This document shows positions 1 through 64,000 of a stretch of DNA of 64,000 nt, piece after piece. The position numbers were made by a program, and so were the translations under genes. How positions within the stretch are numbered: position 1 is the first letter of the stretch; the number at the start of each line of letters is the position of its first letter. The notes beneath the pieces are model-generated. The model saw only the letters and a program-made list of their open reading frames with translations. It was not told the origin of the DNA and ran no database searches. Source of the DNA: Escherichia phage TH12; sequence record MT446390.1; one strand, given 5' to 3'.

Positions 1-197
1 TCGGTCAAGAAAGAACCAAATGCCTGAGCGATTTTCTCGTCTTTATATTCAGGGGATACTTCGAAATCTTTTTCCTGGTTTTCGAAGATTTTAGCGATAA
101 TAGCCTGCTTGCTATTAGCGATTTCCGGCAGGCCTTCACCTTCCAGCAGTTCTTTCCATTTGTCTACGAGCTGAGCTTTAGTTTTGATAGTAGTCAT
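1..197 (-). CDS. 23: major capsid protein gp23, N-terminal fragment (gene continues beyond window start)
   Basis: Reverse translation from ATG at 195-197 reads MTTIKTKAQLVDKWKELLEGEGLPEIANSKQAIIAKIFENQEKDF..., matching T4 gp23 N-terminus; lies directly downstream of gene 22 as in T4. Confidence 0.85.
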   Translation of the reverse strand, partial: MTTIKTKAQLVDKWKELLEGEGLPEIANSKQAIIAKIFENQEKDFEVSPEYKDEKIAQAFGSFLT

Positions 198-214
198 TTG
201 TGTTAACCTTTAAA

Positions 215-1027
215 TTAGAAACGAGATGCGACTTTCGCATATAAACTTACATTAGAATTCTGTTCTACCTGAGTTGTGGTAGTGTCAACTGCTTCGGCAA
301 CAAAATTAAGACCGGCAGCGTCATTGTCAACTGTATTTATACTTTCGGTAATAGCGGCTTCTTCTTTAGTAGAACCTTTGACCATTTCTACAATAGCAGT
401 TAACTTAGTACCAAATGCGTCAGAATAATCCATACCTTCAACCAGGCCAATAACTTTTTCTTTCTGAGATTCAGTCAGGTCTTTTACGCTTTCATTAATA
501 GCGGTTTCACGCTGAACGTAATTGATATATGCATCACGTTTGGTAACTTCTTCGAACAAACGAGCGGTTTCTTCTTTATGTTCGGCCAGCTCTTCTTCCA
601 TTTCTGCTACAACATCTACAGATTCTTCTGGAACAACAACGTTATGTTCAACAAACAGTTCTTTCAGACCACCAAGCATGGATTCGAACAAATCAGCTTT
701 AATGCCTTTATCAACTGCGATTTGGTTTTCTGCGAGCCATTCTTTTGCAAGATGGTCTAGGAATTTAGAAGCTTGTTCAGCCAATTTTTTATCAGCTTTC
801 TCTTCAGCATCTTCTTTGGCCTTTTCAACTTCTTCTTCAGCCTTTTCGGCGATGGCTTTGATATGAGATTCAGCCAGTTTGACTGCTTCCTGCTTAACGG
901 TGGCTTCGAATACAGTGCTGAAATTAGCTTTAACGTCCGGAGACAGTTCTACTGATTCGAAAACACTATTAAGAGCAACTGAAGTCTCGATGTTCTGAGC
1001 TTCTTTCAAAAGTTGTTCTTTGATCAT
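215..1027 (-). CDS. 22: prohead core scaffold protein gp22
   Basis: 270 aa E/K-rich coiled-coil ORF; size and position between 21 and 23 as in T4. Confidence 0.85.
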   Translation of the reverse strand: MIKEQLLKEAQNIETSVALNSVFESVELSPDVKANFSTVFEATVKQEAVKLAESHIKAIAEKAEEEVEKAKEDAEEKADKKLAEQASKFLDHLAKEWLAENQIAVDKGIKADLFESMLGGLKELFVEHNVVVPEESVDVVAEMEEELAEHKEETARLFEEVTKRDAYINYVQRETAINESVKDLTESQKEKVIGLVEGMDYSDAFGTKLTAIVEMVKGSTKEEAAITESINTVDNDAAGLNFVAEAVDTTTTQVEQNSNVSLYAKVASRF

Positions 1028-1057
1028 TTTAGTGTCCTGTGGTTTAGATTACATTAT

Positions 1058-1065
1058 TATTTATA
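1058..1065 (-). promoter_or_regulatory. T4-type late promoter (TATAAATA on minus strand) upstream of gene 22
   Basis: Plus-strand TATTTATA, 31 nt upstream of gene 22 ATG. Confidence 0.55.
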
Positions 1066-1708
1066 ATGCTTTTAAACTCTCTGCGAGAGCTTTAAATGCT
1101 TCGTCAGCACTGTTTTTGGTGATTTCCACCGAATTTTCTGATTCTGATTCTGATATTTGTTTAGGAGTAACCCAAGCATCTGGAGCAGAAGGTCCCCATA
1201 CGGCATCTACGCCGACGGTTAATTTAAATCCTTCGTTCACGATACGGTACCCTTTATTGGTGTCGGTTAAAGAACCAAGACCACGAGAGGAAACACCTGG
1301 AATCCAACCAGCTCGTATATTAGCAGCTAATTTATCGCCGGGACCATGGTCGCCTTCAATAATTCTAGCACGTCCATATACATCGTTTCCTTTCCACCAC
1401 ATATCTTCAATAATGATAGCGGCTTGCATAGGGTCAACATTTGCACGAGGTGGATGGTTTAATTCTCCAAGGGCTTGTTTGGTTGCGACTTGTTCTTTAA
1501 TATAGTCACTTACTGCTTTTTCCAAAACGCGTTTAGGATATAAACGTTTATTTCGGTTAACAACCTCTGCCTGAAGAAAAATACCTTCTATATAAAGCCC
1601 TGGTTTTAAGCCAGAATCTTTTCCATCATGAGATTCCAACATTGGAACGCCATCAATAATCTCACCGGGTTGACCCCAAGTTTCAATAAGTAACTCGGGT
1701 TTATTCAT
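1061..1708 (-). CDS. 21: prohead core protease gp21
   Basis: 215 aa; [42 protein letters not shown]... typical of T4 gp21. Confidence 0.9.
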   Translation of the reverse strand: MNKPELLIETWGQPGEIIDGVPMLESHDGKDSGLKPGLYIEGIFLQAEVVNRNKRLYPKRVLEKAVSDYIKEQVATKQALGELNHPPRANVDPMQAAIIIEDMWWKGNDVYGRARIIEGDHGPGDKLAANIRAGWIPGVSSRGLGSLTDTNKGYRIVNEGFKLTVGVDAVWGPSAPDAWVTPKQISESESENSVEITKNSADEAFKALAESLKAL

Positions 1709-2133
1709 TAGCTTAATCCTAATGCTTTACGACGTTTAAGAGCCTTTTTACGCTTACGCATGCCTTTAACTTGGCCTGAAGGGTTAGCTTTTTTAGCTTT
1801 AACGACCTTACGAGCGATTTGTCTACGTTTTGCTTTAGAAAGACCGGTTGTTTGGAACGCGTTACGTTCACGAGTTTTACGGTCTTTAGTGCGGGTGACT
1901 TCACCACGAGAAGAAACATGTTTAACGATAAACTCATTTAACTGCTCTTCATTAATAATGGAAGCCATTGCAACAGCTAAATCCGTTTCAGTTTCAAGCA
2001 TGTTCTCGATAATAGTATTTATATCGTCAATATCGAGAGCAGAAGACAATGCATCGATTCGGCCCTGTGCTTCAGGAATAAGTGCTTCGACATTTTCGAG
2101 TACCAATTCATAAGATTCAGGGATAAGATACAT
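1708..2133 (-). CDS. 68: prohead core protein gp68
   Basis: 141 aa, basic C-terminus; T4 order 67-68-21. Confidence 0.8.
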
Positions 2134-2372
2134 TATTCATCGTCCTCATCATCTTCGTCTTCGTCGTCATCGCCTTCATCAGCGTCGTCTTCCGAAGCTT
2201 TAGCTTTCTTTTCTTCTTCTTCAGGTTCTTCGCCTTCAATCAAAAATTGAGAAGCGATTTCTGCTTTGCGTGCTTCAATCAAACGAACCGTTTTTTCTGC
2301 CATTGCACTTTCAAAAAACTTTCGAGTAGCAACGAGGTCGTTTGATTTAATAGCTTGAATTAAATCGTCCAT
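2133..2372 (-). CDS. 67: prohead core protein gp67
   Basis: 79 aa with poly-acidic C-terminal tail ([18 protein letters not shown]); position after gene 20. Confidence 0.8.
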
Positions 2373-3943
2373 TAAAAATCCTCTTGTTCTTGGTCGGGGT
2401 CTTGGAAACGAGCCTCTTTCGACTCTTCTTCAATTTGCTTAGCCTCTTGTTCAATTTCCTCGTCAGACATCTGAAGAATATCTTTCATAGCTGTTCTGTG
2501 AGAAATATATTTACCAATAAATGGTTCGGCCATCTGAAGCATATTAATGCGACGCTCCAGAATCTCAGCATCCTTTAATTCCGAGAAATAACTATCCCGA
2601 TGAAATTTTATCTTAATATTATTTATTTCATCATTCCACTCATCTTCTGTAATAATTCCTTTAAGAATTAAATTAGTTTTAAGCGGGTCTAGGAATATCT
2701 CTTCAAATTTATGTTGCAGCTCACGAATAAATTTACCAAATGACAATTCATCTCGTGTAATAGAAGTACCAGCATCAAACTGTATACCACCTTGGTCGCT
2801 TGGAATACGGGTAATAGGAATACGTAAAGCCATATAAAGCGCATTACGGAACCAACGTACATCTTCCATATTTCCGGTATTATCTGCACCCGGTAATGTA
2901 TCAACTTCTGTTACTGCTTTACCATCACGTCGTTGTAACCAATAATCTTCGGTCATCGACATAATATGCTGCTGGTTTTTAATCTTGCCTGTAGTAGCAT
3001 CATATGCAATACGGTTTTTCATCGTATTCATAACATGTTGCATATGTTCTGCTGCTTTTCTTGAAGGCATATTACCTGTATCAACGTACCATACACGACG
3101 ATCTGGAGCACGAGTAATACGATAAATTACGACGGCATCTTCAAGAAGTTTTAATTGGTTCGCCGGCTTAATAGCCCGATGCAAATAACCAATGATATTT
3201 TTACCACAGCAATCAACTAAACCAGAATGGGCATAAACAATCGCGGCTTTAGGGATTTTTATTTTTGTGCCAGCTTCATATATGCGACCATCACAAGCAT
3301 AAGATTCGTGTGATGTGTCATAAATGAAATATTCTTTATAACCCTTGACTATTTTAACACCGGCTTCAGTGGTTGTAATAACTTCACGGACATATTGAAC
3401 TTGACGTGGGTCTAAACGACGAAGCTCTTTAATACCTTCTTTAGGGCGTTTAGGGTCAATAATTTTATGGAAGAAAATTCGAGAATCCACATACCAACGT
3501 CTAAAATGGTCTGAACCTTTACGTTGGAAAGATAAATGATTTAACACTTCGTTAAATTCATCCAACATCATTGATTTGATATTTGGGCTAAATTTTGTGT
3601 TGTCTAAATTTATAGAAACGACTTCTGTATCATCTTCATATACGATAGCATCGGAAACTATTTCAGAGACTGCATTATCCACTTCATAGTTCGTCATCAA
3701 ATTTCGATACGTATCGATTAATTCACGGGTTGATTTGAGCCCAGGTTCTTGGCTACCGAACATTCTCTGAAACATAGCATTATATGTTTGCTGTGCTTCA
3801 TTTTCAGATACTTCGTATTCTTTCGCACCGTCGTCCAATTTTGGTGTGGTGATCGATTCTAAATTTTCTTTTTCTTGGTCTTTGTAATCACGTTCGTCCA
3901 TTTTTGCCCATGGAGCAAACAAACTTAAGATATTAAATTTCAT
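2372..3943 (-). CDS. 20: portal vertex protein gp20
   Basis: 523 aa; [23 protein letters not shown]... matches T4 gp20. Confidence 0.95.
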
Positions 3944-3971
3944 TGTATTCTCCGAATGGGAATTATAGTTA

Positions 3972-3979
3972 TATTTATA
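3972..3979 (-). promoter_or_regulatory. late promoter TATAAATA upstream of gene 20
   Basis: Plus-strand TATTTATA 29 nt upstream of gene 20 ATG. Confidence 0.55.
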
Positions 3980-4027
3980 TGGACTTCTCCGTCATCACGG
4001 GAAGCTGGGGATTTCTCCCCAACCAGA

Positions 4028-4519
4028 TTATTCCCACCAATCAAGAGCAAGAGTTACTTCGAACGTTTCAATCTCGTTATTCGAATCCCAGTCAAGAGAT
4101 ACTTCACCAACGTTAGTAGGCCACAAGCCGACAATTTCAACTTCTTTAGTGACCGTTTTAGCATCACGAGCAAATTGACGAACGATAGCAGTCTTTTTAT
4201 ATTCAGCAGGTTTACCACCGGTAATTTCATTACCTTGACCTGCTGCAATACCTTGCCAATCAACAAATTTCTGACGAATACTATGAGCATCGTCGTTCAT
4301 TACTGTAATAGTCCAATCATCGAATGTACGATCACCGGCCACGTTAATTTTACGGTTCATATAAGAAACAGGAACCTTTTCAACGATTGCAGCAGGAAGA
4401 GCCGTAGCACGACACTGGAAGCTAAAGTTTTGCCCAAGATAAGAGATTTCTACTTCGAACAGGTTAGGGCGAGCGAAATCACCAGATTCGAAGGCGCGAG
4501 TTACGTCATCTACAAACAT
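4028..4519 (-). CDS. 19: tail tube protein gp19
   Basis: 163 aa; MFVDDVTRAFESGDFARPNLFEVEISYLGQNFSFQC... matches T4 gp19. Confidence 0.95.
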   Translation of the reverse strand: MFVDDVTRAFESGDFARPNLFEVEISYLGQNFSFQCRATALPAAIVEKVPVSYMNRKINVAGDRTFDDWTITVMNDDAHSIRQKFVDWQGIAAGQGNEITGGKPAEYKKTAIVRQFARDAKTVTKEVEIVGLWPTNVGEVSLDWDSNNEIETFEVTLALDWWE

Positions 4520-4591
4520 ATTAGCCTCTGTAGTAATATGGGCTTAGGATTAACCAGATGCCCATAGAATTAATTTTTAAACGATATAGTA

Positions 4592-4599
4592 TATTTATA
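4592..4599 (-). promoter_or_regulatory. late promoter TATAAATA upstream of gene 19
   Basis: Plus-strand TATTTATA in the 18-19 intergenic gap. Confidence 0.5.
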
Positions 4600-4600
4600 T

Positions 4601-4618
4601 GGGCTACCGAAATAGCCC
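4601..4618 (-). terminator. intergenic stem-loop after gene 18
   Basis: GGGCTA-ccgaaa-TAGCCC perfect hairpin immediately before the late promoter. Confidence 0.45.
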
Positions 4619-4631
4619 ATCAGGCATCTTA

Positions 4632-6614
4632 TTAACCACCTACAGCACCAATCAGTTCGTCGAAATCGGCACCAGTTGCTGTTGCTACAAAGTTCAACGT
4701 AATATAATTTATCGAGCGGGCAGGTTGTAAGTAGAAAGTAGCTACAAATTCATTACGGTCGATAACTGCTGGGGTGTTATTGGTAGTATCACAAACAACT
4801 TTAAAGTTATATACACCACCGAGAGCTTTAATACCCTGTAGATATTGAGAAGTCTCTGTACGGAAAGAAGAACGGGTAAATGCGTTGTTCAATTCAAACA
4901 GGCGATATTTAGATGCTGAACCAATGTTCGTTTTAACCATATTGAACAAACGACGAACGTTAATACGGTCAAATGGTGAAGGAACGGAAGTGGCAGTTTT
5001 ATCACCATACAGAACATATCCATCACCACCGGTACCAGTAACAGGGTTAATAGCTTCCTGATACAAACGATCACGTTGTGGTTGACGAGTTTCAATTGCA
5101 AGCTTAATAACGTTAAGAATTTGTCCACGGTTATAACCGGCCGGAGACATCCAAGGCTGAGAAATATTGTCTGTGCGAGCACAAAGACCGGCAATATCAG
5201 CAGCTAACGGAACCCAACGATTCACATCGTTATATTTGTCGTATTGATATTTATAGTTACCGTCAATAGCAGCATAAGTAGAACTTACATTAAAGTTATT
5301 ATCAGTGTAAGATCCTGATGCAGTACGCCAATCAACCAGATTATCAACTGCACGATTAACAGGAATACCGACTATAGTTGCACGTGGTGGTGAGCAAAGA
5401 ACCAAGCAATCTTGTCGAGAATCACCAATTGCTACAACATGTTTCTGAACTGTAGAAGCAACTTCTAAAGATTCACCTGCACAAGAACCGGCAATAAACA
5501 ACTGCGCATTAACAGATTCGCGGTCAGCAAACAAATCCCAAGCTTCCATTAAATCACCAGCGTCAACCGTTTCATTAGATGATAAGCCACCACTCAGTTT
5601 GATTACACCAGAGAAACCTTTTGGCCAACCTTGTGCAGTAGCGAAAATATAATTGCTTGCGCCTTTAGCAAAGAAATCATCAATAAAGATATTACTACCA
5701 TAAATATCGCGTTCACCGCGTTTAGTAGAAAGAACTACACTCTGGACTACAGCATCGTTACGACGAACGATAATCGCATATTGGTCATCAGTTTGTGGGC
5801 CATACCCAAAGATTGCTTTAGCAGTAGATGCGCGAGTACCACCATCAGGATAAATTTTTAACTGGGCTGAAGCACCTTTGTCATAGTCTGCTTTAGATAC
5901 GATTTCAATTTCGAGCCGGTCGCCAAGTTCACCAGGATAAAGAGCAACTACGCCTGGGACACCATATTTTTTAATAGATTCTTGGAAAGTTAGAGAAGTA
6001 ATAGCTTCTTCTGAAGTTTCAACTTCAGTCAACAGAATACCTGAATCGGTTACGATAGAACCAATTGTAATAACGCCAGAGAGTCCAGAAGAAGAACTGG
6101 CAACTTCGGCGGTCCAGTTAGAACCTAATGCCGGATATTCATTAATTTCTTTTGCACGAGCAATAATTTTACCGGTTGGGATATAAATGTTAAGGATTTT
6201 ACCATCGACATCAACTGAAGTGACATAACCATCTGCTTCAACAGTTTCGGACAAATACTTAACGATAATTTTATCACCAACAGCATAGTTACTACCTGCA
6301 GCTGAGATTGTGAATTCGATATTGCCTGCTACAGGAGATGAGTTCTTAGCAGTATCACGATCAACTGCGCGTACAACACGAAGGTCATTACCGTATTGAA
6401 GGAAGTTCATAGCAGACATGAAATAATCTGCTGTATCCGTATTAGGAGTACCAAACATATCAACCAATGCAACTTCATCAGTGATTTGTTTAATCTGGAA
6501 TGCAGGGCCCCATTGGAATTTTCCAGCCAGAGCAGCAGTACCAGTGGAGTTATTAACTACAGTACTCTGTACGGTAGTTTCTTTGAGCTCAACGCCCGGA
6601 GAGAGAAGTGCCAT
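4632..6614 (-). CDS. 18: tail sheath protein gp18
   Basis: 660 aa; MALLSPGVELKETTVQSTVVNNSTGTAALAGKFQWGP... matches T4 gp18. Confidence 0.95.
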   Translation of the reverse strand: MALLSPGVELKETTVQSTVVNNSTGTAALAGKFQWGPAFQIKQITDEVALVDMFGTPNTDTADYFMSAMNFLQYGNDLRVVRAVDRDTAKNSSPVAGNIEFTISAAGSNYAVGDKIIVKYLSETVEADGYVTSVDVDGKILNIYIPTGKIIARAKEINEYPALGSNWTAEVASSSSGLSGVITIGSIVTDSGILLTEVETSEEAITSLTFQESIKKYGVPGVVALYPGELGDRLEIEIVSKADYDKGASAQLKIYPDGGTRASTAKAIFGYGPQTDDQYAIIVRRNDAVVQSVVLSTKRGERDIYGSNIFIDDFFAKGASNYIFATAQGWPKGFSGVIKLSGGLSSNETVDAGDLMEAWDLFADRESVNAQLFIAGSCAGESLEVASTVQKHVVAIGDSRQDCLVLCSPPRATIVGIPVNRAVDNLVDWRTASGSYTDNNFNVSSTYAAIDGNYKYQYDKYNDVNRWVPLAADIAGLCARTDNISQPWMSPAGYNRGQILNVIKLAIETRQPQRDRLYQEAINPVTGTGGDGYVLYGDKTATSVPSPFDRINVRRLFNMVKTNIGSASKYRLFELNNAFTRSSFRTETSQYLQGIKALGGVYNFKVVCDTTNNTPAVIDRNEFVATFYLQPARSINYITLNFVATATGADFDELIGAVGG

Positions 6615-6641
6615 TTTAATTCCTCTTAATTTGCTTTATTT

Positions 6642-8967
<2,326 letters not shown>

Positions 8968-9792
8968 TTATTGTTTTCTAGGACCAGGAGGGGTTGGTGG
9001 AGTCGGGATTGGAATATCATGAGTATAAGTTTGTTCAACTTCGCCATTCCAATCTTGTGCTTCAACGTCTCTCGGTTTAATTTCTGTATCAACTGATTCA
9101 AAAACGCTGGCGGCTGTTTGAAGGTCTCGTTCATTAGCATGAAAATCAAGATAAGTCGTTTTAATAAGGCCTTCAGCTGCGCCTACCGGAGGATACATCC
9201 ATCCATTTACTTCAAATGTTAATGACCACTCTAAACGTCGACGGGATAAATTATCACCGTCTATTTGTTCATCCATTGCTGCTGCCATCCATACGACTTT
9301 AATATCCCTTTCAAATGGAATATCCTGCCCATATTGCTCAATCATAGTCGTATTAAAATGCGGCTGAAAATATGGAATAATTTGCTCAACGATTTGGAAC
9401 ATATCATCTTCATAACGAGTAAAGATGCTCAGTTCAAAAATCATTTTAATTGGTGATGGGTTGTATTGGTCTACAATATCCTTAGTCGATTTACTCAAAA
9501 GAGAGTTATTCAATATATTCGTTTTAAACGTTGGGTTATAAACGAAATCTACCATTTGGAGATTTATACGTGGTAGAATAGTTTCGACTTTAGCCACATC
9601 TTCTTGTGAGTTTATAGAGGTCCATTTATTAAGTTTCATCATAAAGTGCTCTTTAGATGCATACGTAATAGGAACTCTAATTAATTTATTGCCTGTAGAC
9701 AATTGACGGTTAACTTGGATATTTGAAAACAAATCGCCCATCATTGTGATATATCGCCTGAACGACGAGTTGTAAAAATAGCCAAACATCAT
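8968..9792 (-). CDS. 15: tail sheath stabilizer/completion protein gp15
   Basis: 274 aa; (M)MFGYFYNSSFRRYITMMGDLFSNIQVNRQL...; start may be the second Met (9789). Confidence 0.9.
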   Translation of the reverse strand: MMFGYFYNSSFRRYITMMGDLFSNIQVNRQLSTGNKLIRVPITYASKEHFMMKLNKWTSINSQEDVAKVETILPRINLQMVDFVYNPTFKTNILNNSLLSKSTKDIVDQYNPSPIKMIFELSIFTRYEDDMFQIVEQIIPYFQPHFNTTMIEQYGQDIPFERDIKVVWMAAAMDEQIDGDNLSRRRLEWSLTFEVNGWMYPPVGAAEGLIKTTYLDFHANERDLQTAASVFESVDTEIKPRDVEAQDWNGEVEQTYTHDIPIPTPPTPPGPRKQ

Positions 9793-9801
9793 TTCTCCTA
9801 A

Positions 9802-9819
9802 CCGGCCTTTCGACCGGTG
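9802..9819 (-). terminator. intergenic stem-loop between genes 14 and 15
   Basis: ACCGG-cctttcga-CCGGT hairpin just before the gp15 RBS. Confidence 0.4.
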
Positions 9820-9841
9820 TTTGCTTTATCTTATTTATTTA

Positions 9842-10606
9842 TTAATTCATAAACCCATCGTCAAATGGTGAATTTTGTCTACCGCGGTTGTTAACTACTA
9901 CATATGGTTCAACGTATTCACTTGCCTCTGAATTGATTTGCTCAACTTCAGAATATTCATCGATATTAATGTCATGGATACCGTCAAGATTTCTAACAGG
10001 ATTAAGTTCCAAGTCACTAAATTCAGGTATATTGATACCTTCATTTTTCTGAAGCACCGGATTGATTTCTTCGCCAGAGTAAATAAACTTGCCTGCAGTA
10101 ATTTTACGAATCGCATTTTTACCTACTTGATAGAACGGGTCATATGGTTCAACCCAGTTAATCTCAAACAAACTGTTGTCCATTGGGAAGTATATTAAAT
10201 CACCTTCCTTAGGCTCCTGATTGTTGACCTGGTGTTTGAAAAGACCTGGGTTAATAGATAATGTAACTTCGTCTTGAACTTGCATTCCGAAGTTGCTGAA
10301 GAACGATTTCGCTCCTTCATAACCTTCAAAAGAGTTCAGATATGCAGCAAATTTCCATGCTTTAGTAAATTTATTTTTAAGGTCCTCACCAAAGATAAGG
10401 TCCACGGCAACATATTCACGTGGAACATAAAAACATTCAATACCGCGCATCTGTATGCTTTCTGCCACTAGAACATCGGCTAGGGTTTGACTATTTTCGT
10501 ATTTGTTGAAGTTCACGTATTTGTTTAAAATCTCGGTCTCATTTGTCTGAGAATACCCACCACGATTTTCTAGCTTGGCGAAAAGATTTTTATCATAAGT
10601 TGCCAT
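9842..10606 (-). CDS. 14: neck protein gp14
   Basis: 254 aa; [33 protein letters not shown]... Confidence 0.9.
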
Positions 10607-10607
10607 A

Positions 10608-11534
10608 TTAACCTACCAAAATACCTGCAGGAGGGTCTAGTAAATATAACTCTTCTCGTAAAGCTTCTTTCTCTAAACGAGCTTCTTCAATTAATCGAAC
10701 ACCGTCGACAGTGACACCACCCGGTAACATCATACCTTGATGTTTAGCAAGAATTTGTCCGTTAAGCTCTTTAGCTAATGCAGTTGCATAATCTTTAACC
10801 CAGCGGTTGTTATATGCGCCTTGTTTAGTTGCAGGATCTTCACCAACTCGACGTCCTACCAAATTATGGTCTGGATTATCATAACGTTCAGAAATAGACC
10901 ATGAATCACGAGGACCGACCTGACCGTACCCTACTGTATTTCCTACCATCTTATGGGTCTCGATATAAGAGCGAACATACGATTCAACGATAATGACATC
11001 TTTCTGTCTAAAGTTACCCATTACTTTTAATTGCTCGTTTGCAGAGTTAAACCAAAAATCCGGAAGAGGAGCAATCATATCTTGAAGCATACCCATATAA
11101 GATACTAATTGAGAATAATATCCGAGGTCAGCGCCAAAAGCGTTCGGGCCGTAGAATTTACCACAATTACTGCCCATACCACCTGAAACACCAGCCATTC
11201 CTAAAAGGAAATCGGTGAACCATGGATAAGTTGCGTTACCATCCATTGAAGTAATAGAGCCAACGTTTGTTCTTATAATTCTTGTTACAGCAAATACATT
11301 AGAACCACGCATATCAAATACGCCATGACGGTATTTTTCTTCGTCATCAACAAAAAATACATGGAAACCTTTATTCAACCCGTCAAAATGGTATTCGCCG
11401 TAAAGTTCTAACGCTCGTGAAATACAATCATAAATTTGGTCTGTAGTTAATTCAACATTTACAATAGGAGCGCCTAAACGACGTAATATTACATCCTTTA
11501 ATTCTTTAGGGTTTTGTGCATTATAACCTGACAT
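10608..11534 (-). CDS. 13: neck protein gp13
   Basis: 308 aa; [30 protein letters not shown]... Confidence 0.9.
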
Positions 11535-11546
11535 ATAAATCCTTTA

Positions 11547-11560
11547 GGGCCCGAAGGCCC
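11547..11560 (-). terminator. intergenic tetraloop hairpin between wac and gene 13
   Basis: GGGCC-cgaa-GGCCC; a T-run follows on the plus-strand side. Confidence 0.4.
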
Positions 11561-11566
11561 TTTTCA

Positions 11567-13009
11567 TTAAGCTGTAGGAAGTTCAACCCAAGCACCATCT
11601 TTACGAACATAGAATTTACCGTCTGAAGGAGCATCTTCGATATATCCAGCCTCTTTAAGGGCCTGAATTTCTGCTTCTGCTGCAGCAAGGTCTGTTTCTA
11701 AAGTGGTAACACGCGTAGTTAAATCCGTAATTGTCGTGTCGTGGTTTTTAACTGTTGGCAATATACCACGTTCTTCTATGGTTTGACCGTTTGGGGTGGT
11801 GCCGCTTATAAGTTTATTTAAACTAGTTACTTGTCCTTTAATACCAGACGAATTAGTTCCCAATTCAGTTTGAACGTTTTGAATGTTATTGCCTAGGTCA
11901 GTAACACCAGTTTCAAGAATACGAGTCCTATATAAAAGTGAACCGGCCGGTTCAGGTTGTCCACCGTTTGAATCAACGCCAACCACCTGATTAAGCCATG
12001 CTACGTTAAAACGTAAACCACTAGAAGAATCAACACCTAAAACTGTGTTAATACCTGAAATGGAATCGGTATTTAATTTGATCTTACCCTGAAGAGTAGT
12101 TGGTAAATCTGGAGAGCCTATAGTAGTTTCTAACGTTGTCAAACGTGGTTTAATACCGCCAGGCGAGTTAATGTCTGAATTTATTGTTGATATAGAAAGA
12201 CGATTGGCCTCGACTTGAGTTTTAATAGCGGTTGAATTAGGATATCCAACAAAATCTTTTAATGCCGCAATATCTCTAGTTTGGATAGAAATGGATGAAT
12301 CAATACTGGATAAACGAGTGTAAACCGGTACTGTTAACGATGGTCTAGGACCTATTTCTTGACGGAGGTTTTCAACTTCGGTTGTCAGAGCCCCAACATC
12401 AGAATCGGCAAATTTATTTTCTAACTCGGTTAAACGAACGCCTTGGTCAACCAACACTGAGCTGTTAGTAATAATACGTCGTTTCATCCCGGTGCTTTCA
12501 TTACCTTCGGTCGGGACACCATTAATATCTTGTCCAGTATATTGCCCTAATTCGGTTTTAATCCAAAGAAGGTCGTTACGCACCGTACGATACACTGAAT
12601 CTGTTTCTGGATTAACTACTCCGATATTAGCAATAGTATCATCTAGTTTTTCTTCAGTGTTTAAAATATCAACACCGTGTGAATTTACAGTGTGTTTTAA
12701 TACTTCAATATCATCAGTGTTATGTCCAATTTGTGCTAAAGCATCTACGTCACCAGAAACATCCAAGATACTTTTAATTGTGTCAATATCAGCATTAGCG
12801 GTATCTAAAGATTCTGCTATAGTCTTAACGTTATCGTTAATTGTTTCTACATTTCGTTGAACTTCTGTTATTGGACGGTTCATTACTCCTTCAGAACCGT
12901 ATAACGTATCAGCGCCAGTTATTTCTTCTGAATTTTTAATCCAGTTTAAACGTTTTTGACCCTCATCAGGAGGGCCATCAACGTATGGTAGACTTTTTAA
13001 TTCGATCAT
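11567..13009 (-). CDS. wac: fibritin (whisker antigen control, Wac)
   Basis: 480 aa segmented coiled coil ending in the foldon motif GYIEDAPSDGKFYVRKDGAWVELPTA. Confidence 0.9.
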   Translation of the reverse strand: MIELKSLPYVDGPPDEGQKRLNWIKNSEEITGADTLYGSEGVMNRPITEVQRNVETINDNVKTIAESLDTANADIDTIKSILDVSGDVDALAQIGHNTDDIEVLKHTVNSHGVDILNTEEKLDDTIANIGVVNPETDSVYRTVRNDLLWIKTELGQYTGQDINGVPTEGNESTGMKRRIITNSSVLVDQGVRLTELENKFADSDVGALTTEVENLRQEIGPRPSLTVPVYTRLSSIDSSISIQTRDIAALKDFVGYPNSTAIKTQVEANRLSISTINSDINSPGGIKPRLTTLETTIGSPDLPTTLQGKIKLNTDSISGINTVLGVDSSSGLRFNVAWLNQVVGVDSNGGQPEPAGSLLYRTRILETGVTDLGNNIQNVQTELGTNSSGIKGQVTSLNKLISGTTPNGQTIEERGILPTVKNHDTTITDLTTRVTTLETDLAAAEAEIQALKEAGYIEDAPSDGKFYVRKDGAWVELPTA

Positions 13010-13018
13010 TTTTTACCC

Positions 13019-14569
13019 TTAGTAATGGACTTTAATAATATAATTTAAAGATATATTCCATGGACGAGTCTCATATCCGATAAGTCCTTCACGGTTAAGA
13101 GTGCCCAATGCGTCGCGGTGACCACCTAATTCGAAGCCGTCATTTGTGAAATATGATGCATTATCCCAATCAGAGTATTTTCTAGTACCCAAATAACCTT
13201 GATATACGGATGCTCCGAACGGCGCCTCATGCCGATTATATTCGCCCCATCCACCAGCGTGTTTATGATATGACATTTGCTGTGCTTGGACACCACCAAC
13301 ATGCATGCCGTCACATCCTACACCTAATCTATCCTTTCCATAGCCGTCTTGACCGCGATTATTTAAAATATGGCTGCCTGTACCGGCTCCTCTAACAAAA
13401 AGACCGCGCATGTCTGGAATTCCAGGATTATTCCAATCACCGCCAAATCTTGTTCCAACCACATTTCGATAGTCCGGAAATTGGTCTCCAGAAATGGTCC
13501 CGCCATGACATAAAACCCAACCTGGAGGAGCGCTATCACCTGCGAACATTTGAATTGTTCCAACAGGAACACGTTCAGATGCATATCGCTCTGTTGCAAC
13601 CGGCTGGTCACCGTTTTTCCACATTCCGCCACGTGACCAAATTCCATTTGCTGTGAGATGGTCTAAATTTAAAGAACCATTAATAGTTTGCCCACCGCGT
13701 GTATTAATTACATCTGCGTTCCATGCTAATGCTCCAGAGCTATCGCCTTCGGGTGCAACACCGGCCTGTGTCGTTAATTTTACGACTCCACGCATAGAAC
13801 CGGTAGCTCCTCTACCATTTAGCGTTTCACCCGTTACAGCAACATCTCCTAAATTACTATTAATTTCCGCTTGTGTTCCTAGACGTATAACACCTTTATA
13901 TTCTTGTGTTGCAACAGAATTCATAAAGGTATACGGGGAAATTGCATATCCTTCGCGAAGAGTTCCTTGACGTGTTTGAGCCACCGTAGCTAAACGCACA
14001 ACACCGGTAATAGATTCTGAAGCCGGGTCGTTATTAGGAGCTATTTGAGAAATTAATTTTATTGCTAATTGCTGAGTTTTAAGCGGTGTCATTGCTGTGG
14101 TATCATCAGACCCGGCAAGTGCAGCGGTTTGAGTTGCAATTTTAATAACACCATTAGTTGTTTCGGTGGAATAACGAGTAGAGAACGTGTTATCAATAGT
14201 TTGGTTTAATTTAAGCGGAGTAATAGAAACAGTGTCTAAAGTGCCGGCAATGGCTTCCTCTTGTGTTGCATATTTAGTTACACCGTATTGTGTTTCTGAC
14301 GCGTTCGGATACTGAAGTCTTGCATTTAATGTGGCGGGTGTAACAGCTTTAGTACTATTAAATCCATCAAGAACTTCTTGTTCTGTCGCTAATTGAATTA
14401 CACCTTTTTCTGCTTCACTTGCGTCCGGAACACCTTTAACACCATACGCGCTAATTGAGGCTAAGGCTGCCTGGACATTGGTTATTGAACTATCAAAATT
14501 TGACCCTACCGGGTCAAATTCAACATATACAGATTCGTTCGAAACGTGTTGATATGTATTGTTACTCAT
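13019..14569 (-). CDS. 12: short tail fiber protein gp12
   Basis: 516 aa; position between wac and gene 11; size as T4 gp12. Confidence 0.9.
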
Positions 14570-15243
14570 GCGGTTCTCACAAAATAATAAAAGGTTGTAG
14601 GTGAAATATGGTTGTCAAGAGTAATGGTTTGCGCACCTAGTAAATTCCAAGTGCCGTACCCGGACTTAGCCTGAGACACTATTTCTTGAGAAACCGTGAT
14701 ACCATAAGAGGAATACGTTGGGAGTACGTGTCTTTGGTTATCTAAATATGTTATTTGTAATTTAGTCCCAACAGTAGGGTCATCTTTATACTCTGCAATA
14801 GCCAATTGGTCGGAAATCGCATTCCGGAGAGTAGTACGTAATTGTACAACAAATTCGTCGGCTGTCATACCTACAGTAGCATTAACAGGAAGCCCGTAAA
14901 CTTTTACAATAACAGGGCTTCCATCGGGCAAACTAGGGTCAGTTACACTTCCACTAAAGGACCAATAATCTACCTGTGAAGTTCCTTCAGGAGATACACC
15001 TGAGGTGTTAATTGTAACTGTTCCTACATCTGCTCTAGCAATATTATGAACATCGTTTATTGCAGATTCTACGTTATCATCATAGAATCCTTTTGCCAAT
15101 TGAGAAATAGTTACAGAACCTACGCCTTGGTTGTTTAAAATATCAATTTGAGTAGGATTTTTTCTAAATCCTAAAAAATCTGCTTCGCGGGATATTACTC
15201 CCGCTTTAGTACTAAGTATGGTCATTATGCAATCCTTACCCAA
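14566..15243 (-). CDS. 11: baseplate wedge / short-tail-fiber connector gp11
   Basis: 225 aa; T4 synteny 10-11-12. Confidence 0.85.
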
Positions 15244-17039
15244 CGGTATACGGTAATTGACGGTTGAATATTATTTACAGCTTGAGGCGGTACGTGTGTA
15301 CTATTCGTTGTGGCGTGGCCTTCACGGTATTTGGTGTATATAGGACCTTCTGCATCAGGGTCGTATTGACAACCACCAATAATAATTGTACCGTTCTCAT
15401 CGGAAATAAGAACTTTCTCGTCAGTTTGAGTAGGAGGTAAATCAGAATTAGTTAGTGTGTTAGACGTTGTTCCGACTGTTCCACCGGCGGTATGTGTAGG
15501 ATTCCCGCTAGAATCAAGGTCGTTATTATTTAATGCAAAATTAGGATCGCTAATATCGTCGTTCCATCCAACTAATACTTTTCCTTGTCCCCATAATTTC
15601 CAAGAGCCAAATCCTAAATATGTGGCTGGGTTATTAGGGTTCACTGCATTTTCGTAAATAGTACCGACAGGGTAAATGGTGTTAAAAATATTTGCAATAG
15701 ACGAGAATTCCCTGCTATATGCCGGAACAGATTCTACATTAGGCCATCCGATATTATTGAAATCGGTCAAAGCCACATCGCCGGTCACATTTACGGTTGC
15801 ACCTTGTGCGACATACCTTTCATCAGTTGTATCTAAAATGTCATCGATACTTAATAAAGTGCCTAAATCGTTATTAAACCATGTAATATCAATAATGTCT
15901 TGGTCTTCAAACTTACGGTCAAAGACTAAAGCACGTGCAATAGTTGCATCGTTATCATCATATTCAATAGAATAATCGGTATTAGATGTAACCCAAGTCC
16001 CACCTAAAGCTGAACACTCGGTAGAAGTTTCTGCATCAGCACCTTCACATCTGAACATAGGTAAACCAACAGTACCAGCTAATTCTTGAAGAATACCGTT
16101 AAAACGAACTTCTAAAGAATTGGTATTGACCGGTTCTGAAGGATTAACTCCAAATGCCGAAAAAGGAATAGATTTCAAAGTTGACAAATCAGCGACATAT
16201 ACACTTCCTTCTAAGGAAGGACGGGTTGTTAATTTCGAATCTAAAATACGTATTTGGCGGCGAGAATAAGAACTGCGTAATTGTGTAATCCCATCCAAAA
16301 AGGTTTCAATTTGTACGGTGTCGCCAATATTACATGGTTGTCTTAAACGGATGTTTTTACCATCTAATGCAACGATTTCTCCAGGATTAGCTCCTGGAGA
16401 ACCAAAGTCACTATTGTCACTGAACGCATCACCGTAGTATAATTCGTTACCACGATGTTTTACACGGATATTATTCACATTATAAGAAACAGACCCAAAT
16501 ACATCAAGAAAATCAGTTTGGCCTTGAACTTCGACTAAAAATTCTTTACGAGCTACACTACTAATATCAGAACTAGTAATTTTGTCTATTTGTTTATTTT
16601 TAACGTATTCCCAGCGCCCAGGAGAACAGTAAACTAATTCTAAGTCTGAAAACTGCACATTGATTTCTACTGGGCTAGAAGAACCTTTAATAGTATCACC
16701 ACTGGCAGCAATTAATGTTACAGGGTTAATATTCCATGTGGCGAATACATCACGGGCTCTAATTACTTTATTATAATCTTCCACTGTTCCTTTAGGTAAA
16801 TTTATAGAAACACGCCCTGTTGAAGTATCAATTGCGTATGATTTACCCCATTCAGCAGCTAAATTAAGTCCATCTGAAGAATGGTATGTTTTCCAGGCAC
16901 CAGCGGAATATGGAACTTCGCCATCGCCTAATTCATAATACAACTCATCAAAGTTTTCATTAATTTTTGCACCACCACGACGAAGGTAATCGCCTTGTCC
17001 GTCATCAACGACGTTCCCAATTTTAATATTTTGTTTCAT
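15225..17039 (-). CDS. 10: baseplate wedge protein gp10
   Basis: 604 aa; T4 synteny and size. Confidence 0.9.
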
Positions 17040-17902
17040 TATTGAGCGACCCTAATTTTCTGAGTTGAAATAACTTTAGCTGCCACTCGAAGACCATTTA
17101 TATGTGAAGAAACTGTCATAGTGGCAAAATTGTTAATTATCGAAAAACTAATATTCGCAATTTCATCTTCTTCGTTATCATTACCAACGCGCATCACTGC
17201 GTATTCGGTTGAAATAACTCTTGAATTAATTGTATCTATTAGAATATTTATTTCACATGATTTAATTTTTCTGCCGTTGGCAGATTGGCATGTAACCAAA
17301 AGTTTAGCAGCATTATATTCAGTTTTATAAAATAGAGGAATATTGACATAGTCTGAAATAATATTCCATGTCCCGTCTACAGGAATTTCGGTATGACTAA
17401 ACATACTTTCTGTAGAATAATCCCATATTGAACCGCCTGTACCAGAAGAAATACAACGAAGAGTAACTTTAGTATAAGGTGTAGTTATAACTAAATTACC
17501 TGCAACACCTTTAATAGAATCTAATGCTTGGATACTTAATGGGTTGTTTACCGAAATTGACCCGTTTGAATTTATAAATTCCACGGAATCACCGAGTTCA
17601 CCTCTAGCAACAGTAACAATAACACCACCGGTGGAAGCATCTATGTCGTGTCTACTTCCTACTGGAACAGGGGTGAAATAATCAGTAGGACCTCCTTTTT
17701 GGTAGTATCCAGTAGCATGGATTATTTGTCCATTTGGTCCTGTCCCATTAGCAGTTGCCATTTTTCGTTGGTCACCAAACGCATTGTAAATAGCATTTAT
17801 ATCATTGTTTATTTTAACACCGCCGTCAAAAAGGATATCGCCTGTAGAAGCGTTACCAATTTCGCCAACGTCAATCAATTGTTTTGGAGTTTGAATATAC
17901 AT
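17039..17902 (-). CDS. 9: baseplate wedge / long-tail-fiber attachment protein gp9
   Basis: 287 aa; MYIQTPKQLIDVGEIGNASTGDILFDGGVKINNDINAIYNAFGDQRK... Confidence 0.9.
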   Translation of the reverse strand: MYIQTPKQLIDVGEIGNASTGDILFDGGVKINNDINAIYNAFGDQRKMATANGTGPNGQIIHATGYYQKGGPTDYFTPVPVGSRHDIDASTGGVIVTVARGELGDSVEFINSNGSISVNNPLSIQALDSIKGVAGNLVITTPYTKVTLRCISSGTGGSIWDYSTESMFSHTEIPVDGTWNIISDYVNIPLFYKTEYNAAKLLVTCQSANGRKIKSCEINILIDTINSRVISTEYAVMRVGNDNEEDEIANISFSIINNFATMTVSSHINGLRVAAKVISTQKIRVAQ

Positions 17903-17927
17903 ATGGCTAATCCTTAATAGTTTATAC

Positions 17928-17935
17928 TATTTATA
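17928..17935 (-). promoter_or_regulatory. late promoter TATAAATA upstream of gene 9
   Basis: Plus-strand TATTTATA 26 nt upstream of gene 9 ATG. Confidence 0.55.
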
Positions 17936-17942
17936 CACGAAA

Positions 17943-17960
17943 GGGAGACCGAAGTCTCCC
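17943..17960 (-). terminator. terminator hairpin after gene 8
   Basis: GGGAGAC-cgaa-GTCTCCC tetraloop hairpin between gene 8 stop and the gene 9 late promoter. Confidence 0.5.
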
Positions 17961-17964
17961 TAAA

Positions 17965-18969
17965 TTAGAACATAAACAAAATATTGATCTCTTCGGTTTG
18001 GTCCATTGCCATAATAATAGGTGGACGGTTTTCCATATAAATCATTTCACCAGAATGACGCTGTAAATCTCTGGGGTCATAATAATCCTTTTCAGCTTTT
18101 ATATTAGGGTCATTAGGACGGAGTTTAGCTTCCAACGGGTTTGTGATAATAGAAATTTGTCTAAATCCTTTATTACCAGGCAGTGCTGCATTAGGGAAAT
18201 AAACTGAGTCTAAATAGGCTTTAAAACGAATTATGTTTGCTTTAACTCTATACACAAGGCCAAAATCATCTTGTTGCCAGGTTAGATTGTTTTCATATCC
18301 CCAACGAGCAGGGTCTTCTTTAACTTCTTCTGGCCATGGAACGACTATATATTCATTAGTACATCGGTTTATAGACACATCGGGTGGAATCTCATAAAGA
18401 TACTCCCATATATATCCATCGCCAACTTCGATAATCCCTTCAGCATCTCCACGGCCTTCAGGAGGGGTTAAAGACCTAACAGATGGTGTCCATTTACCGC
18501 CTAATTTAAGACATTCTTCTTTGTTGTCGAGAGACTCAATAGAACACATCCCGACATCAGGAACATCTACGCACCGGTATACTAACCATCCAGCTCCGAC
18601 TTCAGTGGCATTATATGGGGCTGTATTACATACGACTATATCATTTATTTTGAATGTATAAGGGTCCGGATAACGAATATCTCCCCAGTCACGTCTAGGA
18701 ATAACCGAGTCTAACATAGATGGGATAACTTTAACTAAACCCATCATGTTAGTCCACATATCTGTTACACCTAAAACCGAGTCTGTTGGATACGGTGGGG
18801 CGAAGCCCACCTCATTTTCATTAGCAGCCCATGGTTCAGACCGACCAAACGTTATAAAGATGGTGTTTTTATTATCACCATCACCTATTGAATTGTAAAA
18901 ATTCAACATTTTTTCAGTTCTAAATTTTGAAGTAACTATCGCACGATAGACAACACTTGAATCATTCAT
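17965..18969 (-). CDS. 8: baseplate wedge protein gp8
   Basis: 334 aa; T4 synteny and size. Confidence 0.9.
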   Translation of the reverse strand: MNDSSVVYRAIVTSKFRTEKMLNFYNSIGDGDNKNTIFITFGRSEPWAANENEVGFAPPYPTDSVLGVTDMWTNMMGLVKVIPSMLDSVIPRRDWGDIRYPDPYTFKINDIVVCNTAPYNATEVGAGWLVYRCVDVPDVGMCSIESLDNKEECLKLGGKWTPSVRSLTPPEGRGDAEGIIEVGDGYIWEYLYEIPPDVSINRCTNEYIVVPWPEEVKEDPARWGYENNLTWQQDDFGLVYRVKANIIRFKAYLDSVYFPNAALPGNKGFRQISIITNPLEAKLRPNDPNIKAEKDYYDPRDLQRHSGEMIYMENRPPIIMAMDQTEEINILFMF

Positions 18970-21900
18970 CTAATTTAACCTGTGGTGGATTAATCGGGTC
19001 TCTAGGATTTCCCACGTTATCTAACAATCTTTCATTAACAAGCTCTCTAAATCTAGAGAACGTTGTACCTGATGCATCAAATAATGGGCTCATTGGCTTG
19101 CGTCGTTCGGACGGTAATTGTCCTTGGAAAATAGAGTTATCATTTTCTTCATTATAATTTGCAGGTAAAGGGTATTCGATACCAGCATAAGGACCAGCAT
19201 CATAAATTACTTCACCTGTAACAGGATTGAATTCTACATTACCTTGAGGGTCTAAACGAGCGACGCGGTCTGCATATTCCATAGGCAGTCCGGAATCCCA
19301 CTTATAATTTTTATATTTATTAATAATAGTTTCAACATGTTTAAGCGTTAATCCTGTATTAATAAACATTGTTAATAAGGTTATTGCAATAAATCCAAAT
19401 CCTACCGGATGTACAAAACGCAGTACGTCAGATTTCCAACGAGAGGATGGAAGATTTGACTTTATTTTCATGACGTAATAAGCTCTACCACGATTAAAAT
19501 AATCGATAGTGTTTTGGGCAAGTTCTTTACCTTTAATACCGCGAACTATTTCACCTTCAAAATCTGCTAGTCTTTCGGCTTTTACTTCTTGACCGACTAA
19601 AAGCCTACCTAAAAGGTTATGAATAGTCACAGTCCATTGTAATTTACCTTTAGAATAGCTTCTTTCTAAATATGTAACATTACATCTACCTGTAGCGGTG
19701 TATATAGTTTGTCCAACCAAATCTTCACTTATAGAATCAGATTGAATTATGATATCGTACTCTGTTCCAGCAGATGACTCAATTTCCACTTCAACGTCTT
19801 CGTTATAAAGAACTTTAAACAAAAACTTATACGACGCTTCAGTTCCTTTAGTAGAATAAAAATCGTAACTTCTGGACTCAAAGAACCTAGAAACTAAATC
19901 ACGTTTCTCAGCATTCAAATAAATGTTCCGTTTATAAATTTCAGACCAAAGATATTCCCATGCGTGTTCTTCTCGTGGGTATTTATTTTTAATCAAATTC
20001 AATAAGTTATTATAATGAGTCCCGTATCCATCAGAAAGATATTGAATATACGCTTCACAAAATGCTTCAAAGTTTGTATTATCCAACAGATAAGACTCTG
20101 GCATCATTGTAGTGAGTAATGGGCGTAAATCCGGGTCAGCTAGACCTGTCTCTTCAACAGGAACCCAAGAAGTTTCTTTTTCTTGGTTTTGTAATGAGGC
20201 GGTCAAAAATACGTTAGTGGGCTTCCAAATTATAGAAACGTTATCTCTAACACGATAACTAAAATCGTAATATGAAATTATTTCACCTGATGATTTATAA
20301 AACAACATACCAGATGCGTATTTTTTAAATCCAGTGAATTCTATATTCGGCATAACAATCTTACAATCACCATCATTCCAGTATTCATGAACTTTACGAT
20401 CAGGTGAAGTGCTAGGGTGGCTTTCCACTACCTTTGTGTAAAGCAAATCAGAATAAATCACTACCGCTCTATCAGAGTTATTAATCCAAGAACGTGTGCC
20501 TGATTTTCTAGAATAACTAAAGAAAGGTTCTGCATAATACTGCATAGGAGTTGGTGAAAAAGTTTCCCAATTACTTTCTTCGTTTGATGCGAAAATCATC
20601 ATATGGTAATGTTTATCTGCGAGCCATTCTCTAGGATATTCATACTTAACTGCTCCTAAAAGTCCATACTTAGATTGCGTTTCTGGGTCGTCAACAATAT
20701 CAGATTCTAAAAATTTAAAATTACTAGAAGAGATATAAAGCTCAACACCATCAGTAGACATATTGGTGAAAGCCGGTTCTATACGACGGCGTTCTTCTTC
20801 GGTATTACCAAATATCCTTTTAAATGTTCCAGCGTCATGGTCTAAAACGTATACACCTTTATCAACGGAATCTAAAATAGGCTTTGTTCTTGGGTCGTCA
20901 TTAACGTTTTCGACTTCACCAATAATAAGAGCGAATATTCTTCCACCAACAGAATCCATTTTATAACAAACTGCTTTAGGGTTGCCTGTTATTGTAAACG
21001 TCTCAGGTTCAAACAACCGTTCGGAATAGGTCGGAGATAATGGATCTGAATCAATAGGAGCGTTACTGGTTTTAACGAAGCGAACTTTATCTCTGGCCGC
21101 AATATAAACATAGTCATCATTACAAGTAATAGCTTCTGCAATACGTGATACGTTTCCTGGTAATGATGCGTATGTACCGAAAATCTCTACATCAAAACCT
21201 AAATTTAATCGGTCCCCGATTTTAGCAAATGTTACATCTTGTGAACTGAAACGAACATCATCAGCAGACCAACGAATATCGGATGATTTACGCCCGTAAA
21301 AAATCTTATCATAGCCGAGCAAATACGTCGTATATTCTGATTGGTAATATACAGTTCGTGAAAGCGGATATCCTACACGGTCATTAAGCAATTTAACCGC
21401 TTTCCATGTTTGGCCTTTATCATTAGACACTTTTACAATAGGTTGGAATCTTTCAAAAAGGTAAAGAATTCCTTCAGATTCCATTAGATATACTCGATTT
21501 ATATCTTTACATACGTCCTGGATATGCCCCTGGATTTCATGATACCGATTTTCACCAATTATAAAATTTCTAATCGATGACACATCGGTGTATGCAGGAC
21601 TAAATTGGAACGACTCGCTCATCAGTGCTGCCATGATAGTGTCATTATTAAAATCAACGTAGTTTGTATTATTTTTTGTAAATTTTTCAGAAATAAACTC
21701 GTTAGCTAATTGCATTTCAATCATATGTTGGAATGTGTAAGCGTTTATTTCAAATGTTTCAAACTCTTCGGTGTATCTCCAATCAGACTGCTCAAATCCC
21801 TCCGCTGCTGTAGCCACACGCATCATATATGTTGTTAATGAATTTAAACCAGACTCAAAGAAATTGTTATCAGCGGTATATCCTAAATTAGTCCATCTAT

Positions 21901-22060
21901 AGCTATTACGGGGAATTGCTTCCCCATTAGCTGTTTTGGTCTCAGCTATTTCCACAAAATAGTAGAAATTAGCGCCAACCTCATCCCAGCGAATTTGAAC
22001 TTGGTTTGCGGACAATTTAGATAATCTGAGACTCGTGACTGCTGGCGCTTTTACTGTCAT
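18962..22060 (-). CDS. 7: baseplate wedge initiator gp7
   Basis: 1032 aa, same length as T4 gp7. Confidence 0.9.
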   Translation of the reverse strand: MTVKAPAVTSLRLSKLSANQVQIRWDEVGANFYYFVEIAETKTANGEAIPRNSYRWTNLGYTADNNFFESGLNSLTTYMMRVATAAEGFEQSDWRYTEEFETFEINAYTFQHMIEMQLANEFISEKFTKNNTNYVDFNNDTIMAALMSESFQFSPAYTDVSSIRNFIIGENRYHEIQGHIQDVCKDINRVYLMESEGILYLFERFQPIVKVSNDKGQTWKAVKLLNDRVGYPLSRTVYYQSEYTTYLLGYDKIFYGRKSSDIRWSADDVRFSSQDVTFAKIGDRLNLGFDVEIFGTYASLPGNVSRIAEAITCNDDYVYIAARDKVRFVKTSNAPIDSDPLSPTYSERLFEPETFTITGNPKAVCYKMDSVGGRIFALIIGEVENVNDDPRTKPILDSVDKGVYVLDHDAGTFKRIFGNTEEERRRIEPAFTNMSTDGVELYISSSNFKFLESDIVDDPETQSKYGLLGAVKYEYPREWLADKHYHMMIFASNEESNWETFSPTPMQYYAEPFFSYSRKSGTRSWINNSDRAVVIYSDLLYTKVVESHPSTSPDRKVHEYWNDGDCKIVMPNIEFTGFKKYASGMLFYKSSGEIISYYDFSYRVRDNVSIIWKPTNVFLTASLQNQEKETSWVPVEETGLADPDLRPLLTTMMPESYLLDNTNFEAFCEAYIQYLSDGYGTHYNNLLNLIKNKYPREEHAWEYLWSEIYKRNIYLNAEKRDLVSRFFESRSYDFYSTKGTEASYKFLFKVLYNEDVEVEIESSAGTEYDIIIQSDSISEDLVGQTIYTATGRCNVTYLERSYSKGKLQWTVTIHNLLGRLLVGQEVKAERLADFEGEIVRGIKGKELAQNTIDYFNRGRAYYVMKIKSNLPSSRWKSDVLRFVHPVGFGFIAITLLTMFINTGLTLKHVETIINKYKNYKWDSGLPMEYADRVARLDPQGNVEFNPVTGEVIYDAGPYAGIEYPLPANYNEENDNSIFQGQLPSERRKPMSPLFDASGTTFSRFRELVNERLLDNVGNPRDPINPPQVKLDE

Positions 22061-24027
22061 TGTGAAATAGGCTCCAAATCTATGGTTAAATATTGTGGAC
22101 GTAAGTCATTTTCAAATACAATTAATGACCCGTCTTTAGTAAAGATAACATCATCAGCTGGGTCTGAATAGAGTTCAATAGTTTGAACTTCAAATCTATC
22201 GGAAGTTAAATCAATTTTAGCTATATTCCAATAAATTGAATCAGCTGGATAATTTACTTCACCTATAGAGTAATATTTGTTTCTTCCGTCCGTAACATGA
22301 AGTTTATTAAAATCGTCACCAGTATATGGTTGAATATAAGCATTTTCTATAACGTCGCCATCTGCAAACGGGCCAATAATAACTTGTCCAATGCCACGGT
22401 CATTTCTATCTGAACCTACAATGCGAACGTCGTATTTAATAGTAGCTTCCGTTTCAGGGTCAACGCGTAAACTATCAAATGAAAACACGTTAGATTCTAA
22501 TGTTCTATCTTTAATCTGGTTATTGTATTTAATACCTGTTTCAGGTGTTTTGTAGAAGTTCTGTACCTCGCGAACCATTTGAATAGTCGCAGACGAACCA
22601 ATGATAGAAATATCTGCGTCATCGACATACGTTAGCATTTTAGATTTTGCGAATGACGAGTTAAAAATTTCCACGTCTTCAATATAATACCGGTCGATTT
22701 TATTAATAATTTGGCCTTCTAACCATTGTTCAGATTCCTGTAATTTGTTCAATGCATACGTAACGCGAATATTCATTTTAATAAACAAATAATCAGGAGA
22801 AATAACAACAGGAGTTATCGTCCCTAAGTTATACTCATTAAGATAATTTTTAATATCGTCTCGTTGGACGGAAGTCAAATATAACCCAGACTTAGGTTTA
22901 GCAGCAATAAATGCGTACCCAGGCTTAGATGAATCCGTAAATGTCTGAACCGCTTGAATAATAGAACCAAATCGTTCAGAGACGAATGTGTCGTAATCTG
23001 TCGCAGTCACACATCGTTGTTGAGTTTCGCGTTTAATTGTACCTAATTCACGGATACGTTCAATATCTTCAGGGTCGCCACCGCCATCCGCACCAACGAA
23101 GTCAGGGTTATTACTTGGGTTTTCATTAATTCCAATAACTGTGATATTAGCTAATGTATCAGCATAAGAGAATCCTACTGCACCATTTGCTTCAGCACCA
23201 TTAGTAGAAATATATTCAATTACGATTTTAGAACCCTGGACAGGTTTAAGGCCGCCAACGTAGTTAGATGTTAAAGCACCTTCTGATGTGTTAATAGAGA
23301 TTTCACCTTCACCAAAATAAAATTCAGTGTTCCCGTCAACAGTTTCTCGCATATAATAAATGGTTGAAGTAGAACCAGCATGAACCATCGATTTGCGAGT
23401 CCAGTTAATCCATTCTGCTCCGTCAACATACAATTTAACCAAATTACGGTCAATGTTCTTATCACGAATAATGATAGGTTTTAATTTATCAAATGTTAAT
23501 TCAGTACGAACAATACGTCCCTGAGCTAACCTAAGACGTGGGAAATATTGATTATTTTTGTCTTTAACTACAATGACGTCTTCTGTGGAAACAAAGTTAT
23601 ATGGATTTACAGAAGTACCTTTAGCATACGCCAGGAAACGAGTACCACGTGGAATAGTGATATAGTTTCTATTTAATGCATCCGTACATGTGAGCATAAT
23701 TTCTGTTTGTGCTGCCGATTTAGATGAAGGCAGGTATCCGTTATCTTGAGCCGCTTGTACAACAGAGCTACGCAAGTTTGCAGTGCGCATAAAGCTTTCA
23801 TACACCGCACTATTACTGAACTGTTGGATATAAAGAGTATTATATGCTAAAAGGTCGCACAATACGTTTAAACGCGAACCTTCAAAATCATAATCAAGAA
23901 ATTCGTTCTGTCCATTGAGCCATTCGATAATGTTTTGTTTGATTTCGGCAAATGTGCCCCCGATAAAAATCTCGGGAATAGCATTCGCTGTTCGGGTTAA
24001 TTGATAATTTACAGGAGTGTTTGCCAT
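22057..24027 (-). CDS. 6: baseplate wedge protein gp6
   Basis: Start moved to internal Met (MANTPVNYQLTRTANAIPEIFIGG...), the T4 gp6 N-terminus; ORF track extends 19 codons further upstream. Confidence 0.9.
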   Translation of the reverse strand: MANTPVNYQLTRTANAIPEIFIGGTFAEIKQNIIEWLNGQNEFLDYDFEGSRLNVLCDLLAYNTLYIQQFSNSAVYESFMRTANLRSSVVQAAQDNGYLPSSKSAAQTEIMLTCTDALNRNYITIPRGTRFLAYAKGTSVNPYNFVSTEDVIVVKDKNNQYFPRLRLAQGRIVRTELTFDKLKPIIIRDKNIDRNLVKLYVDGAEWINWTRKSMVHAGSTSTIYYMRETVDGNTEFYFGEGEISINTSEGALTSNYVGGLKPVQGSKIVIEYISTNGAEANGAVGFSYADTLANITVIGINENPSNNPDFVGADGGGDPEDIERIRELGTIKRETQQRCVTATDYDTFVSERFGSIIQAVQTFTDSSKPGYAFIAAKPKSGLYLTSVQRDDIKNYLNEYNLGTITPVVISPDYLFIKMNIRVTYALNKLQESEQWLEGQIINKIDRYYIEDVEIFNSSFAKSKMLTYVDDADISIIGSSATIQMVREVQNFYKTPETGIKYNNQIKDRTLESNVFSFDSLRVDPETEATIKYDVRIVGSDRNDRGIGQVIIGPFADGDVIENAYIQPYTGDDFNKLHVTDGRNKYYSIGEVNYPADSIYWNIAKIDLTSDRFEVQTIELYSDPADDVIFTKDGSLIVFENDLRPQYLTIDLEPISQ

Positions 24028-24035
24028 TTTAATTC

Positions 24036-24329
24036 CTATTTGATAAAGACTTTTGACGAGGCCTGAGAAACAGTATCCCCGCATGAAATTGGGTCAGCCA
24101 TTTGAACGGCCTTTTTACCGGTGACATATACTTTAGATGTACGAGGTTCAGTAACACCTCCATGAGTCTCGTATGGTTTTTTAATTTCTGTATGAGGTGT
24201 TATTTGGTCTCCTGCTACAAGAACAGGAATACCACCGGTGAATACTTTAGATTGAGAAGCGTTAATTACCGTAGGAGGCCATGCTTCATGACCTGTTGTA
24301 ACGCACTGGTCGTAACTTAAGCCAGACAT
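24036..24329 (-). CDS. 5.4: gp5.4 PAAR-repeat spike tip protein
   Basis: Start at internal Met ([26 protein letters not shown]...); about 97 aa; T4 gp5.4 family. Confidence 0.85.
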
Positions 24330-24331
24330 TT

Positions 24332-24847
24332 TTATGGCCTCATATAAACATAGTTTCGTAATTGTTGTGCCCATTTGCTCCAATTTCCTACTATAGTTTT
24401 TGTATAAACCTTAGTAAGAGTTTTTTGTACTGGAGCCGGTGGAGGTTCTGCACCAGAGTCACTTCTTGTGCCGCCTGATGAACTTTCTTCTTGGTAGTTA
24501 TAAATCATTTCAACCGTATAACTAAACACTTTACGAAGATTCTGAGGAGCTCTCCACAAATATAACTGTGCGGATTCATCTTTCGGTAAATCATCCCATG
24601 AAGATGCAGTTTTAAAATCATCATTTAATCGATATTTCAATGCATCCGAAGAAAAGCTAAACACACTTTCATATGTTCCATATAAACGATTACCATCTAC
24701 CGTAATGCCTTGTGTCGGTTCATAATCTGTTATATTTATTGACACTAAAGTTTCGGACGTTTCTAGCTGAGGAGTAAAAAGGACGTCAATAGACGCCCCT
24801 TCCATGTCTTCTCCTAAGTCGGTATTTAAAGGAAGTATTTGTGCCAT
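24332..24847 (-). CDS. 5.1: gp5.1-like hypothetical protein
   Basis: 171 aa ORF between genes 5 and 5.4; assigned by position only. Confidence 0.55.
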
Positions 24848-24850
24848 ATA

Positions 24851-26584
24851 TTACCCAATATCAATACGAGATCCGTCAACAGTATATTGTCCTGAAGCTA
24901 TTGAGCTCATTGTAGTCATTGTCTCAGACCAATTGCCAGCAACAGTCATATCAACATTACCATTGACAGTCCATTTAACATTACCATTGACAGTATAGTC
25001 ATGATTCCCTTCAACTTGAGTCTTAGCATCACCTTTAACAAGAATATCTGCATTTCCGTCAACAACTATTTTGATATTGCCCTTAACGTAAAGAGTTCCA
25101 TCGCCTTCAACAGTTTTAGTTTGGTTACCACGAATAAAGATTGTGTCGCTGCCATCTATTTGATGGAGGCGGTCTGCCATGTTATAATATATTTCATTAG
25201 CACCAACGTTAACAAGTTTATCACCAGAAATCAAGAAGTTCCCATCGCCATTAGTGATGTCAAAAAGGTCTTCTACAGTTTTACGAGTACGACGACCGGA
25301 TGGAGAAACTTCCTCATATGACCCTGTTGGATGAACTAAGCGATAACGTTCATTACCTGGAGTGTCGTCAAACTCTTGGATATGTCCGCTTTCTGTTTCC
25401 ATAGCATGAACATACGGGTATTCACCACGATAACTTGATTCCGGTTCTTTAAAAAGGATACGTGAATCTAATGGAACAGGAGGACTAGCCGGATCTTCTG
25501 GATCTGTATTTCTAGTAACTAAATCGGCACCAACACCAGGCGAAGGTGGTGTTTTAACAGGAACACCGTATGATTCCATGTTACCAGTTAAAATAATTGT
25601 TGTTACGCGTGAAGCACGTCCTTTAGTCTGTTGGAACCATAACGAATCACGCCCAGATTTGTATGCAGTTTTCCAATCGCCTGCGGCCATTGCTTTAAGC
25701 ATAGTATTGAATTTTGCTACACCGCCAACACCCATTTGGAAGCACATGTTTTCTAATGCCATTTGGCGAGACCTATTCATTTTGGCATAAACAGGACCTA
25801 CTTTAGAATTAGAACGAATATCTTTCTGCATCTTAGCAAGGTCTTTCTCAAATAACGCTGTTGCTTCTTCTAATGTAATAGTCCCGGGATTTCCTGTTAC
25901 TTCACGCCCTACTTGATCAGATAATAATTTATTAATTCGAGACATATCTCGGGTCTTTTCCATTACGATAAGGTGTCCAATACCTACTGTAGGATACCCT
26001 AGATGGTCCCAATACACTTTATCACGAAGTCCTTCGTCACGACGTAACATTTCTGTTATTGTAAAATTAGGGTCATCATCTTCTGGAATATTTGCTAAAT
26101 CTGTATCATCTGGGTTTATACCATAATCCAAGTTGTTATCTTGAATTACGTTAGAGTTTGAATAATAACCAGCTTCACCACCTTGGTTTAATACGTTCGT
26201 ATCATTACCTAAACGTCGCGGATATTGGCCAGTCGGGTCTGAAAAACCTTCAAGTCTATTAGGCTTTTCACGTACGATTCCGCCGTATGTACCAAGTACA
26301 ATCCCGTTTGTTTTCCATTTGTCTAAGAAATGACCATATACTCGAGTTCCTTCAACAGGACCTGTAACAGAACCACCAATACCTGAAATTGATGCAGACG
26401 TAATAGGTTGAATAACAGTCATCCACGGAAGTTTTTCTGTAGGAATACCTTGTACATCACCTTGTGCTCTCTGTGCTGGATGAAGACCAACGACTCGAAC
26501 TCGAACTCGCCCTTGTTTTAATGGGTCCATTCTGTCCTCAACAACACCCACGAACCAATTAAGGCTACTGCTAATCATTTCCAT
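24851..26584 (-). CDS. 5: baseplate hub + tail lysozyme, cell-puncturing device gp5
   Basis: 577 aa; MEMISSSLNWFVGVVEDRMDPLKQGRVRVRVVGLH...; C-terminal beta-helix repeats (VDGNADILVKGDAKTQVEGNHDYTVNGNVKWTVNGNVD). Confidence 0.95.
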   Translation of the reverse strand: MEMISSSLNWFVGVVEDRMDPLKQGRVRVRVVGLHPAQRAQGDVQGIPTEKLPWMTVIQPITSASISGIGGSVTGPVEGTRVYGHFLDKWKTNGIVLGTYGGIVREKPNRLEGFSDPTGQYPRRLGNDTNVLNQGGEAGYYSNSNVIQDNNLDYGINPDDTDLANIPEDDDPNFTITEMLRRDEGLRDKVYWDHLGYPTVGIGHLIVMEKTRDMSRINKLLSDQVGREVTGNPGTITLEEATALFEKDLAKMQKDIRSNSKVGPVYAKMNRSRQMALENMCFQMGVGGVAKFNTMLKAMAAGDWKTAYKSGRDSLWFQQTKGRASRVTTIILTGNMESYGVPVKTPPSPGVGADLVTRNTDPEDPASPPVPLDSRILFKEPESSYRGEYPYVHAMETESGHIQEFDDTPGNERYRLVHPTGSYEEVSPSGRRTRKTVEDLFDITNGDGNFLISGDKLVNVGANEIYYNMADRLHQIDGSDTIFIRGNQTKTVEGDGTLYVKGNIKIVVDGNADILVKGDAKTQVEGNHDYTVNGNVKWTVNGNVDMTVAGNWSETMTTMSSIASGQYTVDGSRIDIG

Positions 26585-27159
26585 TATGCAATCTCCATCT
26601 CACGAATCAAATCAGTAATAAACGAGTTTATATCTTCTTTTGCAACAATTTTTATTTTACGAAGTTTTTCATTATCTAATATTGCCGCTTCATAAGTATC
26701 TACTGCAGCTAAAGGTCCTTTATATTGCGGATACTTACGAGCTTCATCACCTTTATCATACCACACTAAAGGCTCGTCTGGATATGAAACTAAATTGTAA
26801 AATTTCTCACGGTTATCGTTAATATGGTAAAGAATTTGGTCTCCGCCAGCATTTGCATATTTCTGAATAGACGCTTGATACGCTGCTTCCTGAGATGTAA
26901 TCCAACCATAATACGGATCATAGTTATCATTACACATCAAAAGGACCCAGTATAATTGAGGGTTGCCATAAATTATGTTTGCTAGTTCTTCAGGACGTGG
27001 AGAGCCTTTAATGTAATAAGAACGTAATCTATAATTGGCAGCAACACGTTTAAAGTACTCTTTATAGTTACGAAATATGTCTGTCATAGGAATAGTAGGT
27101 GCATTCTTATCAACTGTTTTAGCACTATATCCTATTGGGTCGAAGAATGTAAATAACAA
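26584..27159 (-). CDS. 53: baseplate wedge protein gp53
   Basis: 191 aa; T4 synteny 53-5. Confidence 0.85.
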   Translation of the reverse strand: MLFTFFDPIGYSAKTVDKNAPTIPMTDIFRNYKEYFKRVAANYRLRSYYIKGSPRPEELANIIYGNPQLYWVLLMCNDNYDPYYGWITSQEAAYQASIQKYANAGGDQILYHINDNREKFYNLVSYPDEPLVWYDKGDEARKYPQYKGPLAAVDTYEAAILDNEKLRKIKIVAKEDINSFITDLIREMEIA

Positions 27160-27186
27160 AATAGTCTCCTTCCAATATTAAATTGG

Positions 27187-27194
27187 TATAAATA
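27187..27194 (+). promoter_or_regulatory. late promoter TATAAATA upstream of gene 4
   Basis: TATAAATA 27 nt upstream of ATG 27221, followed by RBS AAGGAGG. Confidence 0.55.
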
Positions 27195-27201
27195 ATAATA
27201 C

Positions 27202-27209
27202 TATTTATA
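27202..27209 (-). promoter_or_regulatory. late promoter TATAAATA (minus strand) upstream of gene 53
   Basis: Plus-strand TATTTATA about 44 nt upstream of gene 53 ATG. Confidence 0.45.
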
Positions 27210-27220
27210 AGGAGGACAAC

Positions 27221-27670
27221 ATGGCCTACTCTGGTAAATGGGTCCCAAAAAATTTAAAAAAATACCGTGGAGACCATACCAAAATAACGTATCGTTCAAA
27301 CTGGGAAAAATTCTTTTTCGAATGGTTGGATAAAAATCCGGAAATTATTGCATGGGGTAGTGAAACAGCCGTAATTCCATATTTTTGTAATGCTGAAGGT
27401 AAGAAACGTCGATACTATATGGACATATGGATGAAAGATGCATCAGGTCAAGAGTTCTTTGTAGAAATAAAACCAAAGAAAGAAACTCAACCACCTATTA
27501 AGCCTGCAAATCTTACGACCGCAGCAAAGAAACGTTATATGAATGAAATATACGTGTGGTCTGTGAACTGCGACAAATGGAAAGCTGCTTCTGCTGTCGC
27601 AGAAAAGAGAAATATAAAATTTCGAGTTCTAACCGAAGACGGACTTAGGAAACTCGGATACAAGGGGTAA
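27221..27670 (+). CDS. 4: head completion protein gp4
   Basis: 149 aa; divergent from gene 53 as in T4. Confidence 0.8.
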
Positions 27671-27672
27671 TT

Positions 27673-28494
27673 ATGAGCATATTCCAAATTATATCTGAAG
27701 GCGTACAAGCCCCTAAGATTGCTCAGTCTATGAATGAAAGAAAATGGATTGAGATAGGATTAGAATACAAGAAAGCTAAAGAGAAAGGAATCACTGCAAA
27801 AGCATTTGCAGAATCAAAAGGAATAAAATACTCGTCGTTTACATCTGCAATGTCTAGATATGCATCATCTATTAAGACTGCACAGAAAATTGAAACGCTT
27901 GAATCTAAACCTAAAAATAAACTCAATAAGCAAGAACGTCAACTTCTGATGATAAACTCGTTTCGCAGTTCAATACGAGAAAAGATTAGAAATGAAGGCG
28001 CAGCAGTAAACAACAAATCATCTAAGTGGTTTGCTGAAACAATTAAGAAAAGTGTAAAAGGTCATAAAGTAGTCAAGCCTACGCCAGGCAAAATTTATAC
28101 TTACGTGTATGATGCTAAACATAAAGATACTCTGCCATACTGGGACCGATATCCTTTGATTATTTATTTAGGATTAGGTAAACATAATTTGATGTATGGG
28201 CTAAACTTGCACTATATCCCACCTAAAGCACGACAACAGTTTCTTGAAGAATTGCTGAAGCAATATGCTAGCACAACTACTATTACTAATAACACAAAGT
28301 TGAAGATAGACTGGAGCAAGGTGAAAGGATTTCAAGGTGCTGACAAAATGATTAAAGCATACCTACCAGGCCACATTAGAGGAACAATAACAGAAATAGC
28401 TCCTAAAGACTGGGCTAACATAATCATGTTACCTACTCAGCAGTTTATGTCAAAAGGAAAACGTTTCTCTGCGAATACTGTTTGGAAATCTTAA
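27673..28494 (+). CDS. 2: DNA end protector protein gp2
   Basis: 273 aa basic protein; T4 gene order 4-2-3-1. Confidence 0.8.
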
Positions 28495-28590
28495 TTCTAT
28501 TCTCTTCCGTTCTTCTGATATTCTGTTGAACCAGATTAATGGAAGAGACCTAAAACCATTATACTGTATTTTTATTAAAGCGTTTTTGAG

Positions 28591-29181
28591 GTGCTTATGA
28601 CTCGTCCAACGAGACAGATTTTTAACCAAACAAATATAACAAACTTTGTTGTGGATATCCCAGATAGTACACGAACTTCAGGTTTTGTGCTCAATGCCCA
28701 AACGGCACCATTGCCAGGTGTGAGAATTCCTGTTGTTGAAACTGTGACAGGCACAATGGGGCTAGGGCGTGCAATGCGTGCAGGCACAACATTTGAATAT
28801 GACCCTTTTATTGTACGATTTATAGTTGATGAAGACATGACGTCCTGGATGAACATGTATAAATGGATGCTCAGCACTAATAACTATATAACCGGACATA
28901 ATACGGCCCATGCTGATGGTCCTGAGTTTGTTACTTTGCACATTTTAAACAACAATAAGACTGAAGTCGTTTTGACGGCAAATTTCTATAAACCATGGAT
29001 TTCTGATTTGAGCGAAATTGAATTTAGTTACACTGAAGATTCTGATCCTGCCGTTACGTGCGTAGCAACTATTCATTACGCGTATATGACGATAGAAAAA
29101 GACGGTGAAGTCATTGTATCTCAACAACCACGTCAGGCTGCCGAATCTAAATCCATTTCTAGACACCCTTCCTTGCGTTAA
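28591..29181 (+). CDS. 3: tail completion / sheath stabilizer gp3
   Basis: 196 aa ORF by position in T4 order; track start appears non-ATG, an in-frame ATG lies 2 codons downstream. Confidence 0.7.
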   Translation: MLMTRPTRQIFNQTNITNFVVDIPDSTRTSGFVLNAQTAPLPGVRIPVVETVTGTMGLGRAMRAGTTFEYDPFIVRFIVDEDMTSWMNMYKWMLSTNNYITGHNTAHADGPEFVTLHILNNNKTEVVLTANFYKPWISDLSEIEFSYTEDSDPAVTCVATIHYAYMTIEKDGEVIVSQQPRQAAESKSISRHPSLR

Positions 29182-29235
29182 TCGCTTCTAGCTCCGTATG
29201 TTATAATCACTCATAAATTATATGAGGAAAAACCT

Positions 29236-29970
29236 ATGGAGCTAATCTTTTTAAGTGGCATCAAACGTAGTGGTAAAGACACTACTGCTGATTACATCAA
29301 TTCAAACTTTAAATCCGTAAAATACCAATTAGCATATCCAATTAAAGACGCTCTAGCAATAGCCTGGGGGCGTAGACATGCCGAAAACCCTGATGTATTC
29401 ACAGAGTTGAAATACGAATACTTTGAAGGCATTGGATACGACCGTGAAACACCATTAAATCTCAATAAGTTGGATGTTATTGAATTATTGGAAGAAGCGC
29501 TAATTTATTTACAAAGTCAATATTTACCAATTAATAATGTTAAAGTATTATCATCGTTAGAAGGTGGATATTCATATCTAGATATTAAACCATATGAAGC
29601 CCTGCGTGAAGCTATAAATAATATCAACGACACATGGTCAATCCGCCGTCTTATGCAAGCCCTCGGTACGGATGTTGTCGTTAATTTATTTGACCGTATG
29701 TATTGGGTTAAGCTTTTTGCATTAAACTATATGGATTATATTGGAAGTGATTTCGATTACTACGTTGTGACCGATACACGCCAAGTCCATGAAATGGAAA
29801 CCGCTAGAGCGATGGGTGCTACAGTTATTCATGTGGTTCGCTCTGGTACGGAATCCACTGATAAACATATTACAGAAGCTGGGTTGCCTATTGAAGAAGG
29901 CGACTTAGTTATTACAAACGACGGCTCGTTAGAAGAGCTTTATTCTAAAATTGAAAAAATCTTAAGGTAA
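29236..29970 (+). CDS. 1: deoxynucleoside monophosphate kinase gp1
   Basis: 244 aa; MELIFLSGIKRSGKDTTADYINSNF... (P-loop) matches T4 gp1. Confidence 0.9.
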   Translation: MELIFLSGIKRSGKDTTADYINSNFKSVKYQLAYPIKDALAIAWGRRHAENPDVFTELKYEYFEGIGYDRETPLNLNKLDVIELLEEALIYLQSQYLPINNVKVLSSLEGGYSYLDIKPYEALREAINNINDTWSIRRLMQALGTDVVVNLFDRMYWVKLFALNYMDYIGSDFDYYVVTDTRQVHEMETARAMGATVIHVVRSGTESTDKHITEAGLPIEEGDLVITNDGSLEELYSKIEKILR

Positions 29971-29974
29971 TAAA

Positions 29975-30660
<686 letters not shown>

Positions 30661-30673
30661 TTTTACAAAACAG

Positions 30674-30707
30674 TTTACATAAGGATGATGGCGTGTTACT
30701 ATCATCC
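30674..30707 (+). promoter_or_regulatory. early promoter with stem-loop (PeSL-like cassette)
   Basis: GTTTAC at 30674-30679, TACTAT 17 nt downstream, inverted repeat GGATGAT/ATCATCC flanking the -10. Confidence 0.6.
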
Positions 30708-30736
30708 TATCAAATAAACGACCTCAAGGAAATAAA

Positions 30737-31024
30737 ATGAAAACCTATAAAGAATTTATATCACCTGATGCTAACGTTTCTACTCTGACTGAAGCAACCC
30801 TTACTTCCGAAGTTATTAAAGCAAATAAAGGACGTGAGGGCAAACCAATGATTAGTCTGGTTGACGGCGAAGAAGTAAAAGGTACTGTTTACTTAGGGGA
30901 TGGATGGTCTGCTAAGAAAGATGGCGCTACTATTGTTATCTCTCCGGCTGAAGAGACTGCACTGTTTAAAGCTAAGCATATTTCTGTAGCTCAGCTTAAA
31001 ATTATTGCAAAAACCCTTCTGTAA
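30737..31024 (+). CDS. ipI: internal protein I (IPI)-like, capsid-targeted
   Basis: 95 aa; N-terminal capsid targeting sequence MKTYKEFI...; C-terminus GWSAKKDGATIVISPAEETALFKAKHIS resembles T4 IPI. Confidence 0.8.
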   Translation: MKTYKEFISPDANVSTLTEATLTSEVIKANKGREGKPMISLVDGEEVKGTVYLGDGWSAKKDGATIVISPAEETALFKAKHISVAQLKIIAKTLL

Positions 31025-31027
31025 GTA

Positions 31028-31065
31028 GTTTACATGCTAATAGGACTATGTTATAGTAGTCCTAT
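31028..31065 (+). promoter_or_regulatory. early promoter / stem-loop cassette
   Basis: GTTTAC -35; 26-nt palindromic element ATAGGACTATGTTATAGTAGTCCTAT at 31040-31065 containing the -10. Confidence 0.6.
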
Positions 31066-31087
31066 CAAAATTAATTAGGAAAATAAA

Positions 31088-31396
31088 ATGAAAACCTATA
31101 AAGAATTTATCAATGAAGCGGCTGCACCAAAGACATTTGTTATTAATACTCAAGCGAGTCTTGATGATGAGTACGCGGATGCAATTCTGAGGTCACTTGC
31201 TAAGAACGGTGTTGAAGTATCTGCATCAGACTTTAAGAAAGGGTCTTCCGAGATGTTTATTTCTATAACTAAAGGATCTAAAGCTAAGATTAAATCATCA
31301 TTCGGAGTTGCTCGCACCGATCAAATCGACAGTCATGACTTTAAACAAACTGGTGTTAAACGGCAGAATACGATTGCATCACGCGGAATAAAATAG
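31088..31396 (+). CDS. internal-protein-like protein with capsid targeting sequence
   Basis: 102 aa; N-terminus MKTYKEFINEAAAPK (CTS-like, Glu at position 10). Confidence 0.65.
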   Translation: MKTYKEFINEAAAPKTFVINTQASLDDEYADAILRSLAKNGVEVSASDFKKGSSEMFISITKGSKAKIKSSFGVARTDQIDSHDFKQTGVKRQNTIASRGIK

Positions 31397-31407
31397 TTTA
31401 TAAAACC

Positions 31408-31444
31408 GTTTACTTTTAGATAGGGTGGTGATACTATTACCCTA
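31408..31444 (+). promoter_or_regulatory. early promoter / stem-loop cassette
   Basis: GTTTAC, TACTAT, inverted repeat TAGGGT/ACCCTA. Confidence 0.55.
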
Positions 31445-31465
31445 TCAACTACTGAGGAGAATAAA

Positions 31466-31651
31466 ATGAAACGCGCTGAACTGATTCGTAATGTTGCTGT
31501 AGTAATTGCTTCAATGGCTTTTAGTTTTTCGATGTTTGTAGGATTCATTTGTGGACTACTGACAACAACAGAAAATTCTATCTCATTGGTAGTAGCATTT
31601 CTAATCGGCTTAATCGCTATCGTTATGGATAAAATTGCAAAAGGTGAGTAA
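31466..31651 (+). CDS. small hydrophobic (membrane) protein
   Basis: 61 aa ORF with RBS GAGGAG; predicted TM helices. Confidence 0.45.
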   Translation: MKRAELIRNVAVVIASMAFSFSMFVGFICGLLTTTENSISLVVAFLIGLIAIVMDKIAKGE

Positions 31652-31652
31652 A

Positions 31653-32015
31653 ATGAAATATCATGTATATGCGGATTTTGAAGCAAATCCTTCTAAAGAC
31701 CCTGATTGTCGTTTGATACGCAAACCATTTGATTCAGCGGCTCAAGCATGGGCTTGGATTAAAACTTGTACTCCTTCTTACACTTTCTTTGAAGTGGTAG
31801 ATGATAACGGCATTCTGCATCCAGAACCTACAGAAACTATTAATTTCCTTCTGTTTGCTGGTTACGACTGTTATCCTCTTGGCGGTATTGACGATCTTGT
31901 TGCTACAGGAAAAACTGTTGAAGCTCTTCGTGAAATCTACAAAAATGCTGAAGAAAATTTTGACTGGTACCAGATTGTAAATGCACATACTTTTGAAGCG
32001 GTGGAACACTCATGA
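31653..32015 (+). CDS. hypothetical protein
   Basis: Start moved to ATG 31653 (MKYHVYADFEANPSKD...) with RBS AAGGTGAG. Confidence 0.5.
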   Translation: MKYHVYADFEANPSKDPDCRLIRKPFDSAAQAWAWIKTCTPSYTFFEVVDDNGILHPEPTETINFLLFAGYDCYPLGGIDDLVATGKTVEALREIYKNAEENFDWYQIVNAHTFEAVEHS

Positions 32016-32302
32016 TTCTTTATGCTAAAGTAAAATCTGTCGAGAATGGATACGAAAGCGATCAACGTGCAGCTAAAGCATTGATCGATGATTATGGCAT
32101 TTTAACATATTTTGAAGTTGAAAAGGTTTACATTGACCGTTCGTCTTCACAGGTTAAATTACTCTGTGAAGATGATAAATTTAACACAGTTAACTTTGAT
32201 TTCTTTATTGAAACAGAAAAAGGCCCTCTTGAATATGATATTTTCAAGAATCCTTTGAAATTACGTTGCATTGAATATAATTACATTAATATGGTACGGT
32301 GA
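32012..32302 (+). CDS. hypothetical protein
   Basis: 96 aa ORF, ATGA overlap with upstream gene. Confidence 0.5.
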   Translation: MILYAKVKSVENGYESDQRAAKALIDDYGILTYFEVEKVYIDRSSSQVKLLCEDDKFNTVNFDFFIETEKGPLEYDIFKNPLKLRCIEYNYINMVR

Positions 32303-32306
32303 TTAA

Positions 32307-32822
32307 ATGAATATTCGATTAGGCAGTACAATTCCTAAGGGCTACGTAATTGATGTCACTACCTATGAAAGTGATGGTGACAACTATAAAACCAAAACAT
32401 TGTTTGAAGTGGAAGAGCATGAGCTCCAACAGTTTAAATATCTCTTGAAGAAATTTAAGAGCCGTCATTCTAGCACCAAAGCCGAACGTTATTGCGGTAA
32501 TACACCATTCGGTCGTTGCTCGCTTATTATCTACGAATATCTGGTTGAAGGACTGTTCTCAGACCAACTCCAACCGGAATTCATTAAAAAGGTCTTTGGT
32601 ATCGAAGTAGACCTTGGTGATAAATCTGAAGAAGACGAAGCCCGCGTATTCGACCTGTTCTTTGTGAAAGGCGATGAGATATCTCAAGGACTTATTGATA
32701 TTCTTGGCTATGCTTCTGAATACTACGACTATGATTTCTTGCGTGTAGTTGAACGTGTTGAATTCGCTTATATTGAAGAAGAAATTGTTTTGCCGACTGT
32801 TAAAATGATTGATTTGCTTTAA
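32307..32822 (+). CDS. hypothetical protein
   Basis: 171 aa ORF in operon context. Confidence 0.5.
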   Translation: MNIRLGSTIPKGYVIDVTTYESDGDNYKTKTLFEVEEHELQQFKYLLKKFKSRHSSTKAERYCGNTPFGRCSLIIYEYLVEGLFSDQLQPEFIKKVFGIEVDLGDKSEEDEARVFDLFFVKGDEISQGLIDILGYASEYYDYDFLRVVERVEFAYIEEEIVLPTVKMIDLL

Positions 32823-32901
32823 GAATTATGTGTTATTATTAATTCATACCCTCTATTACCAAAGGTGCTCTAAAGTGCCTTTCATAATAGAAAGTTATTA
32901 A

Positions 32902-32976
32902 GGCCCTGTAGCTCAATGGGAGAGCTGTCAGCTCATAACTGATAGGTAGCTGGATCGAAACCAGCCAGGGTCACCA
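32902..32976 (+). tRNA. tRNA, anticodon CAT (Met or Ile2/lysidine type)
   Basis: Manual cloverleaf: acceptor GGCCCTG/CAGGGTC, D-arm GCTC-AATGGGA-GAGC, anticodon loop CTCATAA, T-arm GCTGG-ATCGAAA-CCAGC, discriminator A + CCA. Confidence 0.7.
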
Positions 32977-32979
32977 ATC

Positions 32980-33056
<77 letters not shown>

Positions 33057-33074
33057 ACTTTAAGTGAGGAAAAT

Positions 33075-33419
33075 ATGAAAGGCAATATTTATTTTGTAGT
33101 TCATGATTTAACGTTTTATTTTAATGAATATGATACAGTTATTTCTCATCGATTGATTAATTCACTTTATCAGCATGCCGATTACATCTATGTTCAAAAT
33201 GAATTCGGACATTGGAAGTTCATTAAAAACCGTTCAGGGTTAACTAGTTTTGAATACTTTGATCGTAAAGACCTTTTAAACGAAATCCCATTGCAACATC
33301 GGTTTCAGAAACGTGAATCATTATATTATTGCCGTCATATACCAAACGCCGAATGTGTTAATGAAGCGATTAATCTATGGCGTCGGCGTCGAGAGCAAAT
33401 TGATGATATGCCAAAATAA
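33075..33419 (+). CDS. hypothetical protein downstream of tRNA pair
   Basis: Start trimmed to ATG 33075 (MKGNIYFVVHDL...) with RBS GAGGAAA; the longer track ORF overlaps tRNA-Arg. Confidence 0.45.
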   Translation: MKGNIYFVVHDLTFYFNEYDTVISHRLINSLYQHADYIYVQNEFGHWKFIKNRSGLTSFEYFDRKDLLNEIPLQHRFQKRESLYYCRHIPNAECVNEAINLWRRRREQIDDMPK

Positions 33420-33519
33420 GAAGCCGGGTCGCTACCGGCAAGTCGTCGGACTGATGTTCCCTGAGTAAGGACTGGTCTTAATAAATCTTTACGATTTGTT
33501 AATATCCCCTTACATCACA

Positions 33520-33680
33520 GCAGAAACGGCGCACAGAATTATCGATTCGAGGAAATATCTTTGCCGTAAGCCGAGTAGCGTTTTTGACGGAACGTTCGGA
33601 TATGGTCGAGATATGGCCTTTTAAAAATATTGAGTAGCGTCAACTGCTTAATAACCGGGTTCGAATCCCGGCGTTTCGTA
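33520..33680 (+). ncRNA. candidate structured small RNA (tRNA-like T-arm motif); boundaries approximate
   Basis: No ORF; contains CCGGGTTCGAATCCCGG (T-arm-like) but no complete cloverleaf could be folded by eye; T4 carries small stable RNAs (rnaC/rnaD) in its tRNA cluster. Confidence 0.25.
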
Positions 33681-33722
33681 CAAACACTTGCCTTAGTAGG
33701 TGGAAACCCCGACAAGGTATAT

Positions 33723-33752
33723 AGCCCCTTCCGAAAGGTTGGGGCTTTTTTG
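33723..33752 (+). terminator. rho-independent terminator
   Basis: AGCCCC-ttccgaaaggtt-GGGGCT followed by TTTTTT. Confidence 0.7.
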
Positions 33753-33760
33753 TATAAATA
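33753..33760 (+). promoter_or_regulatory. late promoter TATAAATA
   Basis: TATAAATA 36 nt upstream of ATG 33796. Confidence 0.5.
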
Positions 33761-33795
33761 TAGTAAACAATAAACCTACTTTCTAAGGACCATCA

Positions 33796-34422
33796 ATGTA
33801 TACTTTTAATGAATTTTTAGCCGAAACGGAAGTAATCACCGAAGCCGGTGTACGTATGACAAAAGAGAAATGGCAAGCTGCTTACGATGCTATTTCTGGT
33901 ACAAAAACTAGTACAGAGTTTTTCAAAAACGTTCAAGCCATGTACGGTATCGACACTTCCAGCCAAAAAGAATATTACAGAGCTTCTAAAGCATTCAAAG
34001 ATATTGTTAGTGGTGGTGTTTCTGCTAAATCTGGTTCGCCTAAAGTAAAACCTGCTCCTACCATTCCTAAACCTGCGACCCCTAAAGCAATAGCAAAACC
34101 TGAGCCTAAGCCGGAAGTAAAAGCAACTCCTAAAGCTCCCGCTCTTAAGTTTGATACTTCTAGCCTGGAAAAAAAATATAAACAACTATCTTCGCTTGTT
34201 CGTGATATTGAATCCGATACATCTTCACTCGTTCGTGAATTCAACAGTCTTCGTAATGGCCAACATATCAACAACCTTGATACCCCAGACCTTTATCGTC
34301 TTTATTTGACTATCGAAGGTTTGAAGTATACTCAACCACTTCACGATGCGATTAAAGAAAAACTTCGTCAGGCAGGTCGTTTGGCCGCTGACGCTGCTCA
34401 GTATGCAAAAACTCGTAAGTAA
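33796..34422 (+). CDS. internal-protein-like protein (IPIII-like), capsid-targeted
   Basis: 208 aa; N-terminus MYTFNEFLAETEVITEAG resembles a capsid targeting sequence; Lys/Pro/Ala-rich basic middle region; preceded by a late promoter. Confidence 0.55.
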   Translation: MYTFNEFLAETEVITEAGVRMTKEKWQAAYDAISGTKTSTEFFKNVQAMYGIDTSSQKEYYRASKAFKDIVSGGVSAKSGSPKVKPAPTIPKPATPKAIAKPEPKPEVKATPKAPALKFDTSSLEKKYKQLSSLVRDIESDTSSLVREFNSLRNGQHINNLDTPDLYRLYLTIEGLKYTQPLHDAIKEKLRQAGRLAADAAQYAKTRK

Positions 34423-34427
34423 AGAAT

Positions 34428-34446
34428 GGGGACTTCGGTCCCCTTT
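34428..34446 (+). terminator. terminator hairpin
   Basis: GGGGAC-ttcg-GTCCCC tetraloop hairpin then TTTAGG. Confidence 0.5.
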
Positions 34447-34474
34447 AGGGGGTCTATAACTTACTGAAAAAGTT

Positions 34475-34503
34475 GTTTACTTCTTCCCTAGATGTGTTAC
34501 TAT
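34475..34503 (+). promoter_or_regulatory. early promoter
   Basis: GTTTAC, 17 nt, TACTAT. Confidence 0.55.
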
Positions 34504-34531
34504 GGTCCTATTAAAACATGAGGAGAATAGT

Positions 34532-34837
34532 ATGAGTCTTTATACTGAACTGAATAAAAAATCTGAAGAATCTGCTGAAACTATTTTTAAAAACGTGCAA
34601 AAGCGTATTTTAGAAAAGATGTATAACACTGCAGCTAAAGGTGAAAAATCTTGCCGGTTCCCGATGAGGTGTTCTTCTGATTTATGCGCAAATACTATTG
34701 AATGGCTGGAAAGTGAAGGTCTTACGGTAGAGAAAAACCCGGCGATTTCTATTGACAGCGAATCATATATTAGTATTTCTTGGGATAAACCACGTACGAA
34801 TGAAGGATACTACAAGTTGTTAAGTTGGAAAAATTAA
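34532..34837 (+). CDS. hypothetical protein
   Basis: Start set to ATG 34532 (MSLYTELNKKSEES...) after RBS GAGGAGAA. Confidence 0.5.
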   Translation: MSLYTELNKKSEESAETIFKNVQKRILEKMYNTAAKGEKSCRFPMRCSSDLCANTIEWLESEGLTVEKNPAISIDSESYISISWDKPRTNEGYYKLLSWKN

Positions 34838-34905
34838 AAATAATGATGTACAAACACCAAGGATGGTGATACTATAGACTTATCAACTACAGAGGAGTAA
34901 ACAAA

Positions 34906-35070
34906 ATGACTACTTTAATTATTTGGTTCGATGAAAATGAAGAAACATACTGTGTGAATATTGGTGAAAGTCCAATGCCTGAATTTGAATCCTCAGATAA
35001 AAACTCTGTTGTATCTTGGGCTGAAGGTTATAAAGCCGCTAAAGGTGACGTTGAAATAATTTACATCTAA
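34906..35070 (+). CDS. small hypothetical protein (54 aa, not in ORF track)
   Basis: ATG preceded by RBS AGAGGAG and an upstream promoter-like cassette; reads MTTLIIWFDENEETYCVNIGESPMPEFESS... Confidence 0.4.
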   Translation: MTTLIIWFDENEETYCVNIGESPMPEFESSDKNSVVSWAEGYKAAKGDVEIIYI

Positions 35071-35117
35071 GTACGTTTATGTTATAGTAATCACATCAAA
35101 TCAAGAGGAGAAACAAA

Positions 35118-35372
35118 ATGGCTAAAGTTAGTATTGATGTCGTTGATTACGAATACACCGAAGAAGTTATTCGCAACCGTCACCCTGAAGTTCGTATCGA
35201 TTCAGCCCAAGATTCCAAGTTCTGGACAACTGAGCTTAATCTGAGTGGTCCTTATGAAGCTGTTAAGAAGTTCATGGTTGAAGAATACTGTGAAGGCATG
35301 CACCCCGAAGACGCCAAGTTTTATGTCAATTTGATTAAAAATAATTTACAAACTCTTGAGAGCAGAGTATAA
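35118..35372 (+). CDS. hypothetical protein
   Basis: 84 aa ORF with RBS AGAGGAGA. Confidence 0.5.
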   Translation: MAKVSIDVVDYEYTEEVIRNRHPEVRIDSAQDSKFWTTELNLSGPYEAVKKFMVEEYCEGMHPEDAKFYVNLIKNNLQTLESRV

Positions 35373-35414
35373 TGCTCTCATTGGATAATAAACCACCAAT
35401 TGAAAGGTAATAAT

Positions 35415-36008
35415 ATGAACACACTGAAGAAACTTGTTGAATTCATCCGCACTAAACTGGGTACTGCTATGGCTAAAAATCTGACTGTCGAAGAACAGTA
35501 TAACGCAGCTGCAGATAAGTTGATTACCCAAATCAAAGAACTAAAAACGGCTTCTGTTAAATCTATTAATGAAGAAAAACGTATTCGCGAACTTGTTATT
35601 GAAAAGAATAAGCAAGCCGCTTCTAAGGAACGTGAAATTCGTAAGCTCCTGGCTGAAGGACAAGATGTTACCATGCATGCTAAGCTTGGTCTTCTGTATC
35701 GTCGAACTGCCGAACAACTTAATACAAAAGCTGACGGGTATGCCGCTATGCGAATTGAAATTGCTCGTAAGGTGGTTGAACTTGATGATGCTCGTCAGAA
35801 TCTGGCAATCAAACTCGAATACATTCGTGAAACTCGAGCAGCCAATGCCCTTGGTATCTCTACGGCTGATGATGTAATTGAAATCGCTGCACTGACTAAG
35901 GTTGATATCGAAGACACTCTGACTCGTGTTGAAACGTTCAATGGTACTCCAGCCGGTGTCGAAACCACTTCTGCTGATGTACAAGAATATATTAACTCTT
36001 TGAAATAA
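35415..36008 (+). CDS. coiled-coil protein, possibly PspA/IM30-like
   Basis: Start at ATG 35415 ([23 protein letters not shown]...); long amphipathic helices reminiscent of PspA; followed by a terminator. Confidence 0.45.
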
Positions 36009-36016
36009 AATAATAC

Positions 36017-36038
36017 GGAGGACTCCGGTCCTCCTTTT
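36017..36038 (+). terminator. rho-independent terminator
   Basis: GGAGGAC-tccg-GTCCTCC followed by TTTTGG. Confidence 0.6.
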
Positions 36039-36057
36039 GGATAATAAAGGAGTTAAC

Positions 36058-36654
36058 ATGCGAAACCAAAATAATGATATTGACTCAATGTTCGAAGAGT
36101 TCCGAGATAAGGTAAATCCACCTACGTCTTTAGTTGATTCATTACGATATGTTGCAACCGGACGTAAATGGTACTGGTCGTCTTCTTATGAGACAACTGA
36201 ATATGCAAATAACCGAAAATCTTTATTAGCCCCAGGTATTATGATTCATGATATCGGAGCTATTGCTAAACTAGTTGCAGACCATGATATTAGATTCACT
36301 GATTTCGTTGCTCCTACGTGGTCTGTTTGTTGTTTAAACACCGAATGGGACTATATCAGTGAACGTTCAGATGATTACGTAGGCTTTAGAGACAAGCTTT
36401 TAAGGTCTAACATGTTTTATATTGATACAGAAGTTCTTGTCAATAATAAAAAATACTACTTCACTTTAATCGTCGATTCTGAAACTATGTATGAAGGCAA
36501 GCCTTTGCTTAAGAGAGTTGATGCTTTAAGTGCTATTGATGCGCTTTATGAAACTATGGTTGTTAGTCCTAATTTCACTAACAATTTAATCCTTGAGCAA
36601 TTTATTATGGAATGTAGAGAATATGTCAAAGCCAACCCTATACATGCCAAGTAA
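36058..36654 (+). CDS. hypothetical protein
   Basis: Start at ATG 36058 (MRNQNNDIDSMFEEF...) with RBS AAAGGAG. Confidence 0.5.
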   Translation: MRNQNNDIDSMFEEFRDKVNPPTSLVDSLRYVATGRKWYWSSSYETTEYANNRKSLLAPGIMIHDIGAIAKLVADHDIRFTDFVAPTWSVCCLNTEWDYISERSDDYVGFRDKLLRSNMFYIDTEVLVNNKKYYFTLIVDSETMYEGKPLLKRVDALSAIDALYETMVVSPNFTNNLILEQFIMECREYVKANPIHAK

Positions 36655-37015
36655 GCCCTGGGCGTATGAATACAAGCGTAAATTAATCCCAAATGAAGTA
36701 CTATTTGGCCCTATTTTAGCTTTAGCATTTTTAATCTTTATGATTATAGGAGCCGTTTTAGATTCTAGTGAAGTTATATCGTCTGATGCAGCATTTTCAT
36801 TAATGTTCGACGCACCACTTATTGTACCGTTTTTATTAATGCCTATTAACTGGATGGGATATTGGTACCAAGGACGTCATCACAGAGCCCGATTAAGAGA
36901 ATGGAAAGTTCAGTGCGCAAAAGCCCAAGCTCAGTATGATGAAGCTGTTAAAAAGTATGAATATGAAGAAGCTATGGAATTCGTTAAGGAAATAAGATGC
37001 AAAAGCCTTAACTGA
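36623..37015 (+). CDS. hypothetical membrane protein
   Basis: Start at ATG 36623 (MSKPTLYMPSKPWAYEY...); two hydrophobic helices. Confidence 0.45.
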   Translation: MSKPTLYMPSKPWAYEYKRKLIPNEVLFGPILALAFLIFMIIGAVLDSSEVISSDAAFSLMFDAPLIVPFLLMPINWMGYWYQGRHHRARLREWKVQCAKAQAQYDEAVKKYEYEEAMEFVKEIRCKSLN

Positions 37016-37113
37016 ATTTATGCTGTTTACGCTTCTCAAATGATTAGTTATAATGAACTCCTAGCTAAACGTGAAAATGAAACAATCGAAAACTTTATTA
37101 AGGAATGTAGAAA

Positions 37114-37419
37114 ATGAGTAAGATTATTGAAATTAAAGTACCAGAGTTTAATGATGCCAAATCCGCTTCAGATGCAATTTATAAACTTCTGAATCAAGCT
37201 GAACGTATCGAAGAAGAAGCAACAAAGATCGCAGACCAATATGCAGTATCATTTTCTGTAGGTGATTATGGTAGCGGCCGTACTTATTATCCTAAGGGTG
37301 AAATCGTATCCCAGTGGATGAAAGATGAAATTGAAAATAATGGTGGCGATGTTAAGCGTGAAGGTAATGGTTACGTTATTACTGAAGGTGCTTGGGTTTC
37401 GTCTTCTGCGTTGTGCTAA
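37114..37419 (+). CDS. hypothetical protein, paralog family member A (C-terminal GAWVSSSALC)
   Basis: 101 aa ORF with RBS; shares YG-G-TY--PG and C-terminal GWVSSS--C motifs with the next two ORFs. Confidence 0.5.
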   Translation: MSKIIEIKVPEFNDAKSASDAIYKLLNQAERIEEEATKIADQYAVSFSVGDYGSGRTYYPKGEIVSQWMKDEIENNGGDVKREGNGYVITEGAWVSSSALC

Positions 37420-37428
37420 GGAATCATT

Positions 37429-37701
37429 ATGTCTAAAGAACAAACCGAACTGGCTGAAGCTGTAGCAAAAATCTATGCAGCTATTGAGGCTGCCAAAGAA
37501 ATTGCTAATAAACAAAACACAACATTCAACTTGTATCCAGCTTATGGCATGGGTGGAACCTATCATTCACCAGGACATCTTAAAGCCGATCTTGAACGTT
37601 GTACAAAAAACGGTTATGCTGAATGGGCCGACGTTTACCAATACGACTACAACTTGAGCCTTGAAGATGGTGGTTGGGTTGCATCTTCTCACACTTGTTA
37701 A
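37429..37701 (+). CDS. hypothetical protein, paralog family member B (C-terminal GGWVASSHTC)
   Basis: 90 aa ORF; conserved junction TAAGGAATCATTATG. Confidence 0.5.
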   Translation: MSKEQTELAEAVAKIYAAIEAAKEIANKQNTTFNLYPAYGMGGTYHSPGHLKADLERCTKNGYAEWADVYQYDYNLSLEDGGWVASSHTC

Positions 37702-37710
37702 GGAAATCAT

Positions 37711-37908
37711 ATGTCTCGTGAATTAGATTGTGCTGTACGTACGGCCGTAGCTGCTCTAGAAAACCTGTTCCAGATTGCAACCGAAGAGCGTGAAGAAGTT
37801 ACATTGTGGATTGAAGATAATGCAGGTCTGAATCTCCAGGACGCAATCTCGTTATCAAATAATAGTATTACTGTTCAAGGCTGGGTATCATCTAGTTATT
37901 CTTGCTAA
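37711..37908 (+). CDS. hypothetical protein, paralog family member C (C-terminal QGWVSSSYSC)
   Basis: 65 aa ORF; conserved junction TAAGGAAATCATATG. Confidence 0.5.
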   Translation: MSRELDCAVRTAVAALENLFQIATEEREEVTLWIEDNAGLNLQDAISLSNNSITVQGWVSSSYSC

Positions 37909-37913
37909 AACAG

Positions 37914-37950
37914 TTTACAACAAGATAGGGCTATGTTATAGTAGTCCTAT
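37914..37950 (+). promoter_or_regulatory. early promoter / stem-loop cassette
   Basis: GTTTAC -35; element ATAGGGCTATGTTATAGTAGTCCTAT, one mismatch from the 31040 copy. Confidence 0.6.
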
Positions 37951-37970
37951 CAAATTAAATGGAGACAACA

Positions 37971-38210
37971 ATGGTTTATTACGAAAGTATAGGAACCGAA
38001 GTAGTTGCTAAAACTATTACTCGTGAAAAGTTTGCAAAGATATTCGATATGCGTTATAAAAAATCTGAACACAAAGGCATCCGATTCGAAGATGCGCACT
38101 GTACAATTTGCCCTTATAATGAAGACATAAACGGCACAATCGTTCCATTAGTAGAGGCTTCACATGACGACCTCTGGGATGAATATAATATCGCATGTCG
38201 CGAAATTTAA
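37971..38210 (+). CDS. hypothetical protein
   Basis: Start at second ATG (MVYYESIGTEVVAK...), which has RBS GGAGACAACA. Confidence 0.5.
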   Translation: MVYYESIGTEVVAKTITREKFAKIFDMRYKKSEHKGIRFEDAHCTICPYNEDINGTIVPLVEASHDDLWDEYNIACREI

Positions 38211-38235
38211 GTAATCTAAATTCGAGGAAAATATT

Positions 38236-39192
38236 ATGATGTTAGTTATTGGTTCTCGTGCACTTCACTATCACGGTCTTATTGATTCTAGCGCTATCAA
38301 AAATAGTGACTGGGACTTTATTGCGGACCAAGGTTCTTGGAATGTATTCAAAAATCAAATGATGGGTGTATATGTTCACCAAGATAACCCTGATGTCCAA
38401 GTTTTCAAATGCTTCCATAATGGACGCGAAACTCATTTTGAAGCATATATTGTTCCGGCAATCACTAATGTCCGTGAATTAGTCGGTGAACTCACTCCTG
38501 AAGATTTCACGTCTTCTTATGACCTTTTAAAATACGCCAAGAAAAATTTGACTAAAGACCGTTTGAACGGGTTTTACTGGGCAACTCCTGAGATGTGTCT
38601 TGCAATTAAGATGTCTCATCGTTTCAAGAAAAATAATCCATTCTTTTTAAAGACTATGAACCATATTCAGTATCTTCGTGGTAAAGGTGTTACACTTAAC
38701 GATGAACTTACTGAAATTATGCTGAAACGCCAGAAAGAAACCTTGAACTATGCTCACCCAGTTCTTGACACTTCTAAAAGCGCATTCTTTAAAGATGACA
38801 TCTATACGTATGACCATGATACTATTCACGAAGCCATTGCACTAACAGACCGTCCAGCGTATACATTTTATATGAAAGATGGTTCTGAAGTCATGACCTC
38901 ACGCGAGAAGTTCGAATCATTACCAGAAATGGTCAAATTAGCCGGCGTATACGAAGAATCATGTGTACTAGCGTTAGAACGTTCTCAGATTCCTAATAAC
39001 TTTGAAATCCATCCACGTGATAGTTTTATGATGGCATTAGAAAAAGTCTGTACTTCAATCACGTCAGGCTGGTTCCGTGAATACGCTTGGGAAAACTACA
39101 GCAAAGTTGTAAGTATGTACCAAAGCTTAGGACATGACGATTATGTAAAACGTTTTAAACAAAATTTCCATATGGTAAAACCTTTCAAATAA
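38236..39192 (+). CDS. hypothetical protein with possible nucleotidyltransferase-fold motif
   Basis: 318 aa; N-terminal VIGSRALHYHGLIDSSAIKNSDWDF resembles the G[GS]...DxD NTase signature with a longer spacer. Confidence 0.5.
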   Translation: MMLVIGSRALHYHGLIDSSAIKNSDWDFIADQGSWNVFKNQMMGVYVHQDNPDVQVFKCFHNGRETHFEAYIVPAITNVRELVGELTPEDFTSSYDLLKYAKKNLTKDRLNGFYWATPEMCLAIKMSHRFKKNNPFFLKTMNHIQYLRGKGVTLNDELTEIMLKRQKETLNYAHPVLDTSKSAFFKDDIYTYDHDTIHEAIALTDRPAYTFYMKDGSEVMTSREKFESLPEMVKLAGVYEESCVLALERSQIPNNFEIHPRDSFMMALEKVCTSITSGWFREYAWENYSKVVSMYQSLGHDDYVKRFKQNFHMVKPFK

Positions 39193-39204
39193 TTTCGCAA
39201 AACT

Positions 39205-39242
39205 GTTTACACAATTATAGGACTATGTTATAGTAGTCCTAT
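39205..39242 (+). promoter_or_regulatory. early promoter / stem-loop cassette
   Basis: GTTTAC; exact copy of the 26-nt element ATAGGACTATGTTATAGTAGTCCTAT at 39217-39242. Confidence 0.6.
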
Positions 39243-39262
39243 TAAAACATGAGGAGAATATT

Positions 39263-39568
39263 ATGAAATTAGGCGAAACCAACCGAATTGGTCTTTTAAC
39301 TATATTTGTATCACTTTTTTACGTAGCTCTTTCTGTTGCAGTATTACAAAAGGCTTACGATATGGATGGTGTTCCTGGTTTTGTATTCTTATCACCATTT
39401 TTATTATTCGTCGGGGCTTTGTTATTATATGCCACGACTAGTTTTGACCATAACGTCTGGGTTAATTATAAATGTAAATTGTCTGAAGAAGAACACGCAG
39501 AAGCTCGTAAAAAAGCTATTGAATCTACCAATCTAGAAAATTTCATTAAAGAATGTCGAGGAAAATAA
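39263..39568 (+). CDS. hypothetical membrane protein
   Basis: 101 aa; two hydrophobic helices; RBS GAGGAGAA. Confidence 0.5.
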   Translation: MKLGETNRIGLLTIFVSLFYVALSVAVLQKAYDMDGVPGFVFLSPFLLFVGALLLYATTSFDHNVWVNYKCKLSEEEHAEARKKAIESTNLENFIKECRGK

Positions 39569-39569
39569 T

Positions 39570-40256
39570 ATGAATAGTTCTAAAGTGTTTAATAGTCAAG
39601 CTCGTGCAGTAGGTGGTTTTGCTCATAACGTACAAAATGACCAAATCAAAAATGAACCAATGTTCTTTAACTGTGATTTGAGTTTTGCTTGGGATAACGG
39701 CGGTCCTATTACTCGTAGCTTTATTGCCAATCTCCCAATTGATTGGACTAATCAACATGTTGTATTTGATTCTCGGGTTCATATGCTGATGCCTGGTTGG
39801 TATCCTGCTATTCCTGGATATCACCATGACGATGTTCCTCGCCCTGATATTCCAGTCGGCCAACACTTTATTACTGCAGGACAACCTGACTATGATAACC
39901 CTCGTTACCATTCTGAACATATTCTTGGTCTTGTTAACGCTGACGTGTGTCCTACTCATTTTGCAACAGGAACTGCAGAGTTCAGTCAGATTCCTGATGG
40001 CGAACTTATCTATCGCCAATGGCACAAAGAAGTCCTCGAAAAAATTGAAAAAGGTGAACTAGAGAAATGGGAAGCTCCAGACCGTACTCTTCTTCAGTTT
40101 GATTGGCAAACATGGCACACTGGTTCTCGTGCAATTAGTAATGGATGGCGTTGGTTCGGACGTGTATCTCGTAATACAGACCGAGTTAAAAAGATTACCA
40201 ATGAAATTCGTGTCAATGCCCAAGTTTATCTGGAATTCCCTATGGAAGGCTGGTAA
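39570..40256 (+). CDS. hypothetical protein
   Basis: 228 aa ORF, His/Trp-rich; translationally coupled to upstream gene. Confidence 0.55.
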   Translation: MNSSKVFNSQARAVGGFAHNVQNDQIKNEPMFFNCDLSFAWDNGGPITRSFIANLPIDWTNQHVVFDSRVHMLMPGWYPAIPGYHHDDVPRPDIPVGQHFITAGQPDYDNPRYHSEHILGLVNADVCPTHFATGTAEFSQIPDGELIYRQWHKEVLEKIEKGELEKWEAPDRTLLQFDWQTWHTGSRAISNGWRWFGRVSRNTDRVKKITNEIRVNAQVYLEFPMEGW

Positions 40257-40747
40257 TGATTAACAAAACATATTGGTCTAATATTGACGACGGCAATGAA
40301 GGTATTTCATACTATTCAGTAGATTGGACAGGATGTCCATCCTACTTAGTGAAACGTATTTGTCAAGAATTTAAAATCGACCAGCCAGCAGGTATTATCG
40401 TGAACAGATACATTAATGGATATCAACCTATCGATGAAGTAATACGAACAACTCAAGCTGATCTTGAAAAGTTTTTCAATAAGTGTCAATGGATAACAGG
40501 ATGGATTATATTTGTACCGTCGGTATGGTTTTTTAGTACTAAAGTAAGTGCCTTTGCCATACCAGATATTATCGCTATCTTATTAGCATCTACTATCGTA
40601 AGTATTATTGGTGGTATTATTGGTGGAGGTACTATAGGCATCATTATTAATCTTGTTAAAAGTAGTTTACAGGAACGTAAAGACAAGATAAAGGCCAAGA
40701 ATAATGAAGTTGAACGTTTTATTACCGAATGCAGGAATTTGAGATGA
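40256..40747 (+). CDS. hypothetical membrane protein
   Basis: 163 aa; C-terminal Gly/Ile-rich TM segments. Confidence 0.5.
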   Translation: MINKTYWSNIDDGNEGISYYSVDWTGCPSYLVKRICQEFKIDQPAGIIVNRYINGYQPIDEVIRTTQADLEKFFNKCQWITGWIIFVPSVWFFSTKVSAFAIPDIIAILLASTIVSIIGGIIGGGTIGIIINLVKSSLQERKDKIKAKNNEVERFITECRNLR

Positions 40748-40980
40748 GTATAGCAATTTACATTAAATCAGAATCATGTGATAGTTATCTGTACACATAT
40801 GATAAAGATGTGTCAGAAGAAAAAATCAAAGACGATCTTAATATGGACCTTGATTTGTTCAGTCCTATTGCAGATTACAAACTTGCGGTCTCTAATAGTG
40901 AAAGTCCATCTAAAGAAACGCGTATTGAAGAATTTATGTCCGAATTAATGGCCAAATCATGGGACCGAGATGATGAGTAA
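40729..40980 (+). CDS. small acidic hypothetical protein
   Basis: 83 aa ORF overlapping neighbours. Confidence 0.4.
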   Translation: MQEFEMSIAIYIKSESCDSYLYTYDKDVSEEKIKDDLNMDLDLFSPIADYKLAVSNSESPSKETRIEEFMSELMAKSWDRDDE

Positions 40981-41428
40981 GAAAAATAAAGTGAAAGAAC
41001 TATCAGCCGGTATTATCTTCATGACAAAAGATAAAGAATTATTCATGGGTCGTGTAACTGGTTCTCGTCCTAAAGGTGCATTAGCTCATCGGTGGGATAT
41101 TCCTAAAGGCCGTGTCGAACCTGGCGAATCTCCTATCGAAGCCGCTATTCGTGAATGCGAAGAAGAAACTGGGTTTACACAATATGACCCTGCCTTCCTG
41201 AAAGACCTAGGTGAACATCATTACTCAGATAATAAGAATATTCATCTGTTCCTATATACCATCCCTGTAGAGCACGAGCAATTCAGAAACAGTGTTTGTA
41301 ATTCATATCATACATTCCCGGACGGACGACAGATTCCTGAATTTGATGCATTCGCTTTAATTAAACCTTCTCAATGGGAATATGTAATGGGCAAATCATT
41401 ATATAAGGTGCTCACTACCATCCTATAA
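40970..41428 (+). CDS. nudE: Nudix hydrolase NudE (e.1)
   Basis: 152 aa; Nudix box GRVEPGESPIEAAIRECEEETG; immediately upstream of e as in T4. Confidence 0.85.
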   Translation: MMSKKNKVKELSAGIIFMTKDKELFMGRVTGSRPKGALAHRWDIPKGRVEPGESPIEAAIRECEEETGFTQYDPAFLKDLGEHHYSDNKNIHLFLYTIPVEHEQFRNSVCNSYHTFPDGRQIPEFDAFALIKPSQWEYVMGKSLYKVLTTIL

Positions 41429-41462
41429 GTAATAAATACCTCCTATAAACGTGGGAGGTATT

Positions 41463-41951
41463 ATGAATATATTTGAAATGCTTCGTAATGACGAAGGTCT
41501 TAGACTGACTTTATACAAAGACACTGAAGGCTTTTGGACGATTGGCATAGGCCATTTAGTAACAAAGAACCCGTCTTTAGCCGTAGCTAAAGCTGAACTT
41601 GACAGAATGATCGGTCGTAAATGCAACGGTACAATTACCCTTGATGAGGCTGAAAAGCTATTTAATGAAGACGTCGATAAAGCCGTTCGCGGAATCTTGG
41701 GTAATGCTAAACTTAAACCGGTATATGATTCTTTAGACGCGGTTCGTCGATGTGCATTGGTCAATATGGTCTTCCAAATGGGTGTAGCAGGCGTTGCTGG
41801 TTTTACTAATTCTCTTCGTATGCTTCAACAGAAACGTTGGGATGAAGCGGCAGTAAATCTCGCCCAATCTAAATGGTATCGTCAGACACCTAATCGCGCG
41901 AAACGCGTAATCTCAACATTTAAAACAGGAACTTGGAAAGCGTATATATGA
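41463..41951 (+). CDS. e: endolysin (T4 lysozyme, gene e)
   Basis: Start at internal Met ([32 protein letters not shown]...); near-identical to T4 lysozyme including catalytic E11/D20/T26 context. Confidence 0.95.
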
Positions 41952-42229
41952 AAACATATAGTGAATTTTTATCAGAATCTATTCTTAACGAAGCTACTGA
42001 CACATTTGCAACTAAGCTAGGTGCAGCTTTGGTTGAAGCCGAAAGTCTATTAGCACGTATTTCTGAACTTGCTAGTAAGATAGATACTCGCAAATTTGAA
42101 CGTACCAGCGATATCGCTAAGCTTGAAGCCTTGTTACGTATGTGCGATAAACCGGAAGAAATCGCTAAGAACGGCTCGCTGATGAAACAACGTCTTGAAA
42201 AATATATTTCAGGCGCTTCAGAAAAATAG
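41933..42229 (+). CDS. internal-protein-like protein with capsid targeting sequence
   Basis: 98 aa; N-terminus [18 protein letters not shown]. Confidence 0.6.
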
Positions 42230-42230
42230 T

Positions 42231-42284
42231 GTTTACTTCCTCCAAGGGTTTTGATACTATACATTCATCAACTACTTGGAGGAA
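42231..42284 (+). promoter_or_regulatory. early promoter for denV embedded in a 10-bp inverted repeat that pairs the RBS
   Basis: GTTTAC at 42231-42236, TACTAT at 42255-42260; TTCCTCCAAG (42237-42246) is the exact reverse complement of CTTGGAGGAA (42275-42284). Confidence 0.6.
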
Positions 42285-42287
42285 ATT

Positions 42288-42701
42288 ATGACTCGTATCA
42301 ATTTAACACTTGTTTCTGAACTGACCGATCAACATCTTATGGCTGAGTATCGTGAATTACCACGCGTATTTAGTGCAGTCCGTAAACATGTCCAAAACGG
42401 TAAACGTGTAAAGGATTTTAAAATCTCTCCAACATTTATCTTAGGCACAGGTCACGTAACATTCTTTTACGACAAACTTGAATTTTTACGTTTACGACAA
42501 ATCGAGCTAATCGCTGAATGCTTGAAACGTGGTTTCAAAATCAAGGACACGACAGTCCAGGATATTTCCGACATCCCTGCCGAATTTCGTAATAATTATG
42601 TCCCGTCCGAAGCGTCCGTTGCGATAAGTCAAGCACGCTTAGATGAAAAAATTGCTCAACGTCCTACTTGGTACAAATACTATGGTAAATCAATTTACTA
42701 A
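42288..42701 (+). CDS. denV: endonuclease V, pyrimidine dimer DNA glycosylase (DenV)
   Basis: Start at [28 protein letters not shown]...; near-identical to T4 DenV. Confidence 0.95.
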
Positions 42702-42707
42702 GGAAAA

Positions 42708-42968
42708 ATGAAAATGTATCAAGAATTTATCATTGAAGCAGATGCCAAAGGTCCTAAATTTAAAGTTAAAGCTTTCATTGGTGATGCCGAAGACTTTGGC
42801 TCATTAAAACGTAATGGGTATTCTTTCTTAGGTGGCGATGGTAAAGAAATCAACACCTATGCAAAACGTAGTGAAATTGCTTATGTTGTAGTAAATCCTA
42901 AAGTAGATGTTGACGATATTGGATACGATTTTAACAACTTCGGAATTATTTCTGGCGGTAAAGCTTAA
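42708..42968 (+). CDS. internal-protein-like protein with capsid targeting sequence
   Basis: 86 aa; N-terminus MKMYQEFIIEADAKG. Confidence 0.6.
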   Translation: MKMYQEFIIEADAKGPKFKVKAFIGDAEDFGSLKRNGYSFLGGDGKEINTYAKRSEIAYVVVNPKVDVDDIGYDFNNFGIISGGKA

Positions 42969-42971
42969 ATT

Positions 42972-43001
42972 GTTTACGCTTAAGTATTAATATGGTATAA
43001 T
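42972..43001 (+). promoter_or_regulatory. early promoter
   Basis: GTTTAC, 18 nt, TATAAT. Confidence 0.6.
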
Positions 43002-43032
43002 TACTCTATCAAAACAAACAAGGAAACAAAAA

Positions 43033-43335
43033 ATGAAAACATATCAAGAATTTATTACTGAAGCGCGAGTGAGTGCAGGTAAATTAGAAGCCGCTATAAA
43101 TAAAAAGGCCCATTCATTTCATGATTTGTCCGATAAAGACCGTAAGAAACTTGTAAGCCTTTATATTGACAAAGAGCGTATTCTCGCTCTTCCTGGCGCT
43201 AATGAAGGTAAACAGGCCAAGCCTTTGAATGCTGTCGAAAAGAAAATTGATAACTTTGCTTCTAAATTCGGTATGTCTATGGATGACCTTCAGCAAGCGG
43301 CTATCGAAGCAGCTAAAGTAATTAAAGGTAAATAA
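43033..43335 (+). CDS. ipII: internal protein II (IPII)-like, capsid-targeted
   Basis: 100 aa; N-terminus MKTYQEFITEARVSAGKLEAA...; basic. Confidence 0.7.
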   Translation: MKTYQEFITEARVSAGKLEAAINKKAHSFHDLSDKDRKKLVSLYIDKERILALPGANEGKQAKPLNAVEKKIDNFASKFGMSMDDLQQAAIEAAKVIKGK

Positions 43336-43448
43336 CAGTTTACTTTCTCCTAGAATTGTGATAGTATATTCATAATTACTTAGAGGGGTAAATACAGAAA
43401 TGGACAATTCATGCGCCACGGAATGGCCCAACCTAAAAGAGAAACTAA

Positions 43449-43988
43449 ATGAGAACATTTTTAACTGGTCCTTATCTATCCCTGATGAATGCTTTTACAC
43501 ACCATTCTGATGTTAGAGTAGAAGAAATTTGTAAGAACGGTTATGCCCCACCATTTGAAGACGTACTCAAGCAGTACTGTACACTTCGTTTAGACGGCGG
43601 CAGACAATCAGGTAAATCGACTGCAGTAACTAATTTTGCTGTTAATTGGCTGTATGACGGTGGAACAGTTATTGTTCTTTCTAATACTTCAGCCTATGCT
43701 AAAATTTCTGCTGGCAACATTAAAAAAGAATTTTCTCGTTATTCTAGCGATGATATTCGATTCCGTTTATTTACCGATTCTGTCCGTAGTTTTATTGGCA
43801 ATGAAGGTTCTAAATTCCGTGGATTAACGCTTTCTCGTATTCTGTACATAATTGACGAGCCTATTAAAGCTCCTGATATGGATAAGATTTACAATGTCCA
43901 TATTAAAACAGTCCAACACTGTTGCAAAAGCAAATATTGCATCGGCGGTAATGCTCGTCCTCAATTTTTTGTGATTGGAATGCAATGA
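43449..43988 (+). CDS. hypothetical P-loop protein
   Basis: 179 aa; Walker A-like GGRQSGKST. Confidence 0.5.
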   Translation: MRTFLTGPYLSLMNAFTHHSDVRVEEICKNGYAPPFEDVLKQYCTLRLDGGRQSGKSTAVTNFAVNWLYDGGTVIVLSNTSAYAKISAGNIKKEFSRYSSDDIRFRLFTDSVRSFIGNEGSKFRGLTLSRILYIIDEPIKAPDMDKIYNVHIKTVQHCCKSKYCIGGNARPQFFVIGMQ

Positions 43989-44293
43989 TGACCACTATTG
44001 AAGTTTTTGAATATTGTTATAACAGCCCAGTATGCAATAAAAGGGCTCTTGTAGAAAATTATGAGATTTACCATTTTAAACCTAAACGATATCGTTTGAC
44101 TAAAGGCCCGTTCGCAGGGCAGCAGGTTCTTTGTACTGCTCCTAATGCACGGTTTATGACTAGTATTCCGCATTTCAAAATGGAATTTATTGATGGGCCG
44201 TTTAAGGGATTAATCACTCAAAGTTTAATGGCGTTTAATTCTGACCCATTTTTGATTAAAGAAAAAACTTGGATAAATTTATTTTCTAATTGA
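43985..44293 (+). CDS. hypothetical protein
   Basis: 102 aa ORF, ATGA overlap with upstream gene. Confidence 0.45.
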   Translation: MMTTIEVFEYCYNSPVCNKRALVENYEIYHFKPKRYRLTKGPFAGQQVLCTAPNARFMTSIPHFKMEFIDGPFKGLITQSLMAFNSDPFLIKEKTWINLFSN

Positions 44294-44299
44294 GGTTAT

Positions 44300-44662
44300 A
44301 TGAAAGCATATCAAATTCTTGAAGGCACACACAAAGGCACTATTTATTTTGAAGACGGTACTCAAGCCCGGATTATTGTCTCTAAGACTTTTAAAGAAGA
44401 CGCTATTGTAGACCCGGAAATTTTCTACGGTTTGAATGCCCGTGAAATTGAAATTGAACATCAACCTAAAGTTAAAATTGAAGGTGGTCAACACCTGAAC
44501 GTTAATGTTCTGCGTCGTGAAACTCTGGAAGATGCAGTTAAGCATCCAGAAAAATATCCGCAGTTGACCATCCGTGTATCCGGTTATGCAGTTCGCTTTA
44601 ACTCTCTGACTCCGGAACAGCAGCGTGACGTTATCGCTCGTACCTTTACTGAGAGTCTATAA
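44300..44662 (+). CDS. autonomous glycyl radical cofactor (GrcA/YfiD-like)
   Basis: 120 aa; C-terminal about 65 aa ([60 protein letters not shown]) matches the glycyl-radical domain of E. coli GrcA/PflB including the radical Gly in RVSGYAV. Confidence 0.85.
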
Positions 44663-44886
44663 TGGCTAAATTGATTATAGAAGGGTCTGAAGATGTTTTA
44701 AAATGTTTTGCCGCCTGGTTTAGTTGCTCAGGCGAGCAATCATTCATTGAAGCATTTAGAATGGGTGATATTACTGGAAACTATCCGACAACTGATATAA
44801 TTGTACGTGGATATGGCATTAATGAGCCTATCCAATTAGTCGAATATGACCTTGCCACTGATGAGGAAATTCCTTATGTCGATTGA
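44662..44886 (+). CDS. hypothetical protein
   Basis: 74 aa ORF. Confidence 0.45.
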   Translation: MAKLIIEGSEDVLKCFAAWFSCSGEQSFIEAFRMGDITGNYPTTDIIVRGYGINEPIQLVEYDLATDEEIPYVD

Positions 44887-45142
44887 AGACATCAAAGGCT
44901 ACAAGCCGCATACCGATGATAAAATCGGTAAAGTGAACGCTATTAAAGATGCAGAAGTCCGTCTTGGATTGTTGTTTGATGCTCTGATTGAAGAAGCATA
45001 TATCTTGAAAGAAAATGAAACAGAGCAACAAACCAAAGAAGATATGGATGCAGTACAGGCTCTTAAGTATGCTAAGCAACATCTAAAAGAAGCCAGCATG
45101 TGGGCCTGTCGTGCAGTATTTCGACCTGAGGAAAAATACTAA
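44876..45142 (+). CDS. vs.4-like protein (possible Acb2 cyclic-oligonucleotide sponge family)
   Basis: Start at ATG 44876 ([21 protein letters not shown]...) with RBS GAGGA; about 88 aa; assigned by position upstream of vs.3/regB and size. Confidence 0.5.
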
Positions 45143-45441
45143 TGGCTCAAATCCTATCAGGCTTTGGAACTCATTATGAAGCATCTAGACGCATAACTGA
45201 AAGCAATCCTTTTGGCCTTGTTCCGAAGCACAAGAAAATTCAAAGCCTTGATGACTTTGAGAACCGCCTATGGGCCCTCTTTAATGAGTACAAGGCATAT
45301 CTGAAAGAAGACGCTGACGATTGTCTTGAAGAAGATGAGATTGCGTATTACGAACAACGCCTTGAACAGCTCAAGAACTTCCATCAGGTTCGTGACGAAG
45401 TATCTAAAGCAGTTAAAAAGTTAATTCCTTTCAAAGAGTAG
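45142..45441 (+). CDS. hypothetical protein (vs.3 position)
   Basis: 99 aa ORF immediately upstream of regB. Confidence 0.5.
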
Positions 45442-45491
45442 TTTACTTCTCCTCTAGTTGTGTTACTATAGACTTGTCAACTAGAGGAGAA
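45441..45491 (+). promoter_or_regulatory. early promoter for regB embedded in a 14-bp inverted repeat that pairs the RBS
   Basis: GTTTAC at 45441-45446; TTCTCCTCTAGTTG (45447-45460) is the exact reverse complement of CAACTAGAGGAGAA (45478-45491). Confidence 0.6.
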
Positions 45492-45497
45492 ATCAAA

Positions 45498-45956
45498 ATG
45501 ACTATCAATTCGGAAGTTTTTATCCGCCGTAATAAACTCCGTCGAATCTTTGAAACGGAGTTCCGCAAAATAAATGCCGGTATAAAAGATGCTGCAAAGT
45601 CTCTTGGACTACCAGGCTTTCATATCAAGTATTCTCAACATCTCTTAGATCGTGCCATCCAGAGAGAAATAGATGAGAATTACGTTTTTGAATTATTTCA
45701 TAAAGTAAAAAATCATGTTAAAGAAGTTGCAGAATTTTTATCAATGCCGGCACGTCCAGATGTTGATGAAGATTTTGTCGAAGGTGTCGAATATCGCCCA
45801 GGCCGTTTAGAAATAACTGATGGAAATCTTTGGTTAGGTCTTACAGTTTGTCGCGAAAATCCGGCATTCAAAATGAAGACTCTTCAATGTAGAATGGCTA
45901 TTATTAACAGTAAACGACTACCAGGAAAAGCTTCTAAAGCAGTGATTAAAATCTAG
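45498..45956 (+). CDS. regB: RegB site-specific endoribonuclease
   Basis: Start at MTINSEVFIRRNKLRRIFETEFRKINAG...; near-identical to T4 RegB. Confidence 0.9.
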   Translation: MTINSEVFIRRNKLRRIFETEFRKINAGIKDAAKSLGLPGFHIKYSQHLLDRAIQREIDENYVFELFHKVKNHVKEVAEFLSMPARPDVDEDFVEGVEYRPGRLEITDGNLWLGLTVCRENPAFKMKTLQCRMAIINSKRLPGKASKAVIKI

Positions 45957-45964
45957 AGGTAAAC

Positions 45965-46507
45965 ATGAGAAAAGCACTACTCGCTGGTCTATTTGCTCTT
46001 TCGTTATCAGCACATAGCTCCGAGCATACTTTTAGTAATGTCCAACTCGATAACTTGAATTATGCTTATCAGTTTGGGGAACAGTTTTCTAAGGACGGAA
46101 AATTTAAAACGCATGAAAATATGCATAAGAAAGGACTTGGATACATAATGGCCGCAATACTATGGCAAGAATCATCCGCAGGTATTAATCTTAAAGATAA
46201 GAAAGGTCACCATGCGTATGGAATGTTCCAAAACTATCTACCAACAATGAGGGCAAGAATTAACCAGCTTGGTTATAATATGACTGATGCCCAAATTAAG
46301 AAAATGCTATCTAAGCGGTCTAATTCAGCAAGATGGGCTTATATCGAATTTTCTTATTGGTTAAATATACATAACGGGGATATAAGAAAAGCTATATCCT
46401 CATATAATGCGGGATGGAAGACAAGTGCTGGAAGTAAATATGCTTCTGAAGTCCTAGAAAAGGCTAATTACCTTAAATCAAATAAACTACTGGAAATAAA
46501 AGAATGA
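45965..46507 (+). CDS. secreted hypothetical protein (vs.1 position), possible lytic-transglycosylase-like
   Basis: 180 aa; N-terminal signal peptide MRKALLAGLFALSLSAHS; motif LWQESS. Confidence 0.5.
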   Translation: MRKALLAGLFALSLSAHSSEHTFSNVQLDNLNYAYQFGEQFSKDGKFKTHENMHKKGLGYIMAAILWQESSAGINLKDKKGHHAYGMFQNYLPTMRARINQLGYNMTDAQIKKMLSKRSNSARWAYIEFSYWLNIHNGDIRKAISSYNAGWKTSAGSKYASEVLEKANYLKSNKLLEIKE

Positions 46508-46851
46508 CCAAAATGTTGGCTTTAATAGTTAGCTTGGTTTCATTTAACGCTCTTGCTAATACTACATATACTGATGTAACGGAGTATACAAACAGAACGG
46601 CGTCTGATTATTGTGGTAAAAGTCAAGAGTGTAAAGTAGATTTTTCACAAAAATTGTTATATGCGTATAAAGACGGAGAAAAAGATGGGGCGTCTAGTAG
46701 GTTCAAGGCGTCTACTTTAATTAAAAGATACTATAAAAAATGGCAAATATTAGAATGCTCGGTGGCGGAACCTAAAGATAAGGCAGCATGCAATTCTATG
46801 GTGGACCGTCTAGTTGACTCTTATACTAGAGGACTTGTAGCAAGTGATTAA
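46504..46851 (+). CDS. secreted hypothetical protein (vs position)
   Basis: 115 aa; signal peptide MTKMLALIVSLVSFNALA. Confidence 0.5.
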   Translation: MTKMLALIVSLVSFNALANTTYTDVTEYTNRTASDYCGKSQECKVDFSQKLLYAYKDGEKDGASSRFKASTLIKRYYKKWQILECSVAEPKDKAACNSMVDRLVDSYTRGLVASD

Positions 46852-47311
46852 AAACTATATCAAGGGCGATATTGTCGCCCTGTTTTCTAAAGGTAATAAT
46901 ATTGCTCATGGGTGCAATTGTTTTCATACAATGGGTGCCGGTGTAGCAGGTCAATTGGCAAAGGCTTATCCAAAAATTTTAGAAGCCGATAAACTTCAAA
47001 CCGAATTCGGAGACGAGACTAAACTCGGGACTTATTCGGTTTATGAAAAATATTTTAAGACCCATAAAGCTTATTGCTTTAATCTTTATACACAGTTTGA
47101 GCCGGGACCTAATTTTGAGTACTCTGCTTTAATGAATTGTATAATAGAATTAAATGAATTCGGAAAAAATAAGATAACAAAGCCTGTAATTTATATGCCA
47201 AGAATTGGTGCAGGTATTGGTGGTGGAAACTGGGATGTCATCGAAGAGATTTTAGATACGTATTCCACTAAACTAGAAATTGTGATTGTTGATTGGGAAC
47301 CATTGTTATGA
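46844..47311 (+). CDS. macro-domain protein, TARG1/OARD1-like
   Basis: 155 aa; motifs IAHGCNCFHTMGAGVAGQ and PVIYMPRIGAGIGGGNWDVI parallel the OARD1/TARG1 macro-domain signature (AHC-S-D--MGAGIA ... MPRIGCGLD). Confidence 0.65.
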   Translation: MIKNYIKGDIVALFSKGNNIAHGCNCFHTMGAGVAGQLAKAYPKILEADKLQTEFGDETKLGTYSVYEKYFKTHKAYCFNLYTQFEPGPNFEYSALMNCIIELNEFGKNKITKPVIYMPRIGAGIGGGNWDVIEEILDTYSTKLEIVIVDWEPLL

Positions 47312-47514
47312 GCCAAACAAAAATTCTTACAGGTGCTAAATGCGAAAAATGCGAATGGCCTGTAGTTTTTGCTTTATGCAATGACGAAATGGCTTGTGAT
47401 TTTGATTATTGGTGTTACTGTTCGAACAAAGGTTGTAGCAATCATAAAGGTGAAGGGTTTTACTCAGGATTTTACCCTTACCCAGATTTCGTTAAAGAAG
47501 GTGAACCTAAATGA
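47308..47514 (+). CDS. small Cys-rich hypothetical protein
   Basis: Start at ATG 47308 (MSQTKILTGAKCEKCEWP...); multiple Cys pairs suggest Zn binding. Confidence 0.4.
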   Translation: MSQTKILTGAKCEKCEWPVVFALCNDEMACDFDYWCYCSNKGCSNHKGEGFYSGFYPYPDFVKEGEPK

Positions 47515-47693
47515 AATTGACTAAAGAAGAGAAAACTAAACTGTTCGAACTTATCCATGACCTATTGGATGAGCAAGCAGCCACTAATGCGTACGATGAA
47601 TATGCTCCTTTAACAGACGAAGAATATCAAGCATTGATGGAATCATTTGACAGGAAAGAACAAGAACTCATTGACTACGTGAATTCACTATAA
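47511..47693 (+). CDS. small acidic hypothetical protein
   Basis: 60 aa ORF. Confidence 0.4.
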   Translation: MKLTKEEKTKLFELIHDLLDEQAATNAYDEYAPLTDEEYQALMESFDRKEQELIDYVNSL

Positions 47694-47702
47694 GGGACTC
47701 TT

Positions 47703-48284
47703 ATGGCTAGTTTAATTTTTACCTATGCCGCTATGAACGCTGGTAAGTCTGCTTCATTACTTACTGCCGCACATAACTATAAAGAACGTGGCATGGGTGT
47801 ATTAGTTCTTAAACCGGCTATTGATACTCGCGATTCAAAAGGTGAAATAGTCTCCCGTATTGGTATTCGTCAGGATGCCAATATAATTACAAAAGACATG
47901 GATATCTTTGAATTTTATAAATGGGCTGCAGCACAAAAGGATATTCACTGTGTATTTGTTGACGAAGCTCAGTTCTTAACTACTGAAAAGGTGTATCAAC
48001 TTAGTCGTATTGTTGACGTATACAATGTGCCGGTAATGGCATACGGACTACGAACAGATTTTAAAGGTAATCTATTTGAAGGTTCTCAAGCATTAATGGC
48101 TATTGCCGATAAGCTTGTTGAACTTAAAGGTGTCTGTCATTGTGGTAAAAAGGCCACTATGGTAGCTAGAGTCACGGAAGACGGACTTCCAATTACAGAT
48201 GGCAGTCAAATTGAAATTGGTGATACCGATAGATACGTGTCATTATGCCGGAAGCATTGGAATGATTTGACAGGGTTGTTATAA
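47703..48284 (+). CDS. tk: thymidine kinase
   Basis: 193 aa; MASLIFTYAAMNAGKSASLL... P-loop and C-terminal Zn-ribbon CHCGKKAT...CRKHW; matches T4 Tk. Confidence 0.95.
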   Translation: MASLIFTYAAMNAGKSASLLTAAHNYKERGMGVLVLKPAIDTRDSKGEIVSRIGIRQDANIITKDMDIFEFYKWAAAQKDIHCVFVDEAQFLTTEKVYQLSRIVDVYNVPVMAYGLRTDFKGNLFEGSQALMAIADKLVELKGVCHCGKKATMVARVTEDGLPITDGSQIEIGDTDRYVSLCRKHWNDLTGLL

Positions 48285-48311
48285 ATACTAATATCTAACC
48301 AAGAGGTATAT

Positions 48312-48524
48312 ATGCAGCAATTAAACGAAAGACAACTTCGTAATCTTACTGTAACCCAATTGGATGAAATCCGAAGAGAATTAGGACATTCTATTTCTCA
48401 TTTAAACGAGGATATCCGTCAAACTGGTTCTAAAGCTGATTATACACGCAAGCGCAAGCTGGAAAAATACCTCACAGATGTTAAGGCCGTCCAAAGGCGA
48501 AAAATAAATACTGGCCAAAATTAA
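48312..48524 (+). CDS. hypothetical protein (rI.1 position)
   Basis: 70 aa ORF between tk and rI. Confidence 0.45.
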
Positions 48525-48536
48525 CAGGAGGCCTAT

Positions 48537-48839
48537 ATGGCCTTAAGAGCGATAGCTGTCATGGCGATGCTGGGGTTTTTTGCAGCAACAACTCCTATCG
48601 TTGGTACTGCACATATTGACCCATATTTTGATAACTTTATGGAATCAGGGATTAAAAACGTATATACTTTGTTTGAAATTCAAAATGTCGAGAATTCTGA
48701 AAAATTCTATAAGTATATGGCAAAGCATTACAAAAATAGCCCCTGTGATGATGCATTTGAATGTCATGAACAAGGCATAAAAACTGCCAGACAATTTGCT
48801 GAGTTCATGAAAATAAAATTAGAGCCTACATCTATCTAA
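48537..48839 (+). CDS. rI: lysis inhibition regulator rI
   Basis: 100 aa; N-terminal signal-anchor MALRAIAVMAMLGFFAA; periplasmic domain DPYFDNFMESGIKNVYTLFE... resembles T4 RI. Confidence 0.8.
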   Translation: MALRAIAVMAMLGFFAATTPIVGTAHIDPYFDNFMESGIKNVYTLFEIQNVENSEKFYKYMAKHYKNSPCDDAFECHEQGIKTARQFAEFMKIKLEPTSI

Positions 48840-48845
48840 TTTACT

Positions 48846-48875
48846 AGCCCCTTCCTTATGGTTGGGGCTTTTTGG
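48846..48875 (+). terminator. rho-independent terminator
   Basis: AGCCCC-ttccttatggtt-GGGGCT followed by TTTTTGG. Confidence 0.65.
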
Positions 48876-48884
48876 CATTTAACA

Positions 48885-48935
48885 GTTTACTTCTCCTTGA
48901 GATGTGTTATAGTAGTCCTTACTTACTAGAGGAGA
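48885..48935 (+). promoter_or_regulatory. early promoter with RBS-pairing inverted repeat
   Basis: GTTTAC; TTATAGT -10; TTCTCCT (48891-48897) complementary to AGGAGAA (48929-48935). Confidence 0.55.
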
Positions 48936-48940
48936 ACGTT

Positions 48941-49120
48941 ATGACACGTAAAGAAAAGATTTCTAAGTTGATGTTTTTGATTGAAGAGTACGCTAATGCG
49001 GTATCTGATTGGGAAAATGCTCATGGTTGCGAAGATGGAGACATCGACATTAACAGGGCTATGAAAAAGATGGCCGACGCTCACACCGAATTGCAAATGT
49101 ATGTTAACGAGATTATGTGA
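48941..49120 (+). CDS. small hypothetical protein
   Basis: Start at ATG 48941 (MTRKEKISKLMFLIEEY...) after RBS AGAGGAGAA. Confidence 0.45.
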   Translation: MTRKEKISKLMFLIEEYANAVSDWENAHGCEDGDIDINRAMKKMADAHTELQMYVNEIM

Positions 49121-49127
49121 GGATATT

Positions 49128-49334
49128 ATGCTTTACGATTATACTGGAAAATCTGAAGACGGTGTACTTGAACTTTTACCTGAAAGCGCTGAAGATGATG
49201 ATATGGTGGTGATGTTTTGTAAAAATGGCCCTGGGGATAAGGGATGGATTTATCTTCGCCAAGAAAATGACCTAATTGTTTTAGACCCTAAACAAGTTGA
49301 AGAACTTTATCAACATTTAAAACACAATCGGTAG
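49128..49334 (+). CDS. small hypothetical protein
   Basis: Start at ATG 49128 (MLYDYTGKSEDG...) after RBS TGAGGA. Confidence 0.45.
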   Translation: MLYDYTGKSEDGVLELLPESAEDDDMVVMFCKNGPGDKGWIYLRQENDLIVLDPKQVEELYQHLKHNR

Positions 49335-49372
49335 TTTACATCTTGGTAGGACTATGTTATAGTAGTCCTACC
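49335..49372 (+). promoter_or_regulatory. early promoter / stem-loop cassette
   Basis: GTTTAC; inverted repeat GGTAGGACTA/TAGTCCTACC around TGTTATAG. Confidence 0.6.
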
Positions 49373-49391
49373 AAAACAAACGGAGAACAAA

Positions 49392-49502
49392 ATGAAACTT
49401 TTGCTTATCGCTTATGTTGTAGTACAATACAATTATCCGATGTTTACTTATAACATGGTAAACGGCATAGTGAATCTTATTGAAACGAGTATGGTAAAAT
49501 GA
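49392..49502 (+). CDS. small hydrophobic peptide (36 aa, not in ORF track)
   Basis: ATG after RBS CGGAGAA; MKLLLIAYVVVQYNYPMFTYNMVNGIVNLIETSMVK. Confidence 0.3.
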   Translation: MKLLLIAYVVVQYNYPMFTYNMVNGIVNLIETSMVK

Positions 49503-49678
49503 CCCGTGAACAAGCTAATAAATTGATGGACCTTATCCATGACCTACGTGAAGCCGATTCAGATTTGAATGATGTAGCTTATCACGCGGTAAATGATAAC
49601 GGAGACTTTTATGAAAATCAGGTTGATGCTTGTCAGAATGATTTGGTGAATTTTGTTGAAACTTTAATTGGTGAATAA
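49499..49678 (+). CDS. small acidic hypothetical protein (59 aa, not in ORF track)
   Basis: ATGA overlap with the upstream peptide ORF; MTREQANKLMDLIHDLREADSDLNDVAYHAV... Confidence 0.35.
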   Translation: MTREQANKLMDLIHDLREADSDLNDVAYHAVNDNGDFYENQVDACQNDLVNFVETLIGE

Positions 49679-49679
49679 T

Positions 49680-50210
49680 ATGAAAATTGTAATTGAAACA
49701 ACCGAGTTGTTTGGTGATTTATGTATCGAAAAACGTGGTTATGCTTACGTTCTGACACAAGAAGATGATTCTGTTACTATTCTTCCTATGGAACTGGACA
49801 AGATTTTGAAACTCAATCCACCGGGCCATGCATCTGTAATTAACATTGATGAAGACCTTCAAGTTCGTTTTTATCATGGACTTTATAGTGGGGTTAATAT
49901 CGAAACAGAAGATGAATGCCTTTCTATTAATAATTGGAAAACATTCGTCACTAAAGTGAAAGAATTCATTGAATCTGAAACAGCCAAAAAGGCCAAACTT
50001 CAATGGGCTAAATGCCGTAATGCTTTTATTACAAATCAGGACCGCCCTGACTATACAACGGTCCTAGGCGTTAATCCTTCTTATGAAGATGGCGATGTTG
50101 TAGTTATTCGTCAAATTGATGACCTTCGTCAACATATCGTTACATTAGACAAAGATGAAGCAGTTGCTCTTAAAGCTTATCTTGATTCTATTATCCCAAC
50201 TTTGAAATAA
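49680..50210 (+). CDS. hypothetical protein
   Basis: Start at ATG 49680 (MKIVIETTELFGDL...); 176 aa. Confidence 0.5.
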   Translation: MKIVIETTELFGDLCIEKRGYAYVLTQEDDSVTILPMELDKILKLNPPGHASVINIDEDLQVRFYHGLYSGVNIETEDECLSINNWKTFVTKVKEFIESETAKKAKLQWAKCRNAFITNQDRPDYTTVLGVNPSYEDGDVVVIRQIDDLRQHIVTLDKDEAVALKAYLDSIIPTLK

Positions 50211-50219
50211 GGAATTATT

Positions 50220-50693
50220 ATGATTATCAATGAAAACTCTTGGCACTTTAAAATTTATGCCGCGTTCAATAGTACATGGAATCGTCCGAAAACGTTGTGT
50301 GCTTATTTTTGGAAAACGTTAATCCCAGTATTGTCTGTTTCAATTATTGGATTTGCGATTTTAGCAGCAGTCGTAATCATTGGCCAGGAAATTTTAACTA
50401 GATTCTTTGTTTTTAGCAGTCTATGGACATTAGTTCCGGCCTCAATTGGCGTAGGCATTTTAATGGTAGCAGTCATGTCTCTTATTGCTGTCGGGTTGGT
50501 AATTGGCCCGTCTTGGTTGTTAGACAAATATAACGACAGAAAATATTATAAAGAAGTTGAGCTCATTGCACAAAACCAAGAACGAATTAAAAATGGACTT
50601 GAGCCTATTGAACGTAAGAAATCATTAATAGGTGAATACCTTAAAGCTCGTAAAGAAAAAGTCTGTCCTACTCTTGAATATAAGGCTAAATGA
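50220..50693 (+). CDS. hypothetical membrane protein
   Basis: 157 aa; 2-3 predicted TM helices. Confidence 0.5.
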   Translation: MIINENSWHFKIYAAFNSTWNRPKTLCAYFWKTLIPVLSVSIIGFAILAAVVIIGQEILTRFFVFSSLWTLVPASIGVGILMVAVMSLIAVGLVIGPSWLLDKYNDRKYYKEVELIAQNQERIKNGLEPIERKKSLIGEYLKARKEKVCPTLEYKAK

Positions 50694-51679
50694 TGAAAAC
50701 AATTATGAAAGGCTACTTTGGTAGTCACCTTTATGGAACGTCTACTCCTGAATCTGACGTCGATTTTAAAGAAATTTATGTCCCTCATGCTCGTGATATC
50801 TTGACCGGTAACGTTAAAGAACACATGAGCAAGAACACGAATAACACATCTTCTAAGAACACAAAAGACGACGTGGACCATGAGTTGTATAGTCTCAAAT
50901 ATTTCTTTAAACTAGCTGTGGATGGTGAAACCGTCGCATTAGATATGCTTCACACTCCACAAAGTCTAGTAGTTAAATCTGATTTGCCTGATGTATGGAA
51001 GTATATTCAAGATAACAGATCTCGTTTCTATACCACTAACATGAAATCTTATTTAGGGTATGTCCGTAAGCAAGCTTCTAAATATGGCGTCAAGGGTTCT
51101 CGTCTGGCTGTTCTCCGCCAAGCCCTTAAACGTTCTAATGAATGGGGACGATACTTTGATAATGGCGCAGTAATTCGTTTATCACATATGAAGAACGTTC
51201 TGCCTGTAGGTGAATTTGCTTCATGGGTTGAAACTGAAAACGAGAAAACAGGTAAGCAAACATTCTATAGTCTGTTGGACCGTAAATTCCAAGACACGTT
51301 AACCAATAAAGAGTTCAATGCCATCCTGGTTAAACTTGAAGAGAACTACGGTGAACGTGCTCGTAAGGCAGAAGCCAATGAAGGTATTGATTGGAAAGCA
51401 TTGAGTCATGCATGCCGTGGTGGACTTCAGCTCTTAGAAATTTACAAAACCGGCGACCTGGTTTACCCGCTTCAGGATGCTCCATTTATTCTCGATGTTA
51501 AGCTTGGTAAACATACGTTTAAAACCGTACAGGAATTCTTAGAAGATATCGTTGACCAAGTTGAACATGCGGCAGAACAAGCTGCTAAGAACGGTATGCA
51601 GCAAAAAGTAGATATGAGTTTCTGGGATGACTTCCTTGAGCAAGTCTACTTAGAAAACCACAATTCATACTATAAATGA
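50690..51679 (+). CDS. nucleotidyltransferase-fold protein (Pol-beta-like NTase superfamily)
   Basis: 329 aa; N-terminal YFGSHLYGTSTPESDVDF fits the hG[GS]-x(9-13)-DhDh NTase signature. Confidence 0.6.
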   Translation: MMKTIMKGYFGSHLYGTSTPESDVDFKEIYVPHARDILTGNVKEHMSKNTNNTSSKNTKDDVDHELYSLKYFFKLAVDGETVALDMLHTPQSLVVKSDLPDVWKYIQDNRSRFYTTNMKSYLGYVRKQASKYGVKGSRLAVLRQALKRSNEWGRYFDNGAVIRLSHMKNVLPVGEFASWVETENEKTGKQTFYSLLDRKFQDTLTNKEFNAILVKLEENYGERARKAEANEGIDWKALSHACRGGLQLLEIYKTGDLVYPLQDAPFILDVKLGKHTFKTVQEFLEDIVDQVEHAAEQAAKNGMQQKVDMSFWDDFLEQVYLENHNSYYK

Positions 51680-51680
51680 T

Positions 51681-51698
51681 AAGGGCCTTCGGGCCCTT
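51681..51698 (+). terminator. tetraloop hairpin
   Basis: AAGGGCC-ttcg-GGCCCTT directly after the NTase gene stop. Confidence 0.5.
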
Positions 51699-51726
51699 TA
51701 GGGGGTCAAAATATTTTTAAAAAGTA

Positions 51727-51760
51727 GTGTACATGTTTTTAGGATATGTTATTATAGACC
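51727..51760 (+). promoter_or_regulatory. early promoter-like cassette
   Basis: GTGTAC -35-like; GTTATTATAGACCTATC shared with the cassette at 53198. Confidence 0.45.
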
Positions 51761-51794
51761 TATCAAAACGAAATGAGTAAATTTGGAGAATAAA

Positions 51795-52775
51795 ATGTTC
51801 AACGTTCAAATCAAAAAAGGTATCTATCGTAATAATGAAATCTCCGGTTCTTATGTTGCCACAAAGACATGGTTCCCAGCAAAGCTTAATCCTGAATGTT
51901 CCCACTTAGGTGACGGTAAAATTTTCGTTATGATTGATGGTTCTGAACGTGGAGTATGGGTCTTCAAATCAGACATCGTAATGGAAGGAGTTGAGACGAC
52001 ACCAGTTGCAGTTGTTGAAAGCACTGAAGATATGAAAACTCGTATCAACAAACGCTTTAAAGTAATGAACATGATGACGAATGGCATTATCGATGGCAAA
52101 ATTCGTTCACTCATTATTTCAGGTGCAGCTGGTATTGGTAAGACGTATTCTCTGGATAAAGCGCTTAATAATGCTAATGATAATGGTTTCATCAAATACA
52201 AAAGCATTAATGGTAAAATCTCTGGTATTGGCCTTTACGAACAACTTTGGCTCAACCGTGATGCAGACAGCGTTCTCTTAATCGACGATGTTGATGTATT
52301 CTCGGATATGGATATCTTGAACCTTCTTAAAGCAGCATTAGATACTGGTGATAAACGCAAAGTTTGCTGGAGCACTGCATCATCTTATCTTGATGATAAG
52401 GGTATCGATAAAGAATTTGAGTTTGAAGGTACTATTGTTTTCATTACAAACGTTGATATCGATAAAGAGTTAGAACGCGGTTCGAAACTTGCTCCGCACC
52501 TTCAAGCTTTAGTATCTCGTTCAGTGTATCTCGACCTTGGAGTACACTCTAATGAAGAGATTATGGTTCGAGTTGAAGATGTAATATTATCTACTGACAT
52601 GATGCAGAAACGTGGTCTGACGGATGCAGAAACGTATAAAGCATTGTCCTGGATGAAGGCTAACGTATCTCGTCTTCGCAATGTATCATTACGTACGGCT
52701 CTTTATGTAGCAGATTTTATTTCAACCGATAAAGATGGTTGGGAGGAAATCTCTGAAGTAACTTTACTGAAATAA
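51795..52775 (+). CDS. AAA+/P-loop ATPase
   Basis: Start at ATG 51795 (MFNVQIKKG...) after RBS TGGAGAA; Walker A ISGAAGIGKTYS, Walker B VLLIDDVDVF, sensor-1-like IVFITNVD. Confidence 0.6.
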   Translation: MFNVQIKKGIYRNNEISGSYVATKTWFPAKLNPECSHLGDGKIFVMIDGSERGVWVFKSDIVMEGVETTPVAVVESTEDMKTRINKRFKVMNMMTNGIIDGKIRSLIISGAAGIGKTYSLDKALNNANDNGFIKYKSINGKISGIGLYEQLWLNRDADSVLLIDDVDVFSDMDILNLLKAALDTGDKRKVCWSTASSYLDDKGIDKEFEFEGTIVFITNVDIDKELERGSKLAPHLQALVSRSVYLDLGVHSNEEIMVRVEDVILSTDMMQKRGLTDAETYKALSWMKANVSRLRNVSLRTALYVADFISTDKDGWEEISEVTLLK

Positions 52776-52907
52776 GCTTATAGGAAGTTCTGAGGTAAGC
52801 CATAAAGATGAATAATCATATGGCTTACCTCAAAGAAGGACACCAGGAACCTACTGAGGGCATAGAAATATTTAAAATAATGATGTACAAATCAAAGAGG
52901 ATATGTT

Positions 52908-53195
52908 ATGGATTTTATGCAAAAAAATAAAGCCGCAGTCGAACTCTATGCTCATCGTATGGTTAGTTCTACAATGCAATATAGCGAGGAAGTTCGCCAG
53001 GACTCTTCCTTGAAAGGAAAAACTAAAGCCTTAATTACCTTAGATCGTTTGCAAAAGAATGCCATAGAGATGCTCCAGTACGACAAGAGTGTATATAAGA
53101 AAGAACAGGAAGAGAAACTTAAATCTGAAAAGTTACAGAAAACCCCGAAGTCGGTTTGGTTCAGTGGAAAAAATACTGAAAAAAGTTTCTTTTAG
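52908..53195 (+). CDS. hypothetical protein
   Basis: 95 aa ORF. Confidence 0.45.
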   Translation: MDFMQKNKAAVELYAHRMVSSTMQYSEEVRQDSSLKGKTKALITLDRLQKNAIEMLQYDKSVYKKEQEEKLKSEKLQKTPKSVWFSGKNTEKSFF

Positions 53196-53197
53196 TT

Positions 53198-53231
53198 GTT
53201 TACAAGGTCTATGGTTGTGTTATTATAGACC
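53198..53231 (+). promoter_or_regulatory. early promoter / stem-loop cassette
   Basis: GTTTAC; TATTAT; inverted repeat GGTCTAT/ATAGACC. Confidence 0.55.
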
Positions 53232-53253
53232 TATCAACTACTGGAGGTAAAAC

Positions 53254-53781
53254 ATGAACGCTAAAGATATTTTCAACCTGGTAAATTATAACGACGGTAA
53301 ATTTAAATCTGAAGCACAGAGCAAGTTCTTTAATGACGTTGCTTATGGTAACGAGATTACCGTGGATGGAGGTCAGATTTTCAAATCTCGCTGGAATTGG
53401 ATTGCTATCATCGATTCAGTTGGAATTGTGGAAGTCTACAAAAACACTAACAAAAAACGTACATTATTCTGGTCTCGTGAAACTAACGAACAGTACAAAA
53501 AGGATAAAGCATCTCGTTTATCCAAAGTAACCCAGGAAGATATCGAGTTTATCAAGAAAGATATCGAGATGTACGAAAATTTAATAGCTGAAGACCAGGC
53601 AGTACTCGATAAGTTTGATGAAATTAAAGCTTCTCGTGAAATCCCTGACTTCATGAAAGAAACAGTAAACGAACGATACGCTCTCACTTCAGAACGTATT
53701 GCAAACTATACAAAACAGAAAGCAGAACGTATTAGTACTCTTCGGAAATTTGAAGAACGTTTAAAGACGGTTCACGCATAA
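53254..53781 (+). CDS. hypothetical protein
   Basis: 175 aa ORF with RBS TGGAGGT. Confidence 0.5.
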   Translation: MNAKDIFNLVNYNDGKFKSEAQSKFFNDVAYGNEITVDGGQIFKSRWNWIAIIDSVGIVEVYKNTNKKRTLFWSRETNEQYKKDKASRLSKVTQEDIEFIKKDIEMYENLIAEDQAVLDKFDEIKASREIPDFMKETVNERYALTSERIANYTKQKAERISTLRKFEERLKTVHA

Positions 53782-53843
53782 ACGCTTTACCCAAGGACGG
53801 GTTATAATGGTTTTGAGTTCCAATTCAATCTGAGGAAATAGTT

Positions 53844-54839
53844 ATGAGCATTATATCTGATGCGGTAAAACATGAAATTAACGGTTTATGTGCTTCACAG
53901 ATTAAAGTGTGGTTTAAAGACCATAACGATCGCAGAGCACTTAATTATGAGCAAATTGCTATCCAAGTTCATCAATTACTGACTAGTAAATTTGATTTTC
54001 ATATGCCATCTGAAATCTATACTAATCTGCCACGAGCACTTATTAAAGCGTGTAAAGGTTATGGAAAATCAATGGCTGATGGAATCTTCAGCGCGCTGAA
54101 TAAACTTAACGTTCTGTCGATGATTAACTCTAACAATATCCTGCGTAATCTAGGACGTACTGATTTGTTCGGACGTGAACAGTGTAAAATGCCTTTGAAA
54201 TGGATTGTTGCTCATCTTAACGAGAACCAAACACGTTTTATGGCCGTAACAGCACGTTTACAAATGGGCTTAGATCGTCAGATGAACTTTAAAACTCATC
54301 CATGTTATTCAGGTTCAACAGACTTTTATAAATGCGAGCTTCAAAAGGTCGGTGGCAAAACTGTCTTAGTAGTTCGTGTAACGTTTGAAGGACGACGTCA
54401 AGGATATTTTGACATAATCGGCTCTGGTCTTAAACATTGTGGATTTATCAACGAAGTTGATATCAAGCGAGACAGCGTTGGATACCGTATTGGGTATGTT
54501 TGTACTCTTAAAGAAGAGATTTCAGGACCAGCACCAGGACTAAAAGACGTTAGATATAAAGACGAGCTCGTTGAAGAAATAAAAGAAGTTGAATATGATA
54601 TCAACCAAGAAGATGCTCTTAAAGACCTTATTGACGAACTAAACCAAGACGTTATTCCGGTTCAGAAATTTGAATCAAAACATGCTGAGCAAATCAAATA
54701 CTTTGAAGCTTTGATTAACGAACTTAATGTAACTATTCAACAGACTGACGATGAAATCTCACGATTAGCAGGCTTAAATGGTAAAAATAAAACAGAACGA
54801 GCTAATCTTATTCAAGTAGTAAAACTTCTTAAGGAATGA
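53844..54839 (+). CDS. hypothetical protein with C-terminal coiled coil
   Basis: 331 aa ORF with RBS TGAGGAAA. Confidence 0.5.
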   Translation: MSIISDAVKHEINGLCASQIKVWFKDHNDRRALNYEQIAIQVHQLLTSKFDFHMPSEIYTNLPRALIKACKGYGKSMADGIFSALNKLNVLSMINSNNILRNLGRTDLFGREQCKMPLKWIVAHLNENQTRFMAVTARLQMGLDRQMNFKTHPCYSGSTDFYKCELQKVGGKTVLVVRVTFEGRRQGYFDIIGSGLKHCGFINEVDIKRDSVGYRIGYVCTLKEEISGPAPGLKDVRYKDELVEEIKEVEYDINQEDALKDLIDELNQDVIPVQKFESKHAEQIKYFEALINELNVTIQQTDDEISRLAGLNGKNKTERANLIQVVKLLKE

Positions 54840-54843
54840 TGTA

Positions 54844-54868
54844 CAACCAAGGATGGTTGGAGTATAAT
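54844..54868 (+). promoter_or_regulatory. early promoter cassette (25-nt repeat copy 1)
   Basis: CAACCAAGGATGGTTGGAGTATAAT, identical to the copy at 55874-55898. Confidence 0.55.
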
Positions 54869-54894
54869 AAATTTTTCAACATGAGGAATATAAA

Positions 54895-55854
54895 ATGGCT
54901 TTTATTACACGTAGAGAACTTATCAAAGAATTTACCTCGAACGCATATACTCCAGGACCTAATCCTATCCGTATGCCTGTAAAGACTCCTGAAGAGATTG
55001 AGGAAATCTGTTCGTATTATGGGATTACTTCTCGTATGTTTACTCAATTTGAATGTGTTACTAACACGCCCGTTAAAGAGTTCATTAAAAATGGTGAGTT
55101 CAGCCGTTTATTAGCCAAACAGAAACTTCGTAATTTTTGTATTGGCGGTTGTGGACAATATTTCGCTAAGCAGTTCCGGAATAACCTTAACAATCTGATG
55201 GCCATTGCTTCTCGTATTCGTCCTCAAGCAATTAACATGAAACATTTGAAATATACTTACGATAAGTTAGAAATCATGGTTATCAGTGAGAACGAGTTCA
55301 CTCTTACGTATAAACCTAAGAATGATAACGTTGCTCGTGTATTCCACCAAGCGCTAGAAGTGTTAGGCGATAATATCCATGAGATTAAAGCAATTTATTC
55401 TCGTGAGCTTAATATTATCGACCCTATCAAGAATAAGGGCCATATCGCTATCCAGGCTCGTGTATCTATTGGTAAAAAGGTTCCTGCGCCATGGTGGCAC
55501 AAAGACTCTGAATACTATCAAAATCTTAAAAAGGAAAATGCAACGTTCGAAGGCAATATCACAGCAACACCAGTCGGTAATGCAGAGGTTCTAAGCGCAT
55601 ATTCTCCGACACAACCCGGTATGTTTAAAGGTTTGCCAAATGTGTGCAAACTGTCGGCAGTAAAACTAAATGTTTCTAATGACCTTCTTCCGGCCGAAGA
55701 TTATCATTACAACCAAATCAAGGCTACTGTAGACCAACTGTCCGTTGAACTTGACAAAGCACAAGCTAAGCTTCGTGATGCTCAAAGTGTTGTAACGAAT
55801 CTCCAGTTGCAGTACTCTAAACTTTTTAATGCAATGAATGCATTAAAATCATAA
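54895..55854 (+). CDS. hypothetical protein with C-terminal coiled coil
   Basis: 319 aa ORF; flanked on both sides by identical promoter cassettes. Confidence 0.5.
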   Translation: MAFITRRELIKEFTSNAYTPGPNPIRMPVKTPEEIEEICSYYGITSRMFTQFECVTNTPVKEFIKNGEFSRLLAKQKLRNFCIGGCGQYFAKQFRNNLNNLMAIASRIRPQAINMKHLKYTYDKLEIMVISENEFTLTYKPKNDNVARVFHQALEVLGDNIHEIKAIYSRELNIIDPIKNKGHIAIQARVSIGKKVPAPWWHKDSEYYQNLKKENATFEGNITATPVGNAEVLSAYSPTQPGMFKGLPNVCKLSAVKLNVSNDLLPAEDYHYNQIKATVDQLSVELDKAQAKLRDAQSVVTNLQLQYSKLFNAMNALKS

Positions 55855-55868
55855 AACGGTTTACAACC

Positions 55869-55898
55869 AAGGATGGTTGGAGTATAATGAATCTATCT
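55869..55898 (+). promoter_or_regulatory. early promoter cassette (25-nt repeat copy 2)
   Basis: GTTTAC at 55869 then CAACCAAGGATGGTTGGAGTATAAT. Confidence 0.6.
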
Positions 55899-55916
55899 TA
55901 ACGAGAGGAAAATATT

Positions 55917-56867
55917 ATGACACGTTCACATTACATTGAATACTTTGCCGGTCTTATCGCTAACGTTCATGCCCAGCGCGCTGTTGGTGCACTAGGATTT
56001 GATGTTCCACACCGAGATGTAGTAAGTGGTATTCTTCGCGATTTTGGTACATACACAGGTCAAGAAAATCATATCTGTAAAGATACTCAGAATGCGTATT
56101 CTCATTCATTAGGGACACTGCTTCAATGGTTCAAACGTTCTCGTTTATTATCTTCTACTGTAGCTCGCGATAACATTAAAAACTTTATGAAACCGAGCTT
56201 TATTAAATCTGTGACATCTAAAACCGATTTGGTTGAATTCACTATTGTTAATGATGTTAAAAAGACTCATTTGGCTGATTGGTTATCTACCATTCCTGAA
56301 ACTAAATTCGCTGATAAATTTGCTTGTGAATTCAATAACCAAGTGAATATGCTTTTTAAACATTCTCGTAAATTATTCACGGGCGGTGATGGTCGTACAA
56401 ATAAAGTTCATGTTAAAGATTGGGTTACTGCAGTATTCAAACCGACCGGTAATGGTAACGCATCATTATCAATTGATATCCAGGTTCCTTATTACTACTC
56501 ACGTAATCTCGGTACCATGAAAGCTGAAGAAATTAATAAGCATAACAAAACCGTTCGTTCATTGTCTTATAAACTTATTACATTGTTAGAGACTATGGAT
56601 GTTGTTGAAACGTTCGACGAATCCGAAGATAACGGTTCAATGTTATACAGTTCTCGCACCCGAATTAAGCTGAAGAACCCTAACGAGTATAAACTTAAGA
56701 CTATTAAAGAACCTAAAGTAGAAAAAGTTGACAACTTGAGCGAAGAACGTGAATATCTCAAATCTCGTCTGAAAGAAGTCGAAGCCCAGATTAAAGAACA
56801 GACTAAATCATTAAAAGCTCTGAATGCAAAAGCTGATGGTTTACGAAATGCTATTGAGGTTTTATAA
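55917..56867 (+). CDS. hypothetical protein with C-terminal coiled coil
   Basis: 316 aa ORF with RBS GAGAGGAAA. Confidence 0.5.
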   Translation: MTRSHYIEYFAGLIANVHAQRAVGALGFDVPHRDVVSGILRDFGTYTGQENHICKDTQNAYSHSLGTLLQWFKRSRLLSSTVARDNIKNFMKPSFIKSVTSKTDLVEFTIVNDVKKTHLADWLSTIPETKFADKFACEFNNQVNMLFKHSRKLFTGGDGRTNKVHVKDWVTAVFKPTGNGNASLSIDIQVPYYYSRNLGTMKAEEINKHNKTVRSLSYKLITLLETMDVVETFDESEDNGSMLYSSRTRIKLKNPNEYKLKTIKEPKVEKVDNLSEEREYLKSRLKEVEAQIKEQTKSLKALNAKADGLRNAIEVL

Positions 56868-57172
56868 TGAAACTACGTCTTTTAGAGGATATTGATATGA
56901 GCACTAATCATGGCTTGGTTAAGTTTATTGACGATAGTTCAAAGATTGAATTTGTTCAGCGAGATAAAATCCACGGTGAAGAAGAGTTCGTTCCTCCGGC
57001 ATGGAACGAAATCATGAAAATGGTTGAACGACGTGAAAATGCTGCCAAATCGGCGGCAAAACATCCATGCCCGGAATGTGGAACTATCCAAGTCCAACTG
57101 GTTAACTGGACCACTGATAACTTGAAATTGAAATGCCGTAAATGCTTCCACAAATTTGAGAGAATATTATAA
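56867..57172 (+). CDS. hypothetical Zn-ribbon protein
   Basis: 101 aa; CPECG...CRKCFHKF C-terminal four-Cys motif. Confidence 0.5.
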   Translation: MKLRLLEDIDMSTNHGLVKFIDDSSKIEFVQRDKIHGEEEFVPPAWNEIMKMVERRENAAKSAAKHPCPECGTIQVQLVNWTTDNLKLKCRKCFHKFERIL

Positions 57173-57585
57173 TGAGATATAGCCTTCGTTGTTTTATCGC
57201 AGCTTTAGTTTTTGCCGTTATTCCATTCATTTGGAACAGTCAGAATACTTACATGGAAACTAAAGTAATTCCTGTGGAGGTAGTGGAATTAATCTCAGGC
57301 CAATCTACAGGAAAATATTCTAAATTAGAATTTATTGCAGTCTATAAAGATGAGCAAGGACGAGTTTTTGACAGGCGTGTATCGCCATCGTTTTATACGC
57401 TTCTGAATAAAGGTGATACGATAGCTATAGAAATTCGTGAGATGGATATCAAACAAACTACTAAAGATAACTTGATTTGGTTCTTTGGTACAGTGTTGTT
57501 GGTTTCTATTTGTATCACAGGTTTTATTACATGTATTGTATTTGGCATTGCATATTTAATCGATGAAAGGAAAAATAATGTTTAA
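57172..57585 (+). CDS. hypothetical membrane protein
   Basis: 137 aa; N- and C-terminal TM helices; overlaps nrdC start. Confidence 0.5.
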   Translation: MRYSLRCFIAALVFAVIPFIWNSQNTYMETKVIPVEVVELISGQSTGKYSKLEFIAVYKDEQGRVFDRRVSPSFYTLLNKGDTIAIEIREMDIKQTTKDNLIWFFGTVLLVSICITGFITCIVFGIAYLIDERKNNV

Positions 57586-57841
57586 AGTGTACGGGTATGA
57601 CTCTACTATTCATAAATGCATTTATTGCGATAATGCGAAACGACTGCTGACTGTTAAGAAACAGCCATTCGAATTCATTAACGTTATGCCAGAAAAAGGT
57701 GTATTCGATGATGAGAAAATTGCTGAGCTTCTGGTTAAGCTTGGACGTGAATCACAAGTTGGATTGACTATGCCTCAAGTGTTTGCTCCTGACGGAAGTC
57801 ACATTGGTGGATTTGACCAACTACGAGAATATTTTAAATGA
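57578..57841 (+). CDS. nrdC: thioredoxin/glutaredoxin NrdC
   Basis: Start at MFKVYGYDSTIHKCIYCDNAKRLL...; near-identical to T4 NrdC. Confidence 0.9.
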   Translation: MFKVYGYDSTIHKCIYCDNAKRLLTVKKQPFEFINVMPEKGVFDDEKIAELLVKLGRESQVGLTMPQVFAPDGSHIGGFDQLREYFK

Positions 57842-58134
57842 GTATTGATTTAACTTTCCCTGGCCCTTATGACCAGAACGAATTAGAAACTTTGTTATAT
57901 CAAGAAATGTGCTCTCGTGCTAAGAACGATATTCAGTATGCTATTGATAATCCATGGGGCGAATTTCGGGTAATGATGGGTAATAGAATCATCGGTGTCC
58001 AATGGCGATTCGTTGGCCTTGAGCCTGAGGACTATGAAGAAAACGAGCATGGTGACTGGATTCCTGTTGGTGAATACCACTGGGAATACGGTGGTCCTGA
58101 CTTCGAAGTTTCCTGTGCATGGGTAGAACAATAA
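57838..58134 (+). CDS. hypothetical protein
   Basis: 98 aa ORF, ATGA overlap with nrdC. Confidence 0.45.
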   Translation: MSIDLTFPGPYDQNELETLLYQEMCSRAKNDIQYAIDNPWGEFRVMMGNRIIGVQWRFVGLEPEDYEENEHGDWIPVGEYHWEYGGPDFEVSCAWVEQ

Positions 58135-58152
58135 ACTGCGAGAATATTTTAA

Positions 58153-58488
58153 ATGAACGATATTGATTTCGCCAAAGCATATAAATTTGTAGCAACTCTT
58201 CTCGGTCCTGACGCTCCTACTAAGCTTGAAGTTTTAAATTCTATTCCGACTTCATTGGTTCGAGATGCTGAAATATGGACATGGGACGACTCGGCTGTTT
58301 GTGAAGATCTGTACATTCTGATGAATGACATGATGGTTAAAAAGCCTGAAACAATGGTTACTATTACTGTTGAAGAATATAATCGCCTGCAAGCCATTGA
58401 AGAGCTTCTGTGGAACATTGAATGTGACCTGCCGTCAGGGCTAGAATCCTGGATTGATTATGAAGAGCTCAATAAACTCCGGGGTTAA
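58153..58488 (+). CDS. hypothetical protein
   Basis: 111 aa ORF. Confidence 0.45.
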   Translation: MNDIDFAKAYKFVATLLGPDAPTKLEVLNSIPTSLVRDAEIWTWDDSAVCEDLYILMNDMMVKKPETMVTITVEEYNRLQAIEELLWNIECDLPSGLESWIDYEELNKLRG

Positions 58489-58616
58489 ACCGTGGTATTC
58501 TGCTCGATGGGAGACTGTCGAGCCAGACGTCGAAACGGTTTACAACGACGAAGAACCATGTTATGATGAACCTTCAATAAATGAATTAATTGATATGGAA
58601 ATGGGAAGAGATTATT

Positions 58617-58787
58617 ATGCAAGTTAAATTATTGTACCGTTTATTAAAAAATGGCAAGCATGATTGGTATTTGCTTATTAAAACCGATCCGAATTTTTTC
58701 TCTGGACAACCATTTACAGTTCGTCCTACTAAACGTCAGCTTCGCAAAGCTAAACGTTCTCATCGTAACTTTTATAGAGAATATTGA
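58617..58787 (+). CDS. small basic hypothetical protein
   Basis: Start at ATG 58617 (MQVKLLYRLLKNGKHDWY...). Confidence 0.35.
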   Translation: MQVKLLYRLLKNGKHDWYLLIKTDPNFFSGQPFTVRPTKRQLRKAKRSHRNFYREY

Positions 58788-58788
58788 T

Positions 58789-59202
58789 ATGAATATTTCT
58801 GAAACTCGCGGTAAATGGTTCAAGATTGTTAAAGAAGACGAAGAACTACAAGACAAGTTTCCTGAATTAAAGAAAGGAACAATCATCAAGGTAATTGGTA
58901 CTACTACCGAAGATGGTTATGGCGACCATGGCATTATCGAAGTGATGTTGAACACAGGTGAGAAACTTTGCATCTATGACCGTGATACTTCTCTTTGGTG
59001 CTTCTGGGAATCCCATTCAATAGATGAACTCGAAGAAATTGACCAAGTAGTTTGTGATGGTGGACTTGGTGAATTCGAAGGTGAACGTATTTCTTATGCT
59101 TTAGCTAAATTAGCTGGTCAAGAAAATAATGACGGTTATGAAGGTAATCTGATGCAAGCCGCAGCGGAATACATTGAATATTTAGAAAGACGTTTAAGTT
59201 AA
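58789..59202 (+). CDS. hypothetical protein
   Basis: Start at ATG 58789 (MNISETRGKWFKIVKEDEE...); the track ORF extends upstream in the same frame. Confidence 0.5.
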   Translation: MNISETRGKWFKIVKEDEELQDKFPELKKGTIIKVIGTTTEDGYGDHGIIEVMLNTGEKLCIYDRDTSLWCFWESHSIDELEEIDQVVCDGGLGEFEGERISYALAKLAGQENNDGYEGNLMQAAAEYIEYLERRLS

Positions 59203-59237
59203 TAAATACCCTTATCTATTTAAGGTAAGGGTTTATT

Positions 59238-59711
59238 ATGTTATTATCTGGCAAATTATACAAAGAAGAAAAACAAAAATTTTATGATGCACAGAACGGT
59301 AAGTGTCCTATTTGCCACCGTGAATTAGACCCTGATGTTCAAGGTAACCATCTTGACCACGACCACGAGTTAAACGGGCCAAAAGCCGGTAGAGTTCGTG
59401 GATTACTCTGTAATCTGTGCAACGCAGCAGAAGGCCAAATGAAGCATAAGTTCAACCGTTCTGGTCTTAAAGGTCAAAACGTTGATTACCTCGAATGGCT
59501 TGAAGCTCTTCTTGCTTATTTGAAACAAGATTATTCTGATAATAATATCCATCCTAATTTTGTTCCAGACAAAACTAAAGAGTTCTCAAGACTAGGTAAA
59601 GAGGAAATGATGGCTGAGATGCTTCAAAGAGGATTTGAATATACTGAATCTGATACTAAAACACAATTAATAGCTTCATTCAAAAAGCAGCTTAGAAAGA
59701 GTTTAAAATGA
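59238..59711 (+). CDS. 49: endonuclease VII (Holliday junction resolvase gp49)
   Basis: 157 aa; MLLSGKLYKEEKQKFYDAQNGKCPICHRELDPD...HLDHDHELNGPKAGRVRGLLCNLCN; matches T4 gp49. Confidence 0.95.
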   Translation: MLLSGKLYKEEKQKFYDAQNGKCPICHRELDPDVQGNHLDHDHELNGPKAGRVRGLLCNLCNAAEGQMKHKFNRSGLKGQNVDYLEWLEALLAYLKQDYSDNNIHPNFVPDKTKEFSRLGKEEMMAEMLQRGFEYTESDTKTQLIASFKKQLRKSLK

Positions 59712-61525
59712 AAATTGAAAAAGAAATTGAAGGATTAATTTATAAAACTAATAAAGATCTTTTGAACGAGAATGCTAATAAAGATTCTCGTGTTTTTCCA
59801 ACTCAACGGGACCTTATGGCTGGTATTGTGTCTAAGCACATTGCCAAAAATATGGTCCCGTCTTTTATTATGAATGCGCATGAAAGCGGAATCATTCATA
59901 TGCATGATATTGATTATTCTCCTGCTCTTCCGTTTACTAATTGTTGTTTAGTCGATTTAAAGGGGATGCTTGAGAATGGATTTAAATTAGGCAATGCTCA
60001 AATTGAAACGCCTAAATCGATTGGTGTTGCTACTGCAATTATGGCACAAATTACTGCACAAGTTGCTTCCCATCAGTATGGCGGAACTACATTTGCGAAT
60101 GTCGATAAAGTTCTTTCTCCTTATGTTAAACGTACATACGCTAAACATGTTGAAGATGCAGAAAAATGGCAAATACCAGACATTCTGAATTATGCTCAAT
60201 CTAAAACAGAAAAAGACGTATACGATGCATTCCAAGCTTATGAATATGAGGTAAATACTCTTTTTAGTTCAAACGGTCAAACGCCTTTTGTAACAATTAC
60301 ATTTGGTACTGGAACTGATTGGACCGAACGAATGATTCAGAAAGCAATTCTGAAAAATCGGATTAAAGGTCTCGGTCGTGATGGAATAACTCCTATTTTT
60401 CCTAAACTTGTTATGTTTGTTGAAGAAGGTGTTAATCTTTATAAAGATGATCCGAACTATGATATTAAACAACTTGCGTTAGAATGTGCAAGCAAAAGAA
60501 TGTATCCTGACATTATTTCGGTTAAGAATAATAAAGCTATTACTGGTTCTTCAGTTCCAGTTTCTCCAATGGGTTGCCGTAGTTTCTTGAGTGTATGGAA
60601 AGATTCGACTGGTAATGAAATTCTTGATGGACGTAATAATCTCGGTGTTGTAACACTGAATCTTCCTCGCATCGCGTTAGATTCTTATATTGGAACACAG
60701 TTCAATGAACAGAAATTTGTTGAGCTATTTAATGAACGAATGGATCTGTGCTTTGAAGCCTTGATGTGTAGAATTAGTTCCTTAAAAGGAGTTAAAGCGA
60801 CTGTTGCTCCTATTCTTTACCAAGAAGGTGCATTCGGGGTTCGTCTTAAACCTGATGACGACATAATTGAGTTATTTAAAAACGGTAGAAGTTCAGTGTC
60901 TTTAGGATACATTGGTATTCACGAATTGAATATTCTTGTCGGACGTGATATTGGACAAGAAATTTTAACTAAAATGAATGCTCATCTTAAACAGTGGACC
61001 GAAAGAACTGGATTTGCTTTTAGCTTATATTCTACTCCTGCTGAAAACCTTTGTTATCGCTTCTGTAAACTTGATACAGAAAAATATGGAAGTGTAAAAG
61101 ATGTCACTGATAAAGGCTGGTACACTAACAGTTTCCATGTTTCAGTAGAAGAAAATATTACTCCGTTTGAAAAGATTTCTCGTGAAGCCCCATATCATTT
61201 CATTGCGACAGGCGGTCACATTTCTTATGTTGAACTTCCTGATATGAAAAATAACCTAAAAGGTCTTGAGGCTGTATGGGATTATGCTGCACAACATTTA
61301 GATTATTTTGGTGTTAATATGCCAGTAGATAAATGTTTTACATGTGGAAGTACTCATGAAATGACTCCTACTGAAAATGGATTTGTTTGTTCAGTTTGCG
61401 GAGAAACTGATCCTAAAAAGATGAACACTATAAGAAGGACCTGCGGTTATTTGGGAAATCCGAACGAGCGCGGATTTAATCTAGGCAAAAATAAAGAAAT
61501 CATGCATAGGGTTAAACACCAATGA
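59708..61525 (+). CDS. nrdD: anaerobic ribonucleoside-triphosphate reductase NrdD
   Basis: 605 aa; C-terminal Zn-ribbon and glycyl-radical region (CFTCGSTHEM...CSVCGE...RRTCGYLGNP); uninterrupted, no intron. Confidence 0.95.
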   Translation: MKIEKEIEGLIYKTNKDLLNENANKDSRVFPTQRDLMAGIVSKHIAKNMVPSFIMNAHESGIIHMHDIDYSPALPFTNCCLVDLKGMLENGFKLGNAQIETPKSIGVATAIMAQITAQVASHQYGGTTFANVDKVLSPYVKRTYAKHVEDAEKWQIPDILNYAQSKTEKDVYDAFQAYEYEVNTLFSSNGQTPFVTITFGTGTDWTERMIQKAILKNRIKGLGRDGITPIFPKLVMFVEEGVNLYKDDPNYDIKQLALECASKRMYPDIISVKNNKAITGSSVPVSPMGCRSFLSVWKDSTGNEILDGRNNLGVVTLNLPRIALDSYIGTQFNEQKFVELFNERMDLCFEALMCRISSLKGVKATVAPILYQEGAFGVRLKPDDDIIELFKNGRSSVSLGYIGIHELNILVGRDIGQEILTKMNAHLKQWTERTGFAFSLYSTPAENLCYRFCKLDTEKYGSVKDVTDKGWYTNSFHVSVEENITPFEKISREAPYHFIATGGHISYVELPDMKNNLKGLEAVWDYAAQHLDYFGVNMPVDKCFTCGSTHEMTPTENGFVCSVCGETDPKKMNTIRRTCGYLGNPNERGFNLGKNKEIMHRVKHQ

Positions 61526-61992
61526 ATTATGATAGATTTTATCCTTGCGATTTTGTGAATGGTCCTGGTTGTAGGGTCGTTCTTTTCGTTACGGGGTGTT
61601 TGCATAAATGCGAAGGGTGTTATAATAAATCAACATGGAATGCTAGAAATGGTATTCCATTCACTGGTGAAACACTAGAACAATTAATTGAATGTTTGAA
61701 TAATTATTATATAGAAGGATTAACTATAACCGGAGGAGACCCTCTCTATCCTGATAACCGAGATGTTATTCATTACATTGTTCAAACAGTAAAAAATCTT
61801 TATCCCAATAAAAGCATTTGGTTGTGGACAGGATATAAGTTTGAAGATATTAAACAGCTAGAAATGCTTAAATATGTTGATGTTATTATTGATGGGAAGT
61901 ATGAGAAAAATCTTCCGACCAAAAAGCTGTGGCGAGGATCAGATAATCAGCGACTTTGGTCAAATACCGATGGGGTGTGGAAACATGATTAA
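61522..61992 (+). CDS. nrdG: anaerobic RNR activating protein NrdG (radical SAM)
   Basis: 156 aa; radical-SAM Cys cluster CLHKCEGCYNK. Confidence 0.9.
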   Translation: MNYDRFYPCDFVNGPGCRVVLFVTGCLHKCEGCYNKSTWNARNGIPFTGETLEQLIECLNNYYIEGLTITGGDPLYPDNRDVIHYIVQTVKNLYPNKSIWLWTGYKFEDIKQLEMLKYVDVIIDGKYEKNLPTKKLWRGSDNQRLWSNTDGVWKHD

Positions 61993-62103
61993 ATTGAATT
62001 ACATTATGGATACTATAAATGATATGATTTTTCATTTTGGTCCAGAATTTTATTCGCAATATGGTTTGCTTATCAATGCTTGGTTAATTAATTAAGGGTA
62101 AAT

Positions 62104-62319
62104 ATGTATAAATTTCGTAAAGGTTTAGCTGATTTTCTTACAACTGTAACGTTCTTTTTGTTTATGGCAGTTGGAGCTATTTTTCTTATTCCTTTTACTG
62201 GTGTATTTTTCGTGATTAGTTTAATTTCTCCAGAAAAGGGCTTATCTTCTAATGAGTTCAATGAGCGTCTGGATAAAATTACTAACAAACTGAATTCTGT
62301 TCTTGATAAAAAGGCTTAA
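62104..62319 (+). CDS. small membrane protein
   Basis: 71 aa, hydrophobic core. Confidence 0.45.
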   Translation: MYKFRKGLADFLTTVTFFLFMAVGAIFLIPFTGVFFVISLISPEKGLSSNEFNERLDKITNKLNSVLDKKA

Positions 62320-62321
62320 TT

Positions 62322-62639
62322 ATGATTAGTTTTGAGCGGTATGTAGTAGAGAGTTGGAATGGGTTTGATATGTTCGGTAATGACTATTATTTTTACGAAT
62401 GTAATCTAAATCCTAGTTTTTGGGCTGGACGTGAACGAGATCTCGAAGAAATTAATGCTCGCGCCGAATTGTTAGGTGAACTGCCTACAGTTTATTTTAC
62501 ATTTGATGAATCTGGATTTGTTATCCAGGTTTATTTTCCTGAAGAAAACTCTGGTGAGGATTCTGTTAATCCTCCTTATTGGGCTTATCAAGGAATTATT
62601 TCTCGTGGAACAAAACTCGAACTTAAAGAACAAGATTGA
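62322..62639 (+). CDS. hypothetical protein
   Basis: 105 aa ORF. Confidence 0.45.
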   Translation: MISFERYVVESWNGFDMFGNDYYFYECNLNPSFWAGRERDLEEINARAELLGELPTVYFTFDESGFVIQVYFPEENSGEDSVNPPYWAYQGIISRGTKLELKEQD

Positions 62640-62928
62640 AATCTATGGCATCCCTGAAGAAGTTGGACGTTGTCCAGGATGTTATACTGTTACAAAACTT
62701 TTAAAGGAGCTCAATGCTCCTTATACATTTTATAAAGTCCTCACTAATAATGGTAAGATTGAATATGACCGTCCTTTAATCGTATCTCTTGCTAAACGTG
62801 CAGGATTCACTTCACTTAATATTCGTTATCCTGTCATATTTTTAAATGGTAAGAAACAAAAGAATATTGCAGAGTTTAAAAAGTCCTTGATTTCATTAGG
62901 ATACGACTCTGATATCATAGAAGATTGA
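62605..62928 (+). CDS. glutaredoxin/thioredoxin-like protein (CPGC motif); start uncertain, possibly non-ATG
   Basis: Reading frame contains ...IEIYGIPEEVGRCPGCYTVTKLLKEL...; no in-frame ATG after the upstream gene stop; candidate GTG at 62605. Confidence 0.4.
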   Translation: MEQNSNLKNKIEIYGIPEEVGRCPGCYTVTKLLKELNAPYTFYKVLTNNGKIEYDRPLIVSLAKRAGFTSLNIRYPVIFLNGKKQKNIAEFKKSLISLGYDSDIIED

Positions 62929-62950
62929 CCAGGTGCCGCCTGGTCTTCTT
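62926..62950 (+). terminator. terminator hairpin
   Basis: GACCAGG-tgccg-CCTGGTC followed by TTCTTT. Confidence 0.5.
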
Positions 62951-63036
62951 TATCCCATTTCTAATATAATCTATTGGAACCCTCACTTCACTATCTCCTT
63001 GTGCCCCTCTCAAATCAAAAATATTTTCATAAAACA

Positions 63037-63066
63037 GTTTACATCCTCGATAGATATGTTAAGATT
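63037..63066 (+). promoter_or_regulatory. early promoter
   Basis: GTTTAC with a weak -10 (TAAGAT) about 17 nt downstream. Confidence 0.45.
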
Positions 63067-63093
63067 AAACCATCTGCTATAGAGGAAAACAAA

Positions 63094-63276
63094 ATGACAA
63101 TTGAAGATAAAGAAATTAAGGTTGACCAGTACTATTCTGTCAACGGTAATGCAGTACAGATAACCAGAGTTTCAAGCCTGGATGTTTGGTACCGTTCAAT
63201 CAAATATCCAGAAATTGGTGAAATGCTTTGTGACCGTAGTATCTTCTGTTCAATTGCGAAGGAAATTAAGCCATGA
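63094..63276 (+). CDS. small hypothetical protein
   Basis: Start at ATG 63094 (MTIEDKEIKVDQYYS...) after RBS AGAGGAAAA. Confidence 0.4.
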   Translation: MTIEDKEIKVDQYYSVNGNAVQITRVSSLDVWYRSIKYPEIGEMLCDRSIFCSIAKEIKP

Positions 63277-63521
63277 TTAGTTTAGATTCAAAGAAAGTTG
63301 TTCTAACCCTTAAAGTTAATGATGAGCGACCGGTATTCGTTACCATTTCCGATTTGCATGTTGAAATTGCTAATGGCGTTCGTACTTATCAAACGTCTAA
63401 AACTCAATGGGACTATATCCCAATGTTGACGCTTACTCAGCGTTTAGAATCAATCGGACTTAAAGACCTTTCAGTAAGTGAAGTGAATTTTATCAAACGC
63501 ATTGTATCAATCAACCTCTGA
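63273..63521 (+). CDS. hypothetical protein
   Basis: 82 aa ORF, ATGA overlap with upstream gene. Confidence 0.4.
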   Translation: MISLDSKKVVLTLKVNDERPVFVTISDLHVEIANGVRTYQTSKTQWDYIPMLTLTQRLESIGLKDLSVSEVNFIKRIVSINL

Positions 63522-63528
63522 GGTACTT

Positions 63529-63822
63529 ATGGGTAAAACATATCGTCGTAAAGATTTGAAAGTTCGCGATTACGACTATTTTGGTAAGCGTAAAGCTCCT
63601 GATGGTGTTAGCCACAAAGACATGGTTGAAAACATCTTCCGCTCAGATAAATGGAAACGTATGAAAGGCGTTGATTCTGAAGTCAAGAATGAAATGAATC
63701 GACAACTCCGCAAAGAAGTTCGTAAGTTGAAAAAAGATGTTTACAGTAAAGAAGATTATGATTATAATACTTCTCATACTGAAGCCAAACGTAAAGCTAA
63801 CGAATGTTATCGTTACAGTTGA
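63529..63822 (+). CDS. small basic hypothetical protein
   Basis: Start at ATG 63529 (MGKTYRRKDLKVRDYDYFG...) after RBS TGAGGT. Confidence 0.4.
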   Translation: MGKTYRRKDLKVRDYDYFGKRKAPDGVSHKDMVENIFRSDKWKRMKGVDSEVKNEMNRQLRKEVRKLKKDVYSKEDYDYNTSHTEAKRKANECYRYS

Positions 63823-63829
63823 GGAAATT

Positions 63830-63964
63830 ATGAATATCAAACGAATGCTTTTTAAGCAGGGATTATATACTTTAAATGTTAATCCAAAGGGTGATACAAC
63901 TAAATGGTCTGTAAATGACTGGATTAAGTTCATCGATGAAAATGGGGCATGGAACACAAAATGA
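63830..63964 (+). CDS. small hypothetical protein
   Basis: Start at ATG 63830 (MNIKRMLFKQGLYTLNV...) after RBS GAGGAAA; 44 aa. Confidence 0.3.
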   Translation: MNIKRMLFKQGLYTLNVNPKGDTTKWSVNDWIKFIDENGAWNTK

Positions 63965-64000
63965 ATCCTGAAAATATTGTGTCATGGCAACTTCGTGAAG

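Follow-up and report, generated by a model that had tools for sequence, protein, structure and literature searches.

Along the accessory region of Escherichia phage TH12 (sequence record MT446390.1), closely similar intergenic sites recur in which a promoter-like motif coincides with an inverted repeat, which raises the questions of what these sites are, whether they mark exchangeable gene modules, and what the inverted repeats do. The window analyzed here, one strand of 64,000 nucleotides, belongs to a Mosigvirus (RB69-like), with 96–98% identity to Mosigvirus genomes (98% to Shigella phage Shf125875) and a gene order that is that of T4. We conclude, with a probability of roughly 85%, that the repeats are cassettes by which a T4-type (RB69-like) phage expresses its early genes, that they also serve as recombination homology, and that the inverted repeats are selected secondary structures.

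The strict motif GTTTAC-N17/18-TAYWRT has 17 matches in the window, against 0.31 ± 0.53 expected from shuffles, and 16 of the 17 lie on the plus strand, which is the early strand, at 30673–63768. A scan with a PWM that was trained on the sites themselves returns 21 cassettes, all on the plus strand between 30673 and 63094 (Table 1); they score at least 17.6 and stand apart from everything else, the best minus-strand score being 4.9. This is in agreement with a sequence-only reading of the same DNA, which had counted at least 16 plus-strand promoter sites and had proposed a motif scan as a check. A generic sigma-70 consensus scan gives 69 matches where 66 are expected and does not discriminate, and a T4-specific matrix is therefore required. 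The cassettes share the consensus aaaAAA..GTTTACaa...taTG.TAtTAT and a fixed order of parts, i.e., an A-rich UP region (around -42), the -35, a spacer of 17–18 nt, TGn, a TAnnnT -10, a predicted transcription start at the A of ATCAA, a leader and the ATG. The leaders are uniform, about 22 nt long and A-rich, with a GGAG-type ribosome site before the ATG, and early promoter, stem-loop (where there is one), Shine-Dalgarno sequence (SD) and start codon all fall within one intergenic unit of about 70–100 bp. Each cassette lies directly 5' of an ORF, with 20–43 nt from +1 to an SD-preceded ATG (21 of 21 on the early strand), and all are confined to the accessory region (21 in 30.6–63.1 kb, none in 30 kb of baseplate and structural genes).

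Table 1 Coordinates of the predicted early cassettes and their stem-loops in the window. Class A, short hairpin around the -10; class B, long-range repeat from spacer to SD.
Cassette	Span	Strand	-35	-10	Predicted +1	ATG	Stem-loop (arms) and remarks
1 (ipI)	30658..30739	+	30673-30678	30697-30702	30709	30737	Class A, 30682-30691 / 30699-30708; ortholog of RB69 Pe:77187
2 (ip7-like internal protein)	31013..31090	+	31028	31052	31064	31088	Class A, 31040-31049 / 31056-31065 (26-nt element)
3 (trna.4)	31393..31468	+	31408	31432	31444	31466	Class A, 31419-31430 / 31435-31446; T4 ortholog keeps pairing, 5' arm displaced
4 (RB69ORF146c-like)	34428..34534	+	34475	34498	34510	34532	Weak spacer::SD pairing (class B?); UUCG-loop terminator 34428-34443 and T-run upstream of promoter
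5 (RB69ORF145c)	34831..34908	+	34846 (variant ATGTAC)	34870		34906	Spacer only, 34855-34859 / 34864-34868; -35 overlaps upstream stop codon; RB69 Pe:72567
6 (frd.3)	35044..35120	+	35059 (ATTTAC)	35083		35118	No convincing hairpin
7 (e.6)	35329..35417	+	35344 (ATTTAC)	35368 (TATAAT)		35415	Class A, 35357-35364 / 35373-35380; arm sequence differs (GAGAGC)
8 (RB69ORF135c)	37898..37973	+	37913	37937	37949	37971	Class A, 37924-37934 / 37941-37951; one G.T pair
9 (RB69ORF133c)	39190..39265	+	39205	39229		39263	Class A, 39217-39226 / 39233-39242
10 (denV)	42216..42290	+	42231	42255	42267	42288	Class B, spacer arm 42237-42246 (TTCCTCCAAG) with 42275-42284 (CTTGGAGGAA, SD inside)
11 (ipII-like internal protein)	42957..43035	+	42972	42996 (TATAAT)		43033	No hairpin; indel hotspot
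12 (upstream of vs.8)	43323..43402	+	43338	43362		43400	Class B, -35/spacer 43338-43349 with 43383-43393 (SD region); also an inner hairpin
13 (regB)	45426..45500	+	45441	45464	45476	45498	Class B, 14-bp helix, 45447-45460 (TTCTCCTCTAGTTG) with 45478-45491 (CAACTAGAGGAGAA)
14 (mobD.2a)	48846..48943	+	48885	48908		48941	Class B, short, spacer TTCTCCT 48891-48897 with AGGAGAA 48930-48936; G+C hairpin and T-run terminator 48846-48874 upstream of promoter
15 (small ORF/tk.1 unit)	49319..49394	+	49334	49358		49392	Class A, 13 bp, 49343-49355 / 49362-49374; compensatory G-C/A-T change vs RB69 and mar005P1
16 (nrdC.10)	51683..51797	+	51727 (GTGTAC)	51750		51795	Weak hairpin; UUCG-loop terminator 51683-51696 upstream of promoter
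Degenerate "half" cassette (upstream of nrdC.9)	52868..52910	+	52883 (ATGTAC)	No good -10			Segment missing in RB69
17 (nrdC.8)	53183..53256	+	53198	53221		53254	Class A, 53205-53215 / 53222-53232; T4 ortholog has a spacer::SD helix instead
18 (nrdC.5)	54824..54897	+	54839 (ATGTAC)	54863 (TATAAT)		54895	Spacer only, 54844-54849 / 54854-54859, in 25-nt repeat
19 (nrdC.3)	55844..55919	+	55859	55883 (TATAAT)		55917	Spacer only, 55864-55869 / 55874-55879, in second copy of 25-nt repeat
20 (weak)	58523..58619	+	58538	58562 (TATGAT)		58617 (next ATG)	Inside gp49.1 coding sequence; RB69 Pe:48639
21 (gp55.8-like)	63022..63096	+	63037	63060 (TAAGAT)		63094	Class B, 63044-63053 with 63077-63086 (SD)

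The same PWM finds 21 sites in RB69 that are orthologous to those of the window, and every one of them is among the early promoters that Nolan et al. 2006 (Virol J 3:30) had predicted, at a constant offset of 14 nt; the supplement of that work lists 58 early promoters and its text says 57. Orthologous sites in T4 and RB69 precede ipI, trna.4, denV, regB, nrdC.8 and others. The architecture matches the description of T4 early promoters (PMC2988021), with a UP element, GTTTAC -35, TGn, TAnnnT -10, C-rich positions -3 to -1 and a location 5' of early genes on the early strand, and we see no essential difference. Promoter activity in TH12 is a prediction that rests on homology to the predicted RB69 promoters and to a class mapped in T4; a literature search for a 5'- or 3'-end sequencing paper on T4 or RB69 found none. 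As very strong sigma-70 promoters of the T4 early class, the cassettes would be fired by host RNA polymerase directly upon infection. The repeats are real but, as judged from sequence, ordinary, each being a strong early promoter of an RB69-like T4-type phage that is followed by a short leader and a ribosome site.

Parts of the cassettes are repeated nearly letter for letter. The 26-nt element ATAGGACTATGTTATAGTAGTCCTAT is exact at 31040 and 39217, has one mismatch at 37925 and two at 49346, where both mismatches together turn the outer A-T pair into G-C, and has no match in shuffles; the copies reported by the earlier reading are all found. The 25-nt element CAACCAAGGATGGTTGGAGTATAAT, for which that reading had claimed an exact duplicate, does have two exact copies, one at 54844 as stated and the other at 55864 instead of 55874. 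The genes flanking this repeat are not paralogs, and tandem gene duplication as its origin is rejected, as nrdC.3,.5,.6,.10 and.11 are without BLASTP similarity. Near-identical sequence of about 50–100 bp recurs at about 20 places on one strand, so that the cassettes would act as portable homology for recombination, extended at the internal-protein genes by the conserved MKTY..EFI N-terminus, and the genes between two cassettes could consequently be gained, lost or swapped as units that bring their own expression signals.

Comparison with five close relatives, the synteny check that the earlier reading had proposed, supports such module exchange. In thirteen of about 21 indel or replacement events a breakpoint falls no more than 80 bp from the centre of a cassette, and such zones make up only about 10% of the region; however, about 30% of gene junctions carry a cassette, and against a gene-junction null the enrichment is modest. 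Seven events lie away from cassettes. Several inserts are flanked by duplicated cassette sequence (36–55 bp, seen as alignment overlaps), and the cassette at 39205 is a hybrid, with its crossover at the -35, between the pair of cassettes that enclose an additional ORF in mar005P1 and JS09. The proposal that the sites are cassettes of the PeSL type which move genes as modules is thereby supported, with the corrections that the enrichment is modest, that seven events lie elsewhere and that the stem-loops do not resemble canonical terminators. That the cassettes bracket most of the unknown ORFs was overstated, since about 70 genes share 21 cassettes and only about seven single-gene units have a cassette on each side.

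Elements at the T-even internal-protein (IP) locus were reportedly described by Repoila in 1994. PeSL-type cassettes have been published for RB49/phi1, T4/PST and KVP40/nt-1 (Arbiol 2010; Comeau 2014), and Arbiol et al. regard the T-even IP-locus elements as PeSL analogs on T4 early promoters with weaker, AT-rich stems. The sites of the window show every sequence feature of T4-type early promoters and fit the published PeSL description, being composites of an AT-rich region, early promoter, stem-loop, SD and ATG that cluster in hyperplastic regions and go along with indels when close relatives are compared. As PeSL cassettes they would be expected to form mini-circles when neighbouring copies recombine. 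In RB49 the stem-loop often lies between -35 and -10 or over the -10, as it does here, but its stems are polyG/polyC and one G/C-rich example has been shown to terminate, whereas those of the window are A/T-rich and without U-tracts; the drawings published for T4/PST place the stem-loops upstream of the promoter, and those of the window lie around the -10. No Mosigvirus is among the phages analyzed in the PeSL papers. Accessory genes also travel with their own expression signals in lambdoid "morons" and integron cassettes, the latter an analogy drawn by Arbiol et al.; unlike integrons, the present system has no integrase or attC, and exchange would proceed by homologous or short-homology recombination. 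The ORFs have the same G+C content as the rest of the genome (Nolan 2006). As promoters and shuffling points the cassettes therefore add nothing new; they confirm in a Mosigvirus the promoters already published for RB69 and the PeSL-type cassettes already published for RB49, T4 and the T-even IP loci. The part worth following up is the anatomy of the stem-loops, i.e., their covariation and, in a subset, the complementarity between a spacer arm and the ribosome site downstream.

A stem-loop of some geometry is present in 17–18 of the 21 cassettes: a strong short hairpin around the -10 at eight sites (class A), a long-range repeat from spacer to SD that also encloses the -10 at four to six (class B), and a hairpin wholly inside the spacer at three. 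The statement that the -10 sits inside an inverted repeat holds for the first two groups and fails for the spacer-only sites and for the three or four cassettes with nothing convincing. An Rfam search returned only two tRNAs and no family for the cassette hairpins, and in the T4 and RB69 early-promoter literature examined the embedded inverted repeats go unmentioned (no occurrence of stem-loop or hairpin). When native 5' and 3' halves from the window are compared with permuted chimeras, folding energy is -6.96 versus -4.75 ± 0.53 kcal/mol, and none of 2000 permutations reaches the native value. In a wider sample of 265 distinct T4-type early promoters, which come from loci chosen for one downstream motif and are in many cases mutually related, 30% have a helix of at least nine Watson-Crick pairs enclosing the -10, compared with 7.5% of chimeras. 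Compensatory changes occur at 13 of 14 pairs (76 cells vs 22 ± 4 in shuffles), and the covariation score is 0.52 vs 0.22. By these chimera controls and by covariation, the stem-loops are under selection.

These tests bear on two readings in which no nucleic-acid helix is needed. The repeats might be mutual copies produced by gene conversion among promoters, with complementarity a functionless by-product of the promoter consensus; the identical 25–26-nt cores at non-orthologous sites would fit, and the consensus is partly self-complementary, so that chimeras reach at least 7 bp in 21% of cases. Native promoters, however, beat same-consensus chimeras two- to six-fold, and T4 orthologs have unrelated arms that still pair, by which this reading is already disfavoured and in our judgement very unlikely. 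Alternatively, the palindromes could serve as operators at which a dimeric phage protein switches early promoters off, as might be suggested by a dyad centred on the -10, by the same 26-nt palindrome at four non-orthologous sites, and by an early shutoff mechanism that reviews still leave unexplained. Yet the arm sequences vary widely between promoters and orthologs while pairing is kept by compensatory changes, which is the signature of a nucleic-acid helix, and the embedded hairpins occupy three registers and two main geometries; a palindromic protein operator is rejected on covariation, and we give it next to no weight.

If a helix is selected, it could form in DNA or in RNA. Single internal mismatches are 24 G.T against 2 A.C in native promoters and 25 against 22 in chimeras; because the native ratio weakens to 17 against 10 under a looser definition of non-canonical pairs, the argument for strand-specific (RNA) action is suggestive only. 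Still, the stem-loops probably act on one strand. A cruciform or a hairpin in the non-template strand, with TGn/-10 in the loop, might tune promoter opening or offer an endonuclease VII site and so a recombination hotspot, and the main register does present an 8-nt loop, TGnTATAn, that is the extended -10; indels cluster at cassettes, and the G.T bias also fits a hairpin on the plus DNA strand alone. In a two-strand cruciform, however, G.T and A.C should be tolerated alike, the class B geometry, whose loops are large and whose 3' arm lies in the leader, would be senseless as a way to open a promoter, and crossovers map to the -35 and the leader/N-terminus rather than the hairpin. Action in DNA thus seems improbable. 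The original PeSL proposal, in which the stem-loops terminate or attenuate upstream RNA and the cassette is an insulating terminator-promoter pair, is in line with intergenic hairpins on the transcribed strand, with a G.T bias that suits a role at the RNA level, and with the finding of Arbiol et al. that lacZ expression is reduced by one RB49 stem-loop to about the same degree as by rrnB T1. Several features speak against it: no U-run comes after any promoter-embedded hairpin (the sequence on the 3' side is CAAAA), all are absent from the terminator scan list, the stems are A/T-rich and 8–13 bp long, the class B loops measure 17–25 nt, and three cassettes (34475, 48885, 51727) have a separate canonical G+C/UUCG terminator further upstream. 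Canonical intrinsic termination by the embedded hairpins is rejected on the lack of U-tracts and of scan hits, and we regard the broader terminator or attenuator reading as doubtful.

A different role is suggested by class B, in which a helix covers the SD and/or AUG with its 5' strand upstream of the proximal start, at sites 42231, 43338, 45441, 48885 and 63037 and weakly at 34475. T4 denV has a helix at the same place with other sequences (TCTCCTGTAG/CTACAGGAGA), and T4 regB has a different helix of 12 bp where the window has one of 14 bp. Among the 265 promoters, 5.7% have a spacer::leader helix of at least 10 bp versus 0.5% of chimeras, and the SD is contained in 21 of 24 such helices of at least 8 bp, with covarying flanking bases. 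A cross-site chimera test of anti-SD pairing within the window alone found native combinations no better (829/5000); all SDs are alike, so the larger sample and helix length are needed to see the effect. Because transcription from the cassette itself is predicted to start downstream of the 5' arm, only read-through RNAs from upstream promoters can fold the repeats, and predicted SD accessibility falls from 0.32–0.81 in the own transcript to 0.00–0.27 in read-through RNA, in class B only. The GGAG-type SD in the leader would be a target of the RegB nuclease, and GGAG can be shielded from RegB by RNA structure (PMC3014915). In the long-range class (denV, regB, the vs.8 unit, mobD.2a, gp55.8-like) the fold would thus bury the SD, and read-through RNA would be neither translated nor cut by RegB, the own transcript staying open. 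The hairpin of the short class has its end at +2 and does not cover the ribosome site; most likely it would serve the upstream cistron as a 3' stabiliser, a boundary or an attenuator. We tentatively propose, at somewhat less than even odds, that the early cassette stem-loops of T-even/RB69-type phages are "transcript-origin discriminators" and not terminators, the regB/denV class hiding GGAG from ribosomes and RegB, and the short class marking cistron boundaries in polycistronic RNA.

The same promoter-inside-hairpin logic is known for e, soc, 49 and I-TevI (PMC3014915). In these T4 initiation regions the 5' strand of the SD-sequestering helix also lies upstream of the promoter start, and long transcripts are silent while the promoter's own transcript is translated, as is predicted for class B; there, however, expression is delayed by an internal promoter of the late (or middle) type, whereas here the internal promoter is early. 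The 5' arm of class B moreover sits in the -35/-10 spacer, unlike in e, soc, 49 and I-TevI, and the published list includes neither denV nor regB. Silencing of read-through transcripts only, which class B (denV, regB and others) would bring about, may be new.

For annotation, the cassettes define about 20 early transcription units and mark accessory genes that are likely swapped between relatives. If the discriminator proposal is true, it would extend the late-promoter logic of e, soc and 49 to early promoters, would account for some of the "additional consensus" that has been noted among T4 early promoters, and would tie expression of the regB/denV class strictly to the 2–3 minute life of its own early promoter. 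Should it hold in vivo, it would be a simple and general device by which a gene in a dense polycistronic region is translatable only from its own promoter, and would give a concrete reason why regB expression stops once its early promoter shuts off.

The T4-type early promoter consensus GTTTAC-N17/18-TAYWRT occurs 17 times in the window against 0.31 expected, with 16 of the 17 matches on the plus strand (30673–63768), in agreement with the recurring promoter architecture proposed by the sequence-only reading. A matrix built from the sites themselves sets 21 plus-strand sites (at least 17.6 bits) apart from all else in the window, where the top minus-strand score is 4.9. A generic sigma-70 scan of the window gave 69 matches against 66 expected and did not discriminate, hence the signal is specific to the T4-type consensus. 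For the core promoter matrix, the highest-scoring minus-strand match is ATTTAC-N19-TATAGT at 27154 (17.2 bits), where gene 53 begins, between the divergent genes 53 and 4; it is possibly a real promoter, possibly a chance match.

The 21 cassettes, named here by their −35 coordinate, are highly uniform in build. An A-rich stretch precedes the −35 element GTTTAC (ATTTAC, GTGTAC or ATGTAC in six), the 17–18-nt spacer ends in TGn, and the −10 element TAnnnT is followed by CC(T) at −3 to −1 and a predicted start at the A of ATCAA. The A-rich leader, typically 20–28 nt long and 33–43 nt at three sites, leads through GAGGAG/GGAG and A-rich sequence to the ATG; in T4 early mRNAs, RegB/S1 targets GGAG followed by such A-rich sequence (PMC3014915). 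Five small genes (30737, 31088, 41948, 42708 and 43033) begin MK(T/M)Y(K/Q/S)EF(I/L), the internal-protein capsid-targeting N-terminus, and since three of these five directly follow a cassette, the common homology there extends to ~100 bp. A weaker early-promoter match at 58538–58617, within the gp49.1 coding sequence, is a predicted internal promoter of the ORF089c/pin unit, given its retention in RB69 (Pe:48639), Shf125875 and mar005P1.

Between 30000 and 50000 the window is 96–98% identical to Mosigvirus Shf125875 (a Shigella phage), LF82-1, mar005P1 and JS09, and roughly 1000 Tevenvirinae genomes match the region. Gene order was read from the annotation of Mosigvirus records and RB69. The minus strand carries baseplate genes as far as gene 53; the plus strand carries 4, 2, 3, 1, 57A, 57B, ipI, the tRNA region, e.8–e.2, nudE and e, then denV, IP genes, vs.8–vs, regB, tk, rI and mobD, and finally nrdC.11–nrdC, pin, 49, nrdD and nrdG. 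This Mosigvirus/RB69-like order places the cassettes on the early strand of the 'hyperplastic' arm, the classical early region of T4-type genomes. The seemingly non-coding gap that follows RB69ORF150c (33414–33755) shares 89% identity with T4 70825–71173, the source of two stable small RNAs, rnaC and rnaD. The gap contains a tRNA-like T-arm, GGTTCGAATCC; Rfam gave no match to it at gathering score.

The matrix finds 12, 21, 22 and 19 matches in the homologous segments of T4, RB69, Shf125875 and mar005P1, respectively, and none on their opposite strand. All 21 RB69 sites coincide with early promoters in the prediction of Nolan et al. 2006, the coordinates differing by a constant 14 nt; as promoters, the cassettes are already known. 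Furthermore, Arbiol et al. 2010 described in RB49/phi1 a composite of AT-rich region, early promoter, stem-loop, SD and ATG, with the stem-loop mostly covering the −10 or lying in the −35/−10 spacer, and regarded the IP-locus elements of Repoila et al. as analogs on T4 early promoters, the T-even IP-locus stems being AT-rich and weaker. Both IP loci fall within the window. Comeau et al. 2014 carried the promoter-early stem-loop (PeSL) concept over to T4/PST and KVP40/nt-1. The elements are thus of known kinds, T4-type early promoters and PeSL-like cassettes, in another member of the group.

Early-promoter cassettes of the window, their RB69 counterparts and rearrangements at cassettes relative to relatives
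Feature	Position	Observation
Predicted +1 A residues, plus strand	30709, 31064, 31444, 34510, 34882, 35095, 35380, 37949, 39241, 42267, 43008, 43374, 45476, 48920, 49370, 51762, 53233, 54875, 55895, 63072	
RB69 counterparts (Nolan et al. 2006)	Pe:77187, 76812, 76459, 73274, 72567, 72354, 72069, 69254, 67959, 64934, 64193, 61376, 58138, 57689, 55296, 55018, 53683, 52042, 51019, 48639, 42816	
Event	30673	IP-gene insertion in RB69
Event	between 31028 and 31408	ip7 present or absent
Event	34475	replacement ending at cassette
Event	34846	+217 bp
Event	39205	+262 bp ORF
Events	42972/43338	Ip10 insertion and IP replacements
Event	45441	vs.3 replacement ending at cassette
Event	48885	+594 bp ORF
Event	adjoining 49334	replacement
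Events	51727	two differing inserts
Event	52883	degenerate cassette lost in RB69

Chained BLASTN alignments of the window with five relatives, with all gaps listed, gave about 21 distinct indel or replacement events. In thirteen of these a breakpoint falls no further than 80 bp from the middle of a cassette, in zones making up about 10% of the region, which supports the proposed movement of cassette-bounded units between relatives; as about 30% of gene junctions bear a cassette, enrichment over a junction null is modest only. Seven events lie off cassettes, at 37013, 40306, 42758, the tk.3 region near 47300, 57853, 58776 and 59202. At 37013–37025, ~250 bp of the e.3 gene region found in all five relatives compared is missing, so that e.3 is deleted or truncated; the junction at 37025 carries a perfect GTTTAC-N18-TATAAT without the remaining cassette features. 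Several of the alignments overlap by 36–55 bp, so that the insert has a cassette copy on either side. Base-level comparison of cassette 39205 (RB69ORF133c) shows the exchange mechanism: up to the −35 it matches the left cassette of mar005P1, and from the hairpin onward the right one.

The repeats reported earlier were recovered. The 26-nt palindromic element has exact copies at 31040 and 39217, with no matches in shuffles, and near-copies at 37925 (one mismatch) and 49346 (two mismatches, which together turn the outer A-T pair into G-C). The 25-nt element is duplicated, with its first copy at 54844 as described and its second at 55864, the earlier 55874 being a slip. The genes flanking it are not paralogs, which makes it a promoter-only repeat and fits exchange or conversion between cassettes. 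Together, promoter orthology and the comparison of relatives support the original interpretation of shuffling PeSL-like cassettes.

In the window, native promoter halves fold at −6.96 kcal/mol, compared with −4.75 ± 0.53 for chimeras with 5′ and 3′ halves permuted between sites (0/2000 permutations reach native). A core-only matrix applied to 120 T4-like loci from IMG/VR yielded 265 distinct promoters. Helices enclosing the −10 reach at least 7 Watson-Crick pairs in 50% of them (chimeras 21%) and at least 9 in 30% (chimeras 7.5%), in three dominant registers. The main register has an 8-nt loop, TGnTATAn, and a 3′ arm that starts with the final T of the −10 and ends near +2, with widely varying arms (GATGAGGTA, GATAGGGTA, CGAGAATCAT, GAGAGCA, GTTGACAAGATTA). 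The 31 main-register promoters were picked for having the helix, so their percentage paired is by construction, but their covariation is not: compensatory changes affect 13 of the 14 pairs, with 76 compensatory cells against 22.4 ± 4.0 in shuffles and covariation of 0.52 against 0.22 shuffled and at most 0.20 in slid registers. In the T4 orthologs ipI and trna.4 a hairpin persists, built from arms that are unrelated or displaced. Among single internal mismatches, G.T is seen 24 times and A.C 2 times (chimeras 25:22; Fisher p 6e-4 raw, 0.018 by family), and 17 and 10 in a looser count; this bias points, not conclusively, to a structure of the plus strand only, as RNA or non-template strand.

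The embedded hairpins of the window all lack a U-tract, and a terminator scan calls none of them; upstream of cassettes 34475, 48885 and 51727 there is in each case a separate, canonical terminator. The UUCG-tetraloop terminator hairpins GGGGACTTCGGTCCCC (34428–34454) and GGGCCTTCGGGCCC (51683–51707) share the tail TTTAGGGGGTC, and each precedes an early promoter by ~30 nt, indicating a repeated terminator module. Two terminator-like hairpins that differ little from each other (AGCCCCTTCC....GGTTGGGGCTTTTT) occur at ~33715–33745, directly followed by the late-promoter motif TATAAATA at 33753, and at 48846–48874. After e.6, the G+C-rich palindrome GGAGGACTCCGGTCCTCC (36017–36034), with T-runs on both strands, looks like a bidirectional intrinsic terminator.

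In a second geometry, the spacer just 3′ of the −35 is complementary to the SD region, as at 42231 (denV), 45441 (regB; strands TTCTCCTCTAGTTG/CAACTAGAGGAGAA), 43338, 48885 and 63037, and weakly at 34475. Spacer–leader helices of at least 10 bp occur in 5.7% of the 265 promoters and 0.5% of chimeras; of the 24 helices of at least 8 bp in that set, 21 include the SD. SD-flanking bases covary (TGTAG/CTACA, ATTAG/CTAAT, CATG/CATG, CAAG/CTTG), and T4 denV and regB form the same helix from other sequences. For this class only, predicted SD accessibility falls from 0.32–0.81 in the cassette's own transcript to 0.00–0.27 in RNA reading through from an upstream promoter, suggesting that the SDs of regB and others may be masked in read-through RNA. 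The logic is that of T4 e, soc, 49 and I-TevI, except that the promoter in the TH12 cassettes is early. Transcription of regB from its early promoter is shut off after 2–3 min, and its expression 'must be tightly regulated' (PMC3014915); masking would enforce such a tight limit. No description of SD masking by an early-promoter spacer arm was found in the reviews consulted. Overall, the repeats are confirmed and the shuffling reading is supported, and the sole candidate novelty possibly lies in the covarying promoter-embedded structures and the anti-SD subclass.

Follow-up and report, generated by a model that had tools for sequence, protein, structure and literature searches.

The closest described counterparts of the genes considered here are the internal head protein genes of T-even phages, which fuse mutually unrelated small proteins to a conserved N-terminal leader, the capsid targeting sequence (CTS). 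The Ip4-Ip13 proteins of the RB phages are built in this way at the ipI locus, and the work of Repoila et al. (1994, EMBO J), as cited in reviews (PMC3012670, PMC12373910), reportedly treats that locus only. In T4, where the function and processing of the CTS have been described, the 10-residue leader by itself is enough to package foreign proteins (PMC9026906), and diverse CTS-bearing Ips have been presented as defense proteins (PMC3012670). The GmrSD enzymes inhibited by T4 Ip1, Ip2, and Ip3 are all different, Ip2 acting on that of ECOR21 (PMC12373910), and IPIII is needed on ECOR17 (PMC9391042). A diverse, CTS-tagged, injected anti-restriction set is the established model for T-even phages and is not new (PMC3012670, PMC9026906, PMC12373910). 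More distant parallels are P22 gp7/16/20, the T7 core, and the inner-body proteins of phiKZ and SPN3US, which are likewise carried inside the head and delivered along with the DNA; a gp21-like prohead protease additionally processes internal proteins in the two giant phages (PMC5694885). These proteins differ, however, in lacking the MKTYxEFIxE leader and in serving mostly as a trans-envelope conduit or inner body rather than as soluble restriction inhibitors.

The stretch of DNA analyzed here, a 64-kb window, belongs to a Mosigvirus (an RB69-like T-even phage) and contains exactly six CTS-leader ORFs, all on the plus strand, against a chance expectation of about zero. The CTS (M-K/x-T/x-Y/F-x-E-F-I/L) stands at the extreme N-terminus of all six once one start is set at ATG 41948. 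The genes occupy three locations: 57B-trna.4 (Ip1 and Ip7), e-denV-ipII (a 93-aa protein, an 86-aa protein, and IpII), and the interval between rnaC and the e.x genes (a 208-aa protein). Five of them lie inside the described ip loci (57B-trna.4 or e-vs.8), and the gene at 33796 lies outside. We read all six as T4-type internal head proteins that are packaged, processed by gp21, ejected, and active against host defenses, and we assign this reading a probability of roughly 0.8. The earlier note had likewise seen CTS-tagged internal proteins that are candidate anti-restriction effectors, a proposal that gains support from the cleavage motifs, the genes for gp21 and gp22, and the orthology of Ip1 and IpII. 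Public records (RefSeq, UniRef), moreover, already label five of the six as internal head or virion proteins, and their PHROG families are annotated likewise. A search of the literature for virion proteomics of any Mosigvirus, JS98, fHe-Yen9-01, or the 208-aa family returned nothing usable.

According to this model, the N-terminal leader of about 10 residues would bind the gp22 scaffolding core during prohead assembly, and gp21 would cut after the Glu of [L/I]-x-E. This Glu is residue 10, except in Ip1, where it is residue 19; the 93- and 208-aa proteins may have a further cut at residues 15 to 16. The mature proteins would remain in the head beside the DNA, be ejected into the cell along with it, and there neutralize first-line defenses, above all the GmrSD-family type IV enzymes that attack sugar-modified cytosine DNA. 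We infer the packaging, cleavage, and targets of all six proteins, and likewise both the packaging and the anti-defense roles of Ip7 and the 93-, 86-, and 208-aa proteins. The machinery that uses the leader is encoded within the same window. Gene 22 (218..1030, minus strand; Pfam T4_CASP, 1.5e-89) specifies the scaffolding core protein, the core being the CTS target, and gene 21 (1064..1711, minus strand; Pfam Peptidase_S77, 3e-107; PDB 5JBL, 1.3e-124) specifies the prohead core serine protease, the enzyme by which CTS leaders are removed; both products are 100% identical to their Shf125875 counterparts. A gp21-type [L/I]-x-E motif occurs inside the first 10 to 19 residues of all six proteins: I-N-E10 in Ip7, I-I-E10 in the 86-aa protein, I-T-E10 in IpII, L-A-E10 and I-T-E16 in the 208-aa protein, and L-S-E10 and L-N-E15 in the 93-aa protein. 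Ip1 has no E10 and carries L-T-E19 instead, the counterpart in T4 IPI being I-T-E19.

At the ipI locus, the first gene (30737..31024, plus strand) encodes a 95-aa Ip1 that starts MKTYKEFISP. The predicted cut after L-T-E19 would remove a 19-residue leader, MKTYKEFISPDANVSTLTE, and leave a 76-aa IPI*-like mature protein, and the match to the solved IPI* (PDB 2JUB, 6e-42) places residues 20 to 95 onto 1 to 76, so that the mature boundary corresponds exactly. The same residues match Pfam IPI_T4 (PF11634, the GmrS/GmrD inhibitor IPI*) at 1.4e-50 and 169.6 bits, against a cutoff of 25. Ip1 is thus a member of the IPI_T4 family, and inhibitor activity is predicted for it from sequence. Its identity to T4 IPI is 88% and that of IpII to T4 IPII is 93%, which bears out the IPI-like and IPII-like labels that the two genes had been given. 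The adjacent ip7 (31088..31396, plus strand) encodes 102 aa with the leader MKTYKEFINE|A and a basic mature part (pI about 9.7). Its product is 94% identical to RB15 Ip7 (record Z35082.1), also matches RB32 Ip7, falls in phrog_2667 ("internal head protein," 4e-42), and is named "Ip7 protein" or "internal head protein" in databases. In a published screen against 15 GmrSD groups, ip4-10 were negative or irreproducible, and Ip7 itself had no reproducible effect (PMC12373910, Suppl. Fig. 9).

The e-denV-ipII locus begins with the 93-aa protein (41948..42229, plus strand), an internal head protein of the RB69 ORF127c type. The earlier note had listed this ORF from a TTG at 41933; the ORF is real, but that start is wrong, since it adds five residues before the leader. 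The CTS begins at ATG 41948, which overlaps the stop of e (lysozyme) as ATGA and is the annotated start in both Shf125875 and RB69. The protein has a 10-residue leader followed by S, an additional L-N-E15|A site, a phrog_3499 assignment ("internal head protein," 2e-46), a RefSeq namesake in RB69p127 ("internal head protein"), and matches in 496 phage records. The 86-aa protein (42708..42968, plus strand; leader MKMYQEFIIE|A) starts 7 nt past the denV stop codon, is of the RB69 ORF125c type, matches 217 phage records, and corresponds to RB69p125, which RefSeq also names "internal head protein." Its AF2 model (pLDDT 42.7) was too poor for use. Membership in the Ip7 family was considered for it on the basis of a phrog_2667 match (9e-21) and rejected: the leader-trimmed profile-profile probability between the two families is 0.3%, equal to that of the reversed control, and we therefore regard the match as driven by the leader or by a heterogeneous cluster. 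The last gene of the locus, ipII (43033..43335, plus strand; leader MKTYQEFITE|A), encodes a 100-aa orthologue that aligns with T4 IPII over 100/100 residues and falls in phrog_7857 (4.5e-55). Sequence searches of PDB gave no meaningful match for Ip7, IpII, or the 93- and 86-aa proteins, and PADLOC and NCBIfam scans gave only low-complexity noise.

Comparison with other T4-like ip loci, which the earlier note had recommended, shows the same two loci as in T4, with orthologous Ip1 and IpII, the MKTYQEFIAE-type leader of T4 IPII and IPIII, and the same gp21 [L/I]-x-E cleavage logic. The window differs from T4 in that denV lies between two ip genes, ip7 is an extra gene after ipI, a further locus holds the 208-aa gene, and the slot after e that ipIII holds in T4 is taken by the unrelated 93-aa protein; a tblastn search of the window with T4 IPIII found nothing. 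RB69, the type Mosigvirus, is of the same genus and syntenic. Its internal head proteins are p156, p155 (ipI), p127 (the 93-aa type), and p125 (the 86-aa type), and ORF124c, ORF123c, and ORF149c also bear a CTS. The syntenic 16 kb of RB69 contains seven leader-type ORFs, six of them with intact leaders; that of p127 is degenerate (MKTYMNFYQN) in an otherwise identical protein. The rnaC-e.8 site of RB69 likewise encodes a CTS protein, p149 (MKTYAEFLTE). On the other hand, ORF124c and ORF123c are present in RB69 in place of ipII, the Ip7-like gene stands before rather than after ipI, and the third locus encodes a divergent relative that appears to be frameshifted (p149/p148). Such gene-by-gene differences in repertoire are expected of a hypervariable locus. 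The description of an expanded set consequently holds against the three internal proteins of T4 but not within the genus: six internal-protein genes are normal for Mosigvirus and represent no expansion.

Internal proteins enter the cell together with the DNA and thus constitute the fastest counter-defense of the phage. Mosigvirus DNA is arabinosylated rather than glucosylated, yet it is still cut by GmrSD-family enzymes such as BrxU (PMC13390438), and the repertoire differs, which makes the Ips of this genus a sensible search ground for new inhibitor-nuclease pairs. The repertoire is also relevant to predicting the host range of therapeutic T4-like phages.

The 208-aa family is the sole new item among the six, the other five being already annotated as internal proteins. 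This unannotated protein (33796..34422, plus strand), which does not fit the earlier description of the set as small proteins, has the variant leader MYTFNEFLAE|T and a second site, I-T-E16|A. It has a mass of 21.9 kDa and a pI of about 9.7, and it comprises a helical N-domain (residues 19 to 73), a Pro/Ala/Lys-rich linker (74 to 112), and a three-helix C-domain (113 to 208). When its AF2 model (pLDDT 73 overall, about 92 in the C-domain) was compared with the folds in PDB and BFVD, the only matches were generic helical hairpins and members of its own family. It belongs to phrog_2280 ("unknown function") and is "hypothetical" wherever annotated among the matches listed (138 matching records). 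Homologues occur in Mosigvirus, Dhakavirus, Karamvirus, Winklervirus, and Marfavirus, and their leaders, among them the canonical MKTYNEFLNE of JS98 as well as MLKFKEFISE (CBH8), MLNFKEFITE (PG7), and MLKFKDILTE (Marfa), are conserved across genera while the remainder falls to as low as 33% identity. The gene position between rnaC and the e.8/e.x genes is fixed in several genera, and CTS proteins also occupy this site in RB69, Shf125875, JS98, PG7, Marfa, and CBH8. Upstream (33723..33760, plus strand), a terminator-like hairpin (AGCCCC...GGGGCT and a T-run) leads into TATAAATA, the late-promoter box of T4, at 33753-33760, 36 nt before the ORF. The box is conserved as TATAAATA ahead of the homologues in JS98 and PG7; in Marfa it reads CATAAATA, and near-matches are present in CBH8. 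The 208-aa protein is probably an internal protein that has gone unrecognized, encoded at a third ip locus. We also favor, with somewhat less assurance than for the set as a whole, a fuller proposal in which this protein and its divergent relatives define a third ip locus (rnaC-e.8, five genera) that is late transcribed and encodes two-domain, IPIII-sized proteins with swappable C-domains, packaged through a variant CTS and injected, as either a new class of anti-defense effector or a DNA-associated IPIII substitute.

Part of the set, above all the 208-aa protein and conceivably the helical 93-aa protein, could instead be packaged mainly for head morphogenesis or DNA condensation, as scaffold-associated or DNA-binding components rather than defense inhibitors. 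The 208-aa protein may have a structural or DNA-binding role: it is basic and of IPIII size, joins coiled helical domains through a disordered linker of 40 residues, and has its own late promoter, as structural genes do. The window lacks the IPIII homologue that T4 has, and T4 IPIII mutants show slower head assembly and polyheads (PMC9026906). However, T4 IPIII itself proved to be a GmrSD inhibitor (PMC12373910). The 208-aa family is also patchy within Mosigvirus, with divergent alleles at the site in Shf125875 and RB69, and includes a member with a swapped C-domain in P0137, a pattern more in keeping with an accessory gene engaged in an arms race than with a core structural gene. We therefore consider a mainly morphogenetic role unlikely, although it is the strongest of the alternatives. 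Homology of the 208-aa protein to IPIII was rejected because the profile aligns only residues 1 to 27, the leader region, at a probability of 22.8%. What the analysis adds to the concept and the five genes already on record is a corrected start site, a gene count typical of the genus, and one more candidate family for Ip screens.

A canonical late promoter lies within the 140 nt before only one of the six genes, that for the 208-aa protein; the other five have early-type promoters or lie directly behind e or denV. An early-type promoter with a stem-loop precedes ipI (30673..30716, plus strand), in which GTTTAC is followed by AGGATGAT...ATCATCCT enclosing the -10 box, and similar cassettes precede ip7 (31028-31066) and ipII (42972-43001). 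We considered the missing late promoters as an argument against packaging and set it aside, because the same GTTTAC-type arrangement precedes the proven T4 genes ipI, ipII, and ipIII. These flanking cassettes do lend themselves to another explanation, in which the common 5' end is maintained chiefly as a cassette for recombination and translation initiation that allows phages to exchange genes, and some of the ORFs are ordinary early cytoplasmic proteins that are not packaged. Pairwise DNA identity among the six genes is 60 to 87% over the first 30 nt and 23 to 36% over the next 90 nt, and the degenerate leader of RB69p127 points the same way. The 208-aa family, by contrast, keeps its leader at the protein level despite DNA divergence, every copy in the window retains the cleavage-site Glu, and the T4 leader alone suffices for packaging (PMC9026906), which together make an explanation confined to gene shuffling quite improbable.

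Beyond the leader the six proteins are unrelated, as had been proposed: the mature parts give no significant pairwise BLASTP matches. Three of them are near neutral rather than basic (pI 6.3 to 6.8), a point against the internal-protein reading. The presence of six T4-type leaders, also proposed earlier, was confirmed with the regular expression M[KY][TM][YF].EF[IL], which, scanned over the six-frame translation and 100 shuffles, matched exactly the six sites in the window and none in any shuffle (0/100). A leader PSSM scored the six ORFs at 24 to 37 bits and the next-best Met in the window at 7.8, and neither scan found a further CTS ORF elsewhere in the window. A chance or artifactual origin of the ORFs or of the motif, for which the mis-set TTG at 41933 is the sole indication, is already refuted by the shuffles, the 16-bit PSSM gap, and the conservation of all six ORFs, intact in relatives and each found in 138 to about 500 phage records.

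We searched the 64 kb in all six frames with a strict regular expression for the T4-type capsid targeting sequence (CTS; consensus MKTYxEFIxE, cleaved after Glu by the gp21 prohead protease) and recovered six sites, which are precisely the six plus-strand ORFs that an earlier note had proposed; the expression had no match in 100 shuffles of the window. A position-specific scoring matrix built from 21 leaders gives these ORFs 24 to 37 bits, and the runner-up among Met-initiated ORFs in the window scores 7.8. Five of the six proposed starts are exact (30737, 31088, 33796, 42708, and 43033), but the remaining one, 41933, is a TTG lying five codons before the leader. The leader of this 93-aa protein begins at an ATG at 41948. 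This codon forms an ATGA overlap with the lysozyme stop codon, and the counterparts in Shigella phage Shf125875 and in RB69, the type Mosigvirus (NC_004928.1), are annotated from the same start. DNA identity between the six genes is 60 to 87% over the first 30 nt versus 23 to 36% over the next 90 nt, and pairwise BLASTP of the leader-trimmed proteins returns no significant match, bearing out the view that the mature parts are mutually unrelated.

The first 10 leader residues are enough for packaging; among them, residues 4 and 7 matter for targeting and residues 8 and 10 for processing (PMC9026906). An [L/I]-x-E motif ends at residue 10 in all six proteins except Ip1, which has Pro at this residue and L-T-E at residues 17 to 19, and a second such motif ends at residue 15 in the 93-aa protein and at residue 16 in the 208-aa protein encoded from 33796. 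We consider it likely, with a probability of roughly 0.8, that all six are internal proteins bearing a CTS that gp21 processes; we are more confident of this for Ip1, IpII, and Ip7 and less so for the 208-aa protein. Genes of the prohead core module (gp67, gp68, gp21, gp22, and the start of gp23) occupy 3-2372 on the minus strand, and the protease predicted to process the leaders is therefore encoded within the window, some 29 kb from ipI, the first of the ip genes. On the same strand lie gp21 itself (1064-1711; Peptidase_S77, 3e-107; PDB 5JBL, 1.3e-124) and the gp22 scaffold (218-1030; T4_CASP, 1.5e-89), each 100% identical to its Shf125875 counterpart.

The 14 kb around the six genes is 95 to 98% identical to many genomes of Mosigvirus, the RB69-like T-even phages, among them Escherichia phage LF82-1, Shigella phage Shf125875, JS09, and HX01. 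The plus-strand gene order (1, 57A, 57B, ipI, trna.4-.2, tRNA-Met/Arg, e.x genes, nudE, e, denV, ipII, vs.8) is that of T4 coordinates 62 to 78 kb in mirror image. Exact sequences of all six proteins are already in public collections, and five of them are named as internal head or virion proteins by at least one source. The gene at 30737 is ipI, with 88% identity to T4 IPI and a Pfam IPI_T4 match (1.4e-50) over residues 20 to 95; its product aligns to the solved chain of mature IPI (PDB 2JUB) starting at residue 20, the boundary expected from a cut after E19. The gene at 43033 is ipII (93% identity to T4), and that at 31088 is ip7, which is 94% identical to RB15 Ip7 (Z35082.1), matches RB32 Ip7, and is called Ip7 by several sources. 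The genes at 41948 and 42708 are the counterparts of RB69 ORF127c and ORF125c, present in 496 and 217 phage records, respectively, and both carry the RefSeq name "internal head protein." PHROGs would place the 86-aa product of the latter in the Ip7 family (9e-21), an assignment we reject, as leader-less profile-profile comparison gives a probability of 0.3%, equal to the reversed-sequence control.

The 208-aa ORF (33796-34422, plus strand) matches 138 phage records; those listed that annotate it all call it a "hypothetical protein." Every named member of its cluster is likewise hypothetical or uncharacterized, PHROGs assigns it "unknown function," and when 1.84 billion representatives were searched exhaustively with a profile, only 13 matched. 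We regard it as a probable internal protein on the strength of its leader variant, its late-type upstream signals, and its fixed position. A CTS variant opens every family member, even where the remainder falls to about 33% identity (MYTFNEFLAE, MKTYNEFLNE in JS98 orf135, MLKFKEFISE, MLNFKEFITE, MLKFKDILTE, MITFNEFLNE, and MLKFNEFLAE), and Glu16 within an I/L-x-E motif is nearly invariant. Upstream lie a terminator-like hairpin and then a late-promoter box, TATAAATA, at 33753-33760, 36 nt away; JS98 and PG7 keep this box, Marfa carries CATAAATA, and near-matches occur in CBH8. Judged from these signals, the gene forms a late unit of its own. In Mosigvirus, Dhakavirus, Karamvirus, Winklervirus, and Marfavirus alike, the family occupies one site, right after the tRNA/rnaC cluster and before e.8/e.6. 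At this site, Shf125875 encodes a 154-aa protein (MKSYAEFLTE) that shares 41% identity with a family member matching the profile at 9.5e-11, and RB69 has the apparently frameshifted p149/p148 (MKTYAEFLTE). RB69 ORF149c and ORF148c (10929-11491 of the RB69 locus, minus strand) look like halves of one CTS protein of about 190 aa, the second frame continuing into a helical C-terminal region; the frameshift is either real or a sequencing error. A near-identical homolog of T4 stable RNA rnaC (species 1 RNA) lies at about 33541-33680 (plus strand), after the tRNA genes and before the 208-aa ORF, and Rfam at its gathering threshold has no match in this interval.

The AF2 model of the 208-aa protein (pLDDT 73) has a disordered leader, a helical N-domain (residues 19 to 73), a disordered Pro/Ala/Lys-rich linker (74 to 112), and a confident three-helix C-domain (113 to 208; pLDDT about 92). 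A relative, P0137, retains the N-domain and linker with a different C-domain. Searches with the model against PDB and BFVD found no informative fold match, and there was no PDB sequence match. Without its leader the protein is 21.9 kDa with a pI of 9.7, close in size to T4 IPIII, reported at about 20 kDa (PMC9026906); we rejected it as an IPIII homolog since there is no homology past the leader, and the window holds no IPIII homolog. It may act as an effector, serve as a DNA-associated or morphogenetic protein, or do both.

Whether the set is expanded depends on the comparison. It exceeds the three of T4, but it is not large for the genus, as the syntenic 16 kb of RB69 contains seven leader-type ORFs: p156, p155 (ipI), p149, p127, p125, p124, and p123. 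Six of these have intact MKTY/MKMY-type leaders, and that of p127 is degenerate (MKTYMNFYQN). RB69 lacks ipII, with ORF124c and ORF123c in its stead, and carries an Ip7-like gene before ipI; such gene-by-gene differences represent the hypervariability known from earlier descriptions of ip loci. RB69p127 (2423-2704 of the RB69 locus, minus strand) is almost identical to the 93-aa protein (41948-42229) except at residues 5 to 13, its leader region reading MKTYMNFYQNLSLNE. This comparison suggests that the 93-aa-type leader is either damaged in RB69 or tolerant of large changes.

The reading of the six as CTS-tagged, processed, and injected candidate effectors is correct and restates the accepted T-even model; the set is an ordinary, well-documented feature of these phages, and only the 208-aa family and its locus are newly recognized, as probable Ip genes. 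T4 Ip1, Ip2, and Ip3 each inhibit one distinct enzyme of the type IV restriction family GmrSD (Silas et al. 2025, PMC12373910), and IPIII is required on ECOR17 (Srikant et al., PMC9391042). "At least 10" more Ips have been recognized by signal sequence, and ip4-10, including ip7, gave no reproducible hits against 15 GmrSD groups (PMC12373910). Mosigvirus DNA, which carries mono- and di-arabinosylated 5-hydroxycytosine, is cut by the GmrSD-family enzyme BrxU (PMC13390438), making type IV restriction a plausible target of Mosigvirus Ips too. The prevailing hypothesis holds that each of the six is an anti-defense effector; proof exists only for the T4 orthologs of two of them.

A GTTTAC-N17 early-type promoter precedes each of ipI, ip7, and ipII, enclosed by a stem-loop at ipI and ip7; the gene for the 93-aa protein is coupled to e, and that for the 86-aa protein starts 7 nt after denV. 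The late box found at the 208-aa gene does not occur within 140 nt upstream of these five genes. Its absence does not speak against packaging, since T4 ipI, ipII, and ipIII show the same arrangement upstream. Early-promoter stem-loop cassettes, each with GTTTAC and then an inverted repeat around the -10 box (e.g., ATAGGACTAtgttatagTAGTCCTAT), lie at 30673-30716, 31028-31066, 31408-31446, 37913-37950, 39205-39243, 49334-49375, and 53198-53235, directly 5' of ipI, ip7, and several small ORFs. These cassettes resemble the "promoter-early stem-loop" mobile regulatory cassettes proposed as mediators of gene shuffling in T4-type phages. At 37114-37908 (plus strand), in the region corresponding to RB69 ORF139c-136c, three small paralogous ORFs in tandem (101, 90, and 65 aa) share the C-terminal pattern G-W-V-[S/A]-S-S-x-x-C (GAWVSSSALC, GGWVASSHTC, and QGWVSSSYSC).

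Follow-up and report, generated by a model that had tools for sequence, protein, structure and literature searches.

Three consecutive small genes of Escherichia phage TH12 and a nucleotidyltransferase gene that follows them look like parts of one phage-specific early-infection system. The window analysed here is a 64,000-nucleotide stretch of this phage (MT446390.1), in which the triplet ends at position 37908 and the enzyme gene starts at 38236 on the same strand. As we envisage it, the module would consist of an array of 1-6 small acidic proteins, whose sole universal feature is a G-W-x-S-S-(0-3 aa)-Cys-COOH tail, and of one MenT/ANT-like nucleotidyltransferase whose gene comes shortly after the array in the same orientation. 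The reading we favour, with a probability of a little under 40%, is that the tail docks in the enzyme and that its serines act as acceptors of a nucleotidyl group (NMP). We infer the physical docking, the covalent modification, the early timing and the biological role from sequences and structure models.

The three small genes

The initial annotation reported three ORFs of 101, 90 and 65 amino acids with similar C-termini, and their coordinates and endings are exactly as claimed. ORF1 (37114..37419, plus strand) ends in EGAWVSSSALC, ORF2 (37429..37701, plus strand) in DGGWVASSHTC and ORF3 (37711..37908, plus strand) in QGWVSSSYSC. The tails themselves, W-V-S-S-S-A-L-C (37393..37416), W-V-A-S-S-H-T-C (37675..37698) and W-V-S-S-S-Y-S-C (37882..37905), all on the plus strand, follow the common pattern G-W-V-[S/A]-S-S-x-x-C, with ORF1 reading A before W; the columns of the ORF1 tail are invariant in two of our alignments (A1 and A4). 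A W..SS.{0,3}C ending is carried by only 3 of the 717 ORFs of at least 35 codons in the six frames of the window, and these are ORF1-3. Pairwise BLASTP comparisons among the three proteins give modest but significant E-values (8e-5, 3e-4 and 6e-4). The suggestion of a diverging family of paralogues is right.

ORF1 and ORF2 match phrog_899 (E 1e-22 and 3e-18), and ORF3 matches phrog_4882 (E 1e-36). The YG-G-TY motif noticed earlier in ORF1 and ORF2 is real, and an alignment of 59 members shows it to be a hallmark of the family; ORF3 has the N-terminal helix and the tail only. ORF1 belongs to a subfamily of about 100 amino acids with YGSGRTYYP, ORF2 is the most typical family member, with an N-terminal helix, an FxLxPAYGMGGTY hairpin and the tail, and the subfamily of ORF3 follows the pattern MSRELDCAVRTA...GWxSSSxxC. 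The three ORFs lie in the same frame, separated by the 9-nt spacers TAAGGAATCATTATG and TAAGGAAATCATATG. The gene junctions do repeat, as had been observed, because each spacer consists of the stop codon TAA and a GGA(A) Shine-Dalgarno sequence. This layout indicates that the genes are probably translationally coupled, as is usual in T4-type phages; in phage VR7 an identical 9-nt spacing runs across five tail-bearing genes.

ORF1-3 are under purifying selection. Synonymous and nonsynonymous codon differences, counted against two related phages and summed over the three genes, stand at 24:5 and 19:1 (2:1 and 8:0 for ORF1; 12:1 and 5:0 for ORF3), and the serines of the tail are encoded by TCG/TCT/TCT in ORF1, TCT/TCT in ORF2 and TCA/TCT/AGT in ORF3. 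The mostly synonymous differences and the differing serine codons argue that these are real genes whose tail is selected as protein.

In the structure model of ORF2 a beta-strand of the fold contains the tryptophan, with S-S-x-x-C coming after it at the C-terminus. The tail has a pLDDT of 78-86 in the small-protein model and may be partly packed on its own fold, so that it need not be a free tag. The roles previously suggested for the tail fare unequally. Lipidation finds no footing, as the N-termini of ORF1-3 are hydrophilic helices with neither signal peptide nor lipobox, and the cysteine is the last residue, not at the CaaX position -4; metal binding is conceivable, and the evidence favours a recognition tag, given that the tail is portable across bodies and tightly linked to one nucleotidyltransferase gene. 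Searches of Pfam, NCBIfam and PADLOC with the small proteins gave no meaningful match, and the weak matches to Peptidase_S78_2, E217_Gp32 and PDC-S49, all under the cut-offs, were rejected. T4 internal head proteins were considered for the L/I-x-E sites near the N-termini, and were dropped because a capsid-targeting sequence is not conserved and the promoters look early.

The small-protein family in other phages

Sought in other phages, the tail motif is found on about 300 distinct proteins of 51-167 amino acids with a median pI of 4.35. They end in the consensus W-x-x-S-S-(0-3 aa)-C, in its fuller form G-G-W-[VQ]-S-S-S-x-x-C, and the distance from the tryptophan to the cysteine, over 249 distinct tails, is 7 residues in 86% and 5 in 12%. 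An alignment of 22 proteins from five subfamilies leaves M1, W, S, S and the terminal C as the only invariant positions; the tail residues W, S, S and C are likewise invariant in the alignment of 59 members. Most members combine an N-terminal helix with an FxFxxxYGMGGTYYP hairpin (consensus YGMGGTYYP). When 1.84 billion representatives were searched exhaustively with a family profile, 71 matched (clusters at 50% identity), with the tail motif terminal in 60 of the 66 inspected and two more ending in ...WVSSTQECN. Four repetitive proteins of 2289, 1846, 1001 and 938 amino acids (P0198, P0211, P0208 and P0247) were taken as spurious because they match a short internal stretch of the profile repeatedly and lack the tail.

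The strict tail is also carried by proteins that go unrecognised by the family HMM, of 52, 139-159 and 74 amino acids, the last with two tags; the same tail on such different bodies thus behaves as a portable tag. The 74-aa subfamily, absent from this window, carries an internal tag, DDWLNSSCYGEE, and a terminal DGxIWxPSSC (L003 3137-3361, L002 2688-2912 and 34 other loci). In many other members the acidic linker ahead of the tail contains further, partial W-x-S-S repeats, as in ...DWSSSTESGWISSSDNC.

Homologues of the small genes are present in many T4-like genera and beyond. ORF1, ORF2 and ORF3 each have their own orthologues in other genera, namely in Gaprivervirus VR7, Marfavirus Marfa, Mosugukvirus PM2, Aeromonas phage CC2 and Erwinia phage Kaldavass. 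The arrays comprise 5 genes in Klebsiella phage Marfa, 5 in coliphage VR7, 3 in Pectobacterium phage PM2 and 2 in the Erwinia jumbo phage Kaldavass (366 kb), and elsewhere reach up to 5-6 members drawn from at least five old subfamilies. The existence of separate orthologues for each gene and of larger arrays of several subfamilies makes the triplet a reduced ancient array, and the part of the initial annotation that proposed local amplification is not upheld.

The nucleotidyltransferase

The gene at 38236..39192 (plus strand) encodes a protein of 318 amino acids, composed of an N-terminal DUF7277 of the Pol-beta nucleotidyltransferase type and a helical DUF7275 (Pfam E-values of 3e-27 and 8e-79). 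It is a MenT/ANT-like nucleotidyltransferase with an intact catalytic motif. The residues G6 S7, D25 x D27 and E69 of DUF7277, and K125, H128, H194-D195, H198, E240-E241, E248-R249 and C272-T-S-I-T-S-G-W-F-R of DUF7275, are all invariant in an alignment of 42 sequences. Among 86 enzymes associated with tagged proteins, G6 and S7 are kept in all 85 that have a residue there, D27 in all 86 and D25 in 84 (Glu in the other two), while position 69 is Glu in 77 and Asp in 6. Motif I of the Pol-beta superfamily and the acidic residue of motif II are thus present, with 17 residues between the G-S pair and the D against a textbook spacing of 9-13; the invariant K125 in AIKMSHR resembles motif III, and motif IV is not assignable. 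The structure model (pLDDT 92.3, pTM 0.86) shows the bi-lobed MenT fold, to which some 150 further conserved helical residues are added at the C-terminus, with no structural match. The sole match in a PDB sequence search, whether with the single sequence or with a profile, was PsaB, which is spurious. Sequence models other than DUF7275 and DUF7277 match the enzyme only weakly or spuriously.

A tblastn search places the enzyme family in 733 of 50,697 phage records, and it comprises more than 2,000 protein clusters. Its carriers include T4-like coliphages of therapy collections, phages of Aeromonas, Acinetobacter and Pseudomonas, and jumbo phages; T4 is absent among the tblastn matches listed. 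No fusion of enzyme and tag was found among the 120 best homologues of the enzyme.

Association of the small genes with the enzyme

In the phages Marfa, VR7, PM2 and Kaldavass the array is followed by a gene for some 300-320 amino acids homologous to that at 38236-39192. We collected 80 viral loci through the 318-aa protein alone and scanned them for W..SS.{0,3}C endings. Between one and six tail-bearing ORFs were found in 78 of the 80. They number 202 among 13,176 ORFs, against 1 in 67,545 ORFs of shuffled loci; 198 of the 202 lie on the strand of the enzyme, and 190 end less than 3 kb upstream of it. The pairing persists at about 40% enzyme identity, in jumbo phages and across phage families. 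It also holds in the reverse direction: two divergent small proteins were found by sequence alone, and the enzyme gene lies directly downstream on both contigs that are long enough. Where small genes were counted (73 loci with at least one), the enzyme is accompanied by one in 15 loci, two in 21, three in 11, four in 8, five in 17 and six in 1.

When the 2,574 ORFs in the neighbourhood were clustered, the small family proved to be the only other conserved gene family of these loci. No gene family outside the small-protein clusters occurs in more than 31 of the 80 loci, and a Pfam scan of 98 downstream ORFs revealed no recurrent third gene. NAMPT, metallophosphatase, ligases, RlaP, Macro and Nudix were considered as a third component and rejected, their occurrences being scattered.

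These counts bear on the view that the two parts are not directly coupled, the tail being recognised on the host side (by a protease, a PDZ-like domain or a metal) or forming a structural metal or redox site, and the enzyme being a mere syntenic neighbour in an accessory island. One T4-like enzyme locus (L026, IMGVR_UViG_650627040_000001) would suit it, having an intact enzyme gene with all conserved residues and no tail ORF, and so would the confinement of the family to accessory early regions, which are generally mosaic. Yet pairing, order and strand are kept down to about 40% enzyme identity while no other family is so retained, and the strand and distance figures are not easily attributed to chance or plain synteny; we regard this view as improbable. 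In L026, tblastn found no trace of the small genes present in its close relatives.

The module is essentially confined to phages, since a search of 185,579 species genomes gave only five matches to the enzyme, all of them on contigs of metagenome-assembled genomes (MAGs); all five have upstream tail ORFs under a relaxed second serine. The tail family is likewise phage-restricted. This distribution, the gene order and the array sizes must be weighed against the possibility that the small proteins inhibit or regulate the enzyme in the manner of a toxin-antitoxin system. The enzyme would then be a MenT-like nucleotidyltransferase acting on host or phage tRNA or other RNA, and the small proteins would be pseudo-substrate inhibitors or timers whose tail plugs the active site. 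MenA1, a 68-aa protein encoded directly upstream, neutralises MenT1 by blocking its active sites (PMC10435456), and the gene order of the module is the same. The acidity of the small proteins (median pI above) is what would be expected of nucleic-acid mimics, and genes for tRNA or RNA ligase lie near the module in several unrelated phages. A single copy would suffice for inhibition, however, whereas the arrays contain up to six paralogues, some with only the tail in common; the conserved element is a Ser/Cys tail in place of the helix of MenA1; and near confinement to large virulent phages is unexpected for addiction modules. We consider inhibition unlikely, if a serious contender.

The RNA ligase genes and tRNA clusters are situated within a few kb of the enzyme (L088 51-944; L095 2064-2723; L096 5847-7984; 32902-33056 in the window, where they are tRNA-Met and tRNA-Arg), and are a weak hint that the enzyme may be directed at RNA or tRNA.

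Four distant homologues of the enzyme, in Streptomyces phage Annadreamy, Gordonia phage ClubL, Mycobacterium phage WXIN and Vibrio phage RYC, have no tagged partners. Twenty enzyme positions keep the same residue in all or nearly all of the 86 tag-associated enzymes and differ in all four tagless ones, among them R165, Y172, H174, C272, S277 and R281 (86 of 86) and R129 (82 of 86). They are candidate tag-contact residues, in a comparison that is confounded by phylogeny because the four tagless homologues represent only two or three deep lineages. The tagless enzymes are shorter, and directly downstream of them lie one or two different conserved small proteins with a Tyr/Ser-rich motif (TGYY[DN]SWD in Annadreamy) and a shared C-terminal stretch (L095 4630-5322; L096 4600-4890; L097 4609-4917; L098 4587-4958). 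These downstream proteins of the actinophages and RYC look like a second type of partner for the same enzyme family.

A proposed role for the tail

All structural relatives of the enzyme pass NMP to hydroxyls: MenT to the 3'-OH of tRNA, ANT(2'') and LnuA to those of sugars. Such relatives, together with the finding that one enzyme meets many bodies which all end in one invariant Ser-Ser...Cys tail, speak for a tail that docks and for serines that act as acceptors. The tail would be a portable tag that docks into the 318-aa enzyme; the hydroxyls of the invariant serines (W+3 and W+4) would accept the nucleotidyl group, and the terminal cysteine and carboxylate would position the tail or join in follow-up chemistry. 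The modification may switch or arm the varied N-terminal bodies, as effectors or clients, at an early stage of infection and so serve the takeover of the host or counter-defence. By analogy, one enzyme with many differently bodied tagged proteins can be read as the signature of tag-plus-processing-enzyme systems. Two considerations weigh against the serines as acceptors: to our knowledge, the known enzymes of the MenT family use tRNA, not proteins, and a small gene upstream of a nucleotidyltransferase gene would fit the inhibitor order of toxin-antitoxin-like systems equally well.

A more far-reaching version, which we put forward tentatively and with more doubt than belief, is that large virulent phages possess an unrecognised protein-tagging system. 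In it, a MenT-like enzyme would nucleotidylylate a portable W-x-x-S-S-x-x-C tag on changing small effectors, or activate the tag for Ser-Cys chemistry, and the products, conjugates with nucleotides or modified C-termini, would serve to take over the host or to counter its defences.

The constancy of the tail also bears on the idea that it is an unmodified handle, tethering small 'specificity' proteins whose bodies direct the enzyme to tRNAs, host proteins or defence factors. Such adaptors would account for the many bodies served by one enzyme, the strict same-strand adjacency and the large extra conserved domain of the enzyme. A docking handle has no obvious need for two invariant serines and a terminal cysteine at fixed spacing, though, and binding by the bodies is unsupported; we think adaptors rather unlikely.

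The cysteine always lies C-terminal to the serine at a spacing of i+2 to i+4, which as a pattern resemblance only is compatible with a thioether ring, and AviCys formation in epidermin-type peptides uses a C-terminal S-x-x-C. In a pathway resembling those of RiPPs, the enzyme would activate the serine (with NMP or phosphate), elimination would yield dehydroalanine, and addition of the cysteine would close a lanthionine-type ring or a related C-terminal modification, giving an active protein end. Tandem precursors beside one enzyme would recall the multi-precursor RiPP clusters, but no dehydratase or cyclase (LanB/C/M/KC/L), HFCD decarboxylase or protease recurs near the module, and a conserved 'core' with a variable 'leader' is the reverse of what RiPPs display. 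We know of no serine elimination driven by a Pol-beta nucleotidyltransferase, and hold this pathway to be very improbable.

Comparison with known systems

Proposed nucleotidylylation of proteins would, by analogy, have its precedent in GlnD/PII, GlnE/GS and MntA/HepT (HEPN-MNT type VII toxin-antitoxin), in which Pol-beta enzymes put NMP on a side-chain hydroxyl of a partner encoded nearby. The acceptor in those systems is a tyrosine in a folded loop, whereas the acceptor proposed here is a serine of a C-terminal tag. From MenA1-MenT1, MenAT and AbiE the module is set apart by several features. At E<=1, PADLOC finds no AbiE match for its enzyme, and Pfam none beyond DUF7275 and DUF7277, including none to DUF1814; the enzyme has the additional 150 or so conserved C-terminal residues; it has 1-6 upstream partners in place of one; what defines these partners is a C-terminal Ser/Cys tail, of which descriptions of MenA and AbiEi make no mention; and the module resides in virulent phages rather than bacterial chromosomes. 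Nor does it show the one-to-one gene pairing of type II and type VII toxin-antitoxin systems. ANT(2'')-Ia and LnuA, unlike the module, modify small-molecule antibiotics, with neither protein partners nor a DUF7275 extension.

With PEP-CTERM/exosortase systems and Nif11/NHLP RiPP clusters the module shares the combination of one enzyme gene and several proteins that have a short terminal signature in common and are otherwise unlike. It differs from them in chemistry and location, has no membrane anchor or secretion signal and is not homologous; in the module it is the C-terminal 'core' that is conserved, and a nucleotidyltransferase that serves as partner.

Full-text searches of the literature for DUF7275/DUF7277, the RB69ORF names, the tail motif and phage nucleotidyltransferases or AMPylation yielded no account of the module. 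A survey of jumbo phages covers RlaP and CCA-adding nucleotidyltransferases and does not include this family; the 318-aa enzyme itself is not assigned to RlaP by Pfam. The entries phrog_899, phrog_4882, DUF7277 and DUF7275 give no function, and link neither the PHROGs to each other nor the small proteins to the enzyme. Neither the superfamily of the enzyme nor the pairing of a nucleotidyltransferase with a small gene upstream is of a new kind. The novelty lies in the portable C-terminal tag, in arrays with several partners and in the confinement to phages; covalent tagging, if confirmed, could be categorically new.

Both parts of the module are annotated as 'hypothetical' nearly everywhere, and one tag with one nucleotidyltransferase unites dozens of unrelated-looking small ORFs into a defined, testable system. 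Should the tag prove to be an acceptor, a novel type of protein modification would have come to light in viruses; inhibitors or adaptors would make the module the first case of a MenT-type enzyme carried by phages under multi-partner control. Either way, the module offers a concrete handle on the early accessory genes of T4-type phages, and the tag regular expression with the DUF7275 model makes a simple annotation rule.

Genomic setting and expression

The window derives from a Mosigvirus, that is, an RB69-like coliphage of the T4 type, and its interval 36000-39300 shares 98.7% identity with Escherichia phage CCU7 and 98.5% with Shigella phage Shf125875. The triplet belongs to an early accessory region flanked by the tRNA genes and the lysozyme gene e, and adjoins homologues of T4 e.3-e.6. 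Between the triplet and the enzyme gene lies an ORF of 83 amino acids (37959-38210; phrog_3723), which is not core to the module because only about 12 of the 80 enzyme loci carry it. The RB69 counterparts, in order, are ORF139c+138c (ORF1), ORF137c (ORF2), ORF136c (ORF3), ORF135c (the 83-aa ORF) and ORF134c (the enzyme). In RB69 (AY303349.1, L099, 1935-2241) the orthologue of ORF1 is broken into ORF139c (71 aa) and ORF138c (33 aa), either by a frameshift or by a sequencing error; if the split is real, the first gene is dispensable in this laboratory strain.

Two sites resembling T4 early promoters were found on the plus strand, each with 10 of 12 consensus matches. The first (GTTTACG-N17-TATAAT, 37026..37054) is directly upstream of the triplet, and the second (TTTACA-N17-TATAGT, with TG before the second hexamer, 37914..37942) precedes the 83-aa ORF and the nucleotidyltransferase gene. 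Judged by these sites, the triplet and the enzyme cassette would both be expressed early. The annotation of a related phage places a T4 middle promoter in e.3, shortly before the triplet begins. An RNA hairpin with an 11-bp stem and no U-tract (37924..37951, plus strand) separates the triplet from the next cassette; it is unusually stable (dG -16 kcal/mol, z = -6.2, none of 200 shuffles as stable), and a terminator is annotated at its position in related phages. The hairpin and the -10 element of the following early-type promoter overlap.

A second family of small paralogues, predicted to be membrane proteins, flanks the triplet at 36593-37015, 37041-37118 and 39263-39568. Its members share a C-terminal ending of the form F-[IV]-K-E-[IC]-R-..., as in EFVKEIRCKSLN and ENFIKECRGK, and Pectobacterium phage PM2 has several such genes in a run. 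A remnant of 25 codons, MISYNELLAKRENETIENFIKECRK, overlaps the start of ORF1 through ATGA, where RB69 has a full e.3 gene. The AAGGAA that encodes the K-E of the membrane-family motif also serves as the Shine-Dalgarno sequence of the next gene.

What the first reader, a model, noticed from the sequence alone, without database searches (positions are those of the whole stretch)
38236..39192. Second large ORF with a degenerate NTase-like N-terminal motif
VIGSRALHYHGLIDSSAIKNSDWDFIAD resembles the G[GS]...DxD nucleotidyltransferase signature but with a 17-residue spacer, so the call is weak. If real, the phage carries two distinct NTase-fold proteins (this one and 50690) in the accessory region.
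Basis: inference. Interest (0 to 1): 0.45.

Follow-up and report, generated by a model that had tools for sequence, protein, structure and literature searches.

The report
Phage nucleotidyltransferase-like enzyme with tailed partner proteins
The ORF is very probably a real, phage-only enzyme of the nucleotidyltransferase fold with an intact catalytic motif, and in hundreds of unrelated phages it sits just downstream of small acidic proteins that all end in the same W-x-S-S-S-x-x-C tail, which points to an undescribed enzyme-and-partner module.

Summary
The ORF (38236..39192, +, 318 aa) is real. It is the RB69ORF134c homologue in a Mosigvirus genome. Pfam files it only as DUF7277 + DUF7275.

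Across 150 representatives that are at most 50% identical to each other:
- G6 is kept in 100% and S7 in 98%.
- D25 is kept in 99% and D27 in 100%.

The family is phage-restricted, and I found no paper on it.

New finding: in 72 of 80 diverse phage loci the gene follows 1-4 tandem small acidic ORFs ending in W-x-S-S-S-x-x-C-stop. That is 154 such ORFs upstream against 0 of 3510 elsewhere. A reverse search gave 36 of 36 testable cases, and T4 lacks both genes. The window has three such ORFs at 37114..37908.

Best reading: an active nucleotidyltransferase that acts on, or is controlled by, these tails. The substrate was not shown. ORF 50690 is indeed a second, unrelated NTase (RlaP family, T4 nrdC.11 orthologue).

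The parts
38236..39192 (+). ORF of 318 aa (RB69ORF134c homologue): two-lobed nucleotidyltransferase-like enzyme, Pfam DUF7277 + DUF7275, PHROG 2141
   Evidence: AlphaFold model with pLDDT 92.5
38236..38574 (+). N-terminal lobe (residues 1-113, DUF7277): predicted Pol-beta-type NTase core, beta1-alpha-beta2-alpha-beta3-beta4-beta5
38251..38256 (+). G6-S7, the h-G-[GS] element at the end of beta1
   Evidence: G 150/150 and S 147/150 in representatives; also kept in the short clade
38308..38316 (+). D25-W-D27, the metal-binding DxD at the start of beta2
   Evidence: D25 148/150 (the other 2 are E), D27 150/150
38440..38442 (+). E69, third carboxylate, on predicted strand 64-73
   Evidence: E 133 plus D 15 of 150; the equivalent E35 is E or D in 120/120 short-clade proteins
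38593..39150 (+). C-terminal helical lobe (residues 120-305, DUF7275). No solved structural relative; it is the most conserved part of the protein
38608..38622 (+). K125-M-S-H128-R129 on the first helix of the C-lobe. Candidate counterpart of the catalytic Lys (motif III) of MenT toxins; K139-T140 follow at 38650..38655
   Evidence: K125 150/150, H128 149/150, K139 150/150; the correspondence with MenT1 K137 is inferred from spacing only
38815..38829 (+). H194-D195-T-I-H198, invariant HDxxH on helix 194-201 (possible metal or substrate site)
   Evidence: 150/150 each; kept in the short clade
38953..38982 (+). E240-E241 ... E248-R249 on the long helix 231-254, all invariant
   Evidence: 150/150 each; kept in the short clade
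37114..37419 (+). Small acidic protein 1 (101 aa, RB69ORF139c-like, PHROG 899), ends ...GAWVSSSALC-stop
37429..37701 (+). Small acidic protein 2 (90 aa, RB69ORF137c-like, PHROG 899), has the internal AYGMGGTY motif, ends ...GGWVASSHTC-stop
37711..37908 (+). Small acidic protein 3 (65 aa, RB69ORF136c-like, PHROG 4882), ends ...QGWVSSSYSC-stop
37026..37054 (+). Promoter-like site (TTTACG-17-TATAAT) ahead of the three small ORFs
   Evidence: consensus match only
37914..37942 (+). Promoter-like site (TTTACA-17-TG-TATAGT) ahead of ORF 37959..38210 and the enzyme gene
   Evidence: consensus match only
37959..38210 (+). Intervening 83-aa ORF (RB69ORF135c, PHROG 3723). Lineage-specific and not part of the conserved module
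   Evidence: not among the neighbour families shared across diverse loci

Best explanation
ORF 38236..39192 encodes an active, phage-specific member of the Pol-beta nucleotidyltransferase superfamily. The N-lobe supplies the G-S / D-x-D / E metal-and-nucleotide site. A family-specific helical C-lobe (DUF7275) supplies an invariant Lys/His pair and an HDxxH/EE/ER cluster, which probably form the acceptor pocket. The enzyme is one half of a conserved phage module. The other half is 1-5 tandem small acidic proteins, three of them in this window, that differ in their bodies but all end in W-x-S-S-S-x-x-C at the free C-terminus. The most likely mechanism is that the enzyme binds Mg-NTP and transfers a nucleotidyl group onto this tail, most plausibly onto the invariant Ser-Ser hydroxyls. 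This would resemble protein-modifying NTases such as MNT, GlnE/GlnD and DrrA, and would convert the small proteins into their active form during early infection. What is shown: the ORF, motif conservation, predicted fold, phage restriction and two-way gene linkage. What is inferred: catalysis, the nature of the group transferred, and that the tail is the acceptor. Sub-confidences: NTase fold with a competent triad about 0.85; real functional module with the tailed proteins about 0.85; tail as the covalent substrate about 0.4.

For: Catalytic residues. G6, S7, D25, D27 and E69 are kept in 98-100% of 150 diverse representatives. They are also kept in a shorter 250-aa clade.

The same shared core includes K125, H128, K139, H194, D195, H198, E240, E241, E248 and R249.

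Module, forward direction. In 80 IMG/VR loci, 154 of 1304 upstream same-strand ORFs end in the strict tail motif, against 0 of 3510 other ORFs, and 72 of 80 loci have 1-4 copies. The tail ORFs are also present in phiPsa267, Apostate and all five MAG loci. The window has exactly three in 64 kb, all within 1.1 kb upstream.

Module, reverse direction. I scanned IMG/VR for the internal AYGMGG.Y motif. Of the matches, 42 lie in ORFs that end in the tail. Of those, 36 have the enzyme gene in the DNA held, the other 6 have under 1 kb of downstream DNA, and there are no counter-examples.

Co-absence. T4 (5.1-80 kb) has neither gene, and its e.3 abuts e.2 where the block sits here.

The tail. W(-7), S(-4) and C(0) were fixed by the search pattern. 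S(-3), which the pattern left free among S/A/T/N, is Ser in 134 of 137 sequences. Bodies average 29% identity, and the proteins are acidic, median pI 4.4.

The family is virtually absent from 185,579 prokaryote genomes: 5 MAG contigs, all carrying the tail ORFs as well.
Against: - No sequence-level link to any named NTase family was found: relaxed Pfam scans of 45 members, PDB profile search, PADLOC and NCBIfam. The fold assignment therefore rests on a predicted structure plus motifs.
- I could not read model coordinates, so the clustering of the conserved residues in space was not checked.
- The short clade in actinophage-like genomes keeps the whole catalytic core but has no tail ORFs within 4-6 kb. 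The chemistry therefore does not strictly need the small proteins. They could instead be regulators, or be specific to the long clade.
- About 6% of long-clade loci also lack them nearby.
- No interaction, modification or activity was tested.
Confidence: 0.5

Rival explanations
1. MenT/AbiEii-like RNA nucleotidyltransferase. The enzyme adds nucleotides to RNA 3' ends (tRNA acceptor stems), either to shut off host translation or to repair phage or host tRNAs. The upstream small proteins are cognate inhibitors or adaptors (antitoxin-like) that plug the active site with their C-terminal tail.
For: - The best structural match is the tRNA NTase toxin MenT1, followed by MenT3 and MenT4.
- MenT1 is neutralised by a small protein, MenA1; most menA1 homologues lie upstream of a menT-like gene, and MenA1 blocks the MenT1 active sites (PMC10435456).
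- The short clade without tail proteins lies 0.6-5 kb from an RNA ligase gene in three loci, once also with a LigT-type phosphoesterase.
- The gene sits in the tRNA-to-e early region, 5 kb from tRNA-Met and tRNA-Arg.
- Many invariant basic residues (K125, R129, K139, R165, K181, R249, K270, R281) would suit a phosphate-rich substrate.
Against: - No hit to the DUF1814/AbiEii models in Pfam or PADLOC.
- The acidic motif IV residue of MenT has no obvious counterpart: the position 15 residues after K125 is an invariant Thr.
- One to five divergent paralogues that share only a tail look like clients rather than antitoxins.
- The protein has a near-neutral pI of 6.5.
- The RNA ligase proximity comes from three related actinophage-type loci and may be inherited gene order.
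Confidence: 0.25
2. Small-molecule nucleotidyltransferase, like ANT(2'') or LnuA. It would inactivate or modify an antibiotic, metabolite or signalling nucleotide that interferes with infection. The small proteins would be unrelated neighbours.
Against: It does not explain the two-way, near-exclusive linkage with the tailed proteins. There is no sequence similarity to resistance NTases. The extreme conservation across phages of Proteobacteria, Actinobacteria and others argues for a universal target.
Confidence: 0.1
3. Not a transferase. The NTase-like lobe is a structural remnant, and the protein acts through the C-lobe His/Asp/Glu cluster as a metal-dependent hydrolase or as a non-catalytic binder or chaperone of the tailed proteins.
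Confidence: 0.08

Closest known systems
MenT/AbiEii (DUF1814) nucleotidyltransferase toxins (MenT1 8an4, MenT3/TglT 6j7n, MenT4 6y56)
   Different: No sequence-level membership. The C-lobe here is about twice as large and mostly without structural relatives. It carries an HDxxH/EE/ER set that is not among the MenT motifs or active-site residues described in the paper read. It is found in lytic phages rather than chromosomal toxin-antitoxin loci. The partners are 1-5 paralogues defined by a C-terminal tail.
ANT(2'')-Ia (4xje) and LnuA (4wh5) antibiotic nucleotidyltransferases; TM1012 (2ewr)
   Different: 7-12% identity in the structural alignments, no profile hit, no resistance context, and a much larger C-lobe.
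Protein-modifying Pol-beta NTases (MNT antitoxin of HEPN-MNT systems, GlnE, GlnD, DrrA)
   Same: This is the proposed way of working: nucleotidyl transfer to a hydroxyl of a dedicated partner protein. In HEPN-MNT the partner is encoded next door. This rests on my own knowledge of those systems and was not tested here.
   Different: None of them appeared among the top fold matches. Their acceptors are Tyr residues within folded domains, not a Ser-rich C-terminal tail.
RlaP (RNA-ligase-associated Pol-beta NTase), i.e. T4 nrdC.11 and the window ORF 50690..51679
   Same: Same superfamily motif (FGS-x10-DVDF), same phage, early accessory region.
   Different: No detectable profile similarity (hhalign probability 0.1%). 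Different C-terminal domains. RlaP is present in T4, whereas this family is not.
RiPP-type clusters with several precursor genes next to a tailoring enzyme
   Same: Tandem, divergent small ORFs with an N-terminal amphipathic helix and an invariant C-terminal Ser/Cys motif, directly upstream of one enzyme. S-x-x-C is the spacing of many lanthionine rings (my own knowledge).
   Different: No match to RiPP-precursor or any other named model in NCBIfam or Pfam. The enzyme fold is not one used by known lanthipeptide synthetases (my own knowledge).

Membership tests
Pol-beta-like nucleotidyltransferase superfamily | h-G-[GS] at the end of the first core strand | tested here: met
   I5-G6-S7 at the beta1/helix junction; G 150/150 and S 147/150
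Pol-beta-like nucleotidyltransferase superfamily | [DE]-h-[DE]-h on the next strand | tested here: met
   D25-W-D27-F at the start of strand 26-31; 148/150 and 150/150
Pol-beta-like nucleotidyltransferase superfamily | Third carboxylate on a neighbouring strand (h-[DE]-h) | tested here: met
   F68-E69-A70 in strand 64-73; E or D in 148/150 and in 120/120 short-clade proteins.
Pol-beta-like nucleotidyltransferase superfamily | Classical spacer of 9-13 residues between G[GS] and the first Asp | tested here: not met
   17 residues here; family range 10-28, mode 15; only 16 of 150 fall within 10-13. This is a loop-length difference and the structural matches are unaffected
Pol-beta-like nucleotidyltransferase superfamily | alpha/beta core fold superimposable on known NTases | tested here: met
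Pol-beta-like nucleotidyltransferase superfamily | Metal-dependent nucleotidyl transfer activity | not testable with these tools
   Needs biochemistry
DUF1814 / AbiEii / MenT toxins | Match to the family sequence model | tested here: not met
   No AbiEii/DUF1814 hit in Pfam at E up to 5 for 45 members or in PADLOC at E up to 1
DUF1814 / AbiEii / MenT toxins | C-lobe motif III Lys and motif IV acidic residue (MenT1 K137, D152) | tested here: inconclusive
   Invariant K125 lies 100 residues after D25, and MenT1 K137 lies 96 after D41. No invariant acidic residue sits at the matching distance. No residue-level superposition was available
DUF1814 / AbiEii / MenT toxins | Adjacent cognate antitoxin and growth inhibition | tested here: inconclusive
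   Small upstream partners exist, but they are multi-copy, tail-defined and unrelated to known antitoxins. Toxicity was not tested
Pfam DUF7277 + DUF7275 (PHROG 2141) | Both domains above the gathering score, in this order | tested here: met
   95.6 and 264.3 bits against a cut-off of 27; PHROG 2141 at 4.3e-150
RlaP NTases | Profile similarity to PF10127 or to the window's RlaP protein | tested here: not met
   No Pfam hit; hhalign probability 0.1%
HD-domain phosphohydrolases (for the C-lobe) | H...HD...D metal site on an HD helical fold | tested here: not met
Lanthipeptide / RiPP tailoring systems | Recognised synthetase domains or precursor families | tested here: not met
   No RiPP-related match in Pfam for the enzyme, in Pfam for the three window small proteins or in NCBIfam for 30 small proteins. 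The resemblance is organisational only

The most novel reading that the evidence does not exclude
A previously undescribed phage post-translational modification system. An NTase-fold enzyme with a novel C-terminal domain would install a covalent modification on the invariant C-terminal W-x-S-S-S-x-x-C tail of several small acidic effector proteins. The modification could be O-nucleotidylation of Ser, possibly followed by elimination and Ser-Cys or Trp-Cys cross-linking. This would be a RiPP-like or protein-tagging pathway carried by thousands of large lytic phages of Proteobacteria, with a tail-independent sister clade in actinophages.
Probability: 0.35. Interest if true: 0.8.

Novelty: new variant of a known kind. 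Interest (0 to 1): 0.62.

Why it matters
The family is large: about 2200 clusters at 90% identity and 1585 clusters at 50% identity, found in 734 of 50,697 GenBank phage records. It is confined to phages, is filed only as two DUFs, and has no literature that I could find.

Showing that it is a nucleotidyltransferase with a fully conserved catalytic triad gives it a testable chemistry. The strict linkage to tandem small acidic proteins that share only a C-terminal W-x-S-S-S-x-x-C tail gives it a concrete candidate partner, so simple experiments can decide its function (co-expression with mass spectrometry, labelled-NTP transfer, toxicity with and without the partners).

If the tail is a substrate, this would be a new kind of phage protein modification. 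It would also be a likely source of host-takeover or anti-defence effectors. If the small proteins are inhibitors, it would be a phage-borne MenT-like toxin module. Either way it explains a block of about 2 kb of 'hypothetical' early genes that RB69-like phages have and T4 lacks.

Tried and rejected
- **Sequence searches for a named relative.** Pfam, NCBIfam and PADLOC gave only the two DUFs and noise. A relaxed Pfam scan of 45 members found no NTase family. phmmer and a profile against PDB sequences gave only a spurious PsaB match.
- **Comparison with the window's RlaP protein.** hhalign found no relation.
- **Domain fusions.** The longest family members have only N-terminal extensions without domains; one has a DUF1190 piece.
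- **Bacterial homologues with informative context.** The scan found only 5 MAG contigs that look like phage.
- **Other conserved neighbours.** Apart from the tailed proteins, shared neighbours are only T4-like synteny, such as nudE, e and ORF132c.
- **Small proteins.** No Pfam, NCBIfam or PDB relative. The PDB hits are designed helical bundles that match the N-terminal helix.
- **Reverse search with small-protein alignments.** I replaced it with a DNA pattern for AYGMGG.Y.
- **Literature.** Searches for the DUF numbers, RB69ORF134c, phage NTases, phage RiPPs and C-terminal-cysteine small proteins found nothing relevant.
- **Prohead scaffold or baseplate hub.** Some GenBank records give these names to homologues. 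I rejected this because the gene lies in an early accessory region and the fold is enzymatic.

Full report
**Setting.** The window is a Mosigvirus (RB69-like T4-type phage). Nucleotides 37000-41000 are 99.7% identical to Escherichia phage CCU7 and Shigella phage Shf125875. In the RefSeq record of Shf125875 the ORF is a 'hypothetical protein similar to RB69ORF134c'. It lies in the early accessory region between the e.3-like genes and e.2/nudE/e. The window has tRNA-Met and tRNA-Arg at 32902-33056, NudE at 40970-41428 and lysozyme at 41451-41951.

**Observation.** The ORF 38236..39192 (+) is real: 318 aa, an ATG start and a GAGGAA ribosome-binding site. The quoted peptide is residues 4-31, and the spacer from S7 to D25 is 17 residues. 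A loosened NTase pattern is found in only 2 of 83 window ORFs of at least 100 aa. The pattern appears in 0.5% of shuffles of this protein.

**Family.**
- Pfam gives DUF7277 (residues 2-101, 2.9e-27) and DUF7275 (120-305, 8e-79). PHROGs gives family 2141, function unknown.
- The word-indexed search found 2221 relatives. The exhaustive profile search found 1585 clusters at 50% identity, and the best 150 all have the same roughly 300-aa architecture.
- tblastn finds the family in 734 of 50,697 phage records. These include T4-like phages of enterobacteria, Aeromonas, Acinetobacter and Vibrio, Otagovirus, rV5-like phages, and Streptomyces, Gordonia and Mycobacterium phages.
- A scan of one genome for each of 185,579 prokaryotic species found only five MAG contigs, so the family is essentially phage-only.
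- No paper mentions the DUFs or the RB69 ORF.

**Is the motif real?** Yes. Among 150 representatives that are at most 50% identical to each other:
- G6 is kept in 150, S7 in 147, D25 in 148 (the other two are E) and D27 in 150.
- The spacer ranges from 10 to 28 residues with a mode of 15, so 17 is typical here even though it exceeds the textbook 9-13.

A separate clade of about 250-aa proteins, mostly from actinophage-type genomes, has a much shorter N-lobe. It still keeps G6, S7, D22, D24 and E35, the last being E or D in 120 of 120.

**Structure.** AlphaFold2 with a 45-sequence alignment gives pLDDT 92.5 and pTM 0.87.
- The order is beta1(2-5), helix(6-12), beta2(26-31), helix, beta3, beta4, beta5(64-73). 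That puts IGS at the beta1/helix junction, DxD at the start of beta2 and E69 on beta5, which is the canonical Pol-beta NTase arrangement.
- Foldseek finds only 5uvd and MenT1.

All of this rests on a predicted structure. I could not access coordinates to measure distances.

- K125, K139, H194, D195, H198, E240, E241, E248, R249, S277, G278 and R281 are each kept in 150 of 150; H128 in 149.
- The core shared with the short clade is G6 S7 D25 D27 K125 H128 K139 H194 D195 H198 E240 E241 E248 R249.
- T140, R165, Y172, Y190, C272, S277 and R281 are invariant only in the long clade.
- K125 lies at about the same distance from the DxD as the catalytic Lys of MenT1 (K137 against D41; PMC10435456). That correspondence is inferred, not superposed.

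**The new element: a conserved partner.** I clustered the ORFs that flank 80 diverse IMG/VR homologues (40-98% identity). One family of small ORFs occurs upstream, on the same strand, in 72 loci.
- All of them end in W-x-[S/A/P]-S-S-x-x-C followed by the stop codon. In the window the tails are GAWVSSSALC, GGWVASSHTC and QGWVSSSYSC, on ORFs 37114-37419, 37429-37701 and 37711-37908.
- With a strict pattern, 154 of 1304 upstream same-strand ORFs carry the tail, against 0 of 3510 ORFs elsewhere in the same loci. There are 1-4 copies per locus.
- The tail ORFs are also present upstream of the gene in Pseudomonas phage phiPsa267 (4 copies), Acinetobacter phage Apostate (2) and all five MAG contigs.
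- In the whole 64-kb window only these three ORFs have the tail.
- For the reverse direction I scanned IMG/VR for an internal motif of the small proteins (AYGMGG.Y), which is independent of both the tail and the enzyme. It gave 79 matches, 42 of them in ORFs that end in the strict tail.
- Of those 42, 36 have the DUF7277/7275 gene in the DNA held. The other six have less than 1 kb of downstream sequence, and there is no counter-example.
- T4 lacks both the enzyme and any tail ORF over 75 kb of its early arm. Its e.3 directly abuts e.2 where the block sits here.

The small proteins form one BLAST-connected family (131 of 137 unique sequences). They have these features:
- They are 41-159 aa long and acidic, with a median pI of 4.4.
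- They have an N-terminal amphipathic helix (consensus EA..IADE.G..F) and often a YG.GG.Y motif.
- Mean column identity is only 29%, yet W(-7), S(-4), S(-3) and C(0) are invariant.
- They match PHROG 899 or 4882, both of unknown function.
- They have no Pfam, NCBIfam or PDB relative.

**Limits of the linkage.** The short clade keeps the catalytic core but has no tail ORFs within 4-6 kb. Instead an RNA ligase gene lies 0.6-5 kb away in three loci, once with a LigT-type phosphoesterase. A few long-clade loci also lack nearby tail ORFs. So the enzyme's chemistry does not absolutely need the small proteins.

**Mechanism.** Several things are shown: a real gene, an invariant NTase triad, an NTase-like predicted fold, a novel invariant C-lobe, phage restriction and a two-way, near-exclusive gene linkage with tail-bearing small proteins.

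My best inference is that the enzyme binds Mg-NTP on the G-S/DxD/E site and transfers a nucleotidyl group to an acceptor held by the C-lobe. In the long clade that acceptor would be the C-terminal tail of the co-encoded proteins. Three observations support this:
- The paralogues share only the tail.
- The tail's position relative to the free C-terminus is fixed.
- The tail consists of nucleophilic Ser and Cys residues.

The main rival is a MenT-like RNA 3'-end transferase whose small partners are inhibitors or adaptors. The best structural match, the MenA1 precedent and the RNA ligase neighbourhood of the short clade all favour it. A small-molecule NTase and a non-transferase role are less likely.

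**Second NTase.** ORF 50690..51679 carries FGS-x10-DVDF. It matches Pfam RlaP at 1.4e-12 and is 77% identical to T4 nrdC.11, which is annotated as a nucleotidyltransferase. It shows no profile similarity to the present family. The phage therefore does encode two distinct NTase-fold proteins.

**Verdict.** The protein is a new, phage-specific branch of a known superfamily. It has a novel C-terminal domain and a gene partnership that, as far as I could find, has not been described. The function remains to be shown.

Noticed in passing
It is 329 aa, carries FGSHLYGTSTPESDVDF, matches Pfam RlaP (RNA-ligase-associated Pol-beta NTase) at 1.4e-12, and is 77% identical to T4 nrdC.11. It is unrelated in sequence to ORF 38236.
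   Followed up: yes
window 37114..40256 compared with T4 (L090 12653..13320): The whole block is missing in T4, where e.3 directly abuts e.2. The block comprises three tail-bearing small ORFs, ORF135c, the enzyme, a small membrane protein (39263..39568) and ORF132c (39570..40256). It behaves as an insertion/deletion cassette among T4-like phages.
   Followed up: partly
window 39570..40256 (+): A 228-aa ORF (RB69ORF132c, PHROG 1843, no Pfam hit), rich in conserved His, Asp and Trp. It is shared with the enzyme only within T4-like loci (23 of 80), so it is probably not part of the core module. Function unknown.
   Followed up: no
L003 1872..2531, L170 478..1089 and 2145..2672, L172 4755..5408: In the short (about 250 aa) clade of the family, an RNA ligase gene lies 0.6-5 kb upstream, and once a LigT/2H phosphoesterase is present too. 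No tail-bearing small ORFs are nearby. This may point to an RNA-end function for that clade, or it may just be inherited gene order.
   Followed up: partly
residue C272 (window 39049..39051) and other long-clade-only invariants: C272, S277, R281, T140, R165, Y172 and Y190 are invariant only in the clade that travels with the Cys-ending small proteins. The short clade has other residues there (C272 becomes I/T). They are candidates for tail recognition, or for a thiol or metal interaction with the terminal Cys.
   Followed up: no
window 37959..38210 (+): An 83-aa ORF (RB69ORF135c, PHROG 3723) lies between the small proteins and the enzyme. It has a C-x-x-C and several His, so it may bind zinc. 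It is lineage-specific.
   Followed up: no
GenBank records of homologues: Homologues are variously mis-annotated as 'prohead assembly scaffold protein', 'baseplate hub subunit' and 'putative antibiotic resistance protein'. Only Acinetobacter phage Apostate calls it 'putative nucleotidyltransferase'.
   Followed up: no
window 32902..33056 (+): tRNA-Met (CAT) and tRNA-Arg (TCT) genes lie about 5 kb upstream of the module, in the same early, rightward-transcribed region.
   Followed up: no
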